Assembly: GCA_963845755.1 (NCBI GenBank)
Contig: CAWJTV010000023.1
Location: 58,434-122,433 of the forward strand
Origin: an uncultured Planctomycetota bacterium
GTDB taxonomy: Bacteria > Planctomycetota > Planctomycetia > Isosphaerales > Isosphaeraceae
Direction: 5' to 3'
DNA length: 64,000 bases
The notes below the pieces were generated by a model. It was not told the origin of the DNA, searched no databases, and was given only the letters and a program-made list of their open reading frames with translations. Shown piece by piece: positions 1 through 64,000 of the stretch. Each line of letters opens with the position of its first letter. The first letter of the stretch is position 1. The translations under genes were made by a program, and so were the position numbers.

Positions 1-2578
1 TCCGCGAGGTCCCACAGCTTGATCGTCCAGTCATCCCCGGCCGACGCCAGCCGCGTGCCATCGGGCGAGAACGCCAGCCCCCAGACCTCTGCCTTGTGCC
101 CGGCGAGTGTGCCGGGTGCGCGCCAGTCGTCGAGAATCCAGAGCCTCGCCCGATTATCGTACCCGGTCACGACCAGGGTATTTCCCTGCGGAGCGAATTC
201 GAACGTGGAACCGACCGAGATCTCGCCCGGCGGGAACAGGGGACCGTCCCGCCCCGAGCCGACATCAATCAGACGGAGTGTGGCGTTGTGAAGTGCCTGG
301 GGGTCCGGCACCAAGACGGCCGCGGTACGGCCGTCGCGGGAGAAGCGCGCCCAGCGGTTCGGCCTAGCCTGTCCGATCGGTCTCGCACGCTCACACCCTG
401 TGAGTGTGCAGGCCAGACGGCCGATCTCGTCAACCTGAGCTGGTGTGTACGGGACGTTGAGGTCGGTGCGGGGGAGGACGACGACCTCGGGGCCTTCGGT
501 GCGGCAAGCGGCCTTCCAGTACCCCCCGATCGTCGAGTAGAGCCGTATCTCGCCATCCTCCAGCCAGACCGCCAGGGTCGAGCTGTCCCCGGGCGTCACG
601 GCCAGGACGTCGGAGAATCGAAAAGTCCGGCCCCAAGAGTCGGCCCGTCGTTGGGTCGGAGAGAGGTGGGCGCTGAGTTGATCCGCTCGCAACGATTCCA
701 AGAGCGTCACCCTTTTGCGGTCGTCGGAGAGCCTCCACGAGCGGATCGGGACTTCCCGTGTTGTACCAGTGGCCTCGATGGTGATCAGGTTCCGTCCATC
801 CGGGCTGAACAACAATTGATAGCAGAGGCCGAATTCCTCGGCGATCCCTGCCAGCTCCTCACCGCTGGCGACGTCCCAGATCTTCACATCGGTCTTGCGC
901 CCGTACGGGGGGTGAGGAGCGAACGAGGCCAGGCTGCGGCCGTCCGGCGAGAACACCGGGGAATGGTACCCATGGAAACGGTGCTGACTTTGTAGTGCCC
1001 GATACTTTCCGGTTTCACGATCCACGAGGACGATGTTCCGCGCCCTATCCAATAAGGCGATCGTGCGGCCGTCATTCGAATAGGCCGCCTGGACGATTTT
1101 CTCGGGGAGGGAGGGCAGCCGCATCACCCGAGGTTGACAGAGCCGGTCGAGGTAGTACCAGGCGAACCCGCGAGAGTCGGGTAGACCCGGAGTCGGATCG
1201 AGAGCATCGAGGATCGATGTGGCGGCCTCCTGCTCTCCGCGCTCGTAGAGCGATCCGGCGATTCTCAACTCTTCTGCGGCCCGATGCCTATCGGCCAGGG
1301 CGCGTAGGTGGAGAGCCGCTCTCTCGCTTCGGTGCGTCCGATCGAGCGCCAAGCCTAACTCGTCCTGATGCCGCTTCTCTCGAGCCCGTGCCCAGCCGAG
1401 CCCGCTGAGACCCGCGAGCAGGACCGTCCCGAGCACGGCCGCCAAGGCCGCGTGGACTGGTCGTCGCTTGGCCCACTTGCCGGCACGCTGCCACACCGTG
1501 ACCGGCCGGACACGGACGGGCTTCCCATCGAGAAACCGTTGGAGGTCTTCGATCAGCTCCGAGGCGCCGGCATACCGACGATCGGGCCGTTTCTCGAGAC
1601 ACTTGAGGCAAATCGTCTCGAGGTCGCGCGGCAGGCCGGGCGCAGCGCGCGCGGCGAGGGCGGGTCCTGGAGCGAGACCAGATGAATCGTCTCCAGATCG
1701 GTCTCCCCTCGAAGAGGGGGCCGGCCCGTCAACAGCTCATAGAGAATCACCCCCAGCGCATAGACGTCGGTCGCCGGACCTTGCTCGCGGAGGCGGCCGG
1801 CAGCCTGTTCGGGGGCCATATAGCTCGCCGAGCCGATCGCGACACCGCTGTAAGTCTCCTGGGAAACCTGATTGAGCAGCTTCGCCAGGCCGAAGTCGCA
1901 GATCCGGGGGATGTAGTCGAGAACCCCGCTCCGATCCGGGTCACCCGTTGCGGACGCTCCGTCCTGCTGGAGCAGAATGTTGCCCGGCTTGAGGTCCCGG
2001 TGGAGAATCCCGCGCTGATGAGCATGGGCGACCGCGGCGCCCAGGACCGCCACCAGGCGGGCGGCGTCGCGAAACGGCACGGGGGCCGTCTGCTGTCGGA
2101 GCCAGTCGGCCAGCGTCGGGCCCTCGCAATACGCCGACGCGATATAGAAGACCGGCCCTTCCTCTCCCACCTCGTAGACGGTCACGATGTGCGGGTGGTC
2201 GAGCCGGGAGGCGGCCTCCGCTTCGCGAAGGAAGCGACGTCGCAGGTTCTCGGTGATCAAGACCTCCGGGCGAGGGACTTTGAGCGCGACCTGGCGAACC
2301 AGGACCGAATCGACCGCCAGGAAAACGACTCCGAAACCGCCGCGTCCCAGCTCCCGCAGGATCGTGAATTGCCCCAGTCGGCTCGGAAGGGCGAGCGCGG
2401 GCTCGAGGTTTCGCGGCCAGACGGTCTCCAGTAGTCGCAGGCACTCGCGGGCCCCAAGCCAGGACGACGAGCCGTTGCCTGCAATCGGGTCGTTCCCGAT
2501 AGCCAGCTCTCGATCAAAAGCCAGCAGGGCCTCCAACTGGGAATCCTCGGCCAGTGGCGGATCATACTCGAGGGTCAT
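1..2578 (-). CDS. Ser/Thr protein kinase with C-terminal WD40 repeats (frameshifted; runs off window start)
   Basis: Kinase motifs LGRGGFGVV, VALK, HRDLKPGN, DFG and YMAPEQ in ORF 1553-2677. The minus strand near base 1 reads VWGLAFSPDGTRLASAGDDWTIKLWD (WD40). The frame breaks near 1640 and further downstream. Confidence 0.85.
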
Positions 2579-2815
2579 GGGCGAGTCCTGATTTCTTCCA
2601 TGATGCGGATCAAAGCCCAGGTGCAAAGAATTGCAGAGCCTAGTTGTAGAGTTGAGATCGGTAACAGTCAATGGCAAATCACCAACAACACGTGTCGGAC
2701 CTGAACCGCCGGACGAATCCGCCCGCGAGACGAGTGGAAATCCCCGAACGATTCGCTTATCCTGAGTTCGACATGCATCGCCGTAAATCCAGGGTCACTT
2801 CGGGGTTTTCGCTCC

Positions 2816-4995
2816 ATGCAAGACGTTCTGACAACGGCCATCGAGTTGCATCAGGCAGGCCGGCTGCCCCAGGCCGCCACGCTGTATCAGAAGATCTTGC
2901 GCAAGAGAAAGACAACGCGGTGGCGATGCATCTGCTGGGCGTGCTGCACCATCAGCAGGGCGATCACGCGAAGGCGATCGAGCTGATCGGCCGGGCGGTG
3001 GCGATCCGGCCGAACGTGCCGGCGTTCCATGCGAATCTCGCCGAGGCGTACCGTGCGACCGGGCAGTTGGAGCGGGCGGCCGGCTGCTGCCGTGCGGCGC
3101 TGGGCCTGTGGCCGGACTATCCCGAGGCCCTGTGCAATCTCGGCCTGGCCTTGCAGGGACTGGGGAAGAAGCCCGAGGCCGTGGCCCAGTTCCGGCGCGC
3201 GCTGGAGCTACGGCCGGAGTTCGCCACGGCCCACAACAACCTGGGCATCGTATTGCGCGAGCTCGGTGAGTTCGATGAAGCCCTGGAGCATTTCCGCCGG
3301 GCGGTCGAGCTGGAACCGTCGTTCGCGCCGGCCCGGACCAACCTCGGCCAGATGCTCCTGGACCGCGGCCAGGCGGAGGAGGCGCTGCCGCACTGCGAGG
3401 AAGCGGTCCGGCTCCAGCCCAACATGGCGGCCCTCCACCACAACCTCGGCAACGCCATGAGGGGCCTGGAGCGCTATATCGAGGCCAAGGCCTCGTACCT
3501 GGAGGCCCTGCGGCTGGAGCCCGACCTGGCCCCGGCCCACGCACACCTCGGCCTGACCCTGCTCCGCGAGGGCCAACTCAGTGATGCCTTGCCCTGGCTG
3601 AAGCGGGCGATCGAGCTCGATCCGGTGAATCCGACTTTCGAGGAATTCCTGGCCGAGCTCTACACCGAGCGGGAGGATCCGTCCGAGGCGATCCCACATT
3701 ACGAGCGCGCGCTGGCCCTGGCCGAGGAGGAGCGCCCGGGCCTCCACCTCTCACTGGGGTGGGCGCTCCAGGAGGAAGGCCGGATCGTCGAAGCCCGGGA
3801 GCATTACGAGTCGGCGCTGCGGATCCAGCCGGACTCTGCCGCGGCCCAACTGAACATCGGTGGGCTCAGCGAGGAACAGGGCCTGATGGACAAGGCCGAG
3901 GAGGCCTTCCGCACCGCCTTGCGGTTGCAGCCGAACTTCCCGGTACCGCACGCACGCCTGGCAACCCTGCTCCGCGGCAAGCTGCCCGACACGGACCTCG
4001 CCGCTCTGGAGCAGCGCCTGACCGATCCCCAACTGACCCAGGGCCCGCGCGCCCGGCTCCTGTTCGGCCTCTGCCATGTGCTCGACGCACGCGGAGACTA
4101 TGACCGAGCCGGCGAATGCCTCCGCGAAGCCAACGCCCTGAGCAAGGAGCTGGCCAAGGGCCAGCGCGAGTACGTGCCGGCCGACCACGATCGGTTCGTC
4201 AACGGCTTGTTGCGGACGTTCGACGCGGCGTTCTTCGCCCGGTCCCGCGATTCGGGTCACGACTCCCGTCTCCCGGTGTTCGTCTTCGGGCTCCCTCGAT
4301 CGGGAACGACGCTCATCGAGCAGATCCTGGCCAGCCACTCGCGGTTTCACGGTGCCGGCGAGTTGCGCCTGGCCCGGCAGACCTTCGAGGCCATCCCCAC
4401 CACGCTGGGGTTACCCGGCCCGCCGATGGATTGCGTCCCCCATCTCGACGCGCCGGCACTCCGCCGTCTGGCCGAGCAGCACCTCGAGCGCCTCCGCGCG
4501 CTGGCCGGCAATCGGCCGGAACGCGTTGCCGACAAGATGCCCGACAATTACATGTACCTGGGACTCATGTCGGTCGTATTCCCGCGCACCACGTTCATCC
4601 ACTGCCGCCGCGACCTCCGCGACATCGCCGTCTCCTGCTGGATGACCGACTTCCGCAGCATCCGATGGGCCAACGACCCCGAGCACATCGCCTCGCGATT
4701 CCAGCAGTACCGGCGGATCATGGACCACTGGCAGGCCGTGTTGCCGTTGCCGATCCATCACGTCGATTACGAGGAAACCGTCGCCGACACCGAGGCGGTG
4801 GCGCGCCGGCTGATCGCGGCCTGCGGACTGGAGTGGGAGCCCGGTTGCCTCGAGTTCTACCGCCACGACCGTCCGATCCGCACCGCCAGCGTCACCCAGG
4901 TCCGACAGCCCGTCTACAAGCGGTCCGTCGCCCGCTGGAAGAACTACGAGCCGAGCCTGGGCGAGCTGTTCGCGATGCTGCCGGTCAGGGAATGA
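2816..4995 (+). CDS. TPR-repeat protein with C-terminal sulfotransferase domain
   Basis: Many TPR repeats, then the PAPS-binding motif GLPRSGTTL, DKMP and TASVTQVRQP. Probable start MQDVLTTAIELHQAGRL at 2816 with a frameshift near 2900. Confidence 0.88.
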
Positions 4996-5064
4996 ACGTC
5001 GATCGAGGTGGGCCACCGGTGCTCGTTCGAGATGCGGACGAGCGGCGTATTGACTCCGAGAGTC

Positions 5065-5523
5065 TCACGTGATCGTCGTCCAGGGACGAGCGTCGATTCC
5101 AGGGAAGCGGCCCAGGTGACGAACGTTCCCAGTGGCGACGATGACGACATCCCCAGGACTCGCTGCGGTCAGGGCCTGGCCGGCGAGGATCGCATCGGCG
5201 TCTAGTGAGTGGGGGTGGGCCGTCGGTGTTCCGGCATTGCGGACATGCGCCCAGACCTCGGCGGCTCGGAGCAAGGAGGCCCGGTCCAGTGGTAACAGCC
5301 CGAACCGAATAAGGAGAGCGTCCAGCCGGCGCAGGCCTGCCGTGGCACCAGTCCGAACCAGTTCCCGCCGAACTTCGTAATCGACGATCTCTGGGATCAG
5401 AATTCGAGTCCCTGCCAGCTCGAGCGTGGTCAACCAGGTGCGGCAAACATCGACCCCGGCCTTGCCCGCCGCCTTGCTTGCCAGTCCGAGGGGCTCGCTG
5501 TCGAGGAAGACGAGTTTGGCCAC
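5065..5523 (-). CDS. PIN-domain (VapC-like) ribonuclease
   Basis: VFLDS...PEIVDYEVRREL...LDADAIL...VATGNVRH pattern of PIN acidic residues; 152 aa. Confidence 0.8.
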   Translation of the reverse strand: MAKLVFLDSEPLGLASKAAGKAGVDVCRTWLTTLELAGTRILIPEIVDYEVRRELVRTGATAGLRRLDALLIRFGLLPLDRASLLRAAEVWAHVRNAGTPTAHPHSLDADAILAGQALTAASPGDVVIVATGNVRHLGRFPGIDARPWTTIT

Positions 5524-5892
5524 TCAGGAATCCCTTTGCAGTCCTCGGAAGACCTCGTCCCAAACCTCGTCGGTGTCCGTCTCGTCCGTAATTTTGGCGA
5601 TAGCGGCCAGCGCCCGGATCGCGGCATCCCGGCGTGCCTGATGCTCCTCATCGCTCATTAAGATCCGACCGTTTGCATCGGTACAAACCGGCCCAAATGC
5701 AGGGATGGGGCCCTGTTCGTCCGAGAGTCCATCCCAGAGCGACCAGTTCACTCGCTCACGGTCTTCCCCGGTAACATCGAGGCGATTGACATCGATCCCG
5801 TATCGCTCGATCACCCCCCGCTCCGCTCCCGCCTTGGCACTTTGGTCGTTGTGCTCCGTTTCGGATACATGTACCGGGTTGTCCACGTTCAT
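5524..5892 (-). CDS. hypothetical protein, probable antitoxin partner of the PIN toxin
   Basis: Abuts the PIN gene, has a GGAG RBS before the ATG at 5892 and an acidic C-terminus (DETDTDEVWDEVF). Confidence 0.55.
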   Translation of the reverse strand: MNVDNPVHVSETEHNDQSAKAGAERGVIERYGIDVNRLDVTGEDRERVNWSLWDGLSDEQGPIPAFGPVCTDANGRILMSDEEHQARRDAAIRALAAIAKITDETDTDEVWDEVFRGLQRDS

Positions 5893-5985
5893 GTCGCTCC
5901 TCCGCTTACTCTTGTCAACTGGCCGGGTGCATCCGATAAGAATTCGATCCGCACAACAACAGAAACGCAACTTTGTCCAGGCGAC

Positions 5986-6360
5986 CTACTCGGTTCTCCC
6001 GAGTCGAGTCTGGATGTCCTCGATGAGCCGGCCAATGTCGTCGTCGCCGAGTTGCAGATTGTCGATCGTGCGGAGCAGGGCAGGGACAGTCTTACGGTCG
6101 GCCATGTGGCGAATGTCGGCGGGCAGATCGCCGCGGCGGCGTGCCGAATCGAGCAAGTGGCGCCATTCCTGCGAGTCTTCGGCCAGGCCCAGTGACTCGG
6201 CAATCTCATGAAGCTTTCCCAGGTCGCAAGGGGGATGACGCCGACCGTTCTCGATGTCGCTCAGGTTGGATGGCTTGATATCGACCAACTTGGCGAAGTG
6301 GCGCAGGCCCAGATTGGCCTTCAGTCTCAGATCTCTCAGCAAGGACCCGAATTCATCCAT
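5986..6360 (-). CDS. XRE-family HTH transcriptional regulator
   Basis: FGSLLRDLR...LRHFAKLVDIKPSNLSDIENGRR HTH signature. Confidence 0.85.
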   Translation of the reverse strand: MDEFGSLLRDLRLKANLGLRHFAKLVDIKPSNLSDIENGRRHPPCDLGKLHEIAESLGLAEDSQEWRHLLDSARRRGDLPADIRHMADRKTVPALLRTIDNLQLGDDDIGRLIEDIQTRLGRTE

Positions 6361-6391
6361 CTTGCGACGGCTCCGCTCAACACGTTCACGC

Positions 6392-6411
6392 TGTTATCAA
6401 GACTGATAACA
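6392..6411. promoter_or_regulatory. perfect 8-4-8 palindrome, candidate operator
   Basis: TGTTATCA-AGAC-TGATAACA, about 30 bp upstream of the XRE start, in the XRE/dps divergent region. Confidence 0.55.
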
Positions 6412-6660
6412 TGCTAACCGGGTCGGTCCTCGAAGGCAACCCGAGATGAGCCACGGGCTTGCCGGTGGTGCGGACGGGTTCGTCCGAATACGCGATCGAC
6501 GTCTGCGGTTCTGCGTCTGCGCCAACGATGCCACCGAGCGTTGCCATGACGACACGACCCGACACCCTTTGCTATCATCGGGCATCCTGAACCCGAGTAG
6601 CCGGTGATCCCCCGGGGACGCATGCTCGGGAGCATGTCCTTGACGAAAGGAGCTCTCACA

Positions 6661-7152
6661 ATGGCGAGCGCACAGACATTTGCCAGCCAGATCGACCTAC
6701 CCGCCGCGGTGCGGGAGAAGATGATCGCCCTGCTCAATCAGCAACTGGCCGACACGTTCGACTTATTCAGCCAGATCAAGCAGGCGCACTGGAACGTCAA
6801 GGGGCCGCAGTTCATCGCGCTGCACGAGCTGTTCGACAAGCTGGCCGAGGATGTGGAGGAAGCCGTGGACACGATCGCCGAGCGCGCGACGGCCCTGGGC
6901 GGCACGGCACTCGGCACGGCACGCATGGCGGCGCAATCATCGCGGCTGCCGGAGTATCCGTCCGACGCCTTCCCCGGCCCCAAGGCGATCACCGCACTGG
7001 CCGAACGGTTTGCCGCCTTGGCGAAGTCCACGCGGGAGGGAATCGACACGGCCGCCGGAGCCGGCGATGCCGACACTGCGGATGTGTTCACCGAAGTCTC
7101 GCGCAGCCTCGACAAGAACCTCTGGTTCCTCGAAGCCCACCTCCAGGCATGA
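6661..7152 (+). CDS. dps: DNA starvation/stationary phase protection protein Dps
   Basis: KQAHWNVKGPQFIALHELFD...DTIAER...DKNLWFLEAH; AGGAG RBS. Confidence 0.95.
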   Translation: MASAQTFASQIDLPAAVREKMIALLNQQLADTFDLFSQIKQAHWNVKGPQFIALHELFDKLAEDVEEAVDTIAERATALGGTALGTARMAAQSSRLPEYPSDAFPGPKAITALAERFAALAKSTREGIDTAAGAGDADTADVFTEVSRSLDKNLWFLEAHLQA

Positions 7153-7256
7153 CGGGGAACCGCCGGATTCACGCAATCTTCATCGGCCATGAGCGAATCT
7201 CCCTCCACAAAGACAGAGCGAGAATGACGAACCTCCTTGCCGATGGAGGAATTGCG

Positions 7257-8294
7257 ATGAACTGGCTACTGCACAACGTGATTGCCGACCTGTACGGGCC
7301 GTACTTCCTGGTGTTCTACGCCATGGCGATCGTGGCATTGGTTGTGGCCTGTTACAGGTCGGTCCGAAGCCTAGACCGCACGAACGACCTGGAACCGCCG
7401 GAGATCCCCGCCAAACTCGACCCTTACGAGATCGCCTACCTGCGCGGCGGGGAAAATGAAGTGACGCGCGTCGCCATCGCGTCCTTGATCCAGCGCGGAT
7501 TGCTGCAAATCACCGAGAAGAAGCATCGGCTGTCAACCACCAAGGAGATCGATAAAGGCCGCAAGCCGGCACCCGGAGAGCTGTGGCGGATCGAAGCCTC
7601 CGTGCTGAAATGGTCGGGATTCCCGGCCGCTCCCCCGCAGATCTTCCAGGCTGGTGGTATACCCGCCCTGGTCAAGGAGGAGTGCGTCCTCTATGAGGAT
7701 GACCTTGCCGAGGATGACATGTTTGCCCCGCCGGAGATGAAGGAGCTTGGTGCCCGACTCTGTGGGATCGGTGCCACACTGATCCTCGGGCTCGGCGGGT
7801 ACAAGTTGGCTGTCGCCCTCGCCAGAGGCCACTATAACCTGATGTTCCTGATCCTCCTCGCGATCGTCGGAGTCATCGCGCTGGCCGTCGCTTGCCTGGC
7901 CCTTCCGCGTCTCAGCCACCGGGGCAAGGCGTATCTCGAACGGCTGAAACTCGCCTATGACGGACTGAAGAGCCAGGTTCATCCGGTCGGCAGCCAGAAC
8001 TCCTCCCTGACCTGGGCCGCCGATCCGGGGGCCCGAGGAAGGCTGCAAAACGCCCCGGCGTATTCCGACTGCCTGCTGATGGTCGGGATCTTCGGGATGG
8101 CCTCACTGGCGGACACACCGCTGTCCGACCTGACTGCAATGTTCAAGCGAGGCACGTCGAACACAGGGGGATGTAGCGGAGGTTGTGGCGGCGGGGGCGG
8201 AGGTTGTGGCGGCGGGGGCGGCGGTTGTGGCGGCGGAGGCGGAGGTTGTGGCGGCGGAGGTTGTGGCGGCGGCTGCGGTGGCTGCGGAGGCTGA
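7257..8294 (+). CDS. TIGR04222-type membrane protein with Gly/Cys-rich C-terminal tail
   Basis: GPYFLVFY, LDPYEIAYLRGG, TM helices and a terminal GGC(G)n tail with 8 Cys; GGAGG RBS before the ATG at 7257. Confidence 0.85.
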   Translation: MNWLLHNVIADLYGPYFLVFYAMAIVALVVACYRSVRSLDRTNDLEPPEIPAKLDPYEIAYLRGGENEVTRVAIASLIQRGLLQITEKKHRLSTTKEIDKGRKPAPGELWRIEASVLKWSGFPAAPPQIFQAGGIPALVKEECVLYEDDLAEDDMFAPPEMKELGARLCGIGATLILGLGGYKLAVALARGHYNLMFLILLAIVGVIALAVACLALPRLSHRGKAYLERLKLAYDGLKSQVHPVGSQNSSLTWAADPGARGRLQNAPAYSDCLLMVGIFGMASLADTPLSDLTAMFKRGTSNTGGCSGGCGGGGGGCGGGGGGCGGGGGGCGGGGCGGGCGGCGG

Positions 8295-8298
8295 GCCC

Positions 8299-9132
8299 AT
8301 GAACCGCGACCGACTGGTGCTTGGGGTTGGGATCGGGTTCCGTGAGCCGTTCCTCGCCGAGCTGTTTCGCCACCGTGACCGCGTCGATTTCCTGGAGATC
8401 ACGGCCGACCATTACTTCGATGCTCCGTCGGAGAAGCGGGCTGAGCTGGATCTGCTCGCCGGGCACTTCCCGATCATCCCGCATGGCCTGGACCTCTCAT
8501 TGGGGAGCGCCGAGGGGATCGACGACGACTATCTGTCGTCGATGGCCGACATCGTCGCGCGACTGGATCCGCCCTGGTGGAGCGAGCACATCGCCTTCAC
8601 CCGCGCCGGGGGCATACCGATCGGACACCTCGCCCCCCTGCCTTGGACTCGCGAGGCCGTCAACGTCGTCGTCCGCAATATCGAGCAAGTGCGTCGGCGA
8701 ATCCAGACCCCGCTAATCCTCGAGAACATCACGACAACGATGATCGTGCCGGGGAGCGAGATGGATGAGGTCGAGTTCCTCACGACGGTTCTGGACCAGA
8801 CGGGATGTGGATTGCTCTGCGACGTGACAAACCTCTACACCAACGCGGTCAACCATGGGCAGGATCTCGACGACCTTCTTGCGCGGTGGCCGTGGGATCG
8901 GGTGATGCAGCTCCACTTCGCGGGGGGCAACTGGCACGATGGGACGCTGATCGACAGTCACGCCCACCCGACGCCTCCGGAGGTCTGGGCGGTACTGGAG
9001 GCCGCCGTGATGCGGGCGCCGGTCCGCGGGATCATCCTGGAACGCGACGAGAACCTGCCGCCATTCGCCGAGCTGCTGGCCGAGCTCGAGCAGGCGCGAG
9101 TGATCGGGAGACGACACGGGCGATGGGCCTAG
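8299..9132 (+). CDS. DUF692 family multinuclear non-heme iron oxidative enzyme (MNIO)
   Basis: GIGFR, DFLEITADHY, HGLDLSLG, WSEHIAF, LILENI, DVTNLY, QLHFAGG, IDSHAH, ILERD. Confidence 0.93.
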   Translation: MNRDRLVLGVGIGFREPFLAELFRHRDRVDFLEITADHYFDAPSEKRAELDLLAGHFPIIPHGLDLSLGSAEGIDDDYLSSMADIVARLDPPWWSEHIAFTRAGGIPIGHLAPLPWTREAVNVVVRNIEQVRRRIQTPLILENITTTMIVPGSEMDEVEFLTTVLDQTGCGLLCDVTNLYTNAVNHGQDLDDLLARWPWDRVMQLHFAGGNWHDGTLIDSHAHPTPPEVWAVLEAAVMRAPVRGIILERDENLPPFAELLAELEQARVIGRRHGRWA

Positions 9133-9752
9133 CCGAGGTTCAGGGGGTTCTGGCACGACTCTCCATCGACCCGGTGCTGAGAGATCGGTTCTTCGACGAC
9201 CCGACGGCCGTCGGCGTCCCCCTGGGGCTCGATGTCGGAGAGGCGCTGAGCCTGGCCCGGATTCCCCGCGTACAGGTCGAGCAGTTCGCCCAATCGCTCC
9301 GGCGCAAGCGGCGGGACCAGGTGCGCCGCGCCGTCCCGATTACCGCGCGAGCTTTGGGCCGAGAGTACGCCGTGCTTTTCGAGCGTTATGCCGATGAGTC
9401 GCCGCCGCGCGGTTCGACGGCCAGCCTCGACGACGCGGCCGGTTTCGTCGCCGCGATCGGTCGATGGGCCGAGCGAGTCGACCCGCCGTGGGCCGCTGAC
9501 CTGGCCCGCTACGAGCTGGCCTGGCGACAGGCCGCGCGGGCCGGCCGTGTCCCGATCGTGAGGATGTTCCGATTTGCCGTTGCGAGCCTGGCGACAGGCC
9601 GGGAGCCGGAGCCCGTCGCGCGCCGGGCAACCCTCGCACTGTGGTGGAGGGCGACCCGGCGCGGTCACATCCGGCACATCGCCATCAGCATGCCACGGCT
9701 AGGAGTCTCGCTCAGTAAGAAACGGTCCGAGAAGCGGATCCGGGGTTTGTAG
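9123..9752 (+). CDS. probable DUF692 partner protein (DUF2063-like)
   Basis: Overlaps the DUF692 stop; motifs SLRRKR..VRRAVP, LFERYA, DAAGF and DLARYELA are typical of MNIO partner proteins. Confidence 0.7.
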   Translation: MGLAEVQGVLARLSIDPVLRDRFFDDPTAVGVPLGLDVGEALSLARIPRVQVEQFAQSLRRKRRDQVRRAVPITARALGREYAVLFERYADESPPRGSTASLDDAAGFVAAIGRWAERVDPPWAADLARYELAWRQAARAGRVPIVRMFRFAVASLATGREPEPVARRATLALWWRATRRGHIRHIAISMPRLGVSLSKKRSEKRIRGL

Positions 9753-9810
9753 GGTGGGTGAAACCCACCAGAATCGGGACACTTCCTGGTGGGTTTCACC
9801 CACCCTACAA
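9747..9810. repeat. GTAG-family REP doublet (REPIN-like), 25-bp perfect inverted repeat
   Basis: TTGTAGGGTGGGTGAAACCCACCAG, 14-nt spacer, then its exact reverse complement; lies between convergent genes. Confidence 0.8.
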
Positions 9811-9836
9811 GATTCTCGGATAGTTTCTAAGAGAAG

Positions 9837-11813
9837 TCAGCGTTGATCGAGCGCGACGCCGGCCGCCGGCTTGTCGCCGGCCAGCAGCTTCTCGAGCTGG
9901 CGCTCGACCTCGGCCGAGGTCCGGAGGTTGCGGTTGACCACCTTCCCCTGGGCATCGATGAGGAACATGGTCGGCACGGAGGTGATCCCATACTCGATGG
10001 CCAGGCGCGTTTCCATTCCGCCGCCCTCGAAGATCTGCGGCCAGGCGATCGGGTTGGCCTTGAGGAACGCATCGACATCGGCGCGCTCGTTATCGAGATT
10101 CACCCCGATGACCTCAAGACCGCGGGGCTGGTATTTCTCGAACGCCTTGATCAGACCGGGCAGATCCGCCTTGACCGGAGTGGCCCAACTGGCCCAGAAC
10201 ACGACCAGGACCGTCTTGCCGCGGGACTGGGTCGAGTCGATCGTCTCGCCTTGCAGGCCCGCCCCCTTGATGGCGAAGGACTTGCCGACCAGGTCGATCC
10301 GACGCAGCGAGCCGGCCGCTTTCTTGGCCGCGTTGGTGCCGGGATAAGATTCCACGACCTTGGCATACTGATCGTGAGCCTCCTTCTCCTCGGCGTTGTA
10401 CTCATTGGCGCTGGCGAGCTGGAGGAGGACCTCGGGCGCTTCGTCCGATTGCGGGAACTTGGTCAGGAAATCCTGAAGGTCCGCCATCCACGCCTTCTGG
10501 TTGGCCAGGACGTTGGCACCGGGCTCGTCGTTCTTGAGAGCGAAGTCGGCGCCGATGAGGCTGTACGCGGAGTAGGCGCCGACCTTGCCCCCTTTGTCGA
10601 CGAGGGTTGTCAGCACCTTCCGACCCTGCGGATAAGCCCCGGTGCGCAGCGCGGCGACCAGGCTGTCAACGACCTGCTTCTGATAGCTCAGTTGGTCTTC
10701 GGCGGTCTTCAACAACTTGAGGACTGCATTCAGGAGCGGGACACGGCCAACGTGGTACCGCGCGATCTCGCGACGATCACCGCTCTGGAGCAAACCCGCG
10801 TTCTTGCCGTCGTAGTCGGCCAGGGCCTTGAGGGCCGCGTCCACGGCTTCGTCGCGCGGCTGGATGTTGTTCGCACGTTCGAAGAGCATGGCGCGGACGC
10901 CGCTCACCGAAGCCACCACCGGCTTCTCGGGATCGATGGCGCCGGGAAGCTCGACGAACTTCCAGGCCGCGCCCAGTTTGATCATGTCGGGGATTTGAAG
11001 GAAGGCGACCTTGGGTGGTGCGGCAGCGGCGTTCGCCTGGCCGGCCGCGAGACCGGGGAAGATCATCGCGTTTTCGTAGAGCGTCACGTCCTTCTCCAGG
11101 CCGCTGCTCGGGTCGGCGGGGATCACGTGGGGGAGCGTCCCGTCGAACCGGTTCCAGACGGTCTGGGCATTCCAGCCGACCAGTCCCTTCAAGAGGGCGC
11201 CGACCTTCTCGGCACGTGCCGAGGCCGACGCGGCGACCTTATCGGCCACCTCCTTGGGGAATCCCGCATCCCGGATCTCAGCCGAGGTCGCCATGACCGT
11301 CTCGAGGAGTGAGAGGTCGCCGTTGGCCTGAGCCTGGACCAGGCCCTGGACGAAGACCTTCGAGGCTTCCTCTGCGGAGATTTGCCTCCACCTGGCAACC
11401 TTCCCCTGGGTGATCTCCGCGATCCGCGTACCGCCGGCATTGAGCCACCGCGCCTCGTCCGGCCGCATGTCGCGGTTCACGTCGTTCTCCCGGTAGACCT
11501 CGAATCCGTCCTGATAGTAGCTCCACTGATCCAGACGGTTGTCCCCGTCGTTATCGACGTAACGCCGCAGCAGCTTCCCCTGCCCGTCGCGTAATGCGTA
11601 GCCGATGCTGCGATTCTGCACGACGACCGTCTCCACCTTGCACGCGTTGATCGCAGCCGGATCCGTGGGCGTGTCATATTCGACACCGGGAAGTGTCGGC
11701 CGGAAGTTCAGCAGCGCGCTCGGGGGCTTATTGTTCGCCTGGGCCATCGCCGCTACCGGCGCCAGGACCATGAGCCAGCAGAAAACGGTCACGGAGCACC
11801 GAAGACTCCGCAT
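9837..11813 (-). CDS. secreted TPR-like + TlpA/thioredoxin-like domain protein
   Basis: Signal peptide; C-terminal GKTVLVVFWASWA...IGVNLD...YGITSVPTMFLID. The CxxC is absent. Confidence 0.8.
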   Translation of the reverse strand: MRSLRCSVTVFCWLMVLAPVAAMAQANNKPPSALLNFRPTLPGVEYDTPTDPAAINACKVETVVVQNRSIGYALRDGQGKLLRRYVDNDGDNRLDQWSYYQDGFEVYRENDVNRDMRPDEARWLNAGGTRIAEITQGKVARWRQISAEEASKVFVQGLVQAQANGDLSLLETVMATSAEIRDAGFPKEVADKVAASASARAEKVGALLKGLVGWNAQTVWNRFDGTLPHVIPADPSSGLEKDVTLYENAMIFPGLAAGQANAAAAPPKVAFLQIPDMIKLGAAWKFVELPGAIDPEKPVVASVSGVRAMLFERANNIQPRDEAVDAALKALADYDGKNAGLLQSGDRREIARYHVGRVPLLNAVLKLLKTAEDQLSYQKQVVDSLVAALRTGAYPQGRKVLTTLVDKGGKVGAYSAYSLIGADFALKNDEPGANVLANQKAWMADLQDFLTKFPQSDEAPEVLLQLASANEYNAEEKEAHDQYAKVVESYPGTNAAKKAAGSLRRIDLVGKSFAIKGAGLQGETIDSTQSRGKTVLVVFWASWATPVKADLPGLIKAFEKYQPRGLEVIGVNLDNERADVDAFLKANPIAWPQIFEGGGMETRLAIEYGITSVPTMFLIDAQGKVVNRNLRTSAEVERQLEKLLAGDKPAAGVALDQR

Positions 11814-11840
11814 GGGTGTCTCCTTTCGCAGCTTTTCGAA

Positions 11841-11876
11841 TTCCAGGTTTCCGGATTCCAGATTCCAGATTCCAGA
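11841..11876. repeat. heptamer tandem repeat (TTCCAGA)n
   Basis: Five near-identical 7-mers upstream of the TlpA gene. Confidence 0.7.
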
Positions 11877-12231
11877 TTGCCTCAACTGGGTTCTCTCGGC
11901 TGTTACAGTCCCCCTGGTAATTCTTACCAGGAATGACTGCCGATCGTTGTCAAATCGCCAAAGCCCTGTCAAGCCGCACGACGAACACGATCGCCCTGAC
12001 CGTTCTCATCGGCAATTCCGATCGCCCGTCTCAAATCGTTGGCAACGGAACCCAATTCCGCGGGATTGTCCCCGCATGGATTCTCGATAGCCGGCCAGGT
12101 ACTGGCCAGGGCCGCTTGCTTCTGCAAGGAATGGACCAATCGTCGTGGCAATCGGCTGCGACGTGGCGTGGGGCAAGAAAAGACCGACGGCTCCCGGGCC
12201 GCCGACTCTCCATTCATCCGAGAGACCCATC

Positions 12232-13347
12232 ATGAACGGCAGATCCGCTTCGAGAATCGGAAGCCTGGTTGTCCTCATCGGCTGGACCACATTGGGTACG
12301 GGTCAGGACGCTGACCAAACCACTCCCCCACGGGCGCCGTCGTATCCGGATCACACCCGGCTGCTGGTCGTCCGCGACGGTGCGGGACGCGAGCAGCCGG
12401 TCGGCGGGCGGCCGGACTGGGAGGTCCGACGCGCCCACATCCTGGCCCACTTCCAGGACGTCGCCGGCCCGCTCCCCGGCGGCGAGCGCCGGGTCCCGCT
12501 CGACATGCGGATCGATTCGACACAACAGGATCAGGGCTTCGTCCGCAAGAAGATCACGTTCGCCTCCGAACCAGGGGACCGTGTCCCGGCCTGGCTGTTG
12601 ATCCCCGATCCACCGGGGGCGGCCGAGTCGCGACGTCCCGCCATGCTCTGCCTCCACCAGACCGTCGCGATCGGCAAGGACGAACCTGTTGGGCTCGGCG
12701 GCAAGCCGGACCTGCGTTACGCGATGGAGCTGGCCCGACGCGGCTACGTCGCGCTGGCGCCGGACTATCCCAATTTCGGCGAGTACCAGATTGACGTTTA
12801 CAAGTTGGGATATGCCAGTGCCACGATGAAGGCGATCTGGAACAACCTCCGGGCCGTCGATCTCCTCTGCAGTTTGAAGGAGGTTGACCCGGATCGGATC
12901 GGCGTGATCGGCCACTCACTTGGCGGCCACAATGCGATCTTCACGGCGCTCTTCGAGCCCCGGATCCAGGCCGTCGTGTCGTCCTGCGGCTTCAACGCCT
13001 TCCCATCCTACTACAAGGGGAACGTCGCCGGCTGGTCGCACAAGGGTTATATGCCCCGGCTCCGCGAAACCTATCAGCTCGACCTGCAGAAAGTCCCTTT
13101 CGACTTCCCCGAGCTTATCGGTGCGCTCGCCCCCCGGGCGTTCTTCGCCAACTCGCCCGTGCACGACGCCAACTTCGAAGTCGAAGGCGTGCGGGTCTGC
13201 ATCACGGCGGCCCAGCCGGTCTACGCCCTCTTTGGAGTCCCCAATCGCTTGACCGCCGTCTATCCCGACGCCCAGCATACCTTCCCGCAAGACGTTCGGA
13301 TCCGGGCCTATGAGTTCCTCGACCGCCAGTTGCGCAAGGCTCCGTGA
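12232..13347 (+). CDS. alpha/beta hydrolase (dienelactone hydrolase/acetylxylan esterase-like)
   Basis: GHSLGG nucleophile elbow, LCLHQT, APDYP, C-terminal His. Confidence 0.85.
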   Translation: MNGRSASRIGSLVVLIGWTTLGTGQDADQTTPPRAPSYPDHTRLLVVRDGAGREQPVGGRPDWEVRRAHILAHFQDVAGPLPGGERRVPLDMRIDSTQQDQGFVRKKITFASEPGDRVPAWLLIPDPPGAAESRRPAMLCLHQTVAIGKDEPVGLGGKPDLRYAMELARRGYVALAPDYPNFGEYQIDVYKLGYASATMKAIWNNLRAVDLLCSLKEVDPDRIGVIGHSLGGHNAIFTALFEPRIQAVVSSCGFNAFPSYYKGNVAGWSHKGYMPRLRETYQLDLQKVPFDFPELIGALAPRAFFANSPVHDANFEVEGVRVCITAAQPVYALFGVPNRLTAVYPDAQHTFPQDVRIRAYEFLDRQLRKAP

Positions 13348-13420
13348 TACCGGCATGCGATAGTGGTGTTCCCTCCCGCTCAGGCTCGGCAGTATACTCG
13401 GATTCGAGGAGGCCATAACC

Positions 13421-13837
13421 ATGACAACCGTCACTCGCGAACAGCGCCAGGCCATCAAGCAGGCCGGTGGCCAGGCGGTCCGGATCGAAGACCCGGAAGA
13501 ACACGGGGCTTATGTCTTGCTCACGGAGGAAGCCTATCAACGGTTGCAGCAACTCGGCGAGATAGGGCAGGCTCCACTCCCCGCAATCCCCGAGGGTATC
13601 CTTCGCTCTCAGGATGCGTTCTTCCGCGATCTCCCCGAGTTGCTCAAGGACGTGTCGCTGCTCGGCAAGTGGATCGGCTATCACGGAAGTGAGCGGATCG
13701 GCATAGCGTCCGGAATGAAACCTCTGATCCAAGAGTGCTTGAGACGCGGGCTCGCTGACGATCAGTTCGATCTCTTCGTCATCGAACCCCAATCCAGAGA
13801 CATCGAGGAGATAGAGATCGTCACACCCTGCGTATGA
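13421..13837 (+). CDS. hypothetical protein (DUF5678-like)
   Basis: GGAGG RBS; FFRDLPELL...GKWIGYHG..RIGIA. Confidence 0.6.
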   Translation: MTTVTREQRQAIKQAGGQAVRIEDPEEHGAYVLLTEEAYQRLQQLGEIGQAPLPAIPEGILRSQDAFFRDLPELLKDVSLLGKWIGYHGSERIGIASGMKPLIQECLRRGLADDQFDLFVIEPQSRDIEEIEIVTPCV

Positions 13838-13904
13838 AGATCCTTGAACGACAACCGATCTCCGACCGACAGCGAGCGTCAAAGGGATTGAATGGGGCCG
13901 GACC

Positions 13905-14410
13905 ATGAGGATCCTCGATCGATCGCCGATCTCCAAATCAGGCTGGACCGTATCCACACCCGACGGTGAGGAGGTGGTCAAGTCCTACCAGATTGTTGTC
14001 CAGATCAGTATCGCCACGAGAACCGTCTTGGAACTCCCCGAAGATGCCCCGCGGATTCCGGCGATCTTGGACACAGGCAACAATCACAACTTTGCAATCC
14101 GACGGAGACACCTAGAACGGTGGTCATCCCTCGCCTTTCCCAGCAAAGGATGGATCGAAGTTGGCGGTTTCTTTGTTCCACTTCTCGCCGCGAATATCTG
14201 GATTCACCCGAATCGGGCAGGATCAGCCGATCTGAGCGGCCAGACGCCGTTCCTCTTGGGGATCAAGGAAGGCATCGCCGTTTATCCCCCACACATTCCC
14301 ATCCCCGCTCGCCTCCCAATCCTCGGGCTGGCGCGATCATCCAAAATGGACTCAAAACCACGATCGACGGCGCAACCCGAGAGCTAACCATGGAATCCGC
14401 CGATTCGTGA
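13905..14410 (+). CDS. retropepsin-like aspartic protease (frameshift near 3' end)
   Basis: AILDTG catalytic motif and C-terminal PILG motif. Confidence 0.7.
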
Positions 14411-14470
14411 CGTCTCCGCCATCCGCATCACTCTGACGACTGTCAATTCATCTTCCCAAAGTGAGACCGC

Positions 14471-14498
14471 TTGACAAACCGGGGGCGAAACGTACTCT
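14471..14498 (+). promoter_or_regulatory. sigma70-like promoter
   Basis: TTGACA-16 bp-TACTCT upstream of the response regulator. Confidence 0.5.
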
Positions 14499-14600
14499 AC
14501 GACTTAGGACCTGACTCGACTGGCAGAGCCATCGACACCCCTCGGGACTGGCCGACTCTCTGACGATCGAAACAACAGGATAGCAGCCACCCACCTCAAC

Positions 14601-16043
14601 ATGGATGAGGGCGCCATGGACCGACGCATCCTCGTGGTGGACGATAGCCAACTCGTTTGCCAGCAGCTTTCGCAATTGCTGGCGTCGACGGACCGTCAAA
14701 TCACCGTCGCGCCGGACGGCACGGCGGCCCTGGAATGGTTGGTCGAGAACCGTTGTTCACTGGTGCTGACGGACCTTCGTCTGCCGGGGATCAGCGGGCT
14801 GGAGCTAATCCGGGAGATCCGCGAGCGCAAGCTGCCGGTCACGGTCATCGTGATGACCGGGCATGCCACAGTCGAGGCGGCGGTTGAGGCGATGAAGTTG
14901 GGCGCTGATGACCTGATCCTCAAGCCGATCGATACGATCCGGCTGGAGATGGTGGTGAAGCAGGCGCTGGAGGATCGCCGCCTGATCGACGAGGTGGCCG
15001 ACCTGCGGGGCCGGCTCCGGAAAAAGTACGCGTATCATAACCTGCTCGGCCGGAGCCCGCGGATGGCGGACATCTTCGATCGGGTGGATCGCGTGGCGTT
15101 GACGCCGTGCAACGTGCTGGTCACCGGCGAGACGGGCACGGGCAAGGAGCTGGTCGCCCAGGCGATCCACTTCAGCGACGTCACCCGCCGTGGGGCGCTG
15201 GTCGCGGTCAACTGTGCAGCTTTGCCCGAGCATCTGCTGGAGACCGAGCTCTTCGGCCATGAACGCGGAGCCTTCACCGGCGCCCAGCGCCAGAAGAAGG
15301 GCCGGTTCGAGCTCGCCGACGGCGGGACGCTCTTTCTCGACGAGATCGGGGAGATGCCCCTGGGCATGCAGGCCAAGCTCTTGCGCGTCCTCCAGGACGG
15401 ACGGTTCGAGCGGGTCGGTGGGACCGAACCGGTCGAGACCACGTGCCGCGTCATCGCCGCGACGAGCCTCAACCTCGCCGAGGCCGTCGGTGACCGCCGG
15501 TTCCGCGAGGATCTGTTCTATCGGCTCAACGTCTTCTCGATCGAGTTACCCCCGTTGCGCGACCGGCTGGAAGATATCCCGCTCCTCGTCAACCATTTCC
15601 TCGAGAAACTGGCCGAACGCGGTCTCCCGAACCGGACGGTCTCGCGCCTCGCGATGTCTCGACTCCTGAGCTTCGACTGGCCCGGCAACGTGCGTCAGCT
15701 CGAGCACGTCATCGAGCAGGCCGTGGTGATGACCTCCGGTCCGATCATCGAGCCGGATAACCTGCCTCCGCAGATCGTCGCCAGCCACGACGAGCCGTTC
15801 ACGCTCGAATTCGACCACCGCCGCCCCCTGCCGGAAATCTGCGCCGAGTTCACCCGCCGGATCGAGTGTGCCTACCTCCAGCGCGTCCTGGAAAAACACC
15901 GCGGCCGGATCGAGCTGTGCGCCAGGCACTGCGGCCTCTCGCGCCGCAGCATCAGCGAGAAGCTTCGCCGCTATCAGATCGATAAGCGCGCCTACAAGCC
16001 ACACACATCCCGGCGCAAGCAATTCGCGCTGGCGGGAGAGTGA
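14601..16043 (+). CDS. NtrC-family sigma54-dependent response regulator
   Basis: REC domain, GETGTGKE, GAFTGA, FLDEIGE, WPGNVRQL, C-terminal HTH. Confidence 0.95.
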   Translation: MDEGAMDRRILVVDDSQLVCQQLSQLLASTDRQITVAPDGTAALEWLVENRCSLVLTDLRLPGISGLELIREIRERKLPVTVIVMTGHATVEAAVEAMKLGADDLILKPIDTIRLEMVVKQALEDRRLIDEVADLRGRLRKKYAYHNLLGRSPRMADIFDRVDRVALTPCNVLVTGETGTGKELVAQAIHFSDVTRRGALVAVNCAALPEHLLETELFGHERGAFTGAQRQKKGRFELADGGTLFLDEIGEMPLGMQAKLLRVLQDGRFERVGGTEPVETTCRVIAATSLNLAEAVGDRRFREDLFYRLNVFSIELPPLRDRLEDIPLLVNHFLEKLAERGLPNRTVSRLAMSRLLSFDWPGNVRQLEHVIEQAVVMTSGPIIEPDNLPPQIVASHDEPFTLEFDHRRPLPEICAEFTRRIECAYLQRVLEKHRGRIELCARHCGLSRRSISEKLRRYQIDKRAYKPHTSRRKQFALAGE

Positions 16044-16119
16044 CGGATCCCGCCGAAAAACGAGGTGCCCGCAGTCGAGATACCGTCCGAGCCGCGGTCC
16101 AACACCGGGAAGCCACCCA

Positions 16120-16776
16120 GTGAGCGAGCTTTCGAAAAAGGCCCTGGGCGGGTTCGTCAAGTTTCAGATGTTTCTGGCCCTGTTGCTGTTCCTGCCGGCC
16201 TGGTCGCTGCGCTACTGGGAGGCGTGGATCTACTGGTCGCTGTTCGCCGTCTCGGTTCTGGCCATCACCGTGTATTTCCTGAGGCATGATCCGCGCTTGA
16301 TCGAGCGGCGCCTCGAGGCCGGGCCGGGTGCCGAGCCGACCCGGAGCCAGCGGATCATCCAGTCCATCACGAGCGTGTTCTTCTGTGCCCTGTTCGTCAT
16401 CTCGGGGATCGACCACCGCCTCCACGGATCGAATCTGCCGGTCCCCGTCGTCCTCTCCGCGGATGGGCTGGTCTTGCTGGCGTTCCTCTTCGTCTTCCTC
16501 GTGTTCCGGGAGAATCGCCACACCGCGGGCATCGTCAAGGTCGAAGAAAACCAGCCGGTGATTTCGACCGGCCCTTACCGACTGGTTCGCCACCCGATGT
16601 ACGCGGCCTCGGTGCTCCTGTTCTTGTCCACACCGTTCGCACTCGGTTCGCCCTGGGCCCTCATCGTCGCGCTCCTGCTCTGCGGGGCGATCGTCGTCCG
16701 GTTGCGGGACGAAGAGCGGTTCCTTTCCGCCAACCTACCCGGTTATGACGCCTACTGCCGGCGGGTTCGCAGTTGA
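16120..16776 (+). CDS. isoprenylcysteine carboxylmethyltransferase family membrane protein
   Basis: VISTGPYRLVRHPMY...EERFL...GYDAY. Confidence 0.85.
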   Translation: MSELSKKALGGFVKFQMFLALLLFLPAWSLRYWEAWIYWSLFAVSVLAITVYFLRHDPRLIERRLEAGPGAEPTRSQRIIQSITSVFFCALFVISGIDHRLHGSNLPVPVVLSADGLVLLAFLFVFLVFRENRHTAGIVKVEENQPVISTGPYRLVRHPMYAASVLLFLSTPFALGSPWALIVALLLCGAIVVRLRDEERFLSANLPGYDAYCRRVRS

Positions 16777-16919
16777 CTCATACCCATGATCTGGTAATTC
16801 CCATGGGCCCCGCGCTCGTGTACGATGTTCGGGTTCCCACGGCAGGTTTTTCATTCAGGGCGCCCACGCCGCCCCAGCCCTGGACGAGTTGTTCTAGAGG
16901 CTCCGAGGAGCCCGAGCCC

Positions 16920-17862
16920 ATGCCGCGCGTCGTCGTCGTCGGATCGAGCAACACGGACATGACGGTGCGGGTGCCGCGGTTGCCGGCGCCCGGTCAGACG
17001 ATCCTCGGCAGTTCGTTTTCGACGACGCCCGGCGGTAAGGGAGCCAACCAGGCGGTCGCCGCTCGGCGCGGGCGCCGACGTCGTGTTCGTCACGGCCGTC
17101 GGTGATGATGAACTGGGCCGGCAGGCGATGGCGCTTTATCGCCGTGAAGGGATCGACGTCAGCCATGTCCGGGTTGTTGAAGGGATCGCGTCGGGAGTGG
17201 CGCTGATCTTCGTTGACGATCGCGGTGAGAACCTGATCGGTGTCGCGCCGGGCGCCAATCACCGGTTGACGACGGAGGACATCGATCGCCTGCCGGACTC
17301 GCTGTTCCGCAAGGACGACGTGCTCCTGGTCAGCCTGGAGATCCCGCTGGAGACCGCGAGCCGGGCACTGCGTCGCGGCTGGGATGCGGAATCGTTCACG
17401 ATCTTGAACCCGGCACCCGCCCCGGCACTCCTGGAAGTCGAACTGCGGGAGCTCTTATCGGGCGTCATGGCAATCACGCCGAACCGCGTCGAGGCGATGG
17501 CGATGGCGGGCATGACGCAATCCGAGGGGAGCGAGCCCGATTGGTCGGCCTGCGGCTTTCGCCTGAAGGAACTGGGACCGGCAGTCGCGTTCATCACCCT
17601 GGGATCGAATGGCTGCGCGGTCATCGACGCCAAGTCGGGGTCCGTCCCTGCTCCCCGCGTCGAGGCCGTTGACACGGTAGGCGCCGGCGACGCCTTTAAT
17701 GGTGCACTGGCGGTCGCGCTCATGGAGAACCGATCACCCTTCGAGGCTGCTGCCTGGGCCAACGCCGCCGCCGCGCTGGCCGTCACCCGAGCTGGCGCAC
17801 AGTCGGCATTACCATTCCGCGATGCGATCGACCACCTCGCCAGGCGGGGCAAACGGGATTGA
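16920..17862 (+). CDS. rbsK: ribokinase (frameshift near 17070)
   Basis: VVGSSNTD, PGGKGANQAVA, PNRVEA, DTVGAGDAF. Confidence 0.9.
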
Positions 17863-17894
17863 GCAATAGCCTGTTGACTCAAAGGAACGGACCG

Positions 17895-19620
17895 ATGTCT
17901 CAACGACCGGATGCGGGTTGGTGCCTGGTTATCGCGTTGGCGAGCGTGATGTGGCTGGCGCTGGACCATCCGCGTCGGGCGTGGCCTCACGACCGGCCGT
18001 CTGGCCCGCTGCATAAGACCCGATCGGCGGTCATCGCCCGGCAGGGGATGGCCGCGACCAGCCAGCCGCTGGCGACCGCGACGGCCATCCGCGTCTTGCA
18101 GCAAGGGGGCAACGCGGTCGATGCGGCGATCGCAGCGAATGCCGTGCTCGGTGTAGTCGAGCCGATGTCCTGCGGGATCGGCGGCGATCTGTTCGCCATC
18201 GTCTGGGATGCCAAGGCGAAGCGGCTTTTCGGCCTCAATGCCAGCGGCCTGTGCGCCGGAAGCCGCCACGATCGAGTACTTCCGCTCGAAGGGGCTCAAG
18301 ACGATCCCGGAGCACGGCCCGTTGAGCTGGTCGGTCCCCGGCTGCGTCGACGGCTGGGATCAGCTCCGCCGGCGATTCGGAACCCGACCGTGGTCGGAGC
18401 TGCTCGCGCCGGCGATCGCCTACGCCGAGCAGGGATTCCCCGTCAGCGAGATCATCGCCGCCGACTGGCGGGTGCCGAGCCGAAGCTCCGCGAGATCCCG
18501 ACCTCGGCCGCCTGCTACCTCCCCGGCGGCCACGCGCCGGCGGTGGGATCGGTCTTCCGCAACCCGGGGCTGGCGCGGTCGCTCCAGGCCATCGCCCGGG
18601 ATGGTCGCGATGCCTTTTACAAGGGACCGCTGGCCGACACGATGGTCCGATATTCGCAATCGGTCGGCGGCCTGTTCGCTCAGCAGGACTTCGCCGGCCA
18701 CACCAGCACCGAGGTCGAGCCGGTCTCGACCAATTACCGGGGTTACGACGTCTGGGAGCTACCCCCCAACGGACAGGGGATCGCCGTCCTCCAGATGCTC
18801 AATCTGCTCGAGCCATTCGACCTCAAGGCGATGGGGCCGCAATCGGCCCAGGCGCTGCACTTGATGATCGAGGCCAAGAAGCTGGCCTACGAGGACCGGG
18901 CGAAGTTCTACGCGGACCCCGCGTTCGTGAAGGCGCCGATCGCCACCCTGATCTCCAAGCCGTATGCCGACCGCCGTCGTACCGAGATGAAAGCCGATCG
19001 GGCCAACTTGCGACCGATGCCCGGGGAGCCGGGTGCAGCCGACACGATCTATATGACCGTGGTCGACCGCGACTTCAACTGCGTCAGCCTGATCCAGAGC
19101 AACTTCCACGCGTTCGGCTCGCATCATGTGCCGGGCGACCTGGGCTTCGCGTTGCAGAACCGCGGCAATCTCTTCGCACTGGACCCGAACCACCTCAACC
19201 GGCTCGAGCCGCGGAAGCGGCCTTTCCACACGATCATCCCGGGCTTCGTCACGAAGGACGGCAAGCCCTGGCTGAGCTTTGGTCTGATGGGCGGGGACAT
19301 GCAGGCCCAGGGGCACGTGCAGGTGCTCTCGAATCTGATCGACTTCGGCATGGACGTGCAGGAGGCCGGCGACGCCCCGCGGTTCCGCCACTTCGGCTCG
19401 TCGGAGCCAACCGGCCAGCCGGCCGACGGCGTCGGCTCGGTCGCGCTCGAATCGGGCATCTCCGCCGAGGTCCGCCGCGATCTCCACACCAAGGGGCACC
19501 GCGTCGTGGATTCCCCCGGTGGCTTCGGAGGTTACCAGGCCATTCGCATCGACCTGGATCACGGCGTCCTCATCGGCGCCTCCGACCCCCGCAAGGACGG
19601 CTCGCGCCATGGGGTATTGA
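17895..19620 (+). CDS. ggt: gamma-glutamyltransferase (frameshifts near 18250, 18470 and 19600)
   Basis: GGNAVDAAIA, GIGGDLF, VPGCVDGW, LPPNGQG, DTIY (Thr nucleophile), KRPFHTIIP, SDPRKDG. Confidence 0.9.
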
Positions 19621-19627
19621 GGAGCCC

Positions 19628-20470
19628 TCACTTGCTCAGCGGCCGGACCTCGATCTTCCGGAAGAGGATCTCGGCGCCTTCCGACTGGAACAGGATCTTG
19701 CCCTTGGTGAGGCTGGACTTCGTCCCGATGTTGACGACATACCCGTTGAGGATGGTGGTGATCGTGTCAGCGTCGCAGACGACCTCCATGCGGTTCCACT
19801 CGCCGGCGGTCTTCTCGACGTCGCGCCGGCCGCGGAAACCGAGGACGTCCTTCCAGGCCGGGTCGCGGCCCCACCAGTTGAATCGGACCGAGTCGCGCGT
19901 GACGGCTTTCCCGCCCTTCTCGAAATAGAGCTGACGGTCCGGTCCGACTCGGGTCTCACAGGTCAGGCTCGGCTTGTTCCGGCCGCCGACGATGATGAAG
20001 TCGCCGCAGCCCCCTTCGATGATCTGGCACTCCTGCGACTCCATCCAGTTGCCACTCGCCGCGCCATCGGCCCCGACGCAGTGGACCAGGATCCCTGAGT
20101 CGCGCGACCGCTCCTTCCGCGGAGCCCAGGTCCGCTCGCCCCATTTCCATTCCGTAATCAAGTGATAATTCTGGAACTCATCCCGCGTCGTGAGTCCCCC
20201 GAACTCCTCGCCGGAGATATCGATCATTCCGTCGCGGACCGAGAACACCTGCTTGGGATCCTCGCGCCCTCGGCCGTGCAAGTAGGGATAGAATCCGGTC
20301 AAGTCCTTGCCGTTGAACTGGAAGATCGGCTCCCCCGCCCGGATCGTGGGCACGTCGCGGGCGAACGATGGGACCTCGGACTGCGACTCCTGGGCAGTCC
20401 CCCTCGTCGCGGGGTCCCAGCCAAAGACCAGGACCAGAACGGCCAGCAGGCAACCAAGTCGAGCCGGCAT
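19628..20470 (-). CDS. DUF1080 (3-keto-disaccharide hydrolase-like) protein
   Basis: FNGKDLTG, RDSGIL, ECQI, GEWNRMEV, FQSEGAEILFRKIE. Confidence 0.88.
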   Translation of the reverse strand: MPARLGCLLAVLVLVFGWDPATRGTAQESQSEVPSFARDVPTIRAGEPIFQFNGKDLTGFYPYLHGRGREDPKQVFSVRDGMIDISGEEFGGLTTRDEFQNYHLITEWKWGERTWAPRKERSRDSGILVHCVGADGAASGNWMESQECQIIEGGCGDFIIVGGRNKPSLTCETRVGPDRQLYFEKGGKAVTRDSVRFNWWGRDPAWKDVLGFRGRRDVEKTAGEWNRMEVVCDADTITTILNGYVVNIGTKSSLTKGKILFQSEGAEILFRKIEVRPLSK

Positions 20471-20511
20471 GACGCGTGCTCCGAAGGGCCGGAAGGGCGG
20501 AAAGATCGGAT

Positions 20512-20790
20512 TCAACGGCGCTGACGGTGAATTGCGGCGCCCTGCTGACGGCAGATCGACTCGACCTTGGCCAGGATCTTGTCATCGGGACAGGCGATCG
20601 AGAGGACCATGCCCTGGCCGCCTTCGATCTGCTCGGGCGGGGTGACGCCCAGTCGGTCGTTCGGGACGCCGATCTGCAACAAGATCTGGATGACCAGGTT
20701 CCCCTGCGCCGAGTTGTAGAAGAAGGCGACGACCCGGGGCATGCTCTCGGCGGCTTCGACCAGCCCAGGCCGAATCTGCGGTGTTTCCAT
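20512..20790 (-). CDS. hypothetical protein
   Basis: Compact ORF with GAGG RBS and protein-like composition. Confidence 0.55.
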   Translation of the reverse strand: METPQIRPGLVEAAESMPRVVAFFYNSAQGNLVIQILLQIGVPNDRLGVTPPEQIEGGQGMVLSIACPDDKILAKVESICRQQGAAIHRQRR

Positions 20791-20992
20791 GTTGACCAAC
20801 CTCAACTGCCTACTGACTGCTGTCTACGGCCTACTGCGAAGCCAAGTTTGACGTACCTCCAGGCAAATCGCAAGGCGTTTGTGCCGGTCCCGCGATGCGG
20901 ATGATCGGCCATCCATGGCCGAGGCTTCCGACGGTTTGTTAGGATGGGCGCGGCGGCCAGGGGCACACGTAACCGGAGAGTCCCACCAACCA

Positions 20993-21877
20993 ATGCCGAT
21001 TCTGCTCGCCCGTTTGATGGTCCTTGCGTTGATCGCGGGTCCCCCGGTGCTGGAACCCCTGGGCCACTTCGACGCCCGTGCGATCCCCGAGGCGTCCGGG
21101 ATCGTCAAGAGCCGACGGTTCCCAGGCATCTTCTGGGTACACAATGACTCAGGGAACCGGCCCGAGCTCTTCGCGGTCAAGAGCGATGGCCGGATCGTCC
21201 GCCGGTTCCCGCTCGCCATCCCCAACCTCGACTGGGAAGACATCGCGATCGATGACCAAGGGCATCTCTATCTCGGCGACATCGGCAACAACACCGGTTT
21301 ACTTCGAGTCCGGACGATTTACCGGCTCGACGAGCCCGACCCGACGCGGCTGGAGGACAAAGAGCGGGACCGTCCGGTGGCCGCCACGCGGACCGTGCAT
21401 TACGTGCTGCCCGAGTCGAACCGGTTCGACGCCGAGAGCCTGGTCTACGATCGTGGGACCGCGATCCTGATCGCCAAATACCTCGACGGACGAGCGGCCG
21501 AACTCTTTGCCGTGGCGATCGATCCGCCGTCGTCACAGTCGCCGAAACGCGCGGAGCCGGTCCGTCTGATCGGCAAGCTGCCAGCCTTCAAAGAACCCGC
21601 CACAGGCGCCGACCTGAGTGAGGATGGCACGCTCTTGGCAGTGTGTTCCTACGCAGTGACGCGCGTCTACCGGCGGAGCGAATCGCCCCGATGGCGGCTA
21701 CTGGCCGAGGTCCGTTACGAGACCGTTCCGATCGAAGGGATCACCTGGGACGGCGGCGACCTGATCCTGGCCGCCGAGGAGAGCAGGGGACTCTCTCGCC
21801 TGACCGAGGCGACCTGGCGCGCCGCCGGTGTTGCGCGTGAGACGCGTCCCGACGATGCAACCCGGAAAGCGCGATGA
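20993..21877 (+). CDS. hypothetical secreted beta-propeller-like protein
   Basis: EASGI..S...WVHNDSG, DWEDIA, YLGDIGNN, FDAESL. Confidence 0.7.
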   Translation: MPILLARLMVLALIAGPPVLEPLGHFDARAIPEASGIVKSRRFPGIFWVHNDSGNRPELFAVKSDGRIVRRFPLAIPNLDWEDIAIDDQGHLYLGDIGNNTGLLRVRTIYRLDEPDPTRLEDKERDRPVAATRTVHYVLPESNRFDAESLVYDRGTAILIAKYLDGRAAELFAVAIDPPSSQSPKRAEPVRLIGKLPAFKEPATGADLSEDGTLLAVCSYAVTRVYRRSESPRWRLLAEVRYETVPIEGITWDGGDLILAAEESRGLSRLTEATWRAAGVARETRPDDATRKAR

Positions 21878-23027
21878 TGGCCCAGAGCAGTGACATCGTG
21901 ATCGTGGGAGGCGGGGTAATCGGCCTATCGATCGCCTACGCCCTTGTGCGCGAGGGGATCCGGCCCACGGTACTGGACCGCCGCGAGCTGGGCCGCGAAG
22001 CCTCCTGGGCCGGCGCCGGGCTGATCCCGCCGATCGGCGAGCGGGCTGGGGCAATTCCGACTCCCGCCGTGGCGCTGCGATCCTGGAGCGCGCGGCTCTA
22101 TCCCGATTGGTCGACCGCGCTACGAGAGCAGACGGGCATCGACACCGGCTATCGACGTTGCGGCGGAGTCGACGTGGCGTGGACCGATCTGGATGACCAG
22201 GCACTGCTCGCCGCGGCGGGCCTTTGGCGTGCCGAGGGGATCGCGTATGAGCGCGCTGGCGCCCGGCGACTATCGACGTGTCGAGCCGGCCCTCAATCCC
22301 GACCTCCGAACCGTCTACTATCTCCCAGACCGGGCTCAGGTGCGCAATCCCTGGTTGCTCCGAGCCTTGATGGACGCCGCTTCCCGGTGGGGGGCCCAGC
22401 TCAAGCCTTGGCACAGCGTCGAGGGGTTTCGAAGTCCACGGCGATCGCGTGGTGACGGTCCGGACCAGCGCAGGAGACATTCCTTGTGGCCGCGTGGTCA
22501 TGGCGGCCGGAGCCTGGTCAGGTCCCTTGCTCGAAGCCCTCAGGGTCCGCGTACCGACCCCACCGCTCAAGGGGCAGATCGTGCTCCTGAAGAGTGATCG
22601 GCCGATGCTCCGTCGCGTCGTCGAGCACGGGAAGCATTACCTGGTCCCCCGCGACGACGGCCGGGTCCTCGTTGGGGCCACCGAAGAAGATGTGGGTTTC
22701 GACACCCGGACGACCCAGGACGCCACGCGCACGCTGCTCGACGAGGCCCTGCGGCTCTGTCCGATCCTGGGCGATGCCGAAGTCGAGGCGACCTGGGCCG
22801 GCCTGCGGCCGGGGAGCGTCGACACCCGGCCCTACATCGGTCGGATCCCGGGTTTCGAGAACCTGATCGTCGCCACCGGTCACAAGCGCGCCGGCTTGCA
22901 GCTCGCGCCGGCAACCGCCGAGCTTGTCGCCGATTTGATCCTCGGCCGGCCTCCTCGCCTGGACCTCGGGCCGTTCCGGCCCGATCGCCAGCCGGAACCA
23001 ATCGGAGACGACGTGTTTCGATCGTGA
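21874..23027 (+). CDS. thiO: glycine oxidase ThiO / FAD-dependent oxidoreductase (frameshifts near 22255 and 22430)
   Basis: IVGGGVIG, ASWAGAG, AAGAWS, LKGQI, YLVPR, WAGLRP, ATGHKRAGLQLAP. Confidence 0.8.
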
Positions 23028-23235
23028 GTCGTACCCAATCCACCGCGTGCCCCGCTCGATCGGTCTGGAGGCGAGGCCGATCCCGAGCCTCCCGATCCGT
23101 CGGACCGTGCAAAGGTTGTGCGTGCGGCGAACCAACGCTCGCGACCGACCTCGATCGCCCCGCCTGTCCCGCCCGCGGATTGGCAGCCGACCCACGCCGA
23201 GTTCAATACGCCCGACCGATGGTTTCGAAGTTCGA

Positions 23236-23917
23236 TCATCGCGATGTGCCAGCCGGATCGCCGGTGATGACCAGCACCTTCCCGGCGGCGGCGATTCCCA
23301 GCGCGACGGTCCGTTCGCCCAACCGGCAGACGAGGGCGCCGGACTCGGGGCGGTTCTCAAGAAGGGTGCCCTTGGCGTGGAGCTCCAATCCGCATTCGCT
23401 CAGATAGCGCAGAAAGGCCGGGTCCTGGTCCATGACCCGAGCGACGCGGAACGGCTGGCCTGGTTGACAACGGGCCAGGGGGGTTCCCTCGGTCTCGGCC
23501 AGCGACCCATCTGCGCGGGATCGGGTCGCCGTGTGGGTCCACCGCCGGATGGCCGAGGTAGTCGTCGATCCGGTCGATCAGCCGCTCGGAGACGGCGTGC
23601 TCCATGTGCTCGGCTTCCTCGTGGACCTCGTCCCAGGACATCTGGAGCGTCTTGGCCAGGAACAGCTCCAGCAGGCGGTGCCGGCGGATGATCTTCAGCG
23701 CCAGCCGCTGGCCAGCGTCGGTCAGGCGCGCCCCTTCATACGGCGTATACGTGGCCAGGCTCGCCTCGGAGAGGGTCTTGAGCATGCCGGTGACCGTCCC
23801 CGGCGAGACGTTCAGCGCCTGCGCCAGTTCGCCGGTGCTCACGGCGCTGCCGGGGGCACTCCGCGCGGCGATCAGTGCGATCGTCTTGATGTAATTCTCG
23901 ACGGTCAGACTGGGCAC
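23236..23917 (-). CDS. DtxR/MntR-family metal-dependent regulator with FeoA domain (frameshift near 23515)
   Basis: VENYIK, RRHRLLELFL, VHEEAEHMEH, DPHGDPIP; the tail continues DQDPAFLRYLSECGL. Confidence 0.9.
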
Positions 23918-24101
23918 GGTTGAATCCAGGCTTTTAACGCGGCTCGCTGGTCGCACGGAAACGGTCCGAGATGGCCCGACCCACAGCCCCGTATGGGCTC
24001 TCATCCTACGCCAGTTGCCTTCCTCCGGCCAAGGGGAGTCGTTACCGGGCCCCGACCCGCCCCGTGGCCGGCGTGTGGCACGCCCTGCGGCCCTGGGGTC
24101 T

Positions 24102-24960
24102 TCAATCTTCCTCGTCGGCCCCGCGGAGGTCGACCTCGGCCAGCCCCATTTGCTTGGCGACCGCGCTCAACTGGTCGCGAATCTCGAACATGCCGGCGGG
24201 CCGACGCCGCCGGGTCGAGGCTCAGGCTGACGATGATCAGCTCGTTGAGCGTCCCGGCGATCCGGGGGTTGATCTTCAACGGCGGGACCAGCTTCCGGTC
24301 CTCGCCCGGCTTCAGGATGCCCTGCTGGGGAAACCGTCCGGTGAACATGCGATACATCGTGGCGCCGAGGTTATAGATATCGGTCTTCTCATTGACCGTC
24401 TTCTCCGAAGCCTGCTCCGGCGCGATGTACTGCGGGGTCCCCTGGACACGGTTTTTCTCCTGTCCGCGGACCCAGGCGGTGCCGAAATCGATGAGCTTCA
24501 CCTGACCGTTCTTCGTCAGCATGATGTTGGCCGGCTTCAGGTCGCCGTGATAGACGCCGCGTCGGTGCATGTGCGTCAACGCACTGGCAACCTGGCAGAA
24601 GACCAGCACGAGCTGACCCAGTTCGGGCGCCTCGATCTCGTCGAGCGTCTTCCCTTCCACGTACTCCATCAGCAGCTCGGCACCCTGGACCTTGAACCAT
24701 TTGCGCTTCAGCCGGCAATCGAAGATCTTGGCGATCGCCGGATGGTTCAGTTTCTTGGACGCCTCGAATTCGGTCAGGGCCTGCTGGATATAAACCTCAT
24801 CTTCCGGCTCCTGCTTGCGGACCACCTTCAGGGCATAACGCTTGCCGCCGGCCGTCTTGTCGCTGATCAGCAAGATCGTGCTGCCGGCGCCGGTGCCGAG
24901 CGTGTTGACCACGCGATACTTCATGCTGGAAAACTTGGGTGTACTCGCCGCGTTCGTCAT
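24102..24960 (-). CDS. Ser/Thr protein kinase (frameshift near 24210)
   Basis: YALK, HGDLKPAN, DFG, GTPQYIAPEQ; the corrected end reads DLRGADEED*. Confidence 0.88.
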
Positions 24961-24963
24961 GCC

Positions 24964-25068
24964 GTTCCTCGGTTCGGTGTTCCGTATTCGTATTCCGTTT
25001 TCCGTAAAGACCCCGATGAAACGTATTCACTGAAGACCGAATACGGGAGCGGAGCGACGGTGGAACGG
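24964..25068. repeat. degenerate heptamer tandem repeats in two opposite-polarity arms
   Basis: (A/G)TTCCGT-type units followed by ACCGAAT/ACGGGAG-type units. Confidence 0.5.
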
Positions 25069-25278
25069 GCCGTCGGACGCGCCGGATCCCTTGGGTAGTC
25101 GGGGGCATAGGTTCTTCGACCCGACGAGGTTATCTCAAGAGAGGGGGACCGGGCAATCCCCTACGCCGGTGGAGCCAGCGGTCTCGGGGATCGTTGATCC
25201 CGCCGAACTCCCTCGCGGGAATGGCCGCTCGGTGCCCGGACCATGGATGTCCGCGAAATCGTCTGAAAACGGTATCGC

Positions 25279-25872
25279 CTATTGCCCCTTGATTTGCACG
25301 AGTTCGACCTCGAAGATCAGGGTAGCATCGGGCGGGATCTTGTCGCCGGATCCCTTCGCCCCGTAGCCCAAGACGGGCGGGATGATCAACTTACGCGTTT
25401 CGCCCACTTTCATACCTGGCAACCCCTCTTGCCAACCCTGGATCAAGCCAGCCAGGGGACGTTCCATAGGCGTACCGCTCTGGCGGTTGCTATCGAACAC
25501 CGTGCCGTTTTCCAACTTGCCCACGTAGAAGAACGCGCCGGTCTGATCCAGCTTCAGTTCGGGCCCGGTACCCTCCTTCAGGGTCTCATACTTCACGCCG
25601 CGTTTGGTCGTCTTGATCTCCCCCTTGGCGGTAGGCGGCGCCGGGGTGTAATCCTGGGTCTTGACGGTCGAAGAATCCAGCGCGATCGCCGCGGGCATTT
25701 CTCCCTTGGCCGCGGCCGGCTCTTCATCGGGGGACGCTATGGGCAGCGGCGCGCCCGGCGGTGCGGTCGGGACGATGTCCGGCGCGTCGCACGCGACGAC
25801 GACCAGCCCCATGACGCCCATCAGGACCCCACCGATCCATTTTCCGACGATTGTCCCGTACCGCACCCTCAT
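25279..25872 (-). CDS. FKBP-type peptidyl-prolyl isomerase (lipoprotein-like)
   Basis: YVGKLENGTVFDS, LIQGWQEGL, GYG, IPPDATLIFEVEL; VVAC lipobox. Confidence 0.92.
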   Translation of the reverse strand: MRVRYGTIVGKWIGGVLMGVMGLVVVACDAPDIVPTAPPGAPLPIASPDEEPAAAKGEMPAAIALDSSTVKTQDYTPAPPTAKGEIKTTKRGVKYETLKEGTGPELKLDQTGAFFYVGKLENGTVFDSNRQSGTPMERPLAGLIQGWQEGLPGMKVGETRKLIIPPVLGYGAKGSGDKIPPDATLIFEVELVQIKGQ

Positions 25873-26019
25873 GGAATTCTCTCCCTGTGCATGATCGGCG
25901 CGACGACTCGGTGATGAATGATGACTTCGAGCGGAGGAACTCAGCGGCCGTCCTCCGGAACACGGCAATCCGGACCTGGTAGGGCCGCGCCAACCCACAC
26001 CCGACCCGGGTTTTCTCAA

Positions 26020-26405
26020 TTATCGCATGCTCAACCGGGGATCGGCCAGACCCTTGGGGCAGTAGATGACGCGAATGCTCAGCGCCTTCAGGCCGTTCAG
26101 GCGAGAGAGGTACGTGACCCCGGTGTCGCTTTACTTGCCAGGGCCGATGTAGAGCTACTCGAAGCCGGTAAGCCGCCCGAGGTTCGCCAGGCCGGCATTG
26201 TCCAGAGACGACCCGGAAATCGTCAGCGACCGCAGCTTTCCCATCCCGGCGAGGTGCACCAAGCCCGATCCGGTGATGCTCGAGCCCGAAAGGGTCATCT
26301 CCTCGAGGCCGGTCAGCCCGGCGATGTGGGCGAGCGTCGCGTCGGTCAACTCGGGTACCCATAGGAACTGGAGACTCTTGAGGCTGGTCAGGTTGGCGAG
26401 GTGAC
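26020..26405 (-). pseudogene. leucine-rich repeat gene fragment
   Basis: LANLTSLKSL...LTDATLAHIAGLTGLEEMTLSGSSITGSGLVHL repeats; no credible N-terminus; frameshifted. Confidence 0.6.
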
Positions 26406-26556
26406 GCACCCGGTTCGCGGCCTGCGGTTGACGCAATCGACTGGCCTGATGCGGTATAATGTGAGACCCTCCAGTAAGGGGCGTGAGTGGCAATGGAACG
26501 TGGTTCGGCATCATTCTGGGCTGATCGGAGTGCAATCTCGAGGGAGTCGATGAATC

Positions 26557-27441
26557 ATGACCAGTCGATCCGCGAAGCATGCGCTGATGGTCCTCGCGCC
26601 CCTGCTGGGCTCAGCCGGCTTCGCGCAGCCCGATCCGTCGAAGGAGGAGAAGGCCCTCGTCGAGTCTTTTCGCAAGTTCGCGAAGCAGGAGGCCGCGGGC
26701 TACACCATCCGTCTCGAAGGCAGCGACCGACCGCTGACGTTTCGGCCCGAGCCGGTCCTGAGTTACTCGAACCCCGTGATGGGGCGGGTCTACGGCGAAG
26801 TGTTCATCTGGACGGCCGAGGGGAGGCCGGAGGTGGTGGCTGCGTTCTACAGGTTCTACACGAGTGACCCCCACCGGGGCGACGAGTTCCACTCGCTGTC
26901 ATTGGGCAAGCTCACCGCCGAACGAGAGGGGGCCGTCGTATGGACTCCCGCGAGGCCAGGGGTGAACTTCAAGCCGATCCCCGGCGCCCCCGCCCCGCTC
27001 GCCTCGGCCGCCGGACGGCTCCGCCAAATGCGTGCCCTGGCGCAGGAGTTCACCAGCCGCCAGACTAATCGCGCGGGGGTGGACAGCGACATGCGCCTAC
27101 TATCCCAACCGCTCTATCGCTACGAGAACACCAAGGGCGACCTGATCGATGGTGGCCTGTTCGTCTTCGTGCAGGGCACCGACCCCGAAATCTTCCTGTT
27201 GATCGAAGCCAGGAGGTCGGCGAGGGGCGCGTCCGAGTGGCGTTTCGGCGCAAGCCGGATGCACGGCATCAATCTGCGGCTGTATCACCGTGGAAACACA
27301 ATCTGGAACGCCCCCGAGATCCCCTGGCGCAAATCATTGACCACCGGGAACCCTATACGGGCTTCCGTTTCGAGATGCCGGGTCGGCCGTGATGCGCAAC
27401 AGGTTGCGTACCTGGCGTCATCAGCACGCTCCCAACGATAG
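26557..27441 (+). CDS. hypothetical secreted protein
   Basis: Signal peptide and long ORF with GGGAG RBS; 3' end possibly frameshifted. Confidence 0.7.
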   Translation: MTSRSAKHALMVLAPLLGSAGFAQPDPSKEEKALVESFRKFAKQEAAGYTIRLEGSDRPLTFRPEPVLSYSNPVMGRVYGEVFIWTAEGRPEVVAAFYRFYTSDPHRGDEFHSLSLGKLTAEREGAVVWTPARPGVNFKPIPGAPAPLASAAGRLRQMRALAQEFTSRQTNRAGVDSDMRLLSQPLYRYENTKGDLIDGGLFVFVQGTDPEIFLLIEARRSARGASEWRFGASRMHGINLRLYHRGNTIWNAPEIPWRKSLTTGNPIRASVSRCRVGRDAQQVAYLASSARSQR

Positions 27442-27948
27442 ATACGGACTCGCGTTGCAATCTCTGGCTTCTCGAGGCCTCCCTCCGAGCCCGGAGCGAG
27501 AAACCAACTACGCCCCTGTTTCCCCCGTCCCTGTTTCCCCGTCCCGCGCCTAACCGGTACGATTGCAGCGTTTCACGATCGCCGTCCCGCCGAGGGGGGC
27601 GCGGGGGTTCGCCGTCCTCTTGACCGCAGGGTTGGGGTGGTCCGAGGGCGCCTGAAGTATCTCCGTCCTCGGGAGGAACGGACAGCCAGACATTTATAAA
27701 TAATTTCAAAATATCCACAACCTCTTGATTATAGGGGCCGATCCTGATAAGATCATCGTGAGGAGGTTAACGCCATGAACGTTCAACATAGGGATGAGCG
27801 GCGAATCGGGATCGGATGGAGGACATCGGGCGTGGAAATCAGCCGGCGGCGCGACAGGGTCGATAACGGTGTTCGACCCCAGCGAGGCGGTCTCCGGCAT
27901 GCCGTCCGAGACTACATCAAAGGTACGCTCATTTGAGCTGGGAGGATT

Positions 27949-28386
27949 GTGATGTTCGTGCGCGATGTACTCAAGGCGAAGGGGCGACGGGTGATTTCCA
28001 TCGGCCCCGAAGCGTCGGTCAAGCAGGCGCTGGCCCGCTTCGTCGAATATAACATCGGCTCGCTACCCATCGTCGAGGCGTCAGGGCAGGTGATCGGGAT
28101 CTTCTCCGAACGCGACGTGCTATTCGGCGACTATCGCGACGCCGAACGATTTCATCACCGGCTGCTCAGGGAGGTCATGACCCCCGATCCCATCATCTGT
28201 AACCCGATGGATACCTTGGCTGTAGCCATGGGCAAGATGGCCCGTCACCACGTCGGCCAACTGCCGGTGGTCGACGGCGGAGAATTGGTGGGATTGGTTT
28301 CCATCGGTGACCTCGTCAAGACGCTATACGAGCAAGTGGAGGCCGAGAACCGGCACTTGATGAACTATCTCCACGGGCGATCCTGA
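27949..28386 (+). CDS. CBS-domain protein
   Basis: IGSLPIV, GIFSERD, LPVVD..LVGLVSIGDLVK. Confidence 0.9.
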   Translation: MMFVRDVLKAKGRRVISIGPEASVKQALARFVEYNIGSLPIVEASGQVIGIFSERDVLFGDYRDAERFHHRLLREVMTPDPIICNPMDTLAVAMGKMARHHVGQLPVVDGGELVGLVSIGDLVKTLYEQVEAENRHLMNYLHGRS

Positions 28387-28387
28387 A

Positions 28388-29161
28388 GTGCGCCTCGGGT
28401 CGTCCAACTCGACTTGGTACGATGCCATGCCGCGCGGAAGTCGGGCCGCCGGTCGGCGAGCCAGCACGTGGCCGGGGGCGGGGGAGCCGATGCCCCTACT
28501 GAGGCGGCGGAGGGGGTGGGCGATCTGGCAACATCAGGTGGGACGAATCGACTTCGACGAGCCGCTCTTGCAGCTCTGGCGGCAGGGATGGCGATTCCTG
28601 GAATACGCCGCGGTCGTCGGCGCCCGAGAAGGTGGTTGCTGGGCGGTCATCGGATTTCACGGCGGGACCCGGGTCCGGTGCGATCGCGCCGGACGAAGAG
28701 AGGCGTGGGCCGAGGCCGTGCGACTCGCCCTCGCAGTCGCTGTCGATCGACGTCCGCGGATCCGCGTGGCCCCCAACGTGAATGCTTCAGTGATGGCTGG
28801 ATTCGATATTCCTCACAGGACCGCAAGGGAGATGAACATGAGTGCCCGTGAAGAGTCCGAGGCCGAGCGACAGGAAACACTGCGGACGTACGAGGACCAC
28901 AAGCGCCGGTTCATCGCCTCCGGCGGAGACGGCCGGCGGTTCGACGGCCTGCACCTGACGGCGGCGGCGGTGCGCCAGGCAGAACGGAAACTCGACGATC
29001 TGGGGCGGGAACGGGGGGTAGTCGAGCGGCCCGCCACCGAACACGAGGTACGCCAGAAGCTGGGCGACCTGGCGCACGAGGCGCTCGTGGCCCGCTCGGC
29101 GGGTCAGTTGCGCGAGTTCCGCAGGGGGCTGTGGCCGTACGGACCACCTATGGACATCTGA
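28388..29161 (+). CDS. hypothetical protein(s), probably two small ORFs (starts near 28490 and 28838)
   Basis: RBS-like GGGGGAG and AGGGAG before internal ATGs. Confidence 0.35.
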   Translation: MRLGSSNSTWYDAMPRGSRAAGRRASTWPGAGEPMPLLRRRRGWAIWQHQVGRIDFDEPLLQLWRQGWRFLEYAAVVGAREGGCWAVIGFHGGTRVRCDRAGRREAWAEAVRLALAVAVDRRPRIRVAPNVNASVMAGFDIPHRTAREMNMSAREESEAERQETLRTYEDHKRRFIASGGDGRRFDGLHLTAAAVRQAERKLDDLGRERGVVERPATEHEVRQKLGDLAHEALVARSAGQLREFRRGLWPYGPPMDI

Positions 29162-29604
29162 TCCCATCGAGGACCACGGAGTCCCTGACCAACCCGACGT
29201 CGGCGGATGTGATGACGACACGCGCGCACCTGCTCCGCCATCAGCTCCGCGCTGGAGGCCAGCGTACTCTTCCAGGAAGCCGACTGCGACACCGTGGCGG
29301 TCGTCGACGGCGGCCGGCCGATCGGTATCCTGACCGACCGCGACATGGGCTTGGCCGCGGCCAACAACCCGGACCTGTGTAACCGGCCGGGGCCGAATTC
29401 ATGAGCAAGGAGGTCATCTCGGTCGCGCCTGACGCTTCCCGCGAGGAGATCGAGGCATGCTTCAATCAGCATGGCGTCCATCGCCTCCTGCTGGTCGATG
29501 CCGGCGGCCAGCTCCAGGGCATCGTGGCCTGGTCCGACCTCGCCCCGCACGTGTCCGAGGCGAGCGTCGGCCGCCTGGTGGGTGAGGTGGACGAACGGCG
29601 TTGA
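29150..29604 (+). CDS. CBS-domain protein (frameshifted)
   Basis: ADVMT, VVDGGRPIGILTDRD, HRLLLVD..LQGIVAWSDL. Confidence 0.75.
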
Positions 29605-29727
29605 GTGCGGGCGACGATGCCGGGAGGCCCACTGGAGGTCGCCGCCGACTCCGACCGCCGACACATGAACCGTGCGGTGCTCGGGTCATGTCCGGGCGTT
29701 TAGGGCTCATCCGGGCGATAGATCACC

Positions 29728-32700
29728 TCACCTCATCTCACCTCCAGCCGGCGATCGACCCGTGTCAGGAAGGATGCAAACCCTCGGGTCCCCCGCGCCC
29801 ACCGGCGTCGGGTGAAGCGGGCCGAAGCTCCCCACGATCCCGGGCTCTCCATCGCGTTCCCTCAAGCCTTCGAGCAACACCGCGCCACTCGCACCGAGGG
29901 ATTCGAGCAGTTCGAGCGCCGCCTCGCGGACCCTCAGAGCCGGGTCTTCCAGGGCCTCTCTCAGGACGATACCCGCGTTGGTGTTGCTCAATTCCGCGGC
30001 GAGGAGGGAGCCCGCGGCGATCAGTGCGCATGCGCGAGTTCGGGTCCGCGACCAGGCGCCGCATCACATCGAGGACCGCGCCGACGGGGACCAATCGGAG
30101 TGCCATCGCGGCGTTCATTCGCAGACCGTCGTTGGCATCGGCCGTACACTCGATGAGCAGGGGGATGGCTGTGGCCGGAATGGCGTCGAGACGGGCCAGG
30201 GCGTGCGCGCAGTTCGCCCGGACCTGAACCTCCGGGTCACCCAGGGCCTCGATGAGGGCGGGGATGGCTTGTTCCGAGATGGCCGTCGCGTTCATCCAAC
30301 CTGCAGACGCCACCATGCGAACGTCGCCGCAGACATCCTTGAGGCCGGCGGCAAACGCCTCCGCCGTTTCGGGCGGTTGGATCTTGGCAATCGATCGCAT
30401 GGCCTGCTCGCGAACGCTCACGGCGCCGTTTTGTACGGCATGGAGCAAGGGTCTTCCCGCGGCCACCGCCGCGGCACCGAGCTTGCCCAGTGCCATCGCG
30501 GCGGAGACCTGGACCCATTCGCTGTCATCCTCGATCAAGCGCCGGCACAAGCCGTCGATCACCGCCGGTGTGGCGCCGGCCAGGTTGGGCAGCACCTTGG
30601 TCACTTCGACCTTCACCTGGTTATTGGCGTCGTCGAGCAGGATCATCAAGGCGCCGAGGGTTGCTTCGCTCGGCTCGCTTGATTGGCCCAGGAACGCGAC
30701 GGCAGCAGCCCGAACCAAGGGATCGGGGTCTTGCAACCACGCCAGGACCACGAGTGCTGAGGCCGAGGTCGAGCCGCCGATGGCTCCCAGGGCGCGAATG
30801 GCCTGGCTGCGGACCCCTCCGTCCTCGTCTCGAGCCGCCGTTTCGAGCGCCGGCCGCGCGCCGGCCGCGGTTTCCCCCATCTTGCCCAGCGCCTCGGCGG
30901 CGGTGCGCCGGACCTCGGGGCTGATGTGCTTCAGGGAGCGCACGAGCGAGGGGATCGCTCCGTCGGCCGACACCCCCATTTGGCCCAGGGCTTCCGCCGC
31001 CAGGGCGCAGACGCCGTTGTCGGGATCCCGCAGCGCTCGCATCAGGCCGGGAACGGCGGCCTCCGCTGCGGATTCGCCGATCCGCCCCAGCGCCTCCACC
31101 ACCTTGGCCCGTACCCGGTCATTGCCGTCGGCCATCGCCCCTACCAGCGCCGGGGCGGCCTCTGAGCGCCGCGGCGCCGATCGTGCCGAGGGCCTGGGCT
31201 GTATAGGCGCGCACGATGTTGTCGGGACTTACCAGGCCTTCCACCAGGGCGTCGGTTGCGACCTGGTTCAACGGCCCGATCTGAGCGATGGCTTCGGCCG
31301 CCGCCCTGCGCACCGACTCCTGCCTATCCTGCAAGAGCGGCACCAGCGCCGGAACCGCCGGGGCCGCCGCCTTCCTCAACGCCCCCAGGGCCAGCGCCGC
31401 CGACTCCTTGACCGGAGCACTGTCGTCCATCAGGAGGTCGACCAGAGCGGCCACCGTCGCCTCCACGGCCCCTCCGACCTGGCCGAGGGCCTGGGCGGCC
31501 TGGCAGCGAACCGTTTCGTCGGGTTCCTTCAACATCCCGATCAATCCCGGGGCCAGGGCTGAGGCGGGCGACCCGATCCGGCCGAGCGCCCGGGCCGCCT
31601 GGGTCCGCACCGCGGCCGAATCGTCGGCCAGAGCGGATTCCAGCGTCGTCACGGCCAGATCAACGGGGTTGCGGGGTGGTATCAATGCGCCGTGCTTCCT
31701 CCATCCGGAGAACCACGCGACCGCCCGCACCCTCCCGCTTCGGCCTCGGCCGGGACCACGACGGGTGCGAGCGGATCCCGGCCCGGGACTCCCGAGGAGC
31801 CCCAGCGATTCGACCACGCTTTGCCGCACGACCTCGCTGGGATCGCCGACGAGCACCGCCAGCAAGGGGATCGCCTCCAGGGCCCGGAGGTGGCCGAGCG
31901 CGGCGGCGACAATCGCCCGCACGTGCTCGTGCGGGTCGTGAAGATGCCGGACCAGGGCGGGGATGATCGCGGGGCCAATTCGCTCCAGGATTAACGGAAG
32001 TTGGTCCCGTTGTTCCTTGGTCAGCGAGGGGACCAGGCGCAACGACCCCAGTAACGGGCTGATCGCCAGGGTGCCGTAGACAGGAAGTGCATTTCGAGCG
32101 CGCTCGTGGATTGGCTCGTGGGGGCTCCAGAAATCGCGGATGGTCTCCGCCAGCAGTTTCCCTGGCGCAGTGAGGCGAAGACTTGATGGAGCAACACCAG
32201 CGTGAAGAATCCCTTGAACGCAGCCAGGAGAGTGGAGGCCGGCCATGCGGCCTGACGAACAAATGCGGCTCCCAAAATATGATGCGACTTGAACAGATCC
32301 AGCACGTCCATGATGCCCAGGATCTTCGTGATTGCATACGCCAGAAAATCGACGTAGATGGGCTCCCTTCGCTCGTCCGCGACTTGGTACCAGTCGCGGC
32401 CGATGGTCTCATACAGGCCCTGGTTGAGCAGGGCGAACCCACCGATCGTGCCGACCGTGGCGGATATCAACAAAGGGATGTGGACCCGCTTACCGTATCG
32501 CTCCAGGTTCATCGCCAGTACCTGGCCCTTCAGCGGGTTATGGATCGCCTTGTGGCCCCGTTCCACCTCGTTCCGCTCCAGGTCGATGAACATGTACGCC
32601 AGGCAGGCGATCATCCCCATGAACAGCGGGGCCAGACCAAAGAGGACCCTCAAACCCGGCCGCGGTCCACCCGCCATCGCACCCATGAGGAGGAAGCCGA

Positions 32701-32932
32701 ATACGATCGCCAGGAATAGCGGCCACGACGCCCACGAGAGCAGACGCTCCCAGAGAAGGAAACCTTTGCGAATGCACCATCCCACCACCTGGCCGAAGAC
32801 CCTCAATACCCAGCCGATCAGCCCAATCTGGTAGAGGATGCCGCCGGAGAGGATGATCCCACCCAGCACAGCCAGCAGCAGATAGGATGTATCCACACGT
32901 TCCAGCCTGGCGAACCAGGAGGAGGCATCCAT
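29728..32932 (-). CDS. large HEAT-repeat protein with N-terminal multi-TM domain (several frameshifts)
   Basis: ORFs 32021-33028 (TM), 31119-32246, 29765-31135 and 29728-29991 join into one gene with many LxDxxxxVRxxAAxALG repeats. Confidence 0.8.
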
Positions 32933-33096
32933 GAATATCGCCTTTATCCACTCATGGCGTTCCGAATTCCCGACCACCGTCCCGCGGGACTTGACGTCTT
33001 CCGGCGTCGGTTGTGCCAACTTACTCAAGAAGCTCTGCCAAAAACCTCCGAAGAACCCTTGAAAACAGGCCGGAATGGAGGTCTTGGCAGAGGCTC

Positions 33097-33420
33097 TCAG
33101 TGTGCTGAAGCCGGTCCGCCCGGTGCCTGGAGGGGAACGGAGTTGCGTTCGCCTCCCGCGTTCGACTCATGCGTGAGTCCGGTCGCTTGCGGTTCAATGC
33201 CGTGGGCGTACCGTGACCTGGTGGAACGAACCGCGGCGAGGGTGAGTACCGTCCAACCACTCAGCATCCCGAGGACGTAGACCGCAACGGTCACGATGGC
33301 GACCGGTTGCGAGAGGTTCCAGGTCAAGAAATTGACGGTGATCACATTCCGGTTCTGAACGGCGAAGATGCCGATCGTAACCAGGAAAGCCAGGAAGATG
33401 ACAGCCTGAATGAATCGCAT
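33097..33420 (-). CDS. LapA/DUF1049-like small membrane protein
   Basis: IFAVQN..VITVNFLTW...YVLGML; 3' end may be frameshifted. Confidence 0.7.
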   Translation of the reverse strand: MRFIQAVIFLAFLVTIGIFAVQNRNVITVNFLTWNLSQPVAIVTVAVYVLGMLSGWTVLTLAAVRSTRSRYAHGIEPQATGLTHESNAGGERNSVPLQAPGGPASAH

Positions 33421-33458
33421 GGCAGAATCCTCGTAAGAAGGCCAATCTCACGTTCTCG

Positions 33459-33918
33459 CTACTTCTTGGCCACGGTGATTTTCACCTCATTCGTGGCGTC
33501 GGCACCCTTCGTCGGATGCCCCTTGACCTTGACCGTGAAGTCACCTAGCGAAGCGTCCTTCGTGGCCTTGAGCGTGACCTTCGCCTCAGACTCACCGTGC
33601 ATGATGACCGGGTTAGCGGAGTCGAGCGTCACCCCCTTGGGACCGTCGGCGAACGTGAGAGTCACGTCCTCTTCGAAGTTCTTGCCCCGGTCGATGCCGA
33701 TCGTGACCTCTTTCGATTCTCCCTGGTGGAGTGTGGTTGACGATGTGAGGCACGCTCAGATTGAACGTGTTGTCGGCCTCTCCGTAGGCGGGTTGCCTCT
33801 GGGCCGGCTTGGTGACTCCCGGTCCCCCCGGGACGGCCTGACCGCATCCGGAGCAGGCAACCATCGTCATCATCAATAAACCCGTAAATGAACCTTTCAC
33901 CGAGAATCTCCTCTTCAT
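33459..33918 (-). CDS. hypothetical lipoprotein with Ig-like fold (frameshift near 33745)
   Basis: CSGC lipobox; beta-rich body. Confidence 0.65.
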
Positions 33919-33950
33919 GATCGTACATCCTGTGAAAAACACGCCGATCA

Positions 33951-34115
33951 TCAGAGGCCACGGGCGACGGACCCCGCGACCAGCAGTACCAGCACGATCA
34001 CCAACAGTAACCCCATGCCGCCGGTTGGGCCGTAGCCCCAATTCCGCCTGTGACGCCAAGTGGGTAAGCCGCCCATCAGCAGCACGATGAGGACGATCAG
34101 CAAGAGCAAACCCAT
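33951..34115 (-). CDS. DUF3309 family small membrane protein
   Basis: LLIVLIVLLMGGLPTWRHRRNWGYGPTGGMG. Confidence 0.85.
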   Translation of the reverse strand: MGLLLLIVLIVLLMGGLPTWRHRRNWGYGPTGGMGLLLVIVLVLLVAGSVARGL

Positions 34116-34261
34116 GGATGACTTCTCTCGGTACTCGAGAACCCTGCGGAAGCCACCGTCGTAAACGCCGCGTTCACGAAGGTCAATTCCCTGATTGAGA
34201 CAACTGCAACGGTGGGCCCGGCGACCCACCGCTGCCTCCACCGAACCCGCCGCTCGATCAG

Positions 34262-34804
34262 TTACTTGCGGTCGATCATCAGGCACTTCATGGTCGCAAC
34301 CTCGTCCAACTTCTCCACGATGGCGAGGGCGCGATCACCGATCTTGATGTTCTCGATCTTGCTGTCCTCCTTGTTGAGACGCACCTTGGCCTTGGCCATG
34401 GGGAAGCTCCAATCCTTGTCTTTGTGGTCGGTGAAGGTCACCTGCTTCTTGTCGGCGTCGTAGTTCTTGATAGTGCCGTTAACCAACGTACAGTCCTTGG
34501 TGTCACCTTCCTGGACCAGGACGTAATGCGCCGTCCACGTCAACAATCCCTTGTCATAACAAACGTTGACCGGATCGCCCGCCTTCAGGTCGCTCTGGCT
34601 CTCCTTGCCGCCACGGTTGATGACAACGGTATCGCCGATCTTGAACGTCCAGTCCTTGCCTTCGCTATCGGTCAGGACGAACTCCTTCTTCTCGGCGATG
34701 ACTCCCTTGACCTTACCGGCAGCGATGGCGTCTGCGGCCACCGTCGGACCGGCCAATAGAACAAACGCCACCATCGCACACAAACTCTGCGTGAAAACCT
34801 TCAT
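34262..34804 (-). CDS. hypothetical secreted protein with two OB-fold-like repeats
   Basis: Signal peptide; duplicated GxxK..DxDKK..TD..xKDWxF unit. Confidence 0.7.
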   Translation of the reverse strand: MKVFTQSLCAMVAFVLLAGPTVAADAIAAGKVKGVIAEKKEFVLTDSEGKDWTFKIGDTVVINRGGKESQSDLKAGDPVNVCYDKGLLTWTAHYVLVQEGDTKDCTLVNGTIKNYDADKKQVTFTDHKDKDWSFPMAKAKVRLNKEDSKIENIKIGDRALAIVEKLDEVATMKCLMIDRK

Positions 34805-34836
34805 GATGTAACTCCGTTGTTGAACCTTTTTCCCGA

Positions 34837-35100
34837 TCATCCTTCACCATGAAGGACCGGGTCCGCATCCGACCCACGCTGGATCGATGTTGCCTGAGAA
34901 AGAAAGAACCGGAGACTCCGGCCCCCCGGCCGAGCTGTTCGCCAGGACCATCTCGGATGGCGGTGCGACCCCATGCGCAGTGCCACCGACGCATGCTTAC
35001 GGTGAACCACCATCATCGATTGGGTCACTCGAGCCACTTTTCTCTCCCGCAATCCCCGTGCCCCTTGAGGGTCCTGGTGAATCACGATCAAATTGGGCAT
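34837..35100 (-). CDS. hypothetical or degraded ORF
   Basis: ATG about 55 nt after leader copy 1; no recognisable motif. Confidence 0.25.
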   Translation of the reverse strand: MPNLIVIHQDPQGARGLRERKVARVTQSMMVVHRKHASVALRMGSHRHPRWSWRTARPGGRSLRFFLSQATSIQRGSDADPVLHGEG

Positions 35101-35153
35101 CTTCTTCGGATTGGTCGCGGGTGATGGCAGATGGCCCCGCGCCGTCACAAACG

Positions 35154-35379
35154 AAAAAAGCCGACGTGGCCGATCATCCTGTGATGTTCGGCCACGTCGG
35201 CTTACTCAGCAACGAGCCCCCCGATTCAGTCGGGTTGCCCTTCATCTAGTCGTCCGACGGCATTCACTCGAATTCCTGAGAACCGACTGCCGGTCTGCAC
35301 CAGCTCGATTCGCGACCTTGATTGTACACTGAGCGAGCCGAAAAAAGCAAGTGAAATATCTTCCGCATTTTGGTATGTT
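35154..35379 (-). ncRNA. conserved leader/attenuator module copy 1 (terminator, structured leader, divergent promoters)
   Basis: 16-bp stem AAGCCGACGTGGCCGA/TCGGCCACGTCGGCTT plus T-tract; core GTCGGACGACTAG..AAGGGCAACCCG; TTGCTT-18-TACAAT (minus) and GTGAAA-17-TATGTT (plus). Confidence 0.8.
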
Positions 35380-35483
35380 GGTTTTCCGTTGGTCTCAGCG
35401 TTGGAGACCAGGGCTCGGTCGTGGTGGACGCGATCTTCCTCGGCGGTCACTCGGTCCGGGAGTGACGAGCGAGCGAGGTCACC

Positions 35484-35864
35484 ATGAAAACGCAGGGGGA
35501 AATCGAAGCTACGATCTGCCTAGGGATGAGTCGTTTCGAGCGGGAATACATGGGCCGGGGACCCAAGGTCATCCGCGCGTACTCGATCGGCGATCTGCTC
35601 GTGGTCCGTCTCCAGGGCGTCCTGACCGCGGCGGAACAGCATCTGGCCAAGTCGCTGCCGGCCGAGAAGGGAAGAGACTTGCTCAAGCAAGTTCGGACCC
35701 ACCTCCTCGAAACGGCGCGGCCGCACCTGGAGGCAATGGTCCAGGACGTCACCGGCGTCCACGTCCGGAGTCTGCACCACGACATCAGCACCACCACCGG
35801 TGAAGAAGTCGTATTGTTCACCCTCTCCGGGCCGGTGCCGGTACGCGAGATAAGGAAGTGGTAG
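35484..35864 (+). CDS. DUF2294 (MpsC-like) protein
   Basis: FEREYMGRGPK, LQGVLTAAEQHL, GRDLLKQVR, SLHHDISTTTGEEVVLFTL. Confidence 0.9.
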   Translation: MKTQGEIEATICLGMSRFEREYMGRGPKVIRAYSIGDLLVVRLQGVLTAAEQHLAKSLPAEKGRDLLKQVRTHLLETARPHLEAMVQDVTGVHVRSLHHDISTTTGEEVVLFTLSGPVPVREIRKW

Positions 35865-35926
35865 GCCGCTGACATCAAGGATCTTCATCATCAAGCGGCT
35901 CTGAACCCCGTGGGCGGCGGCGGCGT

Positions 35927-37906
35927 TCACCCGTTCGCCGCGACCCGTTCTCGTGACAACCGGCCCGGAATCGGTTCGACGGGCGGATCGGGCGGATGTG
36001 ATGGGTCGATTATCCCGGACGAGAGACGGTCCTCGTCTGCTCGCTGACCGGGTCGGGCGAGATGCTCCAACGGGTCCCGAGCCTCGGCGACCGCCGTCAT
36101 CGCCGTCGCCGCCATCACCTGAACCGCGGAAGCGGCCCTGGCCAGGATCTGGTCGCGGGCATCGGCCAGCGTGAAGGCGACGTGCGTGGCCCCGACTCCG
36201 GTGAGCCCCTCGGACGACGCGTCGCTGCCGGCCTCCCCCCACCGCCCCACCAGGATCGCCAGCCCTGCGAACCGCGCCCTGAGCCGCCGGACCTGGTAGC
36301 GGGCCTTCGCCAGTGCCTCGGGAGGCAGGTGCGACAGGATGACCATCGCCGGGGACACTTCCGCCATCCGTTCGGCAAGCTGCATCGGCGAGCCGGCGCC
36401 CTCGAGATTGACGAGTGTGCACTTCGAGGAGGCGAGGATCTGTCCCAGCATCCGTAGCGTCAGGGCGTCGGAGGTGCCGCTCGCCGCCACGCCCGCAACC
36501 TCGAACGCCGGCGACCCCAGTGTACCATCGGCTAGCCCCGGCTCTTCTTCGCCAGAGCGGGCCGAGATCTTCAGGCTGATATCTTCCGTCCCTTCCAGGT
36601 CATCGAGGATCTCACCGATGACTCGCCGGATGAAGGCCATGTCGCTCTCCTCCAGCTCTCCCCGCGCCGCGTCGCGCCGGGCACGCGATAGGGCCGGGAC
36701 CAGGATGTGATCGAAGACCTCGGCACGCGGGCGTTCCTTCAGGGCGGCGTTGACGACCGCGGTAGCCCCATCCTGGTCGAGCGAGACGAGCCGCTGGTAA
36801 AACCTGATGTTTTGGTCCAGCTCGGCTTCCTCGCCCAGGAGCGTCGCGAAGAAGCCCAGGCTCGGAACGTACTTGCCGAGAACCGCCAGGCAGAGTGTCA
36901 TCGGCGTTGACAGCAGGGTGCCGAGCAGCCCCCAGAGCCACGTCCAGAACGCCGCCGCGACCAGGAGTCCAAGGGCCGACACCCCGGTGGTCTTGCCATA
37001 GATGACCGGCTCCAGATAGGTCAGCGCCACCTCGACCGCCCCGAAGAATGCGGCCACTACGAGCGGCTGCCTCCAGCCGGGGAAGTACGCGATCGAGAAG
37101 ATCAGCGGCAGAAGCAACGCGACTGCCGCCCCGACATAGGGGATGAACCGCATCATCGCCGCCAGGCATCCCCAGAGCACCGCGTAAGGCACGCCGATCG
37201 CCCAGAGGCCCAGGCCGACGATGAGCCCGAACCCCGAGTTGACCATCGTGATCATCGCCAGGTAGCGGCTGATCCGCTGGCCGATCTCGCCCATGGTCCG
37301 GGTCGTGAGGTTGATCTGGCGCTGGCCGAAGAGTTGGACGATCCGGTCTCCCAGCTCCGCCCGGTTCATGAGCATGAACAGGACCAGGATGAGCACGAAA
37401 ATACCCACGCCCATGAACTCCAGGTAGGGCCCCACGGCTCCCTGGAGGCGCTGCCGGAACGTGGGCTCCTCGACGACCCGCACGTCCATCGCATCGTGCC
37501 CCGCGACGACCGGCTGGTCGAGCGACTTGGACAAGTCACCGGCGACTTTCTGCGCCCGACGGATCGCAGTGTCCTCTGAGGGCTTCAGGAAGTTCACCTT
37601 CTTCTGGATTTCCTTCTGATAGTCCGGTAGTCGGTAGGCTAGCGTGGAAAGCTGCCGAACGACGACGTAGCCGATCCCGCACAGGGACCCGAGCGCGAGG
37701 GCGACCGTGAGGATGACCGCGGCGGCCCGCGGCACCCGACGCCGCTCCAAGAATTCCGCAAGCGGCGCCAGTGCGAAGCTGAGGAGAACCGCCAAAGCCA
37801 AGGGCTTGAGCACCTCGGCCGCGAGCGACATCGCGGCGATGACCGCCAGGATGAGGAAGGTCACGACGGCCGGATGATCCATCGGGGACTTGCGTTGAGT
37901 AGCCAC
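35927..37906 (-). CDS. AI-2E family transporter with C-terminal B12-binding-like domain
   Basis: PLALAVLLSFALAP, RFIPYVG, EPVIYGKTTGVS, FWTWLWG...STP. Confidence 0.88.
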   Translation of the reverse strand: MATQRKSPMDHPAVVTFLILAVIAAMSLAAEVLKPLALAVLLSFALAPLAEFLERRRVPRAAAVILTVALALGSLCGIGYVVVRQLSTLAYRLPDYQKEIQKKVNFLKPSEDTAIRRAQKVAGDLSKSLDQPVVAGHDAMDVRVVEEPTFRQRLQGAVGPYLEFMGVGIFVLILVLFMLMNRAELGDRIVQLFGQRQINLTTRTMGEIGQRISRYLAMITMVNSGFGLIVGLGLWAIGVPYAVLWGCLAAMMRFIPYVGAAVALLLPLIFSIAYFPGWRQPLVVAAFFGAVEVALTYLEPVIYGKTTGVSALGLLVAAAFWTWLWGLLGTLLSTPMTLCLAVLGKYVPSLGFFATLLGEEAELDQNIRFYQRLVSLDQDGATAVVNAALKERPRAEVFDHILVPALSRARRDAARGELEESDMAFIRRVIGEILDDLEGTEDISLKISARSGEEEPGLADGTLGSPAFEVAGVAASGTSDALTLRMLGQILASSKCTLVNLEGAGSPMQLAERMAEVSPAMVILSHLPPEALAKARYQVRRLRARFAGLAILVGRWGEAGSDASSEGLTGVGATHVAFTLADARDQILARAASAVQVMAATAMTAVAEARDPLEHLARPGQRADEDRLSSGIIDPSHPPDPPVEPIPGRLSRERVAANG

Positions 37907-37980
37907 GTTGGCGTTCCTGTACGGGTGAACGTCAGGCGGATCGCTCAGGAAGCGTCTGCATGGGAGCCGTCAGGCAGGAC

Positions 37981-38370
37981 TCAACGGGCTCGGATCGCCA
38001 GCCCAGTGATCAGCCCGACCACCAGGCCGATACCGAAGGCCGCGAACGCCCTCTCCATCGTCTGGCGTCGGACCAGATCCTCGGCATTGTCGTAGCGTTC
38101 ACGGATCTGGTCGCTCACCTGGTGTGCGTAGCGGCTGCCGGCCCCGGCCGCTTGCGCGACAGCCGATGAACCGCGCGAGTTCATCTGAGAGAAGAATTTC
38201 TCGATCGCCTCACGCCCCTCGCCGGTCTTCTGCTGGATCCGGGAGAAGAGCTGCTCGATGTCCCCCTCTTGCATTCGGAGGTCGTCCTCGGTCAGTTGAT
38301 TCCAGCGCTGTTTTGCCAGACTGCAGAGGTGATTCCACTCTCCTTGAAATGTCTGCACGTTGATTGCCAT
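37981..38370 (-). CDS. CsbD family protein
   Basis: GEWNHL...WNQLTEDDL...IQQKTGE; C-terminal TM anchor. Confidence 0.85.
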   Translation of the reverse strand: MAINVQTFQGEWNHLCSLAKQRWNQLTEDDLRMQEGDIEQLFSRIQQKTGEGREAIEKFFSQMNSRGSSAVAQAAGAGSRYAHQVSDQIRERYDNAEDLVRRQTMERAFAAFGIGLVVGLITGLAIRAR

Positions 38371-38485
38371 GGTCCTTGGACTCCTCGTTGCCGGATCGGT
38401 CGGTGCGATTCTGGCTCCCCCTGGTGGATATCGGTTCAATCTCAATGAGCCGTCGGCAATGCCCGCGACCTGCGTGCGGCAATGA

Positions 38486-38959
38486 TCACGAACGACGCCG
38501 CGGGTGCATGCGTGCGCTGGCGCTGGTAACAAGGACGGTCCGGACCCAAGCCAGGTTGAGCCACAGTTGCTTGCGCGAGCGGCGGAAGCTGTCGAAGCTG
38601 CGACTGAGCTGCCTCCCGCCCAACCCCGCCAACAGTCCCCCGAGGGCCATCGCCGCTCCGGCCGTCAGGAGCATCGCCCAACCCTGGTGAATCTTCAGTG
38701 CGGAGGCGAGCAGCCAGCCGGCGCCGAGGAGAGCCACCGGGACGCTGGCCACCACCCCGGTGAGGCCCATCACGGTCAGGACGATCGGGAACGTTAACTT
38801 GCGGGCGGAATCCTTGAAGTTGACGGCCGCGAGCTTGGCCTGGAGTTCGGCCAGGGACGCGAGGTCGTCGACGAACTCGGCGACCCCCTCGTATTCCGCC
38901 GAACTGGGACCGGGCACACGCGCTGTCCCGCGACCGTTCACGGACGCTTGATCAACCAT
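38486..38959 (-). CDS. phage holin family / YqjE-like membrane protein
   Basis: DLASLAELQAKLA followed by two TM helices. Confidence 0.75.
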   Translation of the reverse strand: MVDQASVNGRGTARVPGPSSAEYEGVAEFVDDLASLAELQAKLAAVNFKDSARKLTFPIVLTVMGLTGVVASVPVALLGAGWLLASALKIHQGWAMLLTAGAAMALGGLLAGLGGRQLSRSFDSFRRSRKQLWLNLAWVRTVLVTSASARMHPRRRS

Positions 38960-39150
38960 CCCAGGACGACTCCTATGCAAAGCGCGATACCCAGAGCCTT
39001 CACGGGTTCTCTGACCACAAAGTCGCCCAGCTTTGCTCTCCCCTCGGCCAGCCGCTCACGGGCGACCGCCACGTCCTGGCGCGCCATGGCCCTGATGTCT
39101 TCTAGTTGGGGAGTAAACTCCGCCCTCATGCTTTGAACGCGGTCATCCAT
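38938..39150 (-). CDS. DUF883/ElaB-like tail-anchored protein
   Basis: FVVREPVKALGIALCIGVVLGWLIKR. Confidence 0.8.
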   Translation of the reverse strand: MDDRVQSMRAEFTPQLEDIRAMARQDVAVARERLAEGRAKLGDFVVREPVKALGIALCIGVVLGWLIKRP

Positions 39151-39237
39151 TGTCCTGACCTCCAAGAAGTTGGTTTCGATCGGAGCCGCGGCTCCGACTC
39201 AATGTTTCGAACACGGCCTCCGGCCGCAACCCGATCG

Positions 39238-39316
39238 GGATTCGAGACTCAAGATTCAAAATCCAACATGGGGAGTGATTCGGGAATCTGGAATGTGGAA
39301 TCAGGAATCTCGAATC
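39238..39316. repeat. heptamer tandem repeats in opposite-polarity arms
   Basis: GATTCGA/GATTCAA units, then GGAATCT/GGAATGT/GGAATCA units. Confidence 0.6.
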
Positions 39317-39360
39317 GCCAAGATGTGCGGCACGACGGAGGGATCCTTCGGAGGAAGACT

Positions 39361-39832
39361 CTACTGATCCACCCGACCCATCCAGCCGCCCCGATCTCCG
39401 GCCGACAGCGAGAGTAGGCCGGTCCACGGTCCTCGTCGGGTATTGTTGTTCGAGCCAATGCAGCAGACAATTCTGGCCCGCGCGGGCGGCCACGGGGAAC
39501 AAGATGCCCCAGGCGGCGAGCAGGAGATTCTGGCCGATCCTCCATCGTTGTTGACCCTTGGCCCTGACTCCCGCGACCGGTTCACCAGCCTCTGCCCCAT
39601 CGGCCGGGCTGGCCATGTCGGCCCTGAACTCCGGATGACCGCTGGTGTAGATCAGGTAGCCGACAGCGGCCGCCCCGCCCAGGGCGATCCAGGGATACGT
39701 CCAGGTGTACCGTCCCCAGTCCATTACCGCCTCGGCGCCGGCGACGGATTCGCTCACGTTCGTATGAAGCTCGCGGCGGATCACCGCCATCCGATGGTAG
39801 ATCTCATCGACGTCATGCGATTCCGTGACCAC
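39361..39832 (-). CDS. hypothetical membrane protein (DUF3618-like; 3' end uncertain)
   Basis: EIYHRMAVIRREL...YPWIALGGAAAVGY, in the holin/ElaB operon. Confidence 0.6.
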
Positions 39833-40057
39833 GGTTCTCTCCCGGCAGTTTCCCAGAATCTACCCCGAATCTCACGCGAAAAACGGAGCCAACATCGTAC
39901 GGCTCCCTGGCTCCTGGATCGGCCGGCGCCAGAACCGGCTACTCGCGTGGACGTCGATGCACCCGAGGAGCCCGCATCGCTATCCACGCGTCGTTTGAAA
40001 TCGGGCATGGCCGGTGAAACCGCCCCCCTGATCAGGAGGGCGGTTGGTGTAACGTTC

Positions 40058-40273
40058 TCACCTGTCGGACTTGCCGGTCTGGCCCGCAGAGTTCGGCGGC
40101 GGGTTATCGCCGGTCGATTTGACCTTGGTCTCCGTGCTCGTGGTGGTCGACCCACCTGGCGTCGTGATCGTTTCCGTCTTCCCCGTCTTCGACTCCTCAC
40201 CGCAGCCCACCAGGCCGACGGCGAGGAACAAGAAAAGACCGAGAATCAGCACTGATAACAGAGTTCGTTTCAT
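40058..40273 (-). CDS. small Thr-rich lipoprotein
   Basis: MKRTLL...LVGC lipobox. Confidence 0.75.
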   Translation of the reverse strand: MKRTLLSVLILGLFLFLAVGLVGCGEESKTGKTETITTPGGSTTTSTETKVKSTGDNPPPNSAGQTGKSDR

Positions 40274-40357
40274 AGGTTTCTCTCTCCTGACGCAACAAAT
40301 CATGGAATCATTGGTGTCTAGGCGGTCTCACGATGAGCTTGCCCACCCCAACGAACA

Positions 40358-40528
40358 TCAAACAACCGGCCCAGTCCTCCGGCCGAAGACCAGCGAGAGC
40401 ACGAACAGGACGACGAAAACCAGGACCAGGGCCTTGGCGATCCAGGCGAGCGTGCCACTGAGCGCCACGAAGCCGAGGAGGCCGGAGACCAGGGCGAGAA
40501 CCGCGAACACGATGGCGTAGTAGAGCAT
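40358..40528 (-). CDS. DUF1328 family small membrane protein
   Basis: MLYYAIVFAVLALVSGLLGF...AWIAK. Confidence 0.9.
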   Translation of the reverse strand: MLYYAIVFAVLALVSGLLGFVALSGTLAWIAKALVLVFVVLFVLSLVFGRRTGPVV

Positions 40529-40808
40529 CGGACAACTTCCTTCATCGAACGGGGACGAATCTCGCCGCGGACGAGGGCCACTCCCCCCACCTGGCAACGA
40601 GAACGATATGGATTCGTGAGACAAGCGCGTCGAGCCGGTTTCAGCCGCGAGACCGCGGAGAAACCGTTGAACGACCGCGAATCGATTGCCAGTACTGGGC
40701 TTCCTATGCGAATGTTCTCTCTCGGGTTCTCCATCGAGAGCGCGGTCGATCCAGGTCGCCGTGTCGGGATGGGTGTGGCCGTCACGGCCAGACCCGATCC
40801 AACTCCCT

Positions 40809-40967
40809 TCAGACGCGCCCCATCAGCACGAGGACCAGCACGATCACCAACAACAACCCCAAGCCGCCGCTCGGGCCATAGCCCCAGTTCCGGCTATAGT
40901 CCCAGCGCGGAAAGGCGCCCAAGAGGAGCAGGATCAAGACAATCAGCAAGATCATACCGAGACTCAT
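40809..40967 (-). CDS. DUF3309 family small membrane protein (not in ORF track)
   Basis: Translates MSLGMILLIVLILLLLGAFPRWDYSRNWGYGPSGGLGLLLVIVLVLVLMGRV*. Confidence 0.88.
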   Translation of the reverse strand: MSLGMILLIVLILLLLGAFPRWDYSRNWGYGPSGGLGLLLVIVLVLVLMGRV

Positions 40968-41136
40968 GGATGACCCCTTTCGATGGTCTGAGAACTCGTG
41001 GAGGCCGCGGCCTTGAACGCCTCGGCAAGCGGCACTATTGACTCGCGGAGACGCATCTGGGCGTCAAAGTCTGGTTGTGTGTCTACTGGGTGTCCCTCTC
41101 GTGAGAGCGACTGCCCGGTGTCAGCGCAAGCGAAAC

Positions 41137-41361
41137 AAAAAAGCCGACGTGGTGGAACACCCTTAGGTATTCGACCGCGTCGGCTTACTCGTCAACGAGC
41201 CCCCCGGCCAAGCCGGGTTGCCCTTTATCTAGTCGTCCGACAATTCTGATTCAGGCTTTCATCAGAGCCGAATGTGAGTTCACACTGGCTCCGTCACTAC
41301 TGTCATTGTCCCACACGAGATGGGAAATTCAAGTGAATTTCCTTCCGATTTATTGTATCAT
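41137..41361 (-). ncRNA. conserved leader/attenuator module copy 2
   Basis: Same terminator and core; TTGAAT-16-GACAAT (minus), GTGAAT-17-TATCAT (plus). Confidence 0.8.
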
Positions 41362-41572
41362 ATATCGGTGAGATCCTCGCCCGGATCAGGCCGAACCCGA
41401 CAGAATCGTCCCTTGAAGGTGAAGGTCCGGGCCTGTAGAGATGCGGCGGAAATCGACGGAAGAGTGAAAGCCCCCGTCCCCCCCACCGTCGATAAGATAA
41501 CATAAGTTCTCAAGATTTGAACACTTATCTAATCGAAGGCGGGACGACCTCGTTTCTTGGAGGCAAGGGCGT

Positions 41573-41713
41573 TCAGCGGCCGACGTCCTTGATCTTCTCG
41601 CCGACATTGTGCACCACATCCTTGGTCTTTTCGCCGACGTTGTGGGCGGCGTCCTTGACTTTCTCAGCCGTGTCGCGAATTCCATCCTTCACCTTGTCAC
41701 TCGCGTTCGACAT
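41573..41713 (-). CDS. small LEA-like protein (11-mer repeats)
   Basis: MSNASDKVKDGIRDTAEKVKDAAHNVGEKTKDVVHNVGEKIKDVGR; AGGAG RBS. Confidence 0.75.
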   Translation of the reverse strand: MSNASDKVKDGIRDTAEKVKDAAHNVGEKTKDVVHNVGEKIKDVGR

Positions 41714-42058
41714 GATCTGGCTCCTGCTTTGATGGTGGGAATCATGAAAAGCCCTCCTGCGCGAATCCTCCCGCAGCAGGGCCACCGTGACCTTCAACTC
41801 CCCACCCCATCAAAAGTGGGAGAACTGAGGCTTCATTAGAAATCATACGACTCCAGATGTCAATAGATCTTTTTATATTTTCCGCGAGGTTCTCCCATGT
41901 CATGCGGCCAGGCCGAGCCGCCTCTCCACATTTGCCCGAATCTCCCTCTCGGGCAGTGCACGAACTGCCGCTTCCTGGGCACGCGCGTCGTCAGCGGCCC
42001 GGCCCGCATGCGGGTCGTCCGCACAGGTTGGGGCCCCGACTTCGGCCGGACCTCCGGG

Positions 42059-43483
42059 TCACTCCCGCTCCGGCCGCCGGAGACCGGGTTCGAGCAAGGC
42101 ATCCGCCGCTTCGGCAACCCGCACGACCCTCGCCCCGAATGCCTGCACTTCAATGGCCGCATCGCTTCCGGCAGGTTTGGTGACCTCGCCACCGATCAGG
42201 TCGTCAAGCCGGCAGGAACGCCAGGTATGATCGCCGATCGGCATTGCGAACGTCTTCGGCTTGTCCGAGCCGTTGAGCACCACCAAGATGCGGTCGTGGC
42301 CCAGAGTGCGCAGGAACACATACATCGCATCACGTGAGAAAACCTCGGCGAAGTTCCCGCGGCGCAGGGCGGGCTCGCGCTTGCGGAGAGCGATGAGCGC
42401 CTTCACGTCCTTCAAGAACGAAGAGTCCTGGCGATCGGCCGGGAACGCCGCGCCCACGTCGTGGCAGGCGATTCCCAGCTCATTTCCGGCATAGAGCAGG
42501 GGGACTCGATCCAGCATAAGTTGGTATGCCAGCGCAAGCTTGGTTCGCTTTGTCTTCGGCTCCTTCGCGATCGAGACGAACGCGCTTTCGTAATTGTCGA
42601 TCGGTGCCATCATGGCTCGCGGAGAGGGATAGAACTGCTGTGCTTCCTTGGCGATAAACGAGAGCTTGCCGACGGCTTCATCTTTACCGAAGACGTCGCG
42701 GACGGTCATGGCACTGAAGTCGTAGGCACCGTCAAAACCGGCTTCAGTCACGAACGCGCCAATCTTTCTCGGAGTGATCGTGAGCTCGGGCAAGAGCAAG
42801 AAATCCTTCTGTGGAGGTGCCGATTTCAGCTCGGTAACGAAGCGTTTCCAGAAGGAAACGGGTTGAAGATGAGCGGAATCGATGCGGAAGCCGTCGCAGC
42901 CCGACCGCTCCTTCCAGCGCTTGCAGACACCGATCAAGTAGTCCGCAACCTCGGGATTCTCGACCTTCCAGCGGCGAGCACCGTATTCGGTCGGAGCGGC
43001 GAACCAATCACGCTTCGCTGGCTCCACCAGGAACGGGTGCTCAAACCCGGGCATCGCGAGAGGCATGTCGAGAATGACGTGCAGATGGCGCGCGTGGGCC
43101 GCGTCCACGAGCGCACGTAGGGTCGCGTTGTCGCCAAAATTCTTATCGACGTGCTCATAATCTTTTGGGCGATAGCCGGTTGGCAGGAACTTGCCGATCG
43201 GACTCTCGTCATTTTGCATGACGGGGTAGAGCAAGAGCGCGGTGACGCCCAGGTCCGTCAGGTCATCGAGCTTGGCGATCACACCCTTCAGGTCGCCTCC
43301 CCAAAATCCACCGTCGAAGCGTTCGCGCTCGCCGACAAATCGGGCGCGCATGATGTCATTCGCGGGGTCTCCATTGAAAAACTTCTCGATGATGACCACA
43401 TAGACGATTTCGTCCTCCCAGTGGCGTGCGTCGCCGCTCGCGAGAGGTAAGGCTAGAGTGGTGAACAATGCGACGGACATCAC
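42059..43483 (-). CDS. GH13 alpha-amylase-like protein (atypical)
   Basis: FFNGDPAND, GGDLKGV, DGFRID, LYAGNELG, LRKREPALRRG. Confidence 0.85.
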   Translation of the reverse strand: MMSVALFTTLALPLASGDARHWEDEIVYVVIIEKFFNGDPANDIMRARFVGERERFDGGFWGGDLKGVIAKLDDLTDLGVTALLLYPVMQNDESPIGKFLPTGYRPKDYEHVDKNFGDNATLRALVDAAHARHLHVILDMPLAMPGFEHPFLVEPAKRDWFAAPTEYGARRWKVENPEVADYLIGVCKRWKERSGCDGFRIDSAHLQPVSFWKRFVTELKSAPPQKDFLLLPELTITPRKIGAFVTEAGFDGAYDFSAMTVRDVFGKDEAVGKLSFIAKEAQQFYPSPRAMMAPIDNYESAFVSIAKEPKTKRTKLALAYQLMLDRVPLLYAGNELGIACHDVGAAFPADRQDSSFLKDVKALIALRKREPALRRGNFAEVFSRDAMYVFLRTLGHDRILVVLNGSDKPKTFAMPIGDHTWRSCRLDDLIGGEVTKPAGSDAAIEVQAFGARVVRVAEAADALLEPGLRRPERE

Positions 43484-43632
43484 AAATCCTCCTGTCCTGA
43501 TCTTAACAGTCGTGATCCCAAAATGAGGTCATTCGGAAGTCTACCGTGGATGAGCGTGTCGGGGTCTTCGAATCCGAGAGGTTGGTACGGGGATTGCGTG
43601 TTACTGGCCATAAGACTAACCCGGGAGCACCT

Positions 43633-43926
43633 ATGTCCGCCCTCAGTCACTGCCAACAATGCGGCCGCAGGCTACGAGACGTCGTCTTTTGCCCGCAGTG
43701 TCGGCAAAACCTCTGTGGCTACACCTGCCTGGATGAGCACATCGCGCACCACCGGAACTCGACCGCGACCCAGGTCAGTCCAGTGAAACCCGCCGTTGAT
43801 AATGCCGCCTTGCCCGAAAGTCTTGAGATTGGGGTTGAGGGAACACCGGGGGCTCGGCGAACGCCTCCCTTCGCTTCAAGGGAGCCTGCGCGACAGGGTT
43901 GCTCTGCGACCCAGCAGCGCCTGTAA
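43633..43926 (+). CDS. small Cys/His zinc-finger protein
   Basis: CxxC-x9-CxxC-x4-C-x3-C-x3-H-x3-H; GGGAG RBS. Confidence 0.6.
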   Translation: MSALSHCQQCGRRLRDVVFCPQCRQNLCGYTCLDEHIAHHRNSTATQVSPVKPAVDNAALPESLEIGVEGTPGARRTPPFASREPARQGCSATQQRL

Positions 43927-46311
43927 TGCCTCCAGGCTCACTGGTTTGACCAGGTGGGCGTTGAAGTCTGCTTGCTGGGACCGGCGCTTGTCTTCTTCTT
44001 GACCATAACCGGTCACGGCCACAATGAGCGCGTCGCGGAGCTCGAGGTCGTGGCGAAGGCGATGGGCGACTTCACGACCACCCATCCCCGGCATGCTGAC
44101 GTCACAGAGAACGACATCCGGCGGTTGCCTCTGAGCCAGGTCGAGGGCAGTGGGACCGTCGTAGGCTGTTTGCGCCTCATGCCCAATGACGCGGAGCAAC
44201 ATCGCCATGGTGTCGGCCGCATCCCTGTTATCATCGATGATCAGGATGCGTTGCGAAGGCCCGTTAGGGGTCTCCTCAGGGACACCGGCCGCGCTGGGAG
44301 GCAGCGGATGTCCTGTCCGTGAGAGCGGCAGTCGCACGACGAACTCGCTGCCATGGCCGAGTCCCGCGCTCGTGGCTTGCACGCAACCTCCGTGCAGGTC
44401 GATCAGGTCCCGCACCAGGTTCAGGCCGATCCCCAGGCCGCCCTCCGAACGATCCTCACTGCCTTGCACCTGGGTGAACAGGTCGAAGATTGTCGGCAGC
44501 GTGGCCGGCGCAATGCCGATTCCCGTGTCGCTCACCCGGAGGATCGCCTGATCGCTGTTGGCTTCCAGGGAAAGCTCGACACGCCCGCCCTCTTCCGAAT
44601 ACTTGGCACTGTTGTTCAGCAGGTTTGACACGACCTGGGTCAATCGGGTCAGGTCCCCATCCACCTCGATCGGTCGCTCGGGGAGTGAGACTGCCAGCTC
44701 GTGTTTCTTCATCTCGATGAGAGGCCGACTGCTCTCGACGGCCCGGGCCACCACGTTTCTCAGGTCCACGACCTCCCTACTGAGGTGGATCTTGCCCTGT
44801 CTGACAAGGGAGACGTCGAGCAAGTCGTCCACCAGTCGTCTCATTTGCTGGGCCTGACGCTCGATGACTTCCGTCGCCGAGCGGAGTTCGGGATCGGCCA
44901 GACCCTTGAGACGGACGAGTTGCATGGCATTGCTGATGGCGGCGAGCGGGTTTCGCAGCTCGTGGCCCACCACCGCGAGGAACTCATCTTTGTGACGATC
45001 GGCTGCTCGGAGTGCGCGGTTGAGCTCAGCATTCTCCACGACGATGGCGGCTCGATGAGCGAGGTCCTCGGCCAATCGTAGGTCCGCCTGGGTGTAGCGG
45101 CGTCCCGAGACCTCGCCATAGCAGAACGTGAACGCGCCCAACTTACGCTCGTGGGCGATCAATGGCACGGTCATCAAAGATCGGAGCTTCAGGTCCCGCA
45201 TGAGCTGGAAATGCTCCGGACTCGTGGCTGCCGACTGCATCCAGGCATCGGTGACTTCCGGCACGAATTCCGCCTGATCCCTCCAGAGCACTCTGGAAAC
45301 CGGGTCGTGCCGCCAGTCTCGGGGCGCGACAAAGTGATTGATCTGGTCAAACCGATCTTGTAGGGCTGTGTCGGCGTGTGCCCACCCCACCCGGTGGATG
45401 GTCTCCTCGGCGGTAACCACATCAAGGAAACAAAAGTCGGCAAGGAAGGGCACGGCACGGCGAGCCAGAAGCTTCAGCGAAGTCGTGTAGTCCCGGGACG
45501 CAAACGCCACACTGGCTTCCAGGAGAAGGCGTTGCCCCTCCTCGATACGCCGACGATCGGTGATCTCCGCCGCTGCAACGTCGCTCAGCCGCGTCATCTC
45601 GGCCAGGTGCTCCGCTTGCCGAAGTGCGTGATAATGCGTCTCGAGAATCGTCCGGCCCAGCGTCATCAGGAGGGTCGCGTAAACGTGCAGGGTGGTCTGC
45701 TTGACGTGATGCTCCAGGCAGGACAACTGCCAGACCCGATCCGGAGAAAGCCCGAACTGCTTGGCGAGGTGCTTTACCGGCTGTTGTTCGGCACGTAGGT
45801 CACCTTGGTCCATGGCGAGCAGCGCTCCCAAGGGGTGTTCACCCAGAAAGAGCGGCACGGCGAAATGCACGAGTCCTGTACTGTCCCGCACAATGACTCG
45901 ACCTCGTCCGGCCAGGGCCTCGACGACGCAGGTGCAGGGCTCGGGCGGCGCCAGGAGATGCTCGTCCTGCCAGGCGAGGGCATCATCCATGTCGGCGTCG
46001 CAGGCGTGAGGTTCGAGCGGCGCCCAGGAGAAGGGACATCCAGTGATCGCCGCCGGGTGCTGGTCGTGCAAACGACTCCCCAGGGATCGGGAGTTGACAT
46101 ACTCTCCAAGCGGCTGTCCTTTGTCATCGGTGAGTGCGATCGCCAGGTTGGAGGCGTGGGCGAACTCTTCCAGCCGCTCTCGCCAGAGCGCCGGGTCCAG
46201 CAGGGCGGCGCGGAGGGCCGGCGGGAGTTCGACGGCGGTTGGTGCCGGCAATGGTCTGCTACCGTTTCGGCCAGGGTTCTGGCCTGGCACGCGAGATTCC
46301 ATCGGAGTCAC
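43876..46311 (-). CDS. hybrid sensor histidine kinase (PocR-like + GAF + HisKA/HATPase + REC)
   Basis: HELRNPL, NLLNNSAKY, DTGIGI, GGLGIGL, REC with DVSMPG. Confidence 0.92.
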   Translation of the reverse strand: MTPMESRVPGQNPGRNGSRPLPAPTAVELPPALRAALLDPALWRERLEEFAHASNLAIALTDDKGQPLGEYVNSRSLGSRLHDQHPAAITGCPFSWAPLEPHACDADMDDALAWQDEHLLAPPEPCTCVVEALAGRGRVIVRDSTGLVHFAVPLFLGEHPLGALLAMDQGDLRAEQQPVKHLAKQFGLSPDRVWQLSCLEHHVKQTTLHVYATLLMTLGRTILETHYHALRQAEHLAEMTRLSDVAAAEITDRRRIEEGQRLLLEASVAFASRDYTTSLKLLARRAVPFLADFCFLDVVTAEETIHRVGWAHADTALQDRFDQINHFVAPRDWRHDPVSRVLWRDQAEFVPEVTDAWMQSAATSPEHFQLMRDLKLRSLMTVPLIAHERKLGAFTFCYGEVSGRRYTQADLRLAEDLAHRAAIVVENAELNRALRAADRHKDEFLAVVGHELRNPLAAISNAMQLVRLKGLADPELRSATEVIERQAQQMRRLVDDLLDVSLVRQGKIHLSREVVDLRNVVARAVESSRPLIEMKKHELAVSLPERPIEVDGDLTRLTQVVSNLLNNSAKYSEEGGRVELSLEANSDQAILRVSDTGIGIAPATLPTIFDLFTQVQGSEDRSEGGLGIGLNLVRDLIDLHGGCVQATSAGLGHGSEFVVRLPLSRTGHPLPPSAAGVPEETPNGPSQRILIIDDNRDAADTMAMLLRVIGHEAQTAYDGPTALDLAQRQPPDVVLCDVSMPGMGGREVAHRLRHDLELRDALIVAVTGYGQEEDKRRSQQADFNAHLVKPVSLEALQALLGRRATLSRRLP

Positions 46312-46509
46312 CAGTCTCTCCTTTTTGGTTCATCCTGATCCTGCAGCCCGTCTTGAGAAAGGTAGACATGCCGATCCCACGTCGAGTTGCTTCCAGGGGT
46401 TCCCAGAGGGAAGTCCTCCGGTAACTTGTCGGGAGCAACGCGGCGAGGCGCTCGCGTCTGAGGTCCTTGGCGTCTGGGCGCACGGCGGGGAGATCCTACG
46501 GAGAAGGTT

Positions 46510-46911
46510 CTAACCACACGTGCGCTGCTCGGGCGGCTGTTTCATGCTCTCTTCGAACAGCACCTCGAACTCATGGCTGACCTGCTTCGCCTCGCCCTTG
46601 AGTTCGTGGAGAAACCTACGCTCCTCGTCATCAAACGCGTTGTCCGCGAAGAGCATCCTCCGCAGCCAGGCGGCCTCTTCGGCGTCAATCCGGCCCTGCG
46701 CCAGAATATGGTCCTTGATCGCTTGGTAGAAGAACCGCTCGAAGGCCGGCGTGAGGTGTTGCACGCGCTTGTGCAGCTCGACGAGGAACTCGGCCCCACT
46801 GCGGTCGATCCTACCACCGGCGTACAATTGTTTGTGCAGGGCTCCCAGTTCCTGGCTGTCGACCCTGCCGATGGCCAGGATGGCCCTTTCGATCTGTCGC
46901 AACTCCACCAT
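46510..46911 (-). CDS. TerB-like / EF-hand-like hypothetical protein
   Basis: Repeated GRIDxxE helical motif. Confidence 0.65.
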   Translation of the reverse strand: MVELRQIERAILAIGRVDSQELGALHKQLYAGGRIDRSGAEFLVELHKRVQHLTPAFERFFYQAIKDHILAQGRIDAEEAAWLRRMLFADNAFDDEERRFLHELKGEAKQVSHEFEVLFEESMKQPPEQRTCG

Positions 46912-47000
46912 GGTTTGGCTCTCCTCGAGATCGTCTTGTGAGTTGATGTGCGCCCACGGCGGCGGCCGACCGCTCGCCGGAGTGTAACTCCGGGTCGCCA

Positions 47001-47332
47001 TCAGCGATCCTCCCAGCCGGCGATAATGCGTTCGAGCTCCTCCTTATGCCGGGTCTCGTCGGCGACCTGGTTTTCCAGCTCGACCTTGAGACCAAAGTCG
47101 CCGAGGCTCTCCGCCTGGTGAATTCGCTCGTTGTAGTCTGCAATGGCCTGTTCTTCCGCGGCCAGGGCGTTCTCCAGCATCGCCCGCGGCTGGTCGGCCT
47201 GCGGTACCGGCCTGGGTTCCGTGGTCGGTTCGCCACCCAGAGCGGCGATCTGTCGGCCAGGAATTGCGCGTGGGCCTGTTCGTCGCCGATCTCCACCTGG
47301 AAGAGGGATCGCAGTTCCCTGCGGTATGGTCC
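47001..47332 (-). pseudogene. 5'-truncated bacterioferritin/ferritin-like gene
   Basis: GPYRRELRSLFQVEIGDEQAHAQFLA..IAALGGEP...EEQAIADY...DETRH; first helix and start codon missing. Confidence 0.75.
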
Positions 47333-47338
47333 GAATAC

Positions 47339-47564
47339 AAAAAAAGCCGACGTGGTGGAATACCCTGAGGCATCCCATCACGTCGGCTTACTCGTCAACG
47401 AGCCTCCCGGTTCGGCCGGGTTGCCCTTAGTCTAGTCGTCCGACGAATTCGATCCCAGTTCTTATCGGAGCCGACTGTCAGTCCGTACAAGCTCCAATTC
47501 ATTCCTCATTGTGACGCGCAAGGCGAAAATAGCAAGTGAATTATTATCGGCTTCTTCGTATGAT
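47339..47564 (-). ncRNA. conserved leader/attenuator module copy 3
   Basis: Same terminator and core; TTGCTA-16-CACAAT (minus), GTGAAT-17-TATGAT (plus). Confidence 0.8.
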
Positions 47565-47674
47565 GTACGCGGGAAGGACGAAGGACCGACGATTCAAACA
47601 GGGTCAGCCTTTCGAGAGGAACGGGCCTGTGGCTGTAATCCCTGCTGAGACCAAATCATCTTGAGGTGCCTCTA

Positions 47675-48268
47675 ATGCGCGTCGTTGCGGGGTCAGCCCG
47701 GGGGACGAAACTGTTCGTGGTGCCAGGTCAGGGCACGCGCCCGATCCTTGATCGCGTCAAGACCTCCCTCTTCGACATCCTTCGCCCGCGAATCCCGGGT
47801 ATGAACATGCTCGATCTCTTTGCGGGAAGTGGGAGCGTCGGAATCGAGGCGCTGAGCCAGGGCGCCGCGCACTGCACCTTCATCGATCTCGGCCACAAGG
47901 CAATGGCCACCATCAAGAGAAACCTGGTCTCCACGGGTTTCGCGGATCGCGCCGAGGTTCGGCAGGCCGACGCCTTCGACTATCTGAGAGGAACGGAGAG
48001 GTCGTTCGATTTGATCTATATCGCCCCTCCTCAGTACAAGAACCTCTGGGTAGAGGCCATGCAGTTGATCGCCGAACGGCCCGGGGTACTGAACCGGCCG
48101 TCCGCGGAATCGGATGAGCAGGAATCGTCCGGTCTGGCGATCGTGCAAATTCACCCGAAGGAGTACCAGAATCTCGATCTCGCCGAGATTCGCGAGACGA
48201 GGCAGAGGCGCTACGGGAACAGCCTCCTGGTCTTCTTCGAGCCCTGGGTTGTCCCTGCTGACGAGTAG
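47675..48268 (+). CDS. rsmD: 16S rRNA m2G966 methyltransferase RsmD family
   Basis: MRVVAGSARG, TRPILDRVK, LDLFAGSGSVGIEALSQGA; APPQY in place of DPPY. Confidence 0.85.
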   Translation: MRVVAGSARGTKLFVVPGQGTRPILDRVKTSLFDILRPRIPGMNMLDLFAGSGSVGIEALSQGAAHCTFIDLGHKAMATIKRNLVSTGFADRAEVRQADAFDYLRGTERSFDLIYIAPPQYKNLWVEAMQLIAERPGVLNRPSAESDEQESSGLAIVQIHPKEYQNLDLAEIRETRQRRYGNSLLVFFEPWVVPADE

Positions 48269-48399
48269 CTCCGCCGATGTCGGAAAAGGCATTCGATTGT
48301 TCGATGGGCCGACCCCCGAAGATTTCGAGAATGACTGAACTCAGAGGAGGTGATGACCCTCTTCGCCCCTGACCCCACCTCAGGGGCGGACGGGAGGCA

Positions 48400-48630
48400 T
48401 CATTTCGGCATGGGCGCCGGGCGATCCTCCCCGTTACTGTCGGGCTGGCCGGCGGCGCGAATCTGTTCCCACACCTCCGAACGATGCACAGGGATATCCT
48501 TATTGGCCTCGAATCCGAGCCGCACGCGGCCCTCCTTGATCTCGAGTACCGTGACCTTGAGCAACGGCTCGAAGGCGCCCGGCCCCCCCACAACGACCGA
48601 CTCCTTGCTCTTCCTCGACAAGACCAACAT
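48400..48630 (-). CDS. csrA: carbon storage regulator CsrA family
   Basis: MLVLSRK..ESVVVG...VTVLEI..GRVRLGFEA..IPVHRSEV; GGAGG RBS. Confidence 0.92.
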   Translation of the reverse strand: MLVLSRKSKESVVVGGPGAFEPLLKVTVLEIKEGRVRLGFEANKDIPVHRSEVWEQIRAAGQPDSNGEDRPAPMPK

Positions 48631-48646
48631 GGTTGTACCTCCGTGC

Positions 48647-49066
48647 TCAGGACTGATCGACTGGCCCACTCCCACTCCAGGTTTCCGCAGGTAAGCTGCG
48701 AGCGAGTAGGAAGACCTGGACCATCGTACCGCTTGTGAATACATGCACCACAGTACCAGTCGTCGTCTCGACTTCCGCGGTCGCTTCGCGGACCGCCACG
48801 CCCGTGATTCGTTCGATTTCGTCTCGCAGCGATTCGGAGAAAGAGCTGAACAACTGGCGGTGAAAATCCTGCACCTGGGCGGCCCCGTCCGGGGTCTTGG
48901 CCAGGGCCCTCTCAGCTGGCGACAACGACCCGTGGAGCGTCACGACCAACGTGTCCTCACTCAGGACCACCGTCGCCGAATCGGGCACGTGGCCGTTGCG
49001 ACGCGCCTCGAATCGAATGGCCGCCTCGGCAATCTGCTGGGCCATTGTCGAATTGGTCTTGAGCAT
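48647..49066 (-). CDS. DUF2294 (MpsC-like) protein, divergent subtype
   Basis: AQQIAEAAIRFE..RNGHVP, LHGSLSPAERALA, QDFHRQLF, IERITGVAV. Confidence 0.8.
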   Translation of the reverse strand: MLKTNSTMAQQIAEAAIRFEARRNGHVPDSATVVLSEDTLVVTLHGSLSPAERALAKTPDGAAQVQDFHRQLFSSFSESLRDEIERITGVAVREATAEVETTTGTVVHVFTSGTMVQVFLLARSLPAETWSGSGPVDQS

Positions 49067-49113
49067 CGAGGTCGCCCCAATCGCTACGGCCGTCCCGCAC
49101 CACCGCAACAAAG

Positions 49114-49339
49114 AAAAAAGCCGACGTGGTGGAACACCCTGAGGTATTCGACCACGTCGGCTTACTCGGCAACGGGCTCCCCGATTCAGCCGGGTTGCCC
49201 TTCATCTAGTCGTCCGACGACATTCACTCAATTTCCCGAGAACCGACGGCCAGTTCGCACCGGCCCGATTCGCATTCCCGATGATGCACCGAGCGAGACG
49301 GAAAAAGCAAGTGAAATATCCAGCGATTTCTTGTATGTT
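49114..49339 (-). ncRNA. conserved leader/attenuator module copy 4
   Basis: Same terminator and core; TTGCTT-18-CATCAT (minus), GTGAAA-17-TATGTT (plus). Confidence 0.8.
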
Positions 49340-49445
49340 GGTCTTCGGCTCATCCGACAACCGGCGACCCGAACCGTGTCGCCTGATGGAGGCGATCTTC
49401 CACGGCGGACACCGGATCCCGGAGTGGCAAGTGAGCGAGGTCACC

Positions 49446-49826
49446 ATGAGAACGCAGGGGGAAATCGAAGCCGCCATCGGCGAAGGAATCGCTCGCTTCG
49501 AGCAGGAATACATGGGGCGGGGACCCAAGGACATCCGCACGCACTTGCTCGGCGATCTCGTCGTGGTCCGCCTTCAGGGCGTCCTCACGGCCGCGGAACA
49601 GCACCTGGTCAAATCGCTGCCGGCCGAGAAGGGTAGAGACTTGCTCAAGCAGGTTCGGACCCATCTGCTCGAGACGGCGCGGCCGCTCCTGGAAGCGATG
49701 GTCAAGGAGGTCACCGGCATGCCGGTGTTGAGCCTTCACCACGACATCAGCACCGTCACGGGTGAAGAAGTCGTGCTGTTCACACTGTCCGAGCCGGTGC
49801 CCATCCGCGAGGTGAGGAAGCGGTAG
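49446..49826 (+). CDS. DUF2294 (MpsC-like) protein
   Basis: About 80% identical to 35484-35864 (25 differences in 126 aa by hand count). Confidence 0.9.
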   Translation: MRTQGEIEAAIGEGIARFEQEYMGRGPKDIRTHLLGDLVVVRLQGVLTAAEQHLVKSLPAEKGRDLLKQVRTHLLETARPLLEAMVKEVTGMPVLSLHHDISTVTGEEVVLFTLSEPVPIREVRKR

Positions 49827-49975
49827 ACCGCTGGCATCGCGGATCGGCCGATGGTCCAGGCAGCTCGGTGGCCGCCCTTCCTGGATCAACTGCGCCGCCA
49901 TCTCCCGCGTGAACCCGCCCTACGCGAGACCCCGGCGGATCCCCACGAAATGCAGAATAAAATTTATGAATCTCT

Positions 49976-50004
49976 TTGTATTTTGAATTATCAACGTTTA
50001 TAAT
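49976..50004 (+). promoter_or_regulatory. sigma70-like promoter in an AT-rich patch
   Basis: TTGTAT-17-TATAAT. Confidence 0.6.
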
Positions 50005-50067
50005 AGATGTCGGTGCGGCCGGAGAGGATCGCAATAGACTCCGCCGACCGCGATTCGACGGAAGGAG

Positions 50068-50367
50068 TTGACCGTGAACACCGGCTTGGGAGGAAAGATC
50101 GTGGCACACGGGGCATGCGACGCTTATGGCATGCCGACGTTCCGTGTGCATCAGAATCAGTACCCTGAGATCGAGGCCGAGGGCCGAACGCCCGCCGAAG
50201 CCTGCGTCCGCCTCATCGAGCTCCTCGTCCAGGCCATCGACTTCGCCAGCGCGGCCTGGCGGCGCCAACCCCTCGAGCTGGCTCTCGTCGAGGCCCACGC
50301 CTTCGACGGCTCCTTCAGCGCCCGTGCGTGGATCGATCCGAGACGATCCCATCAGCCCTCGATGTAG
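50068..50367 (+). CDS. hypothetical protein
   Basis: AAGGAG RBS; PEIEAEGRTPAEA segment is HicB-like. Confidence 0.5.
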   Translation: MTVNTGLGGKIVAHGACDAYGMPTFRVHQNQYPEIEAEGRTPAEACVRLIELLVQAIDFASAAWRRQPLELALVEAHAFDGSFSARAWIDPRRSHQPSM

Positions 50368-50424
50368 GCCGACCCGAGTCACCGGCCATCGGCGCGCACC
50401 GAGGTCACCAAGGAGGAGACCACC

Positions 50425-50649
50425 ATGGAACGCTTCCAGGGCAAGTTGCTGGTCGGTGATCAGCTCCTGGTTGACCAGGTCGAAGGGTCGATCGCGATTC
50501 AGGAGCCGCATGGCACGCCGGAGTGGCGGGGTCGGTTCTGGCTCCCCTCTAGCAGCCCGGTCCAGTCTGGTGGCAGGCTCTGCCTGATCCCCGACGACGG
50601 GCAGCCCCGGGGAGCCGGCCCTAGAGGGCGCCGGGCCGGGTGCCGCTGA
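50425..50649 (+). CDS. hypothetical protein (3' end possibly frameshifted)
   Basis: AAGGAGG RBS; beta-rich N-terminus. Confidence 0.5.
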   Translation: MERFQGKLLVGDQLLVDQVEGSIAIQEPHGTPEWRGRFWLPSSSPVQSGGRLCLIPDDGQPRGAGPRGRRAGCR

Positions 50650-50961
50650 GGGAAGAGTCGCGGTGTTCCGGTGGGGAGGAAACGGGCCGTGTAGGCCTGG
50701 GTGGTCGCCCACCCAGGCCCCCCACGGATCCCGATTCCAACCCCTGCGCGATCTGTGTGTTGGCGTCGACGATCGATCCGAGGAGATACGTCCGGCTCTA
50801 CCCTCTTGCAAGCGGCTCCCGGCCGTTGAACAATTCGGGTACAGAATCCTCCGCGCGACCGAACCGGCACACCGCCGCGGGGGACTCAGGAGGGCGTCGA
50901 GCGTGGGCTCAACCGAAGCCCGCCGCGCGAGTCTGCACCAGTGCCGAAGGAATCGTCGATC

Positions 50962-51489
50962 ATGAGGCGAATACGAACGGGTCTGGTACTCTTGAGCACG
51001 GCCGGCTTGCTCGGCGCGGCCGCGCTGGCCGAGACCAAGGTCGAAGTCGCGAATGTTCATCTCTGCTGCCCCGGTTGCGTCAAAGCCGTCGGCTCCGCGT
51101 TGAAGGGCGTCGAAGGGGTCAAGGGCGTCTGCAACCAGAAGGCCAAGACGGTGACCATCACGGCTCCCGATGACGCCACGGCTCAGAAAGGCATCGAGGC
51201 CCTGGCCGCCGCGGGCTATCACGGCCGACTCGAGACCAAGGCGGTGCATTTCCCGCGCGACAGCGGGGCGACCAGGGGTAAGGTCTCGAGCCTGACCCTG
51301 ACCGGCATCCACAACTGCTGCGGTGCCTGCAACAAAGCCATCAAGACCGCCGTCAAGAAGGTCACGGGCGTTACGGGCGACACCGCCAAGCCCAAGGGCG
51401 AGACCTTCGAGGTCACCGGCGACTACGAGGCAACCGAGCTGATCCGCGCCCTTCACGAGGCCGGCTTCCATGTGAAAGTCAAGAAGTAA
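50962..51489 (+). CDS. secreted tandem heavy-metal-associated (HMA) domain protein
   Basis: Signal peptide; HLCCPGC and HNCCGAC motifs. Confidence 0.85.
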   Translation: MRRIRTGLVLLSTAGLLGAAALAETKVEVANVHLCCPGCVKAVGSALKGVEGVKGVCNQKAKTVTITAPDDATAQKGIEALAAAGYHGRLETKAVHFPRDSGATRGKVSSLTLTGIHNCCGACNKAIKTAVKKVTGVTGDTAKPKGETFEVTGDYEATELIRALHEAGFHVKVKK

Positions 51490-51738
51490 GTCAAAGTATT
51501 GATATGAAGGGGCTTTCTTCGACGAGCTTGCCGTCCCGAGCGTGACAAGGGTCGCACCTCGGCCCTGCGCCGCGATGTTCGGTTAGCATCACGAGGGACT
51601 TATACTCCGCCGCGAAAGTCGGTGTCCGGAATCACCAGGCCGGGGCGAATCTCGTGGTCATGGCCGTCTCCGCGAGAGCGGGGCCTACGGAACGGTCCGT
51701 TCACCGATCCGGCCCGGTCGGCGGAAGGGAGCCCTCTC

Positions 51739-52002
51739 ATGGCGATCGAGCCAGCCGCGTCGCTGGACCACGCAACATCTCTCACGGCGCCTGCACGATC
51801 GGCGGAGCCGCCCGCCGGTCGCGTCGACGCCGTCGACGTCCTCCGCGGGGCCGTGATGGTGTTGATGGTGATCGATCACACCCGCGACTTCTTCGGCAAC
51901 ACGGCCATCGATCCCACGGATCTGTCCCGGGCGAGTCCGTCGCTGTTCCTGACGCGGTGGGTGACCCACTTCTGCGCGCCGGTATTCGCCTTCCTCGCGG
52001 GG
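51739..52002 (+). pseudogene. 3'-truncated DUF1624/acyltransferase-family membrane protein
   Basis: [24 protein letters not shown]...[16 protein letters not shown]; homology ends at the IS-like element. Confidence 0.75.
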
Positions 52003-52118
52003 TGGTCTGCTCCCCATTTTCTGGTGCGCTTCCAAGAGGATTCCCTTCAACGAGTTCACGGACCCCATCGACCGAGGGACTCCCATTTCGACTGGACCAT
52101 TTCTTGGGGAGCCGACCA
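52003..52118. mobile_element. 116-bp non-autonomous IS3-like remnant (MITE-like)
   Basis: TG...CA ends; imperfect IRs TGGTCTGCTCCCCATTTTCTGGT / TGGTCGGCTCCCCAAGAAATGGT; no transposase. Confidence 0.7.
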
Positions 52119-52126
52119 GTCCGTAC

Positions 52127-53209
52127 TCACCACGCCTTCATGAACCAGAAGATCATGCCGAGGTCGCCGATTCGCTGACTGGTCACCGGCGTTGGTAGAC
52201 CGGCCAGGAAATACCAGTCGCGGCCCAGGTGCGTACGCATGCCGGGGGTCAGCGTCACGCCGGTATGTTGGCCGTCGCGAAGGGGGGTGTTCACCACCGT
52301 CGAGACGTACCAGGTGAAGTCGCCGAACAGCGGCACGTCATGATCGGTCAAGGTCTGACCGATGGCAAGCTGGCTGATCAGACTGTCAGACCCACCGCCA
52401 CCGAGCGGGATGTAGTCACCGATCCCGCCCCGGATCACCCAACGGCCCGCGAAATTGTTCCAGAAGCTGATGTTCGGGACCAGGGCGGTCTTCCCCGCAA
52501 GGGGCTGGTTGCCGGTCGGGACCAGCACCGCCATCTCGCCCGTGAGCGAGAAGTCTTTCGTCTCGTGCAGCAAGACGCGGGGCGTGAACGAGATATCGCC
52601 GAATGTCGTGTGGTTCTTCGACTGCTGCATCAGCCCGGTCGGGCCGATGATGGGCAAACCGCTGCCAGCACTGTTGCGGAGCACGAACGGGACGTTAATG
52701 ATCAGGTCCAGGCGACGGCTGAACGGCAAGAAGATCGTGTAGGCACCGAGGTAGGCGTTGCCCTTCGAGCCCTGGTTGAACGCCTGGCCGAACGTGAAGA
52801 ACCACAGCCGGTACAGGTTGCCGTCGGCGGCATTGATCCAGCCCTGTCGGGGCGCGCCGCCCGATCCGTTGGGCGATGGCACCCAGGACTCGCGCCAACC
52901 TTCGCTGAAGAGCGTCGAGCACGGCAACGGCCGCCAGGTGTCCGGATCGGGCTTGCCGCAGATCGATTCCACGATCACCTGACTGTACGGGTAGAGGTCG
53001 GTGCGACCGCTCCAGGTGGACAGGTCGAACAGCGGGGCTGGAGGCGGGTCGGTTTCCTCGACGGTTGACATGATCTCGTCGAACGAGGACGCCGCGGCGG
53101 GGGCAGGCGCGGGCTCCTGGGCGACTCCTTGGCGCGCCATCGCGCCGACGAGGAGCCAGGCGAACATTCCGAGAACCTGCACTACGAGCGCGGGTGAGAA
53201 GCGAGCCAT
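52127..53209 (-). CDS. hypothetical secreted, probable beta-barrel protein
   Basis: Signal peptide, alternating beta-strand pattern, terminal aromatic residue (FWFMKAW). Confidence 0.7.
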
Positions 53210-53386
53210 CTTGCACCTTCCTTTGGGGCAAGCGCCTGTCGCGGACTAAAGTGGGGACGGGCGGACCGGAGGATGGTCTGGAGGGGAGCGACGCATTCTA
53301 ACGCCGTTGCCTCATTTATCGGATGATCGGTGCGACGACTTCAGCCGGCACCATAACTCCCCACGAGTTCAAGAGTGGCGTGTCGA

Positions 53387-53516
53387 TCATGTGTCTCTCG
53401 TCAGCCCCTGGGGCGGCGCCTGGTTCGGCCTGAAGACCCGTTCGGGGATCGTGACCCGCACTGCACCCCCTCAGTCTTGCATCAAAACATCGAGTCAGCC
53501 CCCGGGGTGGCCACCG
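53387..53516 (+). repeat. ~130-bp dispersed repeat, copy A
   Basis: Aligns with 62296-62423. Confidence 0.75.
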
Positions 53517-53662
53517 TGACCTATCGAATACTGACGGTGAACCCGAGGGAGCCCAGGGACGCCAGTGACCCGGTTCCTCGGTGCGATCGCCTTCGTCGAG
53601 ACCGCGGAGACTCAATCGCTTCGCCCCGCGCCGTCCGTCCGCGGCCCGGCTCACCCCGCACG

Positions 53663-53871
53663 TCATTGGCCGAGCATATACTTATAATGAGTGGGGATCG
53701 GCTCGAGCTCGGTCTCCTCGGCGGGCTGGAACGGCTGACGTCGCTCCCAGGAGTTCTCCCCGGCGCGACCATCCAGAATCGACCCTGGAGGTCCCTCACG
53801 ATCCAGTGCTCCGGGCGCGTCCTGTCCACGTAGAGGCCCACGACTCGGTTCTCCGCGGCGATCATGTTCAT
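53663..53871 (-). CDS. small hypothetical protein (frameshift near 53760)
   Basis: GGAGG RBS; LYVDRTRPEHWIVRDLQGRFW...WERRQPF...LEPIPTHYKYMLG. Confidence 0.65.
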
Positions 53872-54141
53872 TGCTCCGTTCCTCCTTGGAAGGCCCCTCG
53901 TTCACTGCTGGGCCATTATGGTGATGGCCACCCGGGATGTAAAGTCACGGCGTTCGGGGCGAAGGGGCTGGATCGAAGTTGCGGGGATTAGCGATTAGTT
54001 CGATGGAAGGCTCGGCATGGGAAAACCGCGCCGAATTGGAAGAGACGGATCGCCCCCATCGCGTTATGCTTAGAGAGTTGAGGTCCACATCTTCGGCTCA
54101 TTTCTCACCTCACCTTGCCGGCGAGATCGGGGCAAGTACCC

Positions 54142-56893
54142 ATGACGACGGAACATGATCGGCTGGAAGCAGCTCGCGAGCGGGCGGTTCCCTGGAAGCA
54201 GTGGGGGCCTTACCTCAGCGAGCCGCCAGTGGGGTACAGTCCGCGAGGACTACAGCGAAGGCGGCGACGCCTGGAACTACTTCAGCCATGACCAGGCGCG
54301 CTCGCGTGCCTACCGCTGGGGCGAAGATGGCCTGGCCGGCCTCTCCGATCAGAAGCAGAGGCTCTGCTTTGCCCTGGCGCTCTGGAACGGCGCGGACCCG
54401 ATCCTCAAGGAGCGACTGTTCGGGCTCACCAACAGCGAGGGTAATCACGGCGAGGACGTCAAGGAGTGCTACTTCTACCTGGATAGCACGCCGACGCACT
54501 CCTACATGAAGTATCTGTACAAGTATCCCCAGTCGGCGTTCCCTTATGCCGACCTCGTGGAAAGCAACCGGCGCCGGGGCCGATGCGAGTTCGAGTATGA
54601 GCTGATCGATACCGGGGTCTTCGACGAGGATCGCTACTTCGACGTGTTCGTCGAGTATGCGAAAGAGTCGCCCCAGGACATCCTCATCCAGCTCACGATC
54701 CACAATCGCGGCCCCGAGCCGGCCGAACTTCATATCCTGCCGACGCTCTGGTTTCGCAATCTATGGTCCTGGTTGGCGGGCGGCGATCGGCCTTCACTCC
54801 GGCAGGCGGAAGGGCTCGCGACCGGCAGAGGCATCGCCGCGAATCATCCCGAACTGGGCGAGCTCTTCCTGTACTGCGACCGAGATGTCCCGCTCCTGTT
54901 CACCGAGAACGAGACCAATACCCAACGCATCTTCGGGGTCCCCAACCGGACCCCTTACGTCAAGGATGGGATCAACAACTGCGTCGTACTGGGCCAGGGG
55001 GAGGCCGTGAACCCCGGGAAGTCGGGAACCAAGGCCTCGGCCCACTATCGCCTCGCCATCGACGCCGGCGGACATCAAGTCCTCCGCCTGCGCCTCACCG
55101 ACGTCAGCCCGACCGACTTCGTGCGAGTCTATGGCCCCCATGGGCCCTTCGGCGGCCACTACGAGGAGGTGCTGCGTTCTCGCCAGCAAGAGGCCGACGA
55201 GTTCTATGCGGCCATCGCGCCGCCCGCCCTCGACGCGGACGCGGCGAACGTCATGCGGCAGGCGCTGGCAGGCATGCTGTGGTCCAAGCAATTTTACCAC
55301 TACGATGTTGACAAGTGGCTGGAGGAGCGCGGTTCCGACCCCTTCAAGCCGACCAGGAAGGCGGCGCCCCGCAACGACCACTGGCACCACATGTACAACG
55401 GCGACGTGATCTCGATGCCGGACAAGTGGGAGTATCCCTGGTATGCGGCCTGGGACCTCGCCTTCCACGTGCTCGCCTTGACGCTCGTCAACCCGGATTT
55501 CGGCAAGCAGCAACTCCGGTTGATGCTGCGCGAGCGTTACATGCATCCCAACGGCCAGATTCCGGCCTACGAATGGAACTTTGGCGACGTCAACCCGCCG
55601 GTCCATGCGTGGTCCACCATATTTACCTACCGCCTCGAGAAGGCACAGACGGGACAGGGAGACAGGGACTGGCTCAAGAGCAGCTTCCAGAAGTTGTTGC
55701 TGAATTTCACCTGGTGGGTCAACCGCAAGGACCGTTCGGGTCGGAACGTCTTCGAGGGCGGCTTTCTGGGCCTGGACAACATTGGGGTCTTCGATCGGAG
55801 CGCGCCCCTGCCGACCGGGGGTTATCTGGAACAGGCCGACGGCACCGCCTGGATGGCCCTCTACTGCCAGAACATGCTCGAGATCGCCGTGGAGCTGGCG
55901 ACGACCGATCCGGATTACGAGGACATGGCCCTCAAGTTCTGCGAGCACTTCCTGTGGATCGCCTCGGCGATGGCGCACCTCGGGCAGGACACGGGCATGT
56001 GGGACGAGGAGGACGGCTTCTTCTACGACGTGCTCCGGCTGCCCGACGGCCAGGCTCGGCGTCTCAAGGTCCGGTCGATGGTGGGCTTGCTGCCCCTCTG
56101 CGCGGCCACGGTTTTCGAGGGAGAGCTCATGGCGAAGAGCCCTGAAGTCGCAGAGCGGTTCCGATGGTTCCTCGCCGGTCGGCCCGAACTCTACGCGGCC
56201 ATCCACGACCCGATGAAGCCCGGTGTCGCCGGCCGCCGGCTGGCATCGATCCTGGACGAGACCAAGCTCCGCCGCGTACTGGCGAAGATGCTCGACGAGG
56301 ACGAGTTCCTCAGCCCGTTCGGCATTCGCTCACTGTCGCGCCACCACGCCGACCACCCCTATGTCATCCATGCCGGCGGCCAGGAATACTGCGTTTCCTA
56401 CCTGCCTGCTGAGTCCGATTCCGGCATGTTCGGCGGAAACTCGAACTGGCGCGGGCCCATCTGGATGCCCGTCAATGCCCTGATTATCCGGGCGCTCCTC
56501 CAGTATCACCTCTACTACGGCGACGCCTTCACGGTCGAGTGCCCCACAGGTTCCGGCCGGCAGATGAGCCTCTATCAGGTGGCCGAGGAGATCGCGCGGC
56601 GGCTCGGGAACATCTTCCTCAAGGACAAGGATGGCCGTCGTCCGGTCCATGGAGGAACCCGGAAGTTCCAGGACGACCCGTACTGGCGCGATTGCGTCCT
56701 GTTCTACGAGTATTTCCACGGCGATAACGGGGCCGGCCTCGGTGCCAGCCACCAGACCGGCTGGACGGGTCTCATCGCCCGGACCATGCACCTCTTTGCG
56801 ACCTTGACGCCCGAGCAAGTTCTCGAAGGTGGCAAGAAGGGCTACTTCGAAAGGTCGGCCCGAACGGAGCTCGCTGGTTCACCAGCCGGCTGA
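54142..56893 (+). CDS. GH63/MGH1-like glucosidase (frameshift near 54223)
   Basis: WKQWGPYLSE.QWGTVREDYS, MPDKWEYPWYAAWDLAFH, GLDN, EYFHGDNGAGLGASHQTGWT. Confidence 0.92.
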
Positions 56894-56954
56894 TGGGGAT
56901 CCCTCTTCCGCGAAAGCCCAAGAACTCTCGCAACACTGTCGTGGACGCTGCAAG

Positions 56955-57827
56955 ATGGATCTCCTGGCTCAACCTGACGGCCCTCGTGACGATCATGTTG
57001 TCGATGGGGTTGCAGGTGAACATTCAGGCCGTGGTGGCCTCGGCCAGGCCGTCGCGACGGGTCACCCTCGGACTCCTCGCCAATTACCTGCTGGTACCGG
57101 CGGTGACTCTCGGTTTGCTGTACGTGTTCCAGGCCGACCCCATGGTCTCGCTGGGATTTTTGGTCCTCGCCGTCTGCCCGGGAGCTCCGGTAGGACCACC
57201 GATCACGGCCATCGCGAGGGGAAGTGTACCATCCGCCATCGGGATGATGGTGATCCTGGCCGGGTCGTCGGCGCTGCTCTCGCCGGCGCTGCTCAGTGTG
57301 CTGTCATCCCGGGTCGCGCCGGATAGCGATTTGCGCGTCGACACCATGGGGATCGTTCGGACATTGCTGATTACCCAGATGCTACCCTTGGCGTCGGGGT
57401 TGGGCATGCACCACGGGCGCCGAAGTTGGCGCGGGGGATCGTCAAGCCGGTTGGACTCCTCGCGAATGTCCTGCTCTTTGCCCTCGTCGGACTGATCCTC
57501 GCCGCACATCACGAGACCTTGGCCGCGATCCGGCTGAGGGGTTGGACGGGGATGAGCCTGCTCCTGCTGGCCAGCCTGGGCATCGGTTGGTTCTGCGGAG
57601 GCCCCGATCTCGCGACGCGAAAGGCGATGGCCGTGACAACGGCAACCCGCAACATCGCCGTCGGTCTGGTGATCGTCACGAGCAAGTTCGCGGACACGCC
57701 GGCAGTCACCGCCGTGGTGGCCTACGGCCTCGTTTCTACCCTCGGCGCGCTGGGCTTCGCCCTGCTGCTGGCCGGTTTACCGCCCTCAAGTCCAAGGACG
57801 CCGATGCCGGGTCGTCGCGGTGAGTGA
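56955..57827 (+). CDS. bile acid:sodium symporter family transporter (frameshifted)
   Basis: MLSMGL, LLANYLLVP, CPGAP, TRNIAVGL. Confidence 0.85.
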
Positions 57828-57871
57828 AACCCATGCGCATCGATTCGTCGAACCGATGAGGGTAAAGACCG

Positions 57872-59355
57872 ATGACAACGCCGCGCTATCCTTCGCTTTA
57901 CCAGATCAACACCCGCGTCTGGCTGACCGAGCTTTCCCGGCGGCTGGGCCGGGCAGCGACCTTGGATGACATTCCGGACGCCGAACTGGACCACCTGGCG
58001 GGGATGGGCTTCGACTGGGTCTGGTTGCTGAGCGTCTGGAGAACCGGCCCGGCCGGGCAGCAGGTCTCTCGGAACCACCCCGGGTGGCGCAGGGAGTTCG
58101 CGGAGACGCTCCCCGACCTGCGCGAGGAGGACATCGCGGGTTCCGGGTTCGCGACACCGGTTATACAGTGCATCCGCTCCTGGGCGGTGATTCGGCCCTT
58201 GCCCGGCTCCGCGAACGGCTCCGGGACCGCGGCCTCCGGCTGATGCTCGACTTCGTCCCCAACCACACGGGGCTCGATCACCCCTGGGTCGAAGACCATC
58301 CCGAGTATTACGTGCCCGGGACCGAACTGGACCTGGCCCGCGCCCCGAGAACTACACCTGGGTCAAGCGGAGCGGCGGCGATCGGCTGCTGGCTTACGGC
58401 CGCGATCCGTACTTCTCCGGCTGGCCCGATACGCTCCAGCTCAATTATGGGAACCCGGCCACGCAGGAAGCGATGATCGGCGAGCTGCTGAAGATCGCCG
58501 AGCAATGCGACGGCGTTCGCTGTGATATGGCCATGCTGGTCCTGCCCGAGGTCTTCGAGCGAACCTGGGGCATCCCGTCCCAGCCATTCTGGCCGAAGGC
58601 GACCCGGCGAGTGCGGGAGCAGTCACCGGGCTTCTGCTTCATGGCCGAGGTCTACTGGGACCTGGAATGGACGCTGCAGCAACAGGGGTTCGATTACACC
58701 TACGACAAGCGGCTCTACGACCGGCTACGCGACCGGCACGCCAGGCCGGTGCGCGAGCATTTCCGGGCGGGACTGGATTACCAGGACAAGCTGGCCCGCT
58801 TCCTGGAAAACCACGACGAACCGCGGGCCGCCGCGGCATTCCCGCCCGAAGTTCACGAGGCCGCGGCCGTCATCACCTTTCTCTCGCCGGGGCTGCGGTT
58901 TTTTCAGCAAGGGCCAGTTCGAGGGCCGGACGAAGCGCGGATCTCTCCTCACCTCTGCCGAGAGCCGGACGAGCCGATCGACCAGCGATTGGAGCGGTTC
59001 TACAGCACGCTGCTCGGAGTGCTCCGGGCAGCCGGTCTTCCGGGACGGGCTGTGGCAATTACTGGATTGCGGGCCCGCCTGGGAAGGGAACTGGACCTGC
59101 GACTGCTTCCTCGCGTTCGCCTGGCAAGGCCCGGACGGCGAGCGCATGTTGGTCGCGGTGAATTACGCCGGCAATCGGAGCCAGTGCCACATCCGGCTCC
59201 CCTTCGCGGAACTAAGCGGCAGGACATGGCGTCTGCGAGACCGCCTCAGTCAGGCCACCTATGACCGCGACGGCGACGGCCTGAAGTCGCAGGGGCTGTT
59301 CCTGGATGTGGAACCATGGAAGTATCATGTCTTTGAAATCAGGCCGATTCCGTAA
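57872..59355 (+). CDS. GH13 alpha-amylase family protein (several frameshifts)
   Basis: LYQINTRVW, LDFVPNH, DGVRCDMA, AEVYW, FLENHDEPR. Confidence 0.88.
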
Positions 59356-59731
59356 CATGGGGCGCGAGCGCCGTGGACCAGGGTGGACCGATCGAGTTCC
59401 TGCCGATCTGGGGCATCTTCCTCGCCACGATGGAGCAACTATGGCCGAAGCCCTCCGGCGTTCGGAGGCAAAGACCTTGCTCGATCGAGATGGATGGAGC
59501 GGGAGCCCGGGGCGTCTCCGGACGCTCCGCTTTATCCGACTAAAATGCCCGGCAATGTGCTGCCGAATGAATTCGCGGCCTGGAGCGCGTCGGTGTGTCG
59601 GATGCGGGGGGATTGTCTCAATCGGTATTTCCTAGGTTGACCGTTGTTGCGTCAACCGGGCGGGGTCGGCGTGGAGTAACTCCAGAAGTCGTACGTGGGC
59701 AACTCCAGACCCAACGCCCGGTAAGGCCCTC

Positions 59732-60440
59732 TCAATCCGGGCATCGGCAGAGGACGCAGCCGCGCTTGGGGATCCGCTGTGGCGGGACGACCTCGATCGG
59801 GTAACGATCGAGCCCCAGCCGGGGAATCAGCCATGAGGCGTCCGTCTGAGACTGGTCGAAGACGCTCCGGGTCACGAACTGGCGGGCGATATGCCGGCTG
59901 GCCGGCTTGCCGACGCGGATCAGGGGATAATGATCGCGGCCGAAGATCGGATCCACCGCGGCGACGGCGTGGATGCAGTCGCTGATCAGCAGGTTCCGTG
60001 GCGTGCTGATCGCACGGTATTCCGCCCGCCCGCTGTCGAGGATCGCCTTGACCCCGAGCGAGCCGCTCGTAGACCTGCGGCAGGATCCGGAACGGTCCCC
60101 ACATCGTGACGTGCTCGCGGGCGTGGTAGACGGCGTCCAGCGTCTGGTCCAGGTCCAGGTTCACCCCCGGCTCGGGGAGGAAGCTCCACGTCCGGATATC
60201 GAGGGATTGCGGCAGCCAACTGATGGTGTGTTGGTCCAGCGCGTAGTTGCTCGCGTTGGGCCCCTCACCGACGGCGCGGATGAAGGTCGCCCAGGTGTGC
60301 GTGTATTGCAGCAACTTCGGCTTCGACTGCGACCCGAAGATCATGACGTAATAGAATTCTTCGCCTCTCGTCTCGCCCGCGGTCAACGCGAAGGCAAGGC
60401 CGAGGAGCGCCATGACGACCGGCCGGATCCGTTGCCCCAT
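59732..60440 (-). CDS. hypothetical secreted protein (frameshift near 60060)
   Basis: Signal peptide; YYVMIFGSQ...HTWATF...HTISWLP. Confidence 0.7.
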
Positions 60441-60877
60441 CGGCGTCTCCCTGACATTGAGTCATCGAGAAGGCGCATCCCCTCGATTATGACACCGCAT
60501 CCGGCGCGGTGAGGATGTCAGCCGGTGGCAGGGTTGGGATGTGCGGCGAGGACGTGTTCCCTCAAGTTTTCCGCCGACTTACGCGAAGTTCCGGGGTCGA
60601 TGCGTGCGGCGACTCGGCCCGGCACCTGCGGATTCGGGGCCTCTTCGCGGCCCGGCGTCCCGAAAGTAACACGGGAGGGTCGGGCCCCGGACGGCTAACG
60701 ACCGATTCCCAGAAAAAGGCGTCGCAATCAGGGAGCGGCCACTCGTGCGTGGCCGCTCCCATTCTGCATGGTAGTATGCTGAGATTGCCGAGATGGTAAT
60801 GTGGCGAGAGTGCCTAGATTCTAAGGATAAGGCACGTTAATCTGACGCGCACGGGATCGATGGGAGGTCGCGTTGCA

Positions 60878-60922
60878 AGCGTGCCGTTTCTTAGTGGTTG
60901 TACCGCGAGCGTGCCGTTTCTT
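60878..60922. repeat. 15-bp direct repeat with 30-bp period
   Basis: AGCGTGCCGTTTCTT at 60878 and 60908. Confidence 0.7.
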
Positions 60923-60955
60923 CGCGGGCGTACCCGGTCCCGGGGAGAACTGATC

Positions 60956-61324
60956 ATGACGCGCACCCTTAGGGGGAGTCTACTGATCGCCTTGATGCTG
61001 GTCGTCACGTGGGCGACGTCGTCGGAGGCGTGCCACCGCCGGCGTCGGGCCTGCGCGCCCGTCACGTCCTGCAACGCGGGGTATAACCAAACGGGCTACT
61101 ACGGTGCCGGGGGCGGCTACGGCATGGCTGGCGGGGGTTACTACGGCGGCGGCACGGCCGGCTATCCCGGCGGGTACGGGTACGGCCAGCCCGGCTACGG
61201 CCAGCCCGGCTACGGGTACGACTTCGGCCGGCCCGGCTACAACCCAGGCGGCCTCGGCGGGCCGGCGTCCGGGCTGGGGGTGCGGCCCGGCCTGGGCGTC
61301 GGCGGCTTCGGCCCGGGTCGCTGA
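60956..61324 (+). CDS. secreted Gly/Tyr-rich low-complexity protein
   Basis: Signal peptide ending SEA, CHRRRRAC, GYG/QPGY repeats. Confidence 0.7.
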   Translation: MTRTLRGSLLIALMLVVTWATSSEACHRRRRACAPVTSCNAGYNQTGYYGAGGGYGMAGGGYYGGGTAGYPGGYGYGQPGYGQPGYGYDFGRPGYNPGGLGGPASGLGVRPGLGVGGFGPGR

Positions 61325-62079
61325 TCGTCCACTGGTGATCCAATCGCCCGGCAGGGGCGCACCAGCCTGGACCTACGGGTTCACTCGGGGCGGTGTCGGC
61401 GGCGGCCAACTGATGGGCGCCGCGGCCGGTTACCGCGCGGCTGGCGGCCGGCGAGGAAGCTCGCAGGCCGACGAGTGCGGCCGGGCGTCACTCCGGTGGC
61501 GTCCCGGCCGCCTTGCTTCACCGGAAATGGAGAACCTCCATGCGCGAGTTAGAGTGCGTAACGATTGCATTGCGGACGCCTGCCGCGAGCGATCGAGCCC
61601 AGCGCAGCCAGGGGGGGACGATGTCCGGCGGCGGCCCTTCAGGCCGCAGAACATCGGCTGACAGAGTGTGCGCAACCCATCTGTCATGTGCTCTAAACTT
61701 CGACTCGCCTGGAGTCTCGAGAGCCAGGACATTCCGCGAGAGTTCAACACCAAGAGCCGGCTCGTCATCATCGCCAAGGACGGGCAGACTTTGAACAAGA
61801 ACGTGGCGGCTTTGCAGGAGCGGGGGTATGTGCTGCCCTTCCAGCCCGGGCCGCCGGGGAAGACCCCTTCTTTTGGATCATCTTCTCGAATCCAGGCGCC
61901 GGCACGAGTTGCTGCCGAACTGGGGATCTTCGTCCATGTGTCGATCTCCCAGCCCGGCCTCGGCATCGTGGCAACGCGATGATCGCCGGGGAAAGCGGCA
62001 CGAGAACCGGGGGCCATGGCCCAGCCTACCGGGTCTCTTTTCAGAAATAAGTAATATCTAAGAAGAAAGAGAATTTGGC

Positions 62080-62109
62080 TTGACGAGAGTTTTTCGGTCT
62101 CGGTATATT
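62080..62109 (+). promoter_or_regulatory. sigma70-like promoter with AT-rich UP region
   Basis: TTGACG-18-TATATT. Confidence 0.6.
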
Positions 62110-62295
62110 ACTCTGCGTCTATGCATGTTGGATGTTCGTGAGGGGTCGTTCGACGAACCGGCCATGACGGCCTAGCCGTGCGTCTCTGCGTGGGTGGGTT
62201 TTTATGCGCCTACCCTTCTGACGCCCGGACATCCACGAGGCTCGCCCGGCGTGATGGTCTATTCCCTGTGGTAATGGCTGCTGCAACTCAAGGTC

Positions 62296-62423
62296 TCATG
62301 TGTCTCTCGTCAGCCCCGGGGCGGCGCCTGGTTCGGCCTGAAGACCCGTTCGGGGATCGCGACCCACATCGCACCTTTTCAGTCTTGCATCAAAACCTCG
62401 AGTCATCCCCCGGGATGGTCACC
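62296..62423 (+). repeat. ~130-bp dispersed repeat, copy B
   Basis: Aligns with 53387-53516. Confidence 0.75.
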
Positions 62424-62566
62424 AGGGCTAGGGCCCGGACTCCGGGAGGACGACCGCCCTGATGACGGCGGTCCGCTTCATTTCCCATGGAGGGACGTCC
62501 TGAAAGTATGGACATTCCTCGTGTTGACCTGAGCCCGAGTCGATCTCTTCCGTGAGGATTCCGTCG

Positions 62567-63180
62567 ATGAGTATCGATGTTGAACGTCGTCCCCTCGTCG
62601 CGGCGCTGCGCCGGGAACTGCGCCACGAGTTGGATGCCCTGCGGGGCAATTGGTTCTGGTTCGTGATTCTGGGCGTCGCGCTGGTCGTCCTGGGCACCGT
62701 CGCCCTGGGCTCCGCGGTGATCGCCTCGCTGGCCGCGGCCGTGGCGATCGGCGTGCTGCTCCTGCTCGGGGGCGCGGCCGAGGCCGTGGGAGCGTTCTGG
62801 TGCCGGGGCTGGAGCGGCTTCTTCCTGGAGCTGCTCTCAGGCGTGCTGTCGATCGTCGTCGCGCTCCTGTTCTTGCGGGCGCCGGCGGCGCGCTGGCGGC
62901 CCTGACGCTGCTCCTGGCGTGCTTCCTGATGGTCGGCGGGATCTTCAAGATCGTGGCCGCCCTGAGCTATCGGTTCGCCGCATGGGGCTGGTCATTGGCG
63001 GGCGGGATCATCGACGTGATCCTCGGGGTGATGATCTGGCAGGAATGGCCCGCATCGGGGCTGTGGGTGATCGGCCTGTTCGTGGGGATCAACCTATTGT
63101 TCCGCGGAGTCAACTGGATCGCCCTCGGGCTGGCGTTGCTCGCTACCCCGCCCGGAGGCAGCCTGAGTCCCTCCCATGAG
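62567..63180 (+). CDS. HdeD/DUF308 family membrane protein (frameshift near 62885; end uncertain)
   Basis: WFWFVILGVALVVLG...WPASGLWVIGLFVGINLLFRG. Confidence 0.85.
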
Positions 63181-63474
63181 ATGGGCCAGGTCATCAAGGA
63201 CCACGACAAGTGTGAACCCAAACCTGGGGCCGATAGCCAGGCCCGGATGAGTTGGGTACCGTTGGCGTCCGGGTGCGGCCGGATTCCGCAACGATTCAGG
63301 CTGCAACGGACCAGCCGTCTCGCCTAAAGTCGATGAGCCCGGCGGCCATCGATATGGCGGCCAGGGCCCCCGTTGAGTCGAGCGTCCGAGAGTGGGAACA
63401 GGCCGTTCGAGATTCCCCTCGGACTGTGTCGTCCTAGCAGATGCATTTCCGAACATCTCCTAGGAGATCGCAAC

Positions 63475-64000
63475 ATGAACCTGCGAAGCAACACATGATC
63501 GGGTTGGCCGTCGCGGCGATTATCCTCGCCACGGTGGCCGGGTCCCCGCCCAGGAACAGAAGCCATTCAGCCCCGCGATCGAGCAACTGCGCGAGACCGT
63601 GGCCGAGCGGCTGCAAGCCGTGGCCGACAAGCTCGGGCTGACGACCGAGCAGCGGACGAAGATCCGAGAGGCCGACGCCGCCTTCTCGGACAAAAATGTG
63701 AAGCCCTGCGGACTCGGCGGCGGGAGTTGCTCCAGTCGGAACTCGAGGCCATCCGCGATGCGCTGACGTCCGAGCAGCGCGAGATGGTGAAAGGGTTCGT
63801 CGAGGACCTGAGAGAGCGGCGGCGGAACTGGGCACCGGGGCGCGATTGGCCGGAGGTCGCACCGCTCCGCGATGTGCGGCTCGGCGGAGCGAGTCCAGGC
63901 GGCAGACGACAAGCTCGCCTTGACCCCCGAACAGAAGACCAAGATCCGGGATCTGCATGCCCCCTTCGCCGAGAAATACCGGGCGAATCGGGCCGAGCGT
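63475..64000 (+). CDS. Spy/CpxP-like LTxxQ-repeat protein (frameshifted; runs off window end)
   Basis: LGLTTEQRTKIRE, LTSEQR, LALTPEQKTKIRD. Confidence 0.65.

Follow-up and report, generated by a model that had tools for sequence, protein, structure and literature searches.

A previously undescribed structured leader RNA ahead of general-stress genes in Planctomycetota, probably a transcription attenuator

Four diverged copies of a structured leader lie on the minus strand of the window, the 64,000-nt stretch of Isosphaeraceae DNA analysed here, each ahead of a block of genes on the same strand. The question raised by this locus is whether these leaders govern the genes behind them and, if so, by what means. 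The answer considered probable is that the leader RNA is a cis-acting 5′ transcription attenuator with its own sigma70-type promoter, placed ahead of general-stress operons, off by default and switched by an effector.

Copies of the leader in the window, the genome and the phylum

The sequence-only reading described four minus-strand leaders of ~165 nt with an invariant core, and all four cores were found exactly. The 28-nt core, GTCGGACGACTAGA-NN-AAGGGCAACCCG, occurs four times in the window with 0 mismatches, always on the minus strand (35231-35258, 41214-41241, 47417-47444 and 49191-49218), against 0.00 matches expected by chance from shuffles. A second block, GC(T/C)CGTTG-NN-GAGTAAGCCGACG, is likewise present in all four copies. 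The long terminator stem and its T6-7 tract were confirmed at 35154-35159, 41137-41142, 47339-47345 and 49114-49119, and the sigma70-type promoter noted ahead of each copy is there. The transcription start assigned to copy 1 is putative.

35150..35315, minus strand: copy 1 leader RNA, covariance-model match of 170 bits, with 5′ hairpin, switch helix, apical hairpin and terminator
35321..35350, minus strand: copy 1 promoter, -35 TTGCTT (35345-35350), 18-nt spacer, -10 TACAAT (35321-35326)
41133..41300, minus strand: copy 2 leader RNA, covariance-model match of 179.4 bits, hairpin domain 41178-41242, terminator 41136-41186
41305..41332, minus strand: copy 2 promoter, -35 TTGAAT (41327-41332), 16-nt spacer, -10 GACAAT (41305-41310)
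47336..47503, minus strand: copy 3 leader RNA, covariance-model match of 166.2 bits, hairpin domain 47381-47445, terminator 47339-47389
47508..47535, minus strand: copy 3 promoter, -35 TTGCTA (47530-47535), 16-nt spacer, -10 CACAAT (47508-47513)
49110..49275, minus strand: copy 4 leader RNA, covariance-model match of 179.5 bits, hairpin domain 49155-49219, terminator 49113-49163
49281..49310, minus strand: copy 4 promoter, -35 TTGCTT (49305-49310), 18-nt spacer, -10 CATCAT (49281-49286)

The original count of four was too low for the genome, which holds seven copies, the remaining three on contig C20. Two relatives carry 24-26 full-length matches each, and 23/61 related genomes have a match. 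The family collected for analysis comprises 119 distinct full-length members out of 20 genomes, and at least 133 pattern matches were found in 132 named Planctomycetota stretches. The named matches listed represent several orders of Planctomycetota and, except for one record labelled delta proteobacterium, that phylum only. Copies inside one genome are ~74-81% alike (mean column identity), and conservation has sharp edges, running from about -60 through the T tract. The copy 1 promoter is kept among the seven genome copies, and its motif class recurs in 95/119 family members. The -35 is TTGCTA or TTGCTT in 69/119 copies, with a NACAAT-like -10. Subfamilies show more conserved blocks upstream of the promoter, and each unit of a tandem retains its own.

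The leader had not been recognised as a named RNA family, and a search of Rfam 15 gave zero matches, either at the gathering score or at E<=10. A literature search found no published description. This ~165-base structured leader RNA of Planctomycetota is previously undescribed.

Fold, covariation and the competing terminator

The RNA is predicted to form a 5′ hairpin first and then one irregular hairpin domain. At the base of the domain, a short basal helix would pair (C/U)GUCGG with CCG(A/G)CG. Above it would come a 3x3 loop (A-Y-G facing A-A-G) and an ACU/AGU helix, both invariant, then a 7x7 internal loop that is conserved and, at the top, an apical stem in two parts. The 5′ arm of a ~20-bp intrinsic terminator would begin with the strand that forms the 3′ side of the basal helix. 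In copy 1, the two elements have CCGACG in common:

35195..35259, minus strand: copy 1 hairpin domain, basal pairing of CGTCGG (35254-35259) with CCGACG (35195-35200), then the ACG/AAG 3x3 loop, ACT/AGT helix and 7x7 internal loop, with GGGC/GCTC and CCCGA/TCGGG stems at the tip
35153..35203, minus strand: copy 1 intrinsic terminator, 5′ arm 35183-35203, 3′ arm 35158-35178, T tract 35154-35159

Alignment pair counts gave both-sided changes in 18/23 and 39/47 pairs, with 93.4% and 91.9% of cells paired against 28-57% when the partners were slid. Covariation supports the 5′ hairpin, the two-part apical hairpin and the terminator. Across 119 rows, both sides changed in 5/5 pairs of the 5′ hairpin, 4/4 and 5/5 of the apical stems and 10/16 of the terminator, and 81-97% of cells were paired (97% in the terminator helix). 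The apical stems replicate at 4/4 and 5/5 pairs in 116 rows from named genomes. Their sequence differs between copies with pairing retained, as first described, and the apical loop is ~5 nt and variable. Two 5′ hairpins had been claimed; covariation upholds the first, and the second folded inconsistently across the four copies. A T tract follows the terminator in 130/133 of the named matches listed.

The proposed pairing of GUCGG with CCGAC of the terminator 5′ arm is conserved, with 95.8% of cells paired in the family-level set and 91.8% in the phylum-wide set, mismatches also occurring. Position 201 is A or G and its terminator partner compensates (GC 57, AU 51), the upstream partner staying U, which is able to pair with both. 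The few three-way compensations are UGUUGG/CCAACA/UGUUGG, GGUCGG/CCGACC/GGUCGG, -AUCGG/CCGAUG/CAUCGG and UAUCGG/CCGAUG/CAUCGG. The helix consists of four near-invariant pairs and two weaker ones. The fifth pair is unpaired in 9/117 family-level rows with letters on both sides and in 30/101 such rows of the 116 phylum-wide rows, where only one row has a both-sided change. Being mostly invariant, the helix carries little covariation; with so few pairs and so little both-sided change, its support is mainly conservation. A single strand bound by a protein or ligand would also explain the conserved basal strand.

Because one strand would serve both the basal helix and the terminator 5′ arm, the two folds are mutually exclusive. 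A nascent transcript ending after CCGACG has the hairpin domain as its minimum-energy fold in 3/4 window copies. The nascent fold of copy 4 lacks the basal helix, which counts against a switch. At full length the RNA folds into the terminator, with -72 to -80.5 kcal/mol versus -46 to -57 when the basal helix is forced. Since the terminator is far more stable, the default would be termination, after ~165 nt (OFF). An effector clamping the two invariant basal strands would keep the domain closed as RNA polymerase passes the T tract, and transcription would then continue into the stress genes (ON). The analysis shows the family with its structure elements, promoter, orientation and gene set; that the RNA switches, in which direction and through what effector is inferred, a protein and a small ligand or ion being given roughly equal odds. 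At the level of sequence, the attenuator reading appears supported: every refutation test named in the sequence-only reading that could be run there came out in its favour.

It is quite unlikely that the leader is instead a non-sensing constitutive 5′ UTR module, combining a promoter with a 5′ hairpin for protection and a terminator that leaks. Such a module would fix expression at a low level or insulate the stress genes against upstream transcription, with regulation at the promoter by a stress sigma or a DNA-binding factor. The promoter is as well conserved as the RNA, the subfamilies have their additional upstream blocks, and the antiterminator helix is poor in covariation, all of which this explanation would accommodate. 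Regulator genes are classically found divergent to the promoter that they control, and the factor could be the type A DUF2294/MpsC protein (MpsC-A), whose gene is divergent to the leader unit in 25/133 of the named matches listed, plus many others. However, ~45 nt of internal loops and basal helix hardly vary between orders or between two classes, far exceeding the needs of a passive spacer or generic terminator. It is precisely the strands in competition with the terminator that are invariant. Ordinary terminators keep no upstream complement of their 5′ arm.

Genes and transcripts behind the leader

The attenuator reading places the leader ahead of the genes that it would control. In the window, these are:

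34262..34840, minus strand: first gene after copy 1, 192-aa protein without a Pfam family; then DUF3309 (33951-34286)
40809..40967, minus strand: first gene after copy 2, DUF3309, 52 aa; then DUF1328 (40358-40528), a holin-X-like membrane protein (38486-38959), a CsbD-like gene (37981-38370) and an AI-2E transporter (35927-37906)
47001..47180, minus strand: ferritin-like remnant after copy 3, C-terminal part only (Pfam); then a 163-aa protein (46510-47001) and a hybrid histidine kinase (43876-46311)
48647..49066, minus strand: first gene after copy 4, DUF2294/MpsC type B (MpsC-B), 139 aa, acidic
48400..48675, minus strand: CsrA gene directly after MpsC-B (Pfam PF02599, E 1.4e-16)

Pfam bears out the earlier labels DUF3309, DUF1328, CsbD-like, AI-2E, hybrid kinase, DUF2294/MpsC and CsrA; ‘HEAT’ (34262-34840) and ‘ElaB’ were not confirmed. 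The ‘bacterioferritin’ after copy 3 is a 5′-truncated, frameshifted ferritin-like remnant, with a 316-nt deletion and a 1-nt gap relative to a same-genus locus (L066).

Orientation, called with the author's own simple codon-usage gene caller, is strongly non-random: 109/119 copies have their next downstream gene in the same orientation and 10 in the opposite one, versus 60/118 co-oriented upstream. These counts overstate independent events because the copies are independent neither inside one genome nor from one genome to another. At 75 named loci, the next gene was on the same strand in 51, opposite in 14 and absent in 10; a Pfam domain was found in 1/14 opposite ORFs versus 33/52 same-strand ORFs. 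Among 106 first genes, there were DUF3309 (11), MpsC (9), SPFH/Band_7 (6), hybrid or sensor kinases (6), CsbD (5), ferritin-like, CsrA, Transgly_assoc, YflT and BON (4 each), desaturase, HPr, methyltransferase and Peptidase_C92 (3 each), DUF1328 (1) and twelve more families once each, with 24 lacking a family. The same families return in named genomes. The genes behind the leader are a general-stress set, including DUF3309, DUF2294/MpsC, CsbD, SPFH, ferritin-like, BON, YflT, CsrA and hybrid kinases.

A repeat that is mobile or was spread by recombination, a miniature promoter-carrying element in stress islands with incidental RNA structure, would suit the high copy number, the clustering in islands and the sharp conservation edges. 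It is nevertheless highly improbable: copies of one genome are too unlike each other, substitutions keep base pairs, the orientation to the downstream gene is fixed, identical gene families lie behind the leader in distant genomes and Rfam has no matching family.

The distance from the end of the covariance-model match (T tract plus ~4 nt) to the start codon is <=60 nt in 30/109 copies, with a median of 135 nt and more than 300 nt in 25/109. The long distances leave space for separate promoters, which counts against the attenuator reading, as does the combination, in every unit, of a promoter of its own with a very strong terminator, a layout also seen in small-RNA genes. The copies could be stand-alone ~165-nt small-RNA genes acting in trans, for which a position before stress genes reflects shared regulation only. 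The RNA would be a sponge or partner of an RNA-binding protein (DUF2294/MpsC or one among many CsrA paralogs), or would base-pair with targets. The conserved promoter, the median distance, a terminator so stable that it always ends the full-length minimum-energy fold, and the multi-copy ‘sibling’ layout of divergent and tandem units fit this explanation. One GGA is universally conserved (columns 129-131, in 113-120 of 120 rows), and csrA lies directly downstream in 4/106 and, among named genomes, 2/52 cases. A single conserved GGA is set against the many needed by CsrB/RsmZ-type sponges (by eye, window copies 1-3 have 3, 2 and 4 in alignment), and CsrA occurs in 61/61 genomes with or without the leader. 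Free-standing genes would not be expected to show the co-orientation; the 30 copies close to a start codon and the upstream complement of the terminator 5′ arm, kept under selection with three-way compensations, also speak against small-RNA genes. This explanation is unlikely, and it would be compatible with a leader role if the terminated leader also works in trans.

Metatranscriptome contigs from four libraries (four studies) cover the leader, some of them running across the terminator into the DUF3309 gene; the copy 2 leader is overlain by such contigs from relatives. Single contigs extended into the promoter region, and libraries can hold DNA, so bridging contigs are no proof of read-through. 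Summed contig depth is highest on the leader, a weak sign in favour of small RNAs, since the leader exists in several copies and the parts of a stretch cannot be ranked by contig depth.

Candidate regulators and known systems

Paired DUF2294/MpsC genes, assigned to types A and B with our own HMM and alignment, occur together with the leader RNA and flank it. The type A genes of the window are divergent from copies 1 and 4:

35484..35864, plus strand: MpsC-A, 126 aa, pI 8.9, divergent from copy 1; PF10057 match at C23:93923-94261 (window 35490-35828) in the whole-genome family search
49446..49826, plus strand: MpsC-A, divergent from copy 4

These flanking proteins are the best candidates for a protein effector. 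A search for an informative fold match to DUF2294/MpsC returned none, and we know of no RNA-binding activity for it.

In ON-type transcriptional riboswitches (adenine, fluoride, guanidine-I), the closing helix of the aptamer has a strand in common with an intrinsic terminator. The leader is similar in being a 5′ UTR on the same strand as its genes with a conserved covarying domain; the closing-helix 3′ strand would likewise be the terminator 5′ arm, with the terminator dominant so that binding would be needed. It differs in having no Rfam family, a single rod-like hairpin with internal loops instead of a multi-helix junction, always its own conserved promoter, and general-stress genes rather than one metabolic pathway. 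T-box and c-di-GMP-I riboswitches are regulon-wide multi-copy leaders, and this leader is also reused before many operons per genome, at times in tandem. It is unlike them in sequence, fold, gene set and near-restriction to Planctomycetota among the named matches listed.

BglG/SacY/LicT-type CAT-domain proteins carry out protein-dependent antitermination at RAT hairpins. By analogy, the leader may act as a short, imperfect hairpin that has conserved internal loops, shares sequence with the terminator 5′ arm and is too weak to prevail without a protein stabiliser. In both systems, regulator genes often lie beside or behind their own target leader, and HPr is among the controlled genes here (3/106). 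However, the conserved sequence is different, no CAT_RBD domain was found in this genome (87.9% complete), and DUF2294/MpsC differs from RAT regulators in the points given above. ANTAR proteins (AmiR/NasR/EutV) act in antitermination on a pair of small hexaloop hairpins. Antitermination through a stabilised structure that competes with the terminator may be a shared principle, and the genome has one ANTAR-domain gene. The leader lacks such a hairpin pair, and the gene is on contig C30, away from both islands.

In Weinberg et al. 2010 (PMC2864571), the Rhodopirellula-1 motif is a Planctomycetes cis-regulatory RNA candidate without Rfam accession, with an AACA..GAU..GAAC ... ACGUU hairpin, which occurs in Proteobacteria too. 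Identity with the leader was rejected, the sequence given there (PMC2864571) being different.

The phylum-wide scale of the regulon and its link to DUF2294/MpsC go beyond what was observed in the sequence-only reading.

The leader unit and its distribution

The leader is a real, new and widespread structured RNA. The sequence-only reading had described a core, GTCGGACGACTAGA-NN-AAGGGCAACCCG, common to four leaders, and this core was recovered as four exact matches in the window, all on the minus strand, with 0.00 expected from shuffled sequences. The covariance-model matches of the four copies are:

35150-35315, minus strand, leader copy 1
41133-41300, minus strand, leader copy 2
47336-47503, minus strand, leader copy 3
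49110-49275, minus strand, leader copy 4

When 300 nt around each copy were aligned, the conserved unit was found to begin ~60 nt before a sigma70-type promoter and to reach as far as the T6-7 tract, and the similarity among the window copies stops right after this tract. The sigma70-like promoter that had been claimed is present in 95 of 119 copies as TTGNNN, a 15-19-nt spacer and NANNNT, a few bases before the first position of the model. The commonest -35 elements among the 119 copies are TTGCTA (39) and TTGCTT (30), and the commonest -10 elements are GACAAT (24) and CACAAT (14). As the motif accompanies so many copies, promoter and leader travel as one module. A simple promoter/terminator scan of 33500-50000 gave two promoter-like sites against 2.7 expected; it flagged neither the known leader promoters nor the full terminators and is therefore uninformative on extra promoters in the spacers.

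The count of four is correct for the window, but the whole 14.27-Mb assembly holds seven copies by a profile and covariance model built from the genome's own copies (R1), the other three being clustered on contig C20. Leader matches were found in 23 of 61 related genomes (E<=0.001), and two large related genomes contain 24 and 26 full-length matches. In these relatives the copies form island clusters on both strands, frequently as divergent pairs and at times in tandem. An IUPAC pattern of the most conserved letters, scanned against one genome per prokaryotic species, matched at least 132 stretches. Among the 80 titles listed, all are Planctomycetota assemblies except one labelled delta proteobacterium; the carriers include Pirellulales, Gemmataceae, Isosphaeraceae, Planctomycetaceae, Thermoguttaceae and Phycisphaerae (with Tepidisphaeraceae), and three titles are Candidatus Kuenenia sp. 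The leader was found in only 5 of 150 other genomes in an even sample of the phylum (E<=1e-6, strict filters), and the window's own family is the richest, with 16 of 36 genomes. The wide pattern scan and these two counts together make the leader family phylum-wide but patchy.

Tandem same-strand units occur at three places in the related genomes: G053:C1:1492264-1492613 (L055:2265-2614), G029:C13:45171-45631 (L039:3172-3632) and G057:C31:6971-7996 (L013). The second unit of the L039 pair, the one inspected, has a recognisable promoter of its own. The two units in G053, a single-contig 6.2-Mb genome with 8 leader matches, abut and are followed by a 1581-aa ice-binding-like/SpaA repeat protein. 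A degenerate leader of 35.9 bits lies at 1501-1673 on the minus strand of locus L022 (G021:C5:3256643-3259815); its core is mutated, its T tract is weakened and the genome has no MpsC match. This is possibly a decaying copy.

RNA structure, terminator and candidate antiterminator

Base pairs were counted in an alignment of 119 distinct full-length members from 20 genomes (A6). In two counts, both partners vary in 18 of 23 and in 39 of 47 pairs, including all five pairs of the 5′ hairpin and all pairs of the two apical stems (4/4 and 5/5). The 5′ hairpin, apical stems and terminator are paired in 81-97% of cells, compared with 28-57% when the partners are slid by 1-3 columns, and the observed pairing scores were reached by 0 of 500 shuffles. 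The apical hairpin has two parts, GGGC/GCUC and CCCGG/CCGGG, with an AA/GG internal loop between them, and a 7x7 internal loop lies beneath it. Covariation had been proposed as the check on this structured domain; it is present, and both apical stems were replicated in the named set of titled Planctomycetota assemblies (4/4 and 5/5 pairs, 116 rows).

The most conserved letters sit outside the covarying stems, at the base of the domain. Eight positions are invariant in 120 of 120 rows (G129, G130, G133, C135, G193, U194, C198 and C199), and a further eleven are kept in 111-119 of 120 rows (A131, A134, U136, A143, A144, G185, U186, A192, A195, A196 and G197). These letters make up a basal helix, (C/U)GUCGG with CCG(A/G)CG, surmounted by a symmetric 3x3 loop of A-Y-G opposite A-A-G and then a 3-bp helix, ACU/AGU. 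A local hairpin proposed by RNAalifold, UCGUC/GAUGA (columns 123-127/139-143), is a weaker candidate than the long-range basal helix, with 82% of cells paired and one pair unpaired in 48 of 117 rows. A second 5′ hairpin was also set aside as doubtful; the four window copies fold differently at this place, and the registers are inconsistent in the model-based alignment.

The 3′ end of the unit has the features of an intrinsic terminator, namely a G+C-rich hairpin and a T tract. Pairing in the stem reaches 97%, and both partners vary in 10 of its 16 pairs. The T6-7 tracts claimed to follow it are present in all four window copies, and T{4,} follows 130 of the 133 named matches listed. The 3′ strand of the basal helix starts the 5′ arm of the terminator, so the two folds are mutually exclusive. 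This is the GTCGG/CCGAC antiterminator pairing of the sequence-only reading, which was sustained in part. In A6, 95.8% of the cells of this helix are paired, and in the named set 91.8%. Position 201 is A or G; its terminator partner compensates (GC 57, AU 51) and its upstream partner stays U, which pairs with either. Joint changes in all three strands (basal 5′ strand, common strand and terminator partner) were seen in four sequences. Against this, the helix carries little covariation because it is mostly invariant, and in the phylum-wide set 30 of 101 rows lack its fifth pair, with only one row changed on both sides.

When the RNA is cut after CCGACG, the minimum-energy fold is the ~65-nt hairpin domain in three of the four window copies; that of copy 4 lacks the basal helix. 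At full length the terminator is the minimum-energy fold in every case, and the best fold with a forced basal helix is ~21-26 kcal/mol less stable. The basal helix would thus be weak, and a bound factor would be needed for it to withstand the terminator. On that reading of the helix, a default-off, effector-on design is suggested. The leader RNA is probably a terminator/antiterminator switch.

Short exact words of the copy-2 region were found in 22 RNA-labelled runs from 18 studies, at small shares. Metatranscriptome contigs from four runs of four studies (wetland, soil and metagenome labels) were aligned at >=80% likeness, and in these runs contigs of relatives lie on the leader and on the DUF3309 gene. 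Some bridge the terminator into that gene, for example at 40965-41193 and 41002-41221, in libraries which may hold DNA and as contigs which show no transcript ends. Two of the four runs lack cover upstream of ~41311-41351, a gap that carries no weight as evidence, and in each of the four there are single contigs which extend into the promoter region. No more follows from this than that RNA libraries contain the leader family and that there are molecules which bridge the terminator.

Genes behind the leader and the coupling to DUF2294/MpsC

Gene calls around the leaders come from a simple codon-usage model, for which the long ORFs in these loci were the training set. The nearest downstream gene lies on the RNA strand in 109 of 119 cases and on the opposite strand in 10, compared with 60 of 118 co-oriented upstream genes as an internal control, and so the orientation asked about in the sequence-only reading is non-random. 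The leader is thus on the strand of the adjoining downstream genes, as a 5′ UTR is. From the end of the covariance-model match (T tract and ~4 nt) to the start codon the median distance is 135 nt, with 30 of 109 at <=60 nt and 25 of 109 at >300 nt. Sufficient flanking sequence was available at 75 named loci, of which 51 have their nearest gene on the same strand, 14 have it on the opposite strand and 10 have none. A cruder method, since superseded, took the best-scoring ORF in place of the nearest gene and gave 52 on the same strand and 23 opposite. A Pfam domain is found in only 1 of the 14 opposite nearest ORFs (612 nt away) versus 33 of 52 same-strand ORFs. Because the leader copies are mutually related, they do not count as independent trials, but free-standing genes would hardly account for such a difference between the two sides. 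The leader RNA is very probably cis-regulatory.

First genes downstream of the leader (106 distinct genes)
DUF3309: 11
DUF2294/MpsC: 9
SPFH/Band_7: 6
Histidine kinases, mostly hybrid: 6
CsbD: 5
Ferritin-like: 4
CsrA: 4
Transglycosylase-associated: 4
YflT: 4
BON: 4
Fatty-acid desaturase: 3
HPr: 3
Methyltransferase: 3
Peptidase_C92: 3
DUF1328: 1
Twelve further families, including ribosome hibernation factor and glucose-6-phosphate dehydrogenase: once each
Without Pfam family: 24

The 52 first genes at the named loci include MpsC (8), CsbD (2), CsrA (2), DUF1328 (2), BON (2), DUF3309 (1), YflT (1) and PRC (1), and 19 of 52 have no Pfam family. These families are those of the SigB, RpoS and EcfG general-stress regulons in other bacteria. 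A HisKA-HATPase-receiver hybrid kinase recurs at loci L032, L040, L061, L051 and L069 and in the window at 43876-46311, and such a kinase comes first behind the leader in 6 of 106 cases. The kinases, together with HPr (3/106), hint at a phosphorelay inside the same regulon.

The blocks that the sequence-only reading assigned to the window copies needed partial revision. Behind copy 4, DUF2294 and csrA were found as described, as MpsC-B and then CsrA. The DUF3309 gene of the HEAT/DUF3309 block is present behind copy 1, but the first gene encodes a 192-aa unknown. The block of copy 2 holds DUF3309, DUF1328, CsbD-like and AI-2E transporter genes in order; the fifth protein, between DUF1328 and CsbD-like, is holin-X-like. 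Behind copy 3, the kinase of the bacterioferritin-kinase block is a hybrid kinase, but only a remnant of a ferritin-like gene is found, with an unknown gene between. Compared with a same-genus locus (L066:5885-6725), 316 nt are missing from the window at 46990-47510 on the minus strand, between copy-3 terminator and ferritin-like gene. The gene loses its first ~95 nt to this deletion and has a further 1-nt gap inside. From this alignment it looks like a gene remnant, or an assembly error at the site.

The new lead is the coupling of the leader to DUF2294/MpsC genes (PF10057). These occur as two paralogs, MpsC-A and MpsC-B, and lie in the window at:

35484-35864, plus strand, MpsC-A
49446-49826, plus strand, MpsC-A
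48647-49066, minus strand, MpsC-B

PF10057 was found in 20 of 20 genomes with a strong leader match (best E<=1e-15) and in 5 of 38 genomes with no leader. It is absent from three genomes with only weak leader matches, two of which lack the core. MpsC-A is divergent to the leader unit, and MpsC-B is the first gene behind it, followed at times by csrA. In three single-copy genomes (G003, G046 and G058) the leader lies exactly in this MpsC-A/MpsC-B cassette; in another, G016, an MpsC gene lies upstream on the same strand. Among the 133 named matches listed, for which 900-nt flanks were available in only 81 loci, 25 have a divergent MpsC gene upstream, 14 have one downstream and 5 have both, and the association includes Phycisphaerae. 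MpsC-A, a basic protein of ~126 aa, has an additional KSLPAEKGRD-like segment and is highly conserved, with 59-86% identity between families. MpsC-B is acidic, ~139 aa, and the two types are 24-32% identical.

No leader was found near 10 MpsC loci in genomes or places devoid of it, where searches with filters off gave only terminator-like matches of <=16 bits; MpsC can therefore exist without the leader RNA. The link is an association, not a mechanism. The protein may act by binding the leader RNA or at the promoter, or it may be no more than the regulon's oldest member. A sequence search found no solved relative, and the AlphaFold model (pLDDT 88.9) gave no Foldseek match at E<=0.001. A wide structural search reached a best Z of 6.2, inside the tool's stated noise range. 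Complex prediction of MpsC-A with MpsC-B was uninformative (score 0.01), there is no NCBIfam name for the family and a literature search by name returned nothing relevant. For a family with almost no literature, the paired-gene link offers a first functional lead.

Comparison with known RNA systems and biological meaning

The whole window has no match to Rfam 15 at the gathering score, which bears out the novelty claimed. At E<=10, the stretch 34500-50000 gave only four chance-level matches: P33 (E 0.58), two microRNA models on terminator hairpins, and MEG8. The similarity to P33 (RF02404, a Pseudomonas sRNA), at 49672-49765 on the minus strand, is weak, with 23 bits where the gathering score is 45; it falls within MpsC-A coding sequence and is most probably a chance match. 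In its inferred switching the leader works like an ON-type transcriptional riboswitch, yet it is no member of an Rfam family.

The inferred switching also resembles that of RAT/antiterminator-protein systems. For antitermination by CAT-domain proteins (BglG-SacY-LicT), the binding domain CAT_RBD (PF03123) has no match in the genome (87.9% complete), with a control positive in 4 of 14 known genomes. An ANTAR target is a pair of small hairpins, each with a hexanucleotide loop, of which the second overlaps the terminator. The leader domain is one long irregular hairpin with a variable apical loop of ~5 nt, which does not fit; one ANTAR gene is present in the genome, on contig C30.

Small RNAs of the CsrB/RsmZ type carry many GGA motifs in loops and are encoded by free-standing genes. 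A CsrA sponge of this type was rejected, as the leader has one conserved GGA (columns 129-131; by eye, 3, 2 and 4 in window copies 1, 2 and 3) and the orientation bias speaks against a free-standing gene. With or without the leader, 61 of 61 genomes have CsrA, and so its co-occurrence is uninformative. The CsrA family is greatly expanded, with 2-17 matches per genome in the 61 genomes and 14 in the window's. Several csrA copies lie directly behind a leader; the window csrA, at 48400-48675, follows MpsC-B.

The Rhodopirellula-1 motif, from the portion of its description available, has a different sequence. The yjbJ motif was likewise set aside; it is streptococcal and, in the accessible part of its source, confined to Streptococcus (PMC11109978). 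A term search of a 2026 language-model preprint gave no mention of Planctomycetes. The open literature on riboswitches, structured RNAs, leaders and stress regulation in planctomycetes, covered mostly at abstract level, yielded no description of the leader.

The leader is a concrete, testable regulatory element, and a candidate stress regulon is defined from sequence. It comprises the small membrane proteins DUF3309 and DUF1328, CsbD, YflT, BON, SPFH, ferritin-like proteins, desaturases, a hibernation factor, CsrA paralogs and hybrid kinases. By its unusually strong conservation, high copy number and candidate expression platform, the leader may be regarded as an orphan riboswitch-like class, and these same features make the hunt for its ligand or protein practical. 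Should the switching be confirmed, promoter and leader together could also be used as a stress-responsive expression tool in this hard-to-engineer phylum.

To our knowledge, general-stress control in Planctomycetota has no description, and none was found in the literature, searched largely through abstracts. As a tentative and rather doubtful proposal, much of the general stress response in this phylum would be gated by one default-off leader class on two dozen or more operons per genome. The effector would be a new MpsC-fold RNA-binding antiterminator, or a stress-signal ligand with no known riboswitch class. In the case of a protein, the basic MpsC-A would be encoded divergently, with the acidic MpsC-B behind the ancestral copy as feedback. 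If true, either DUF2294 would gain its first function or a further riboswitch class would be established, and there would be a first handle on stress-regulon control in Planctomycetota.
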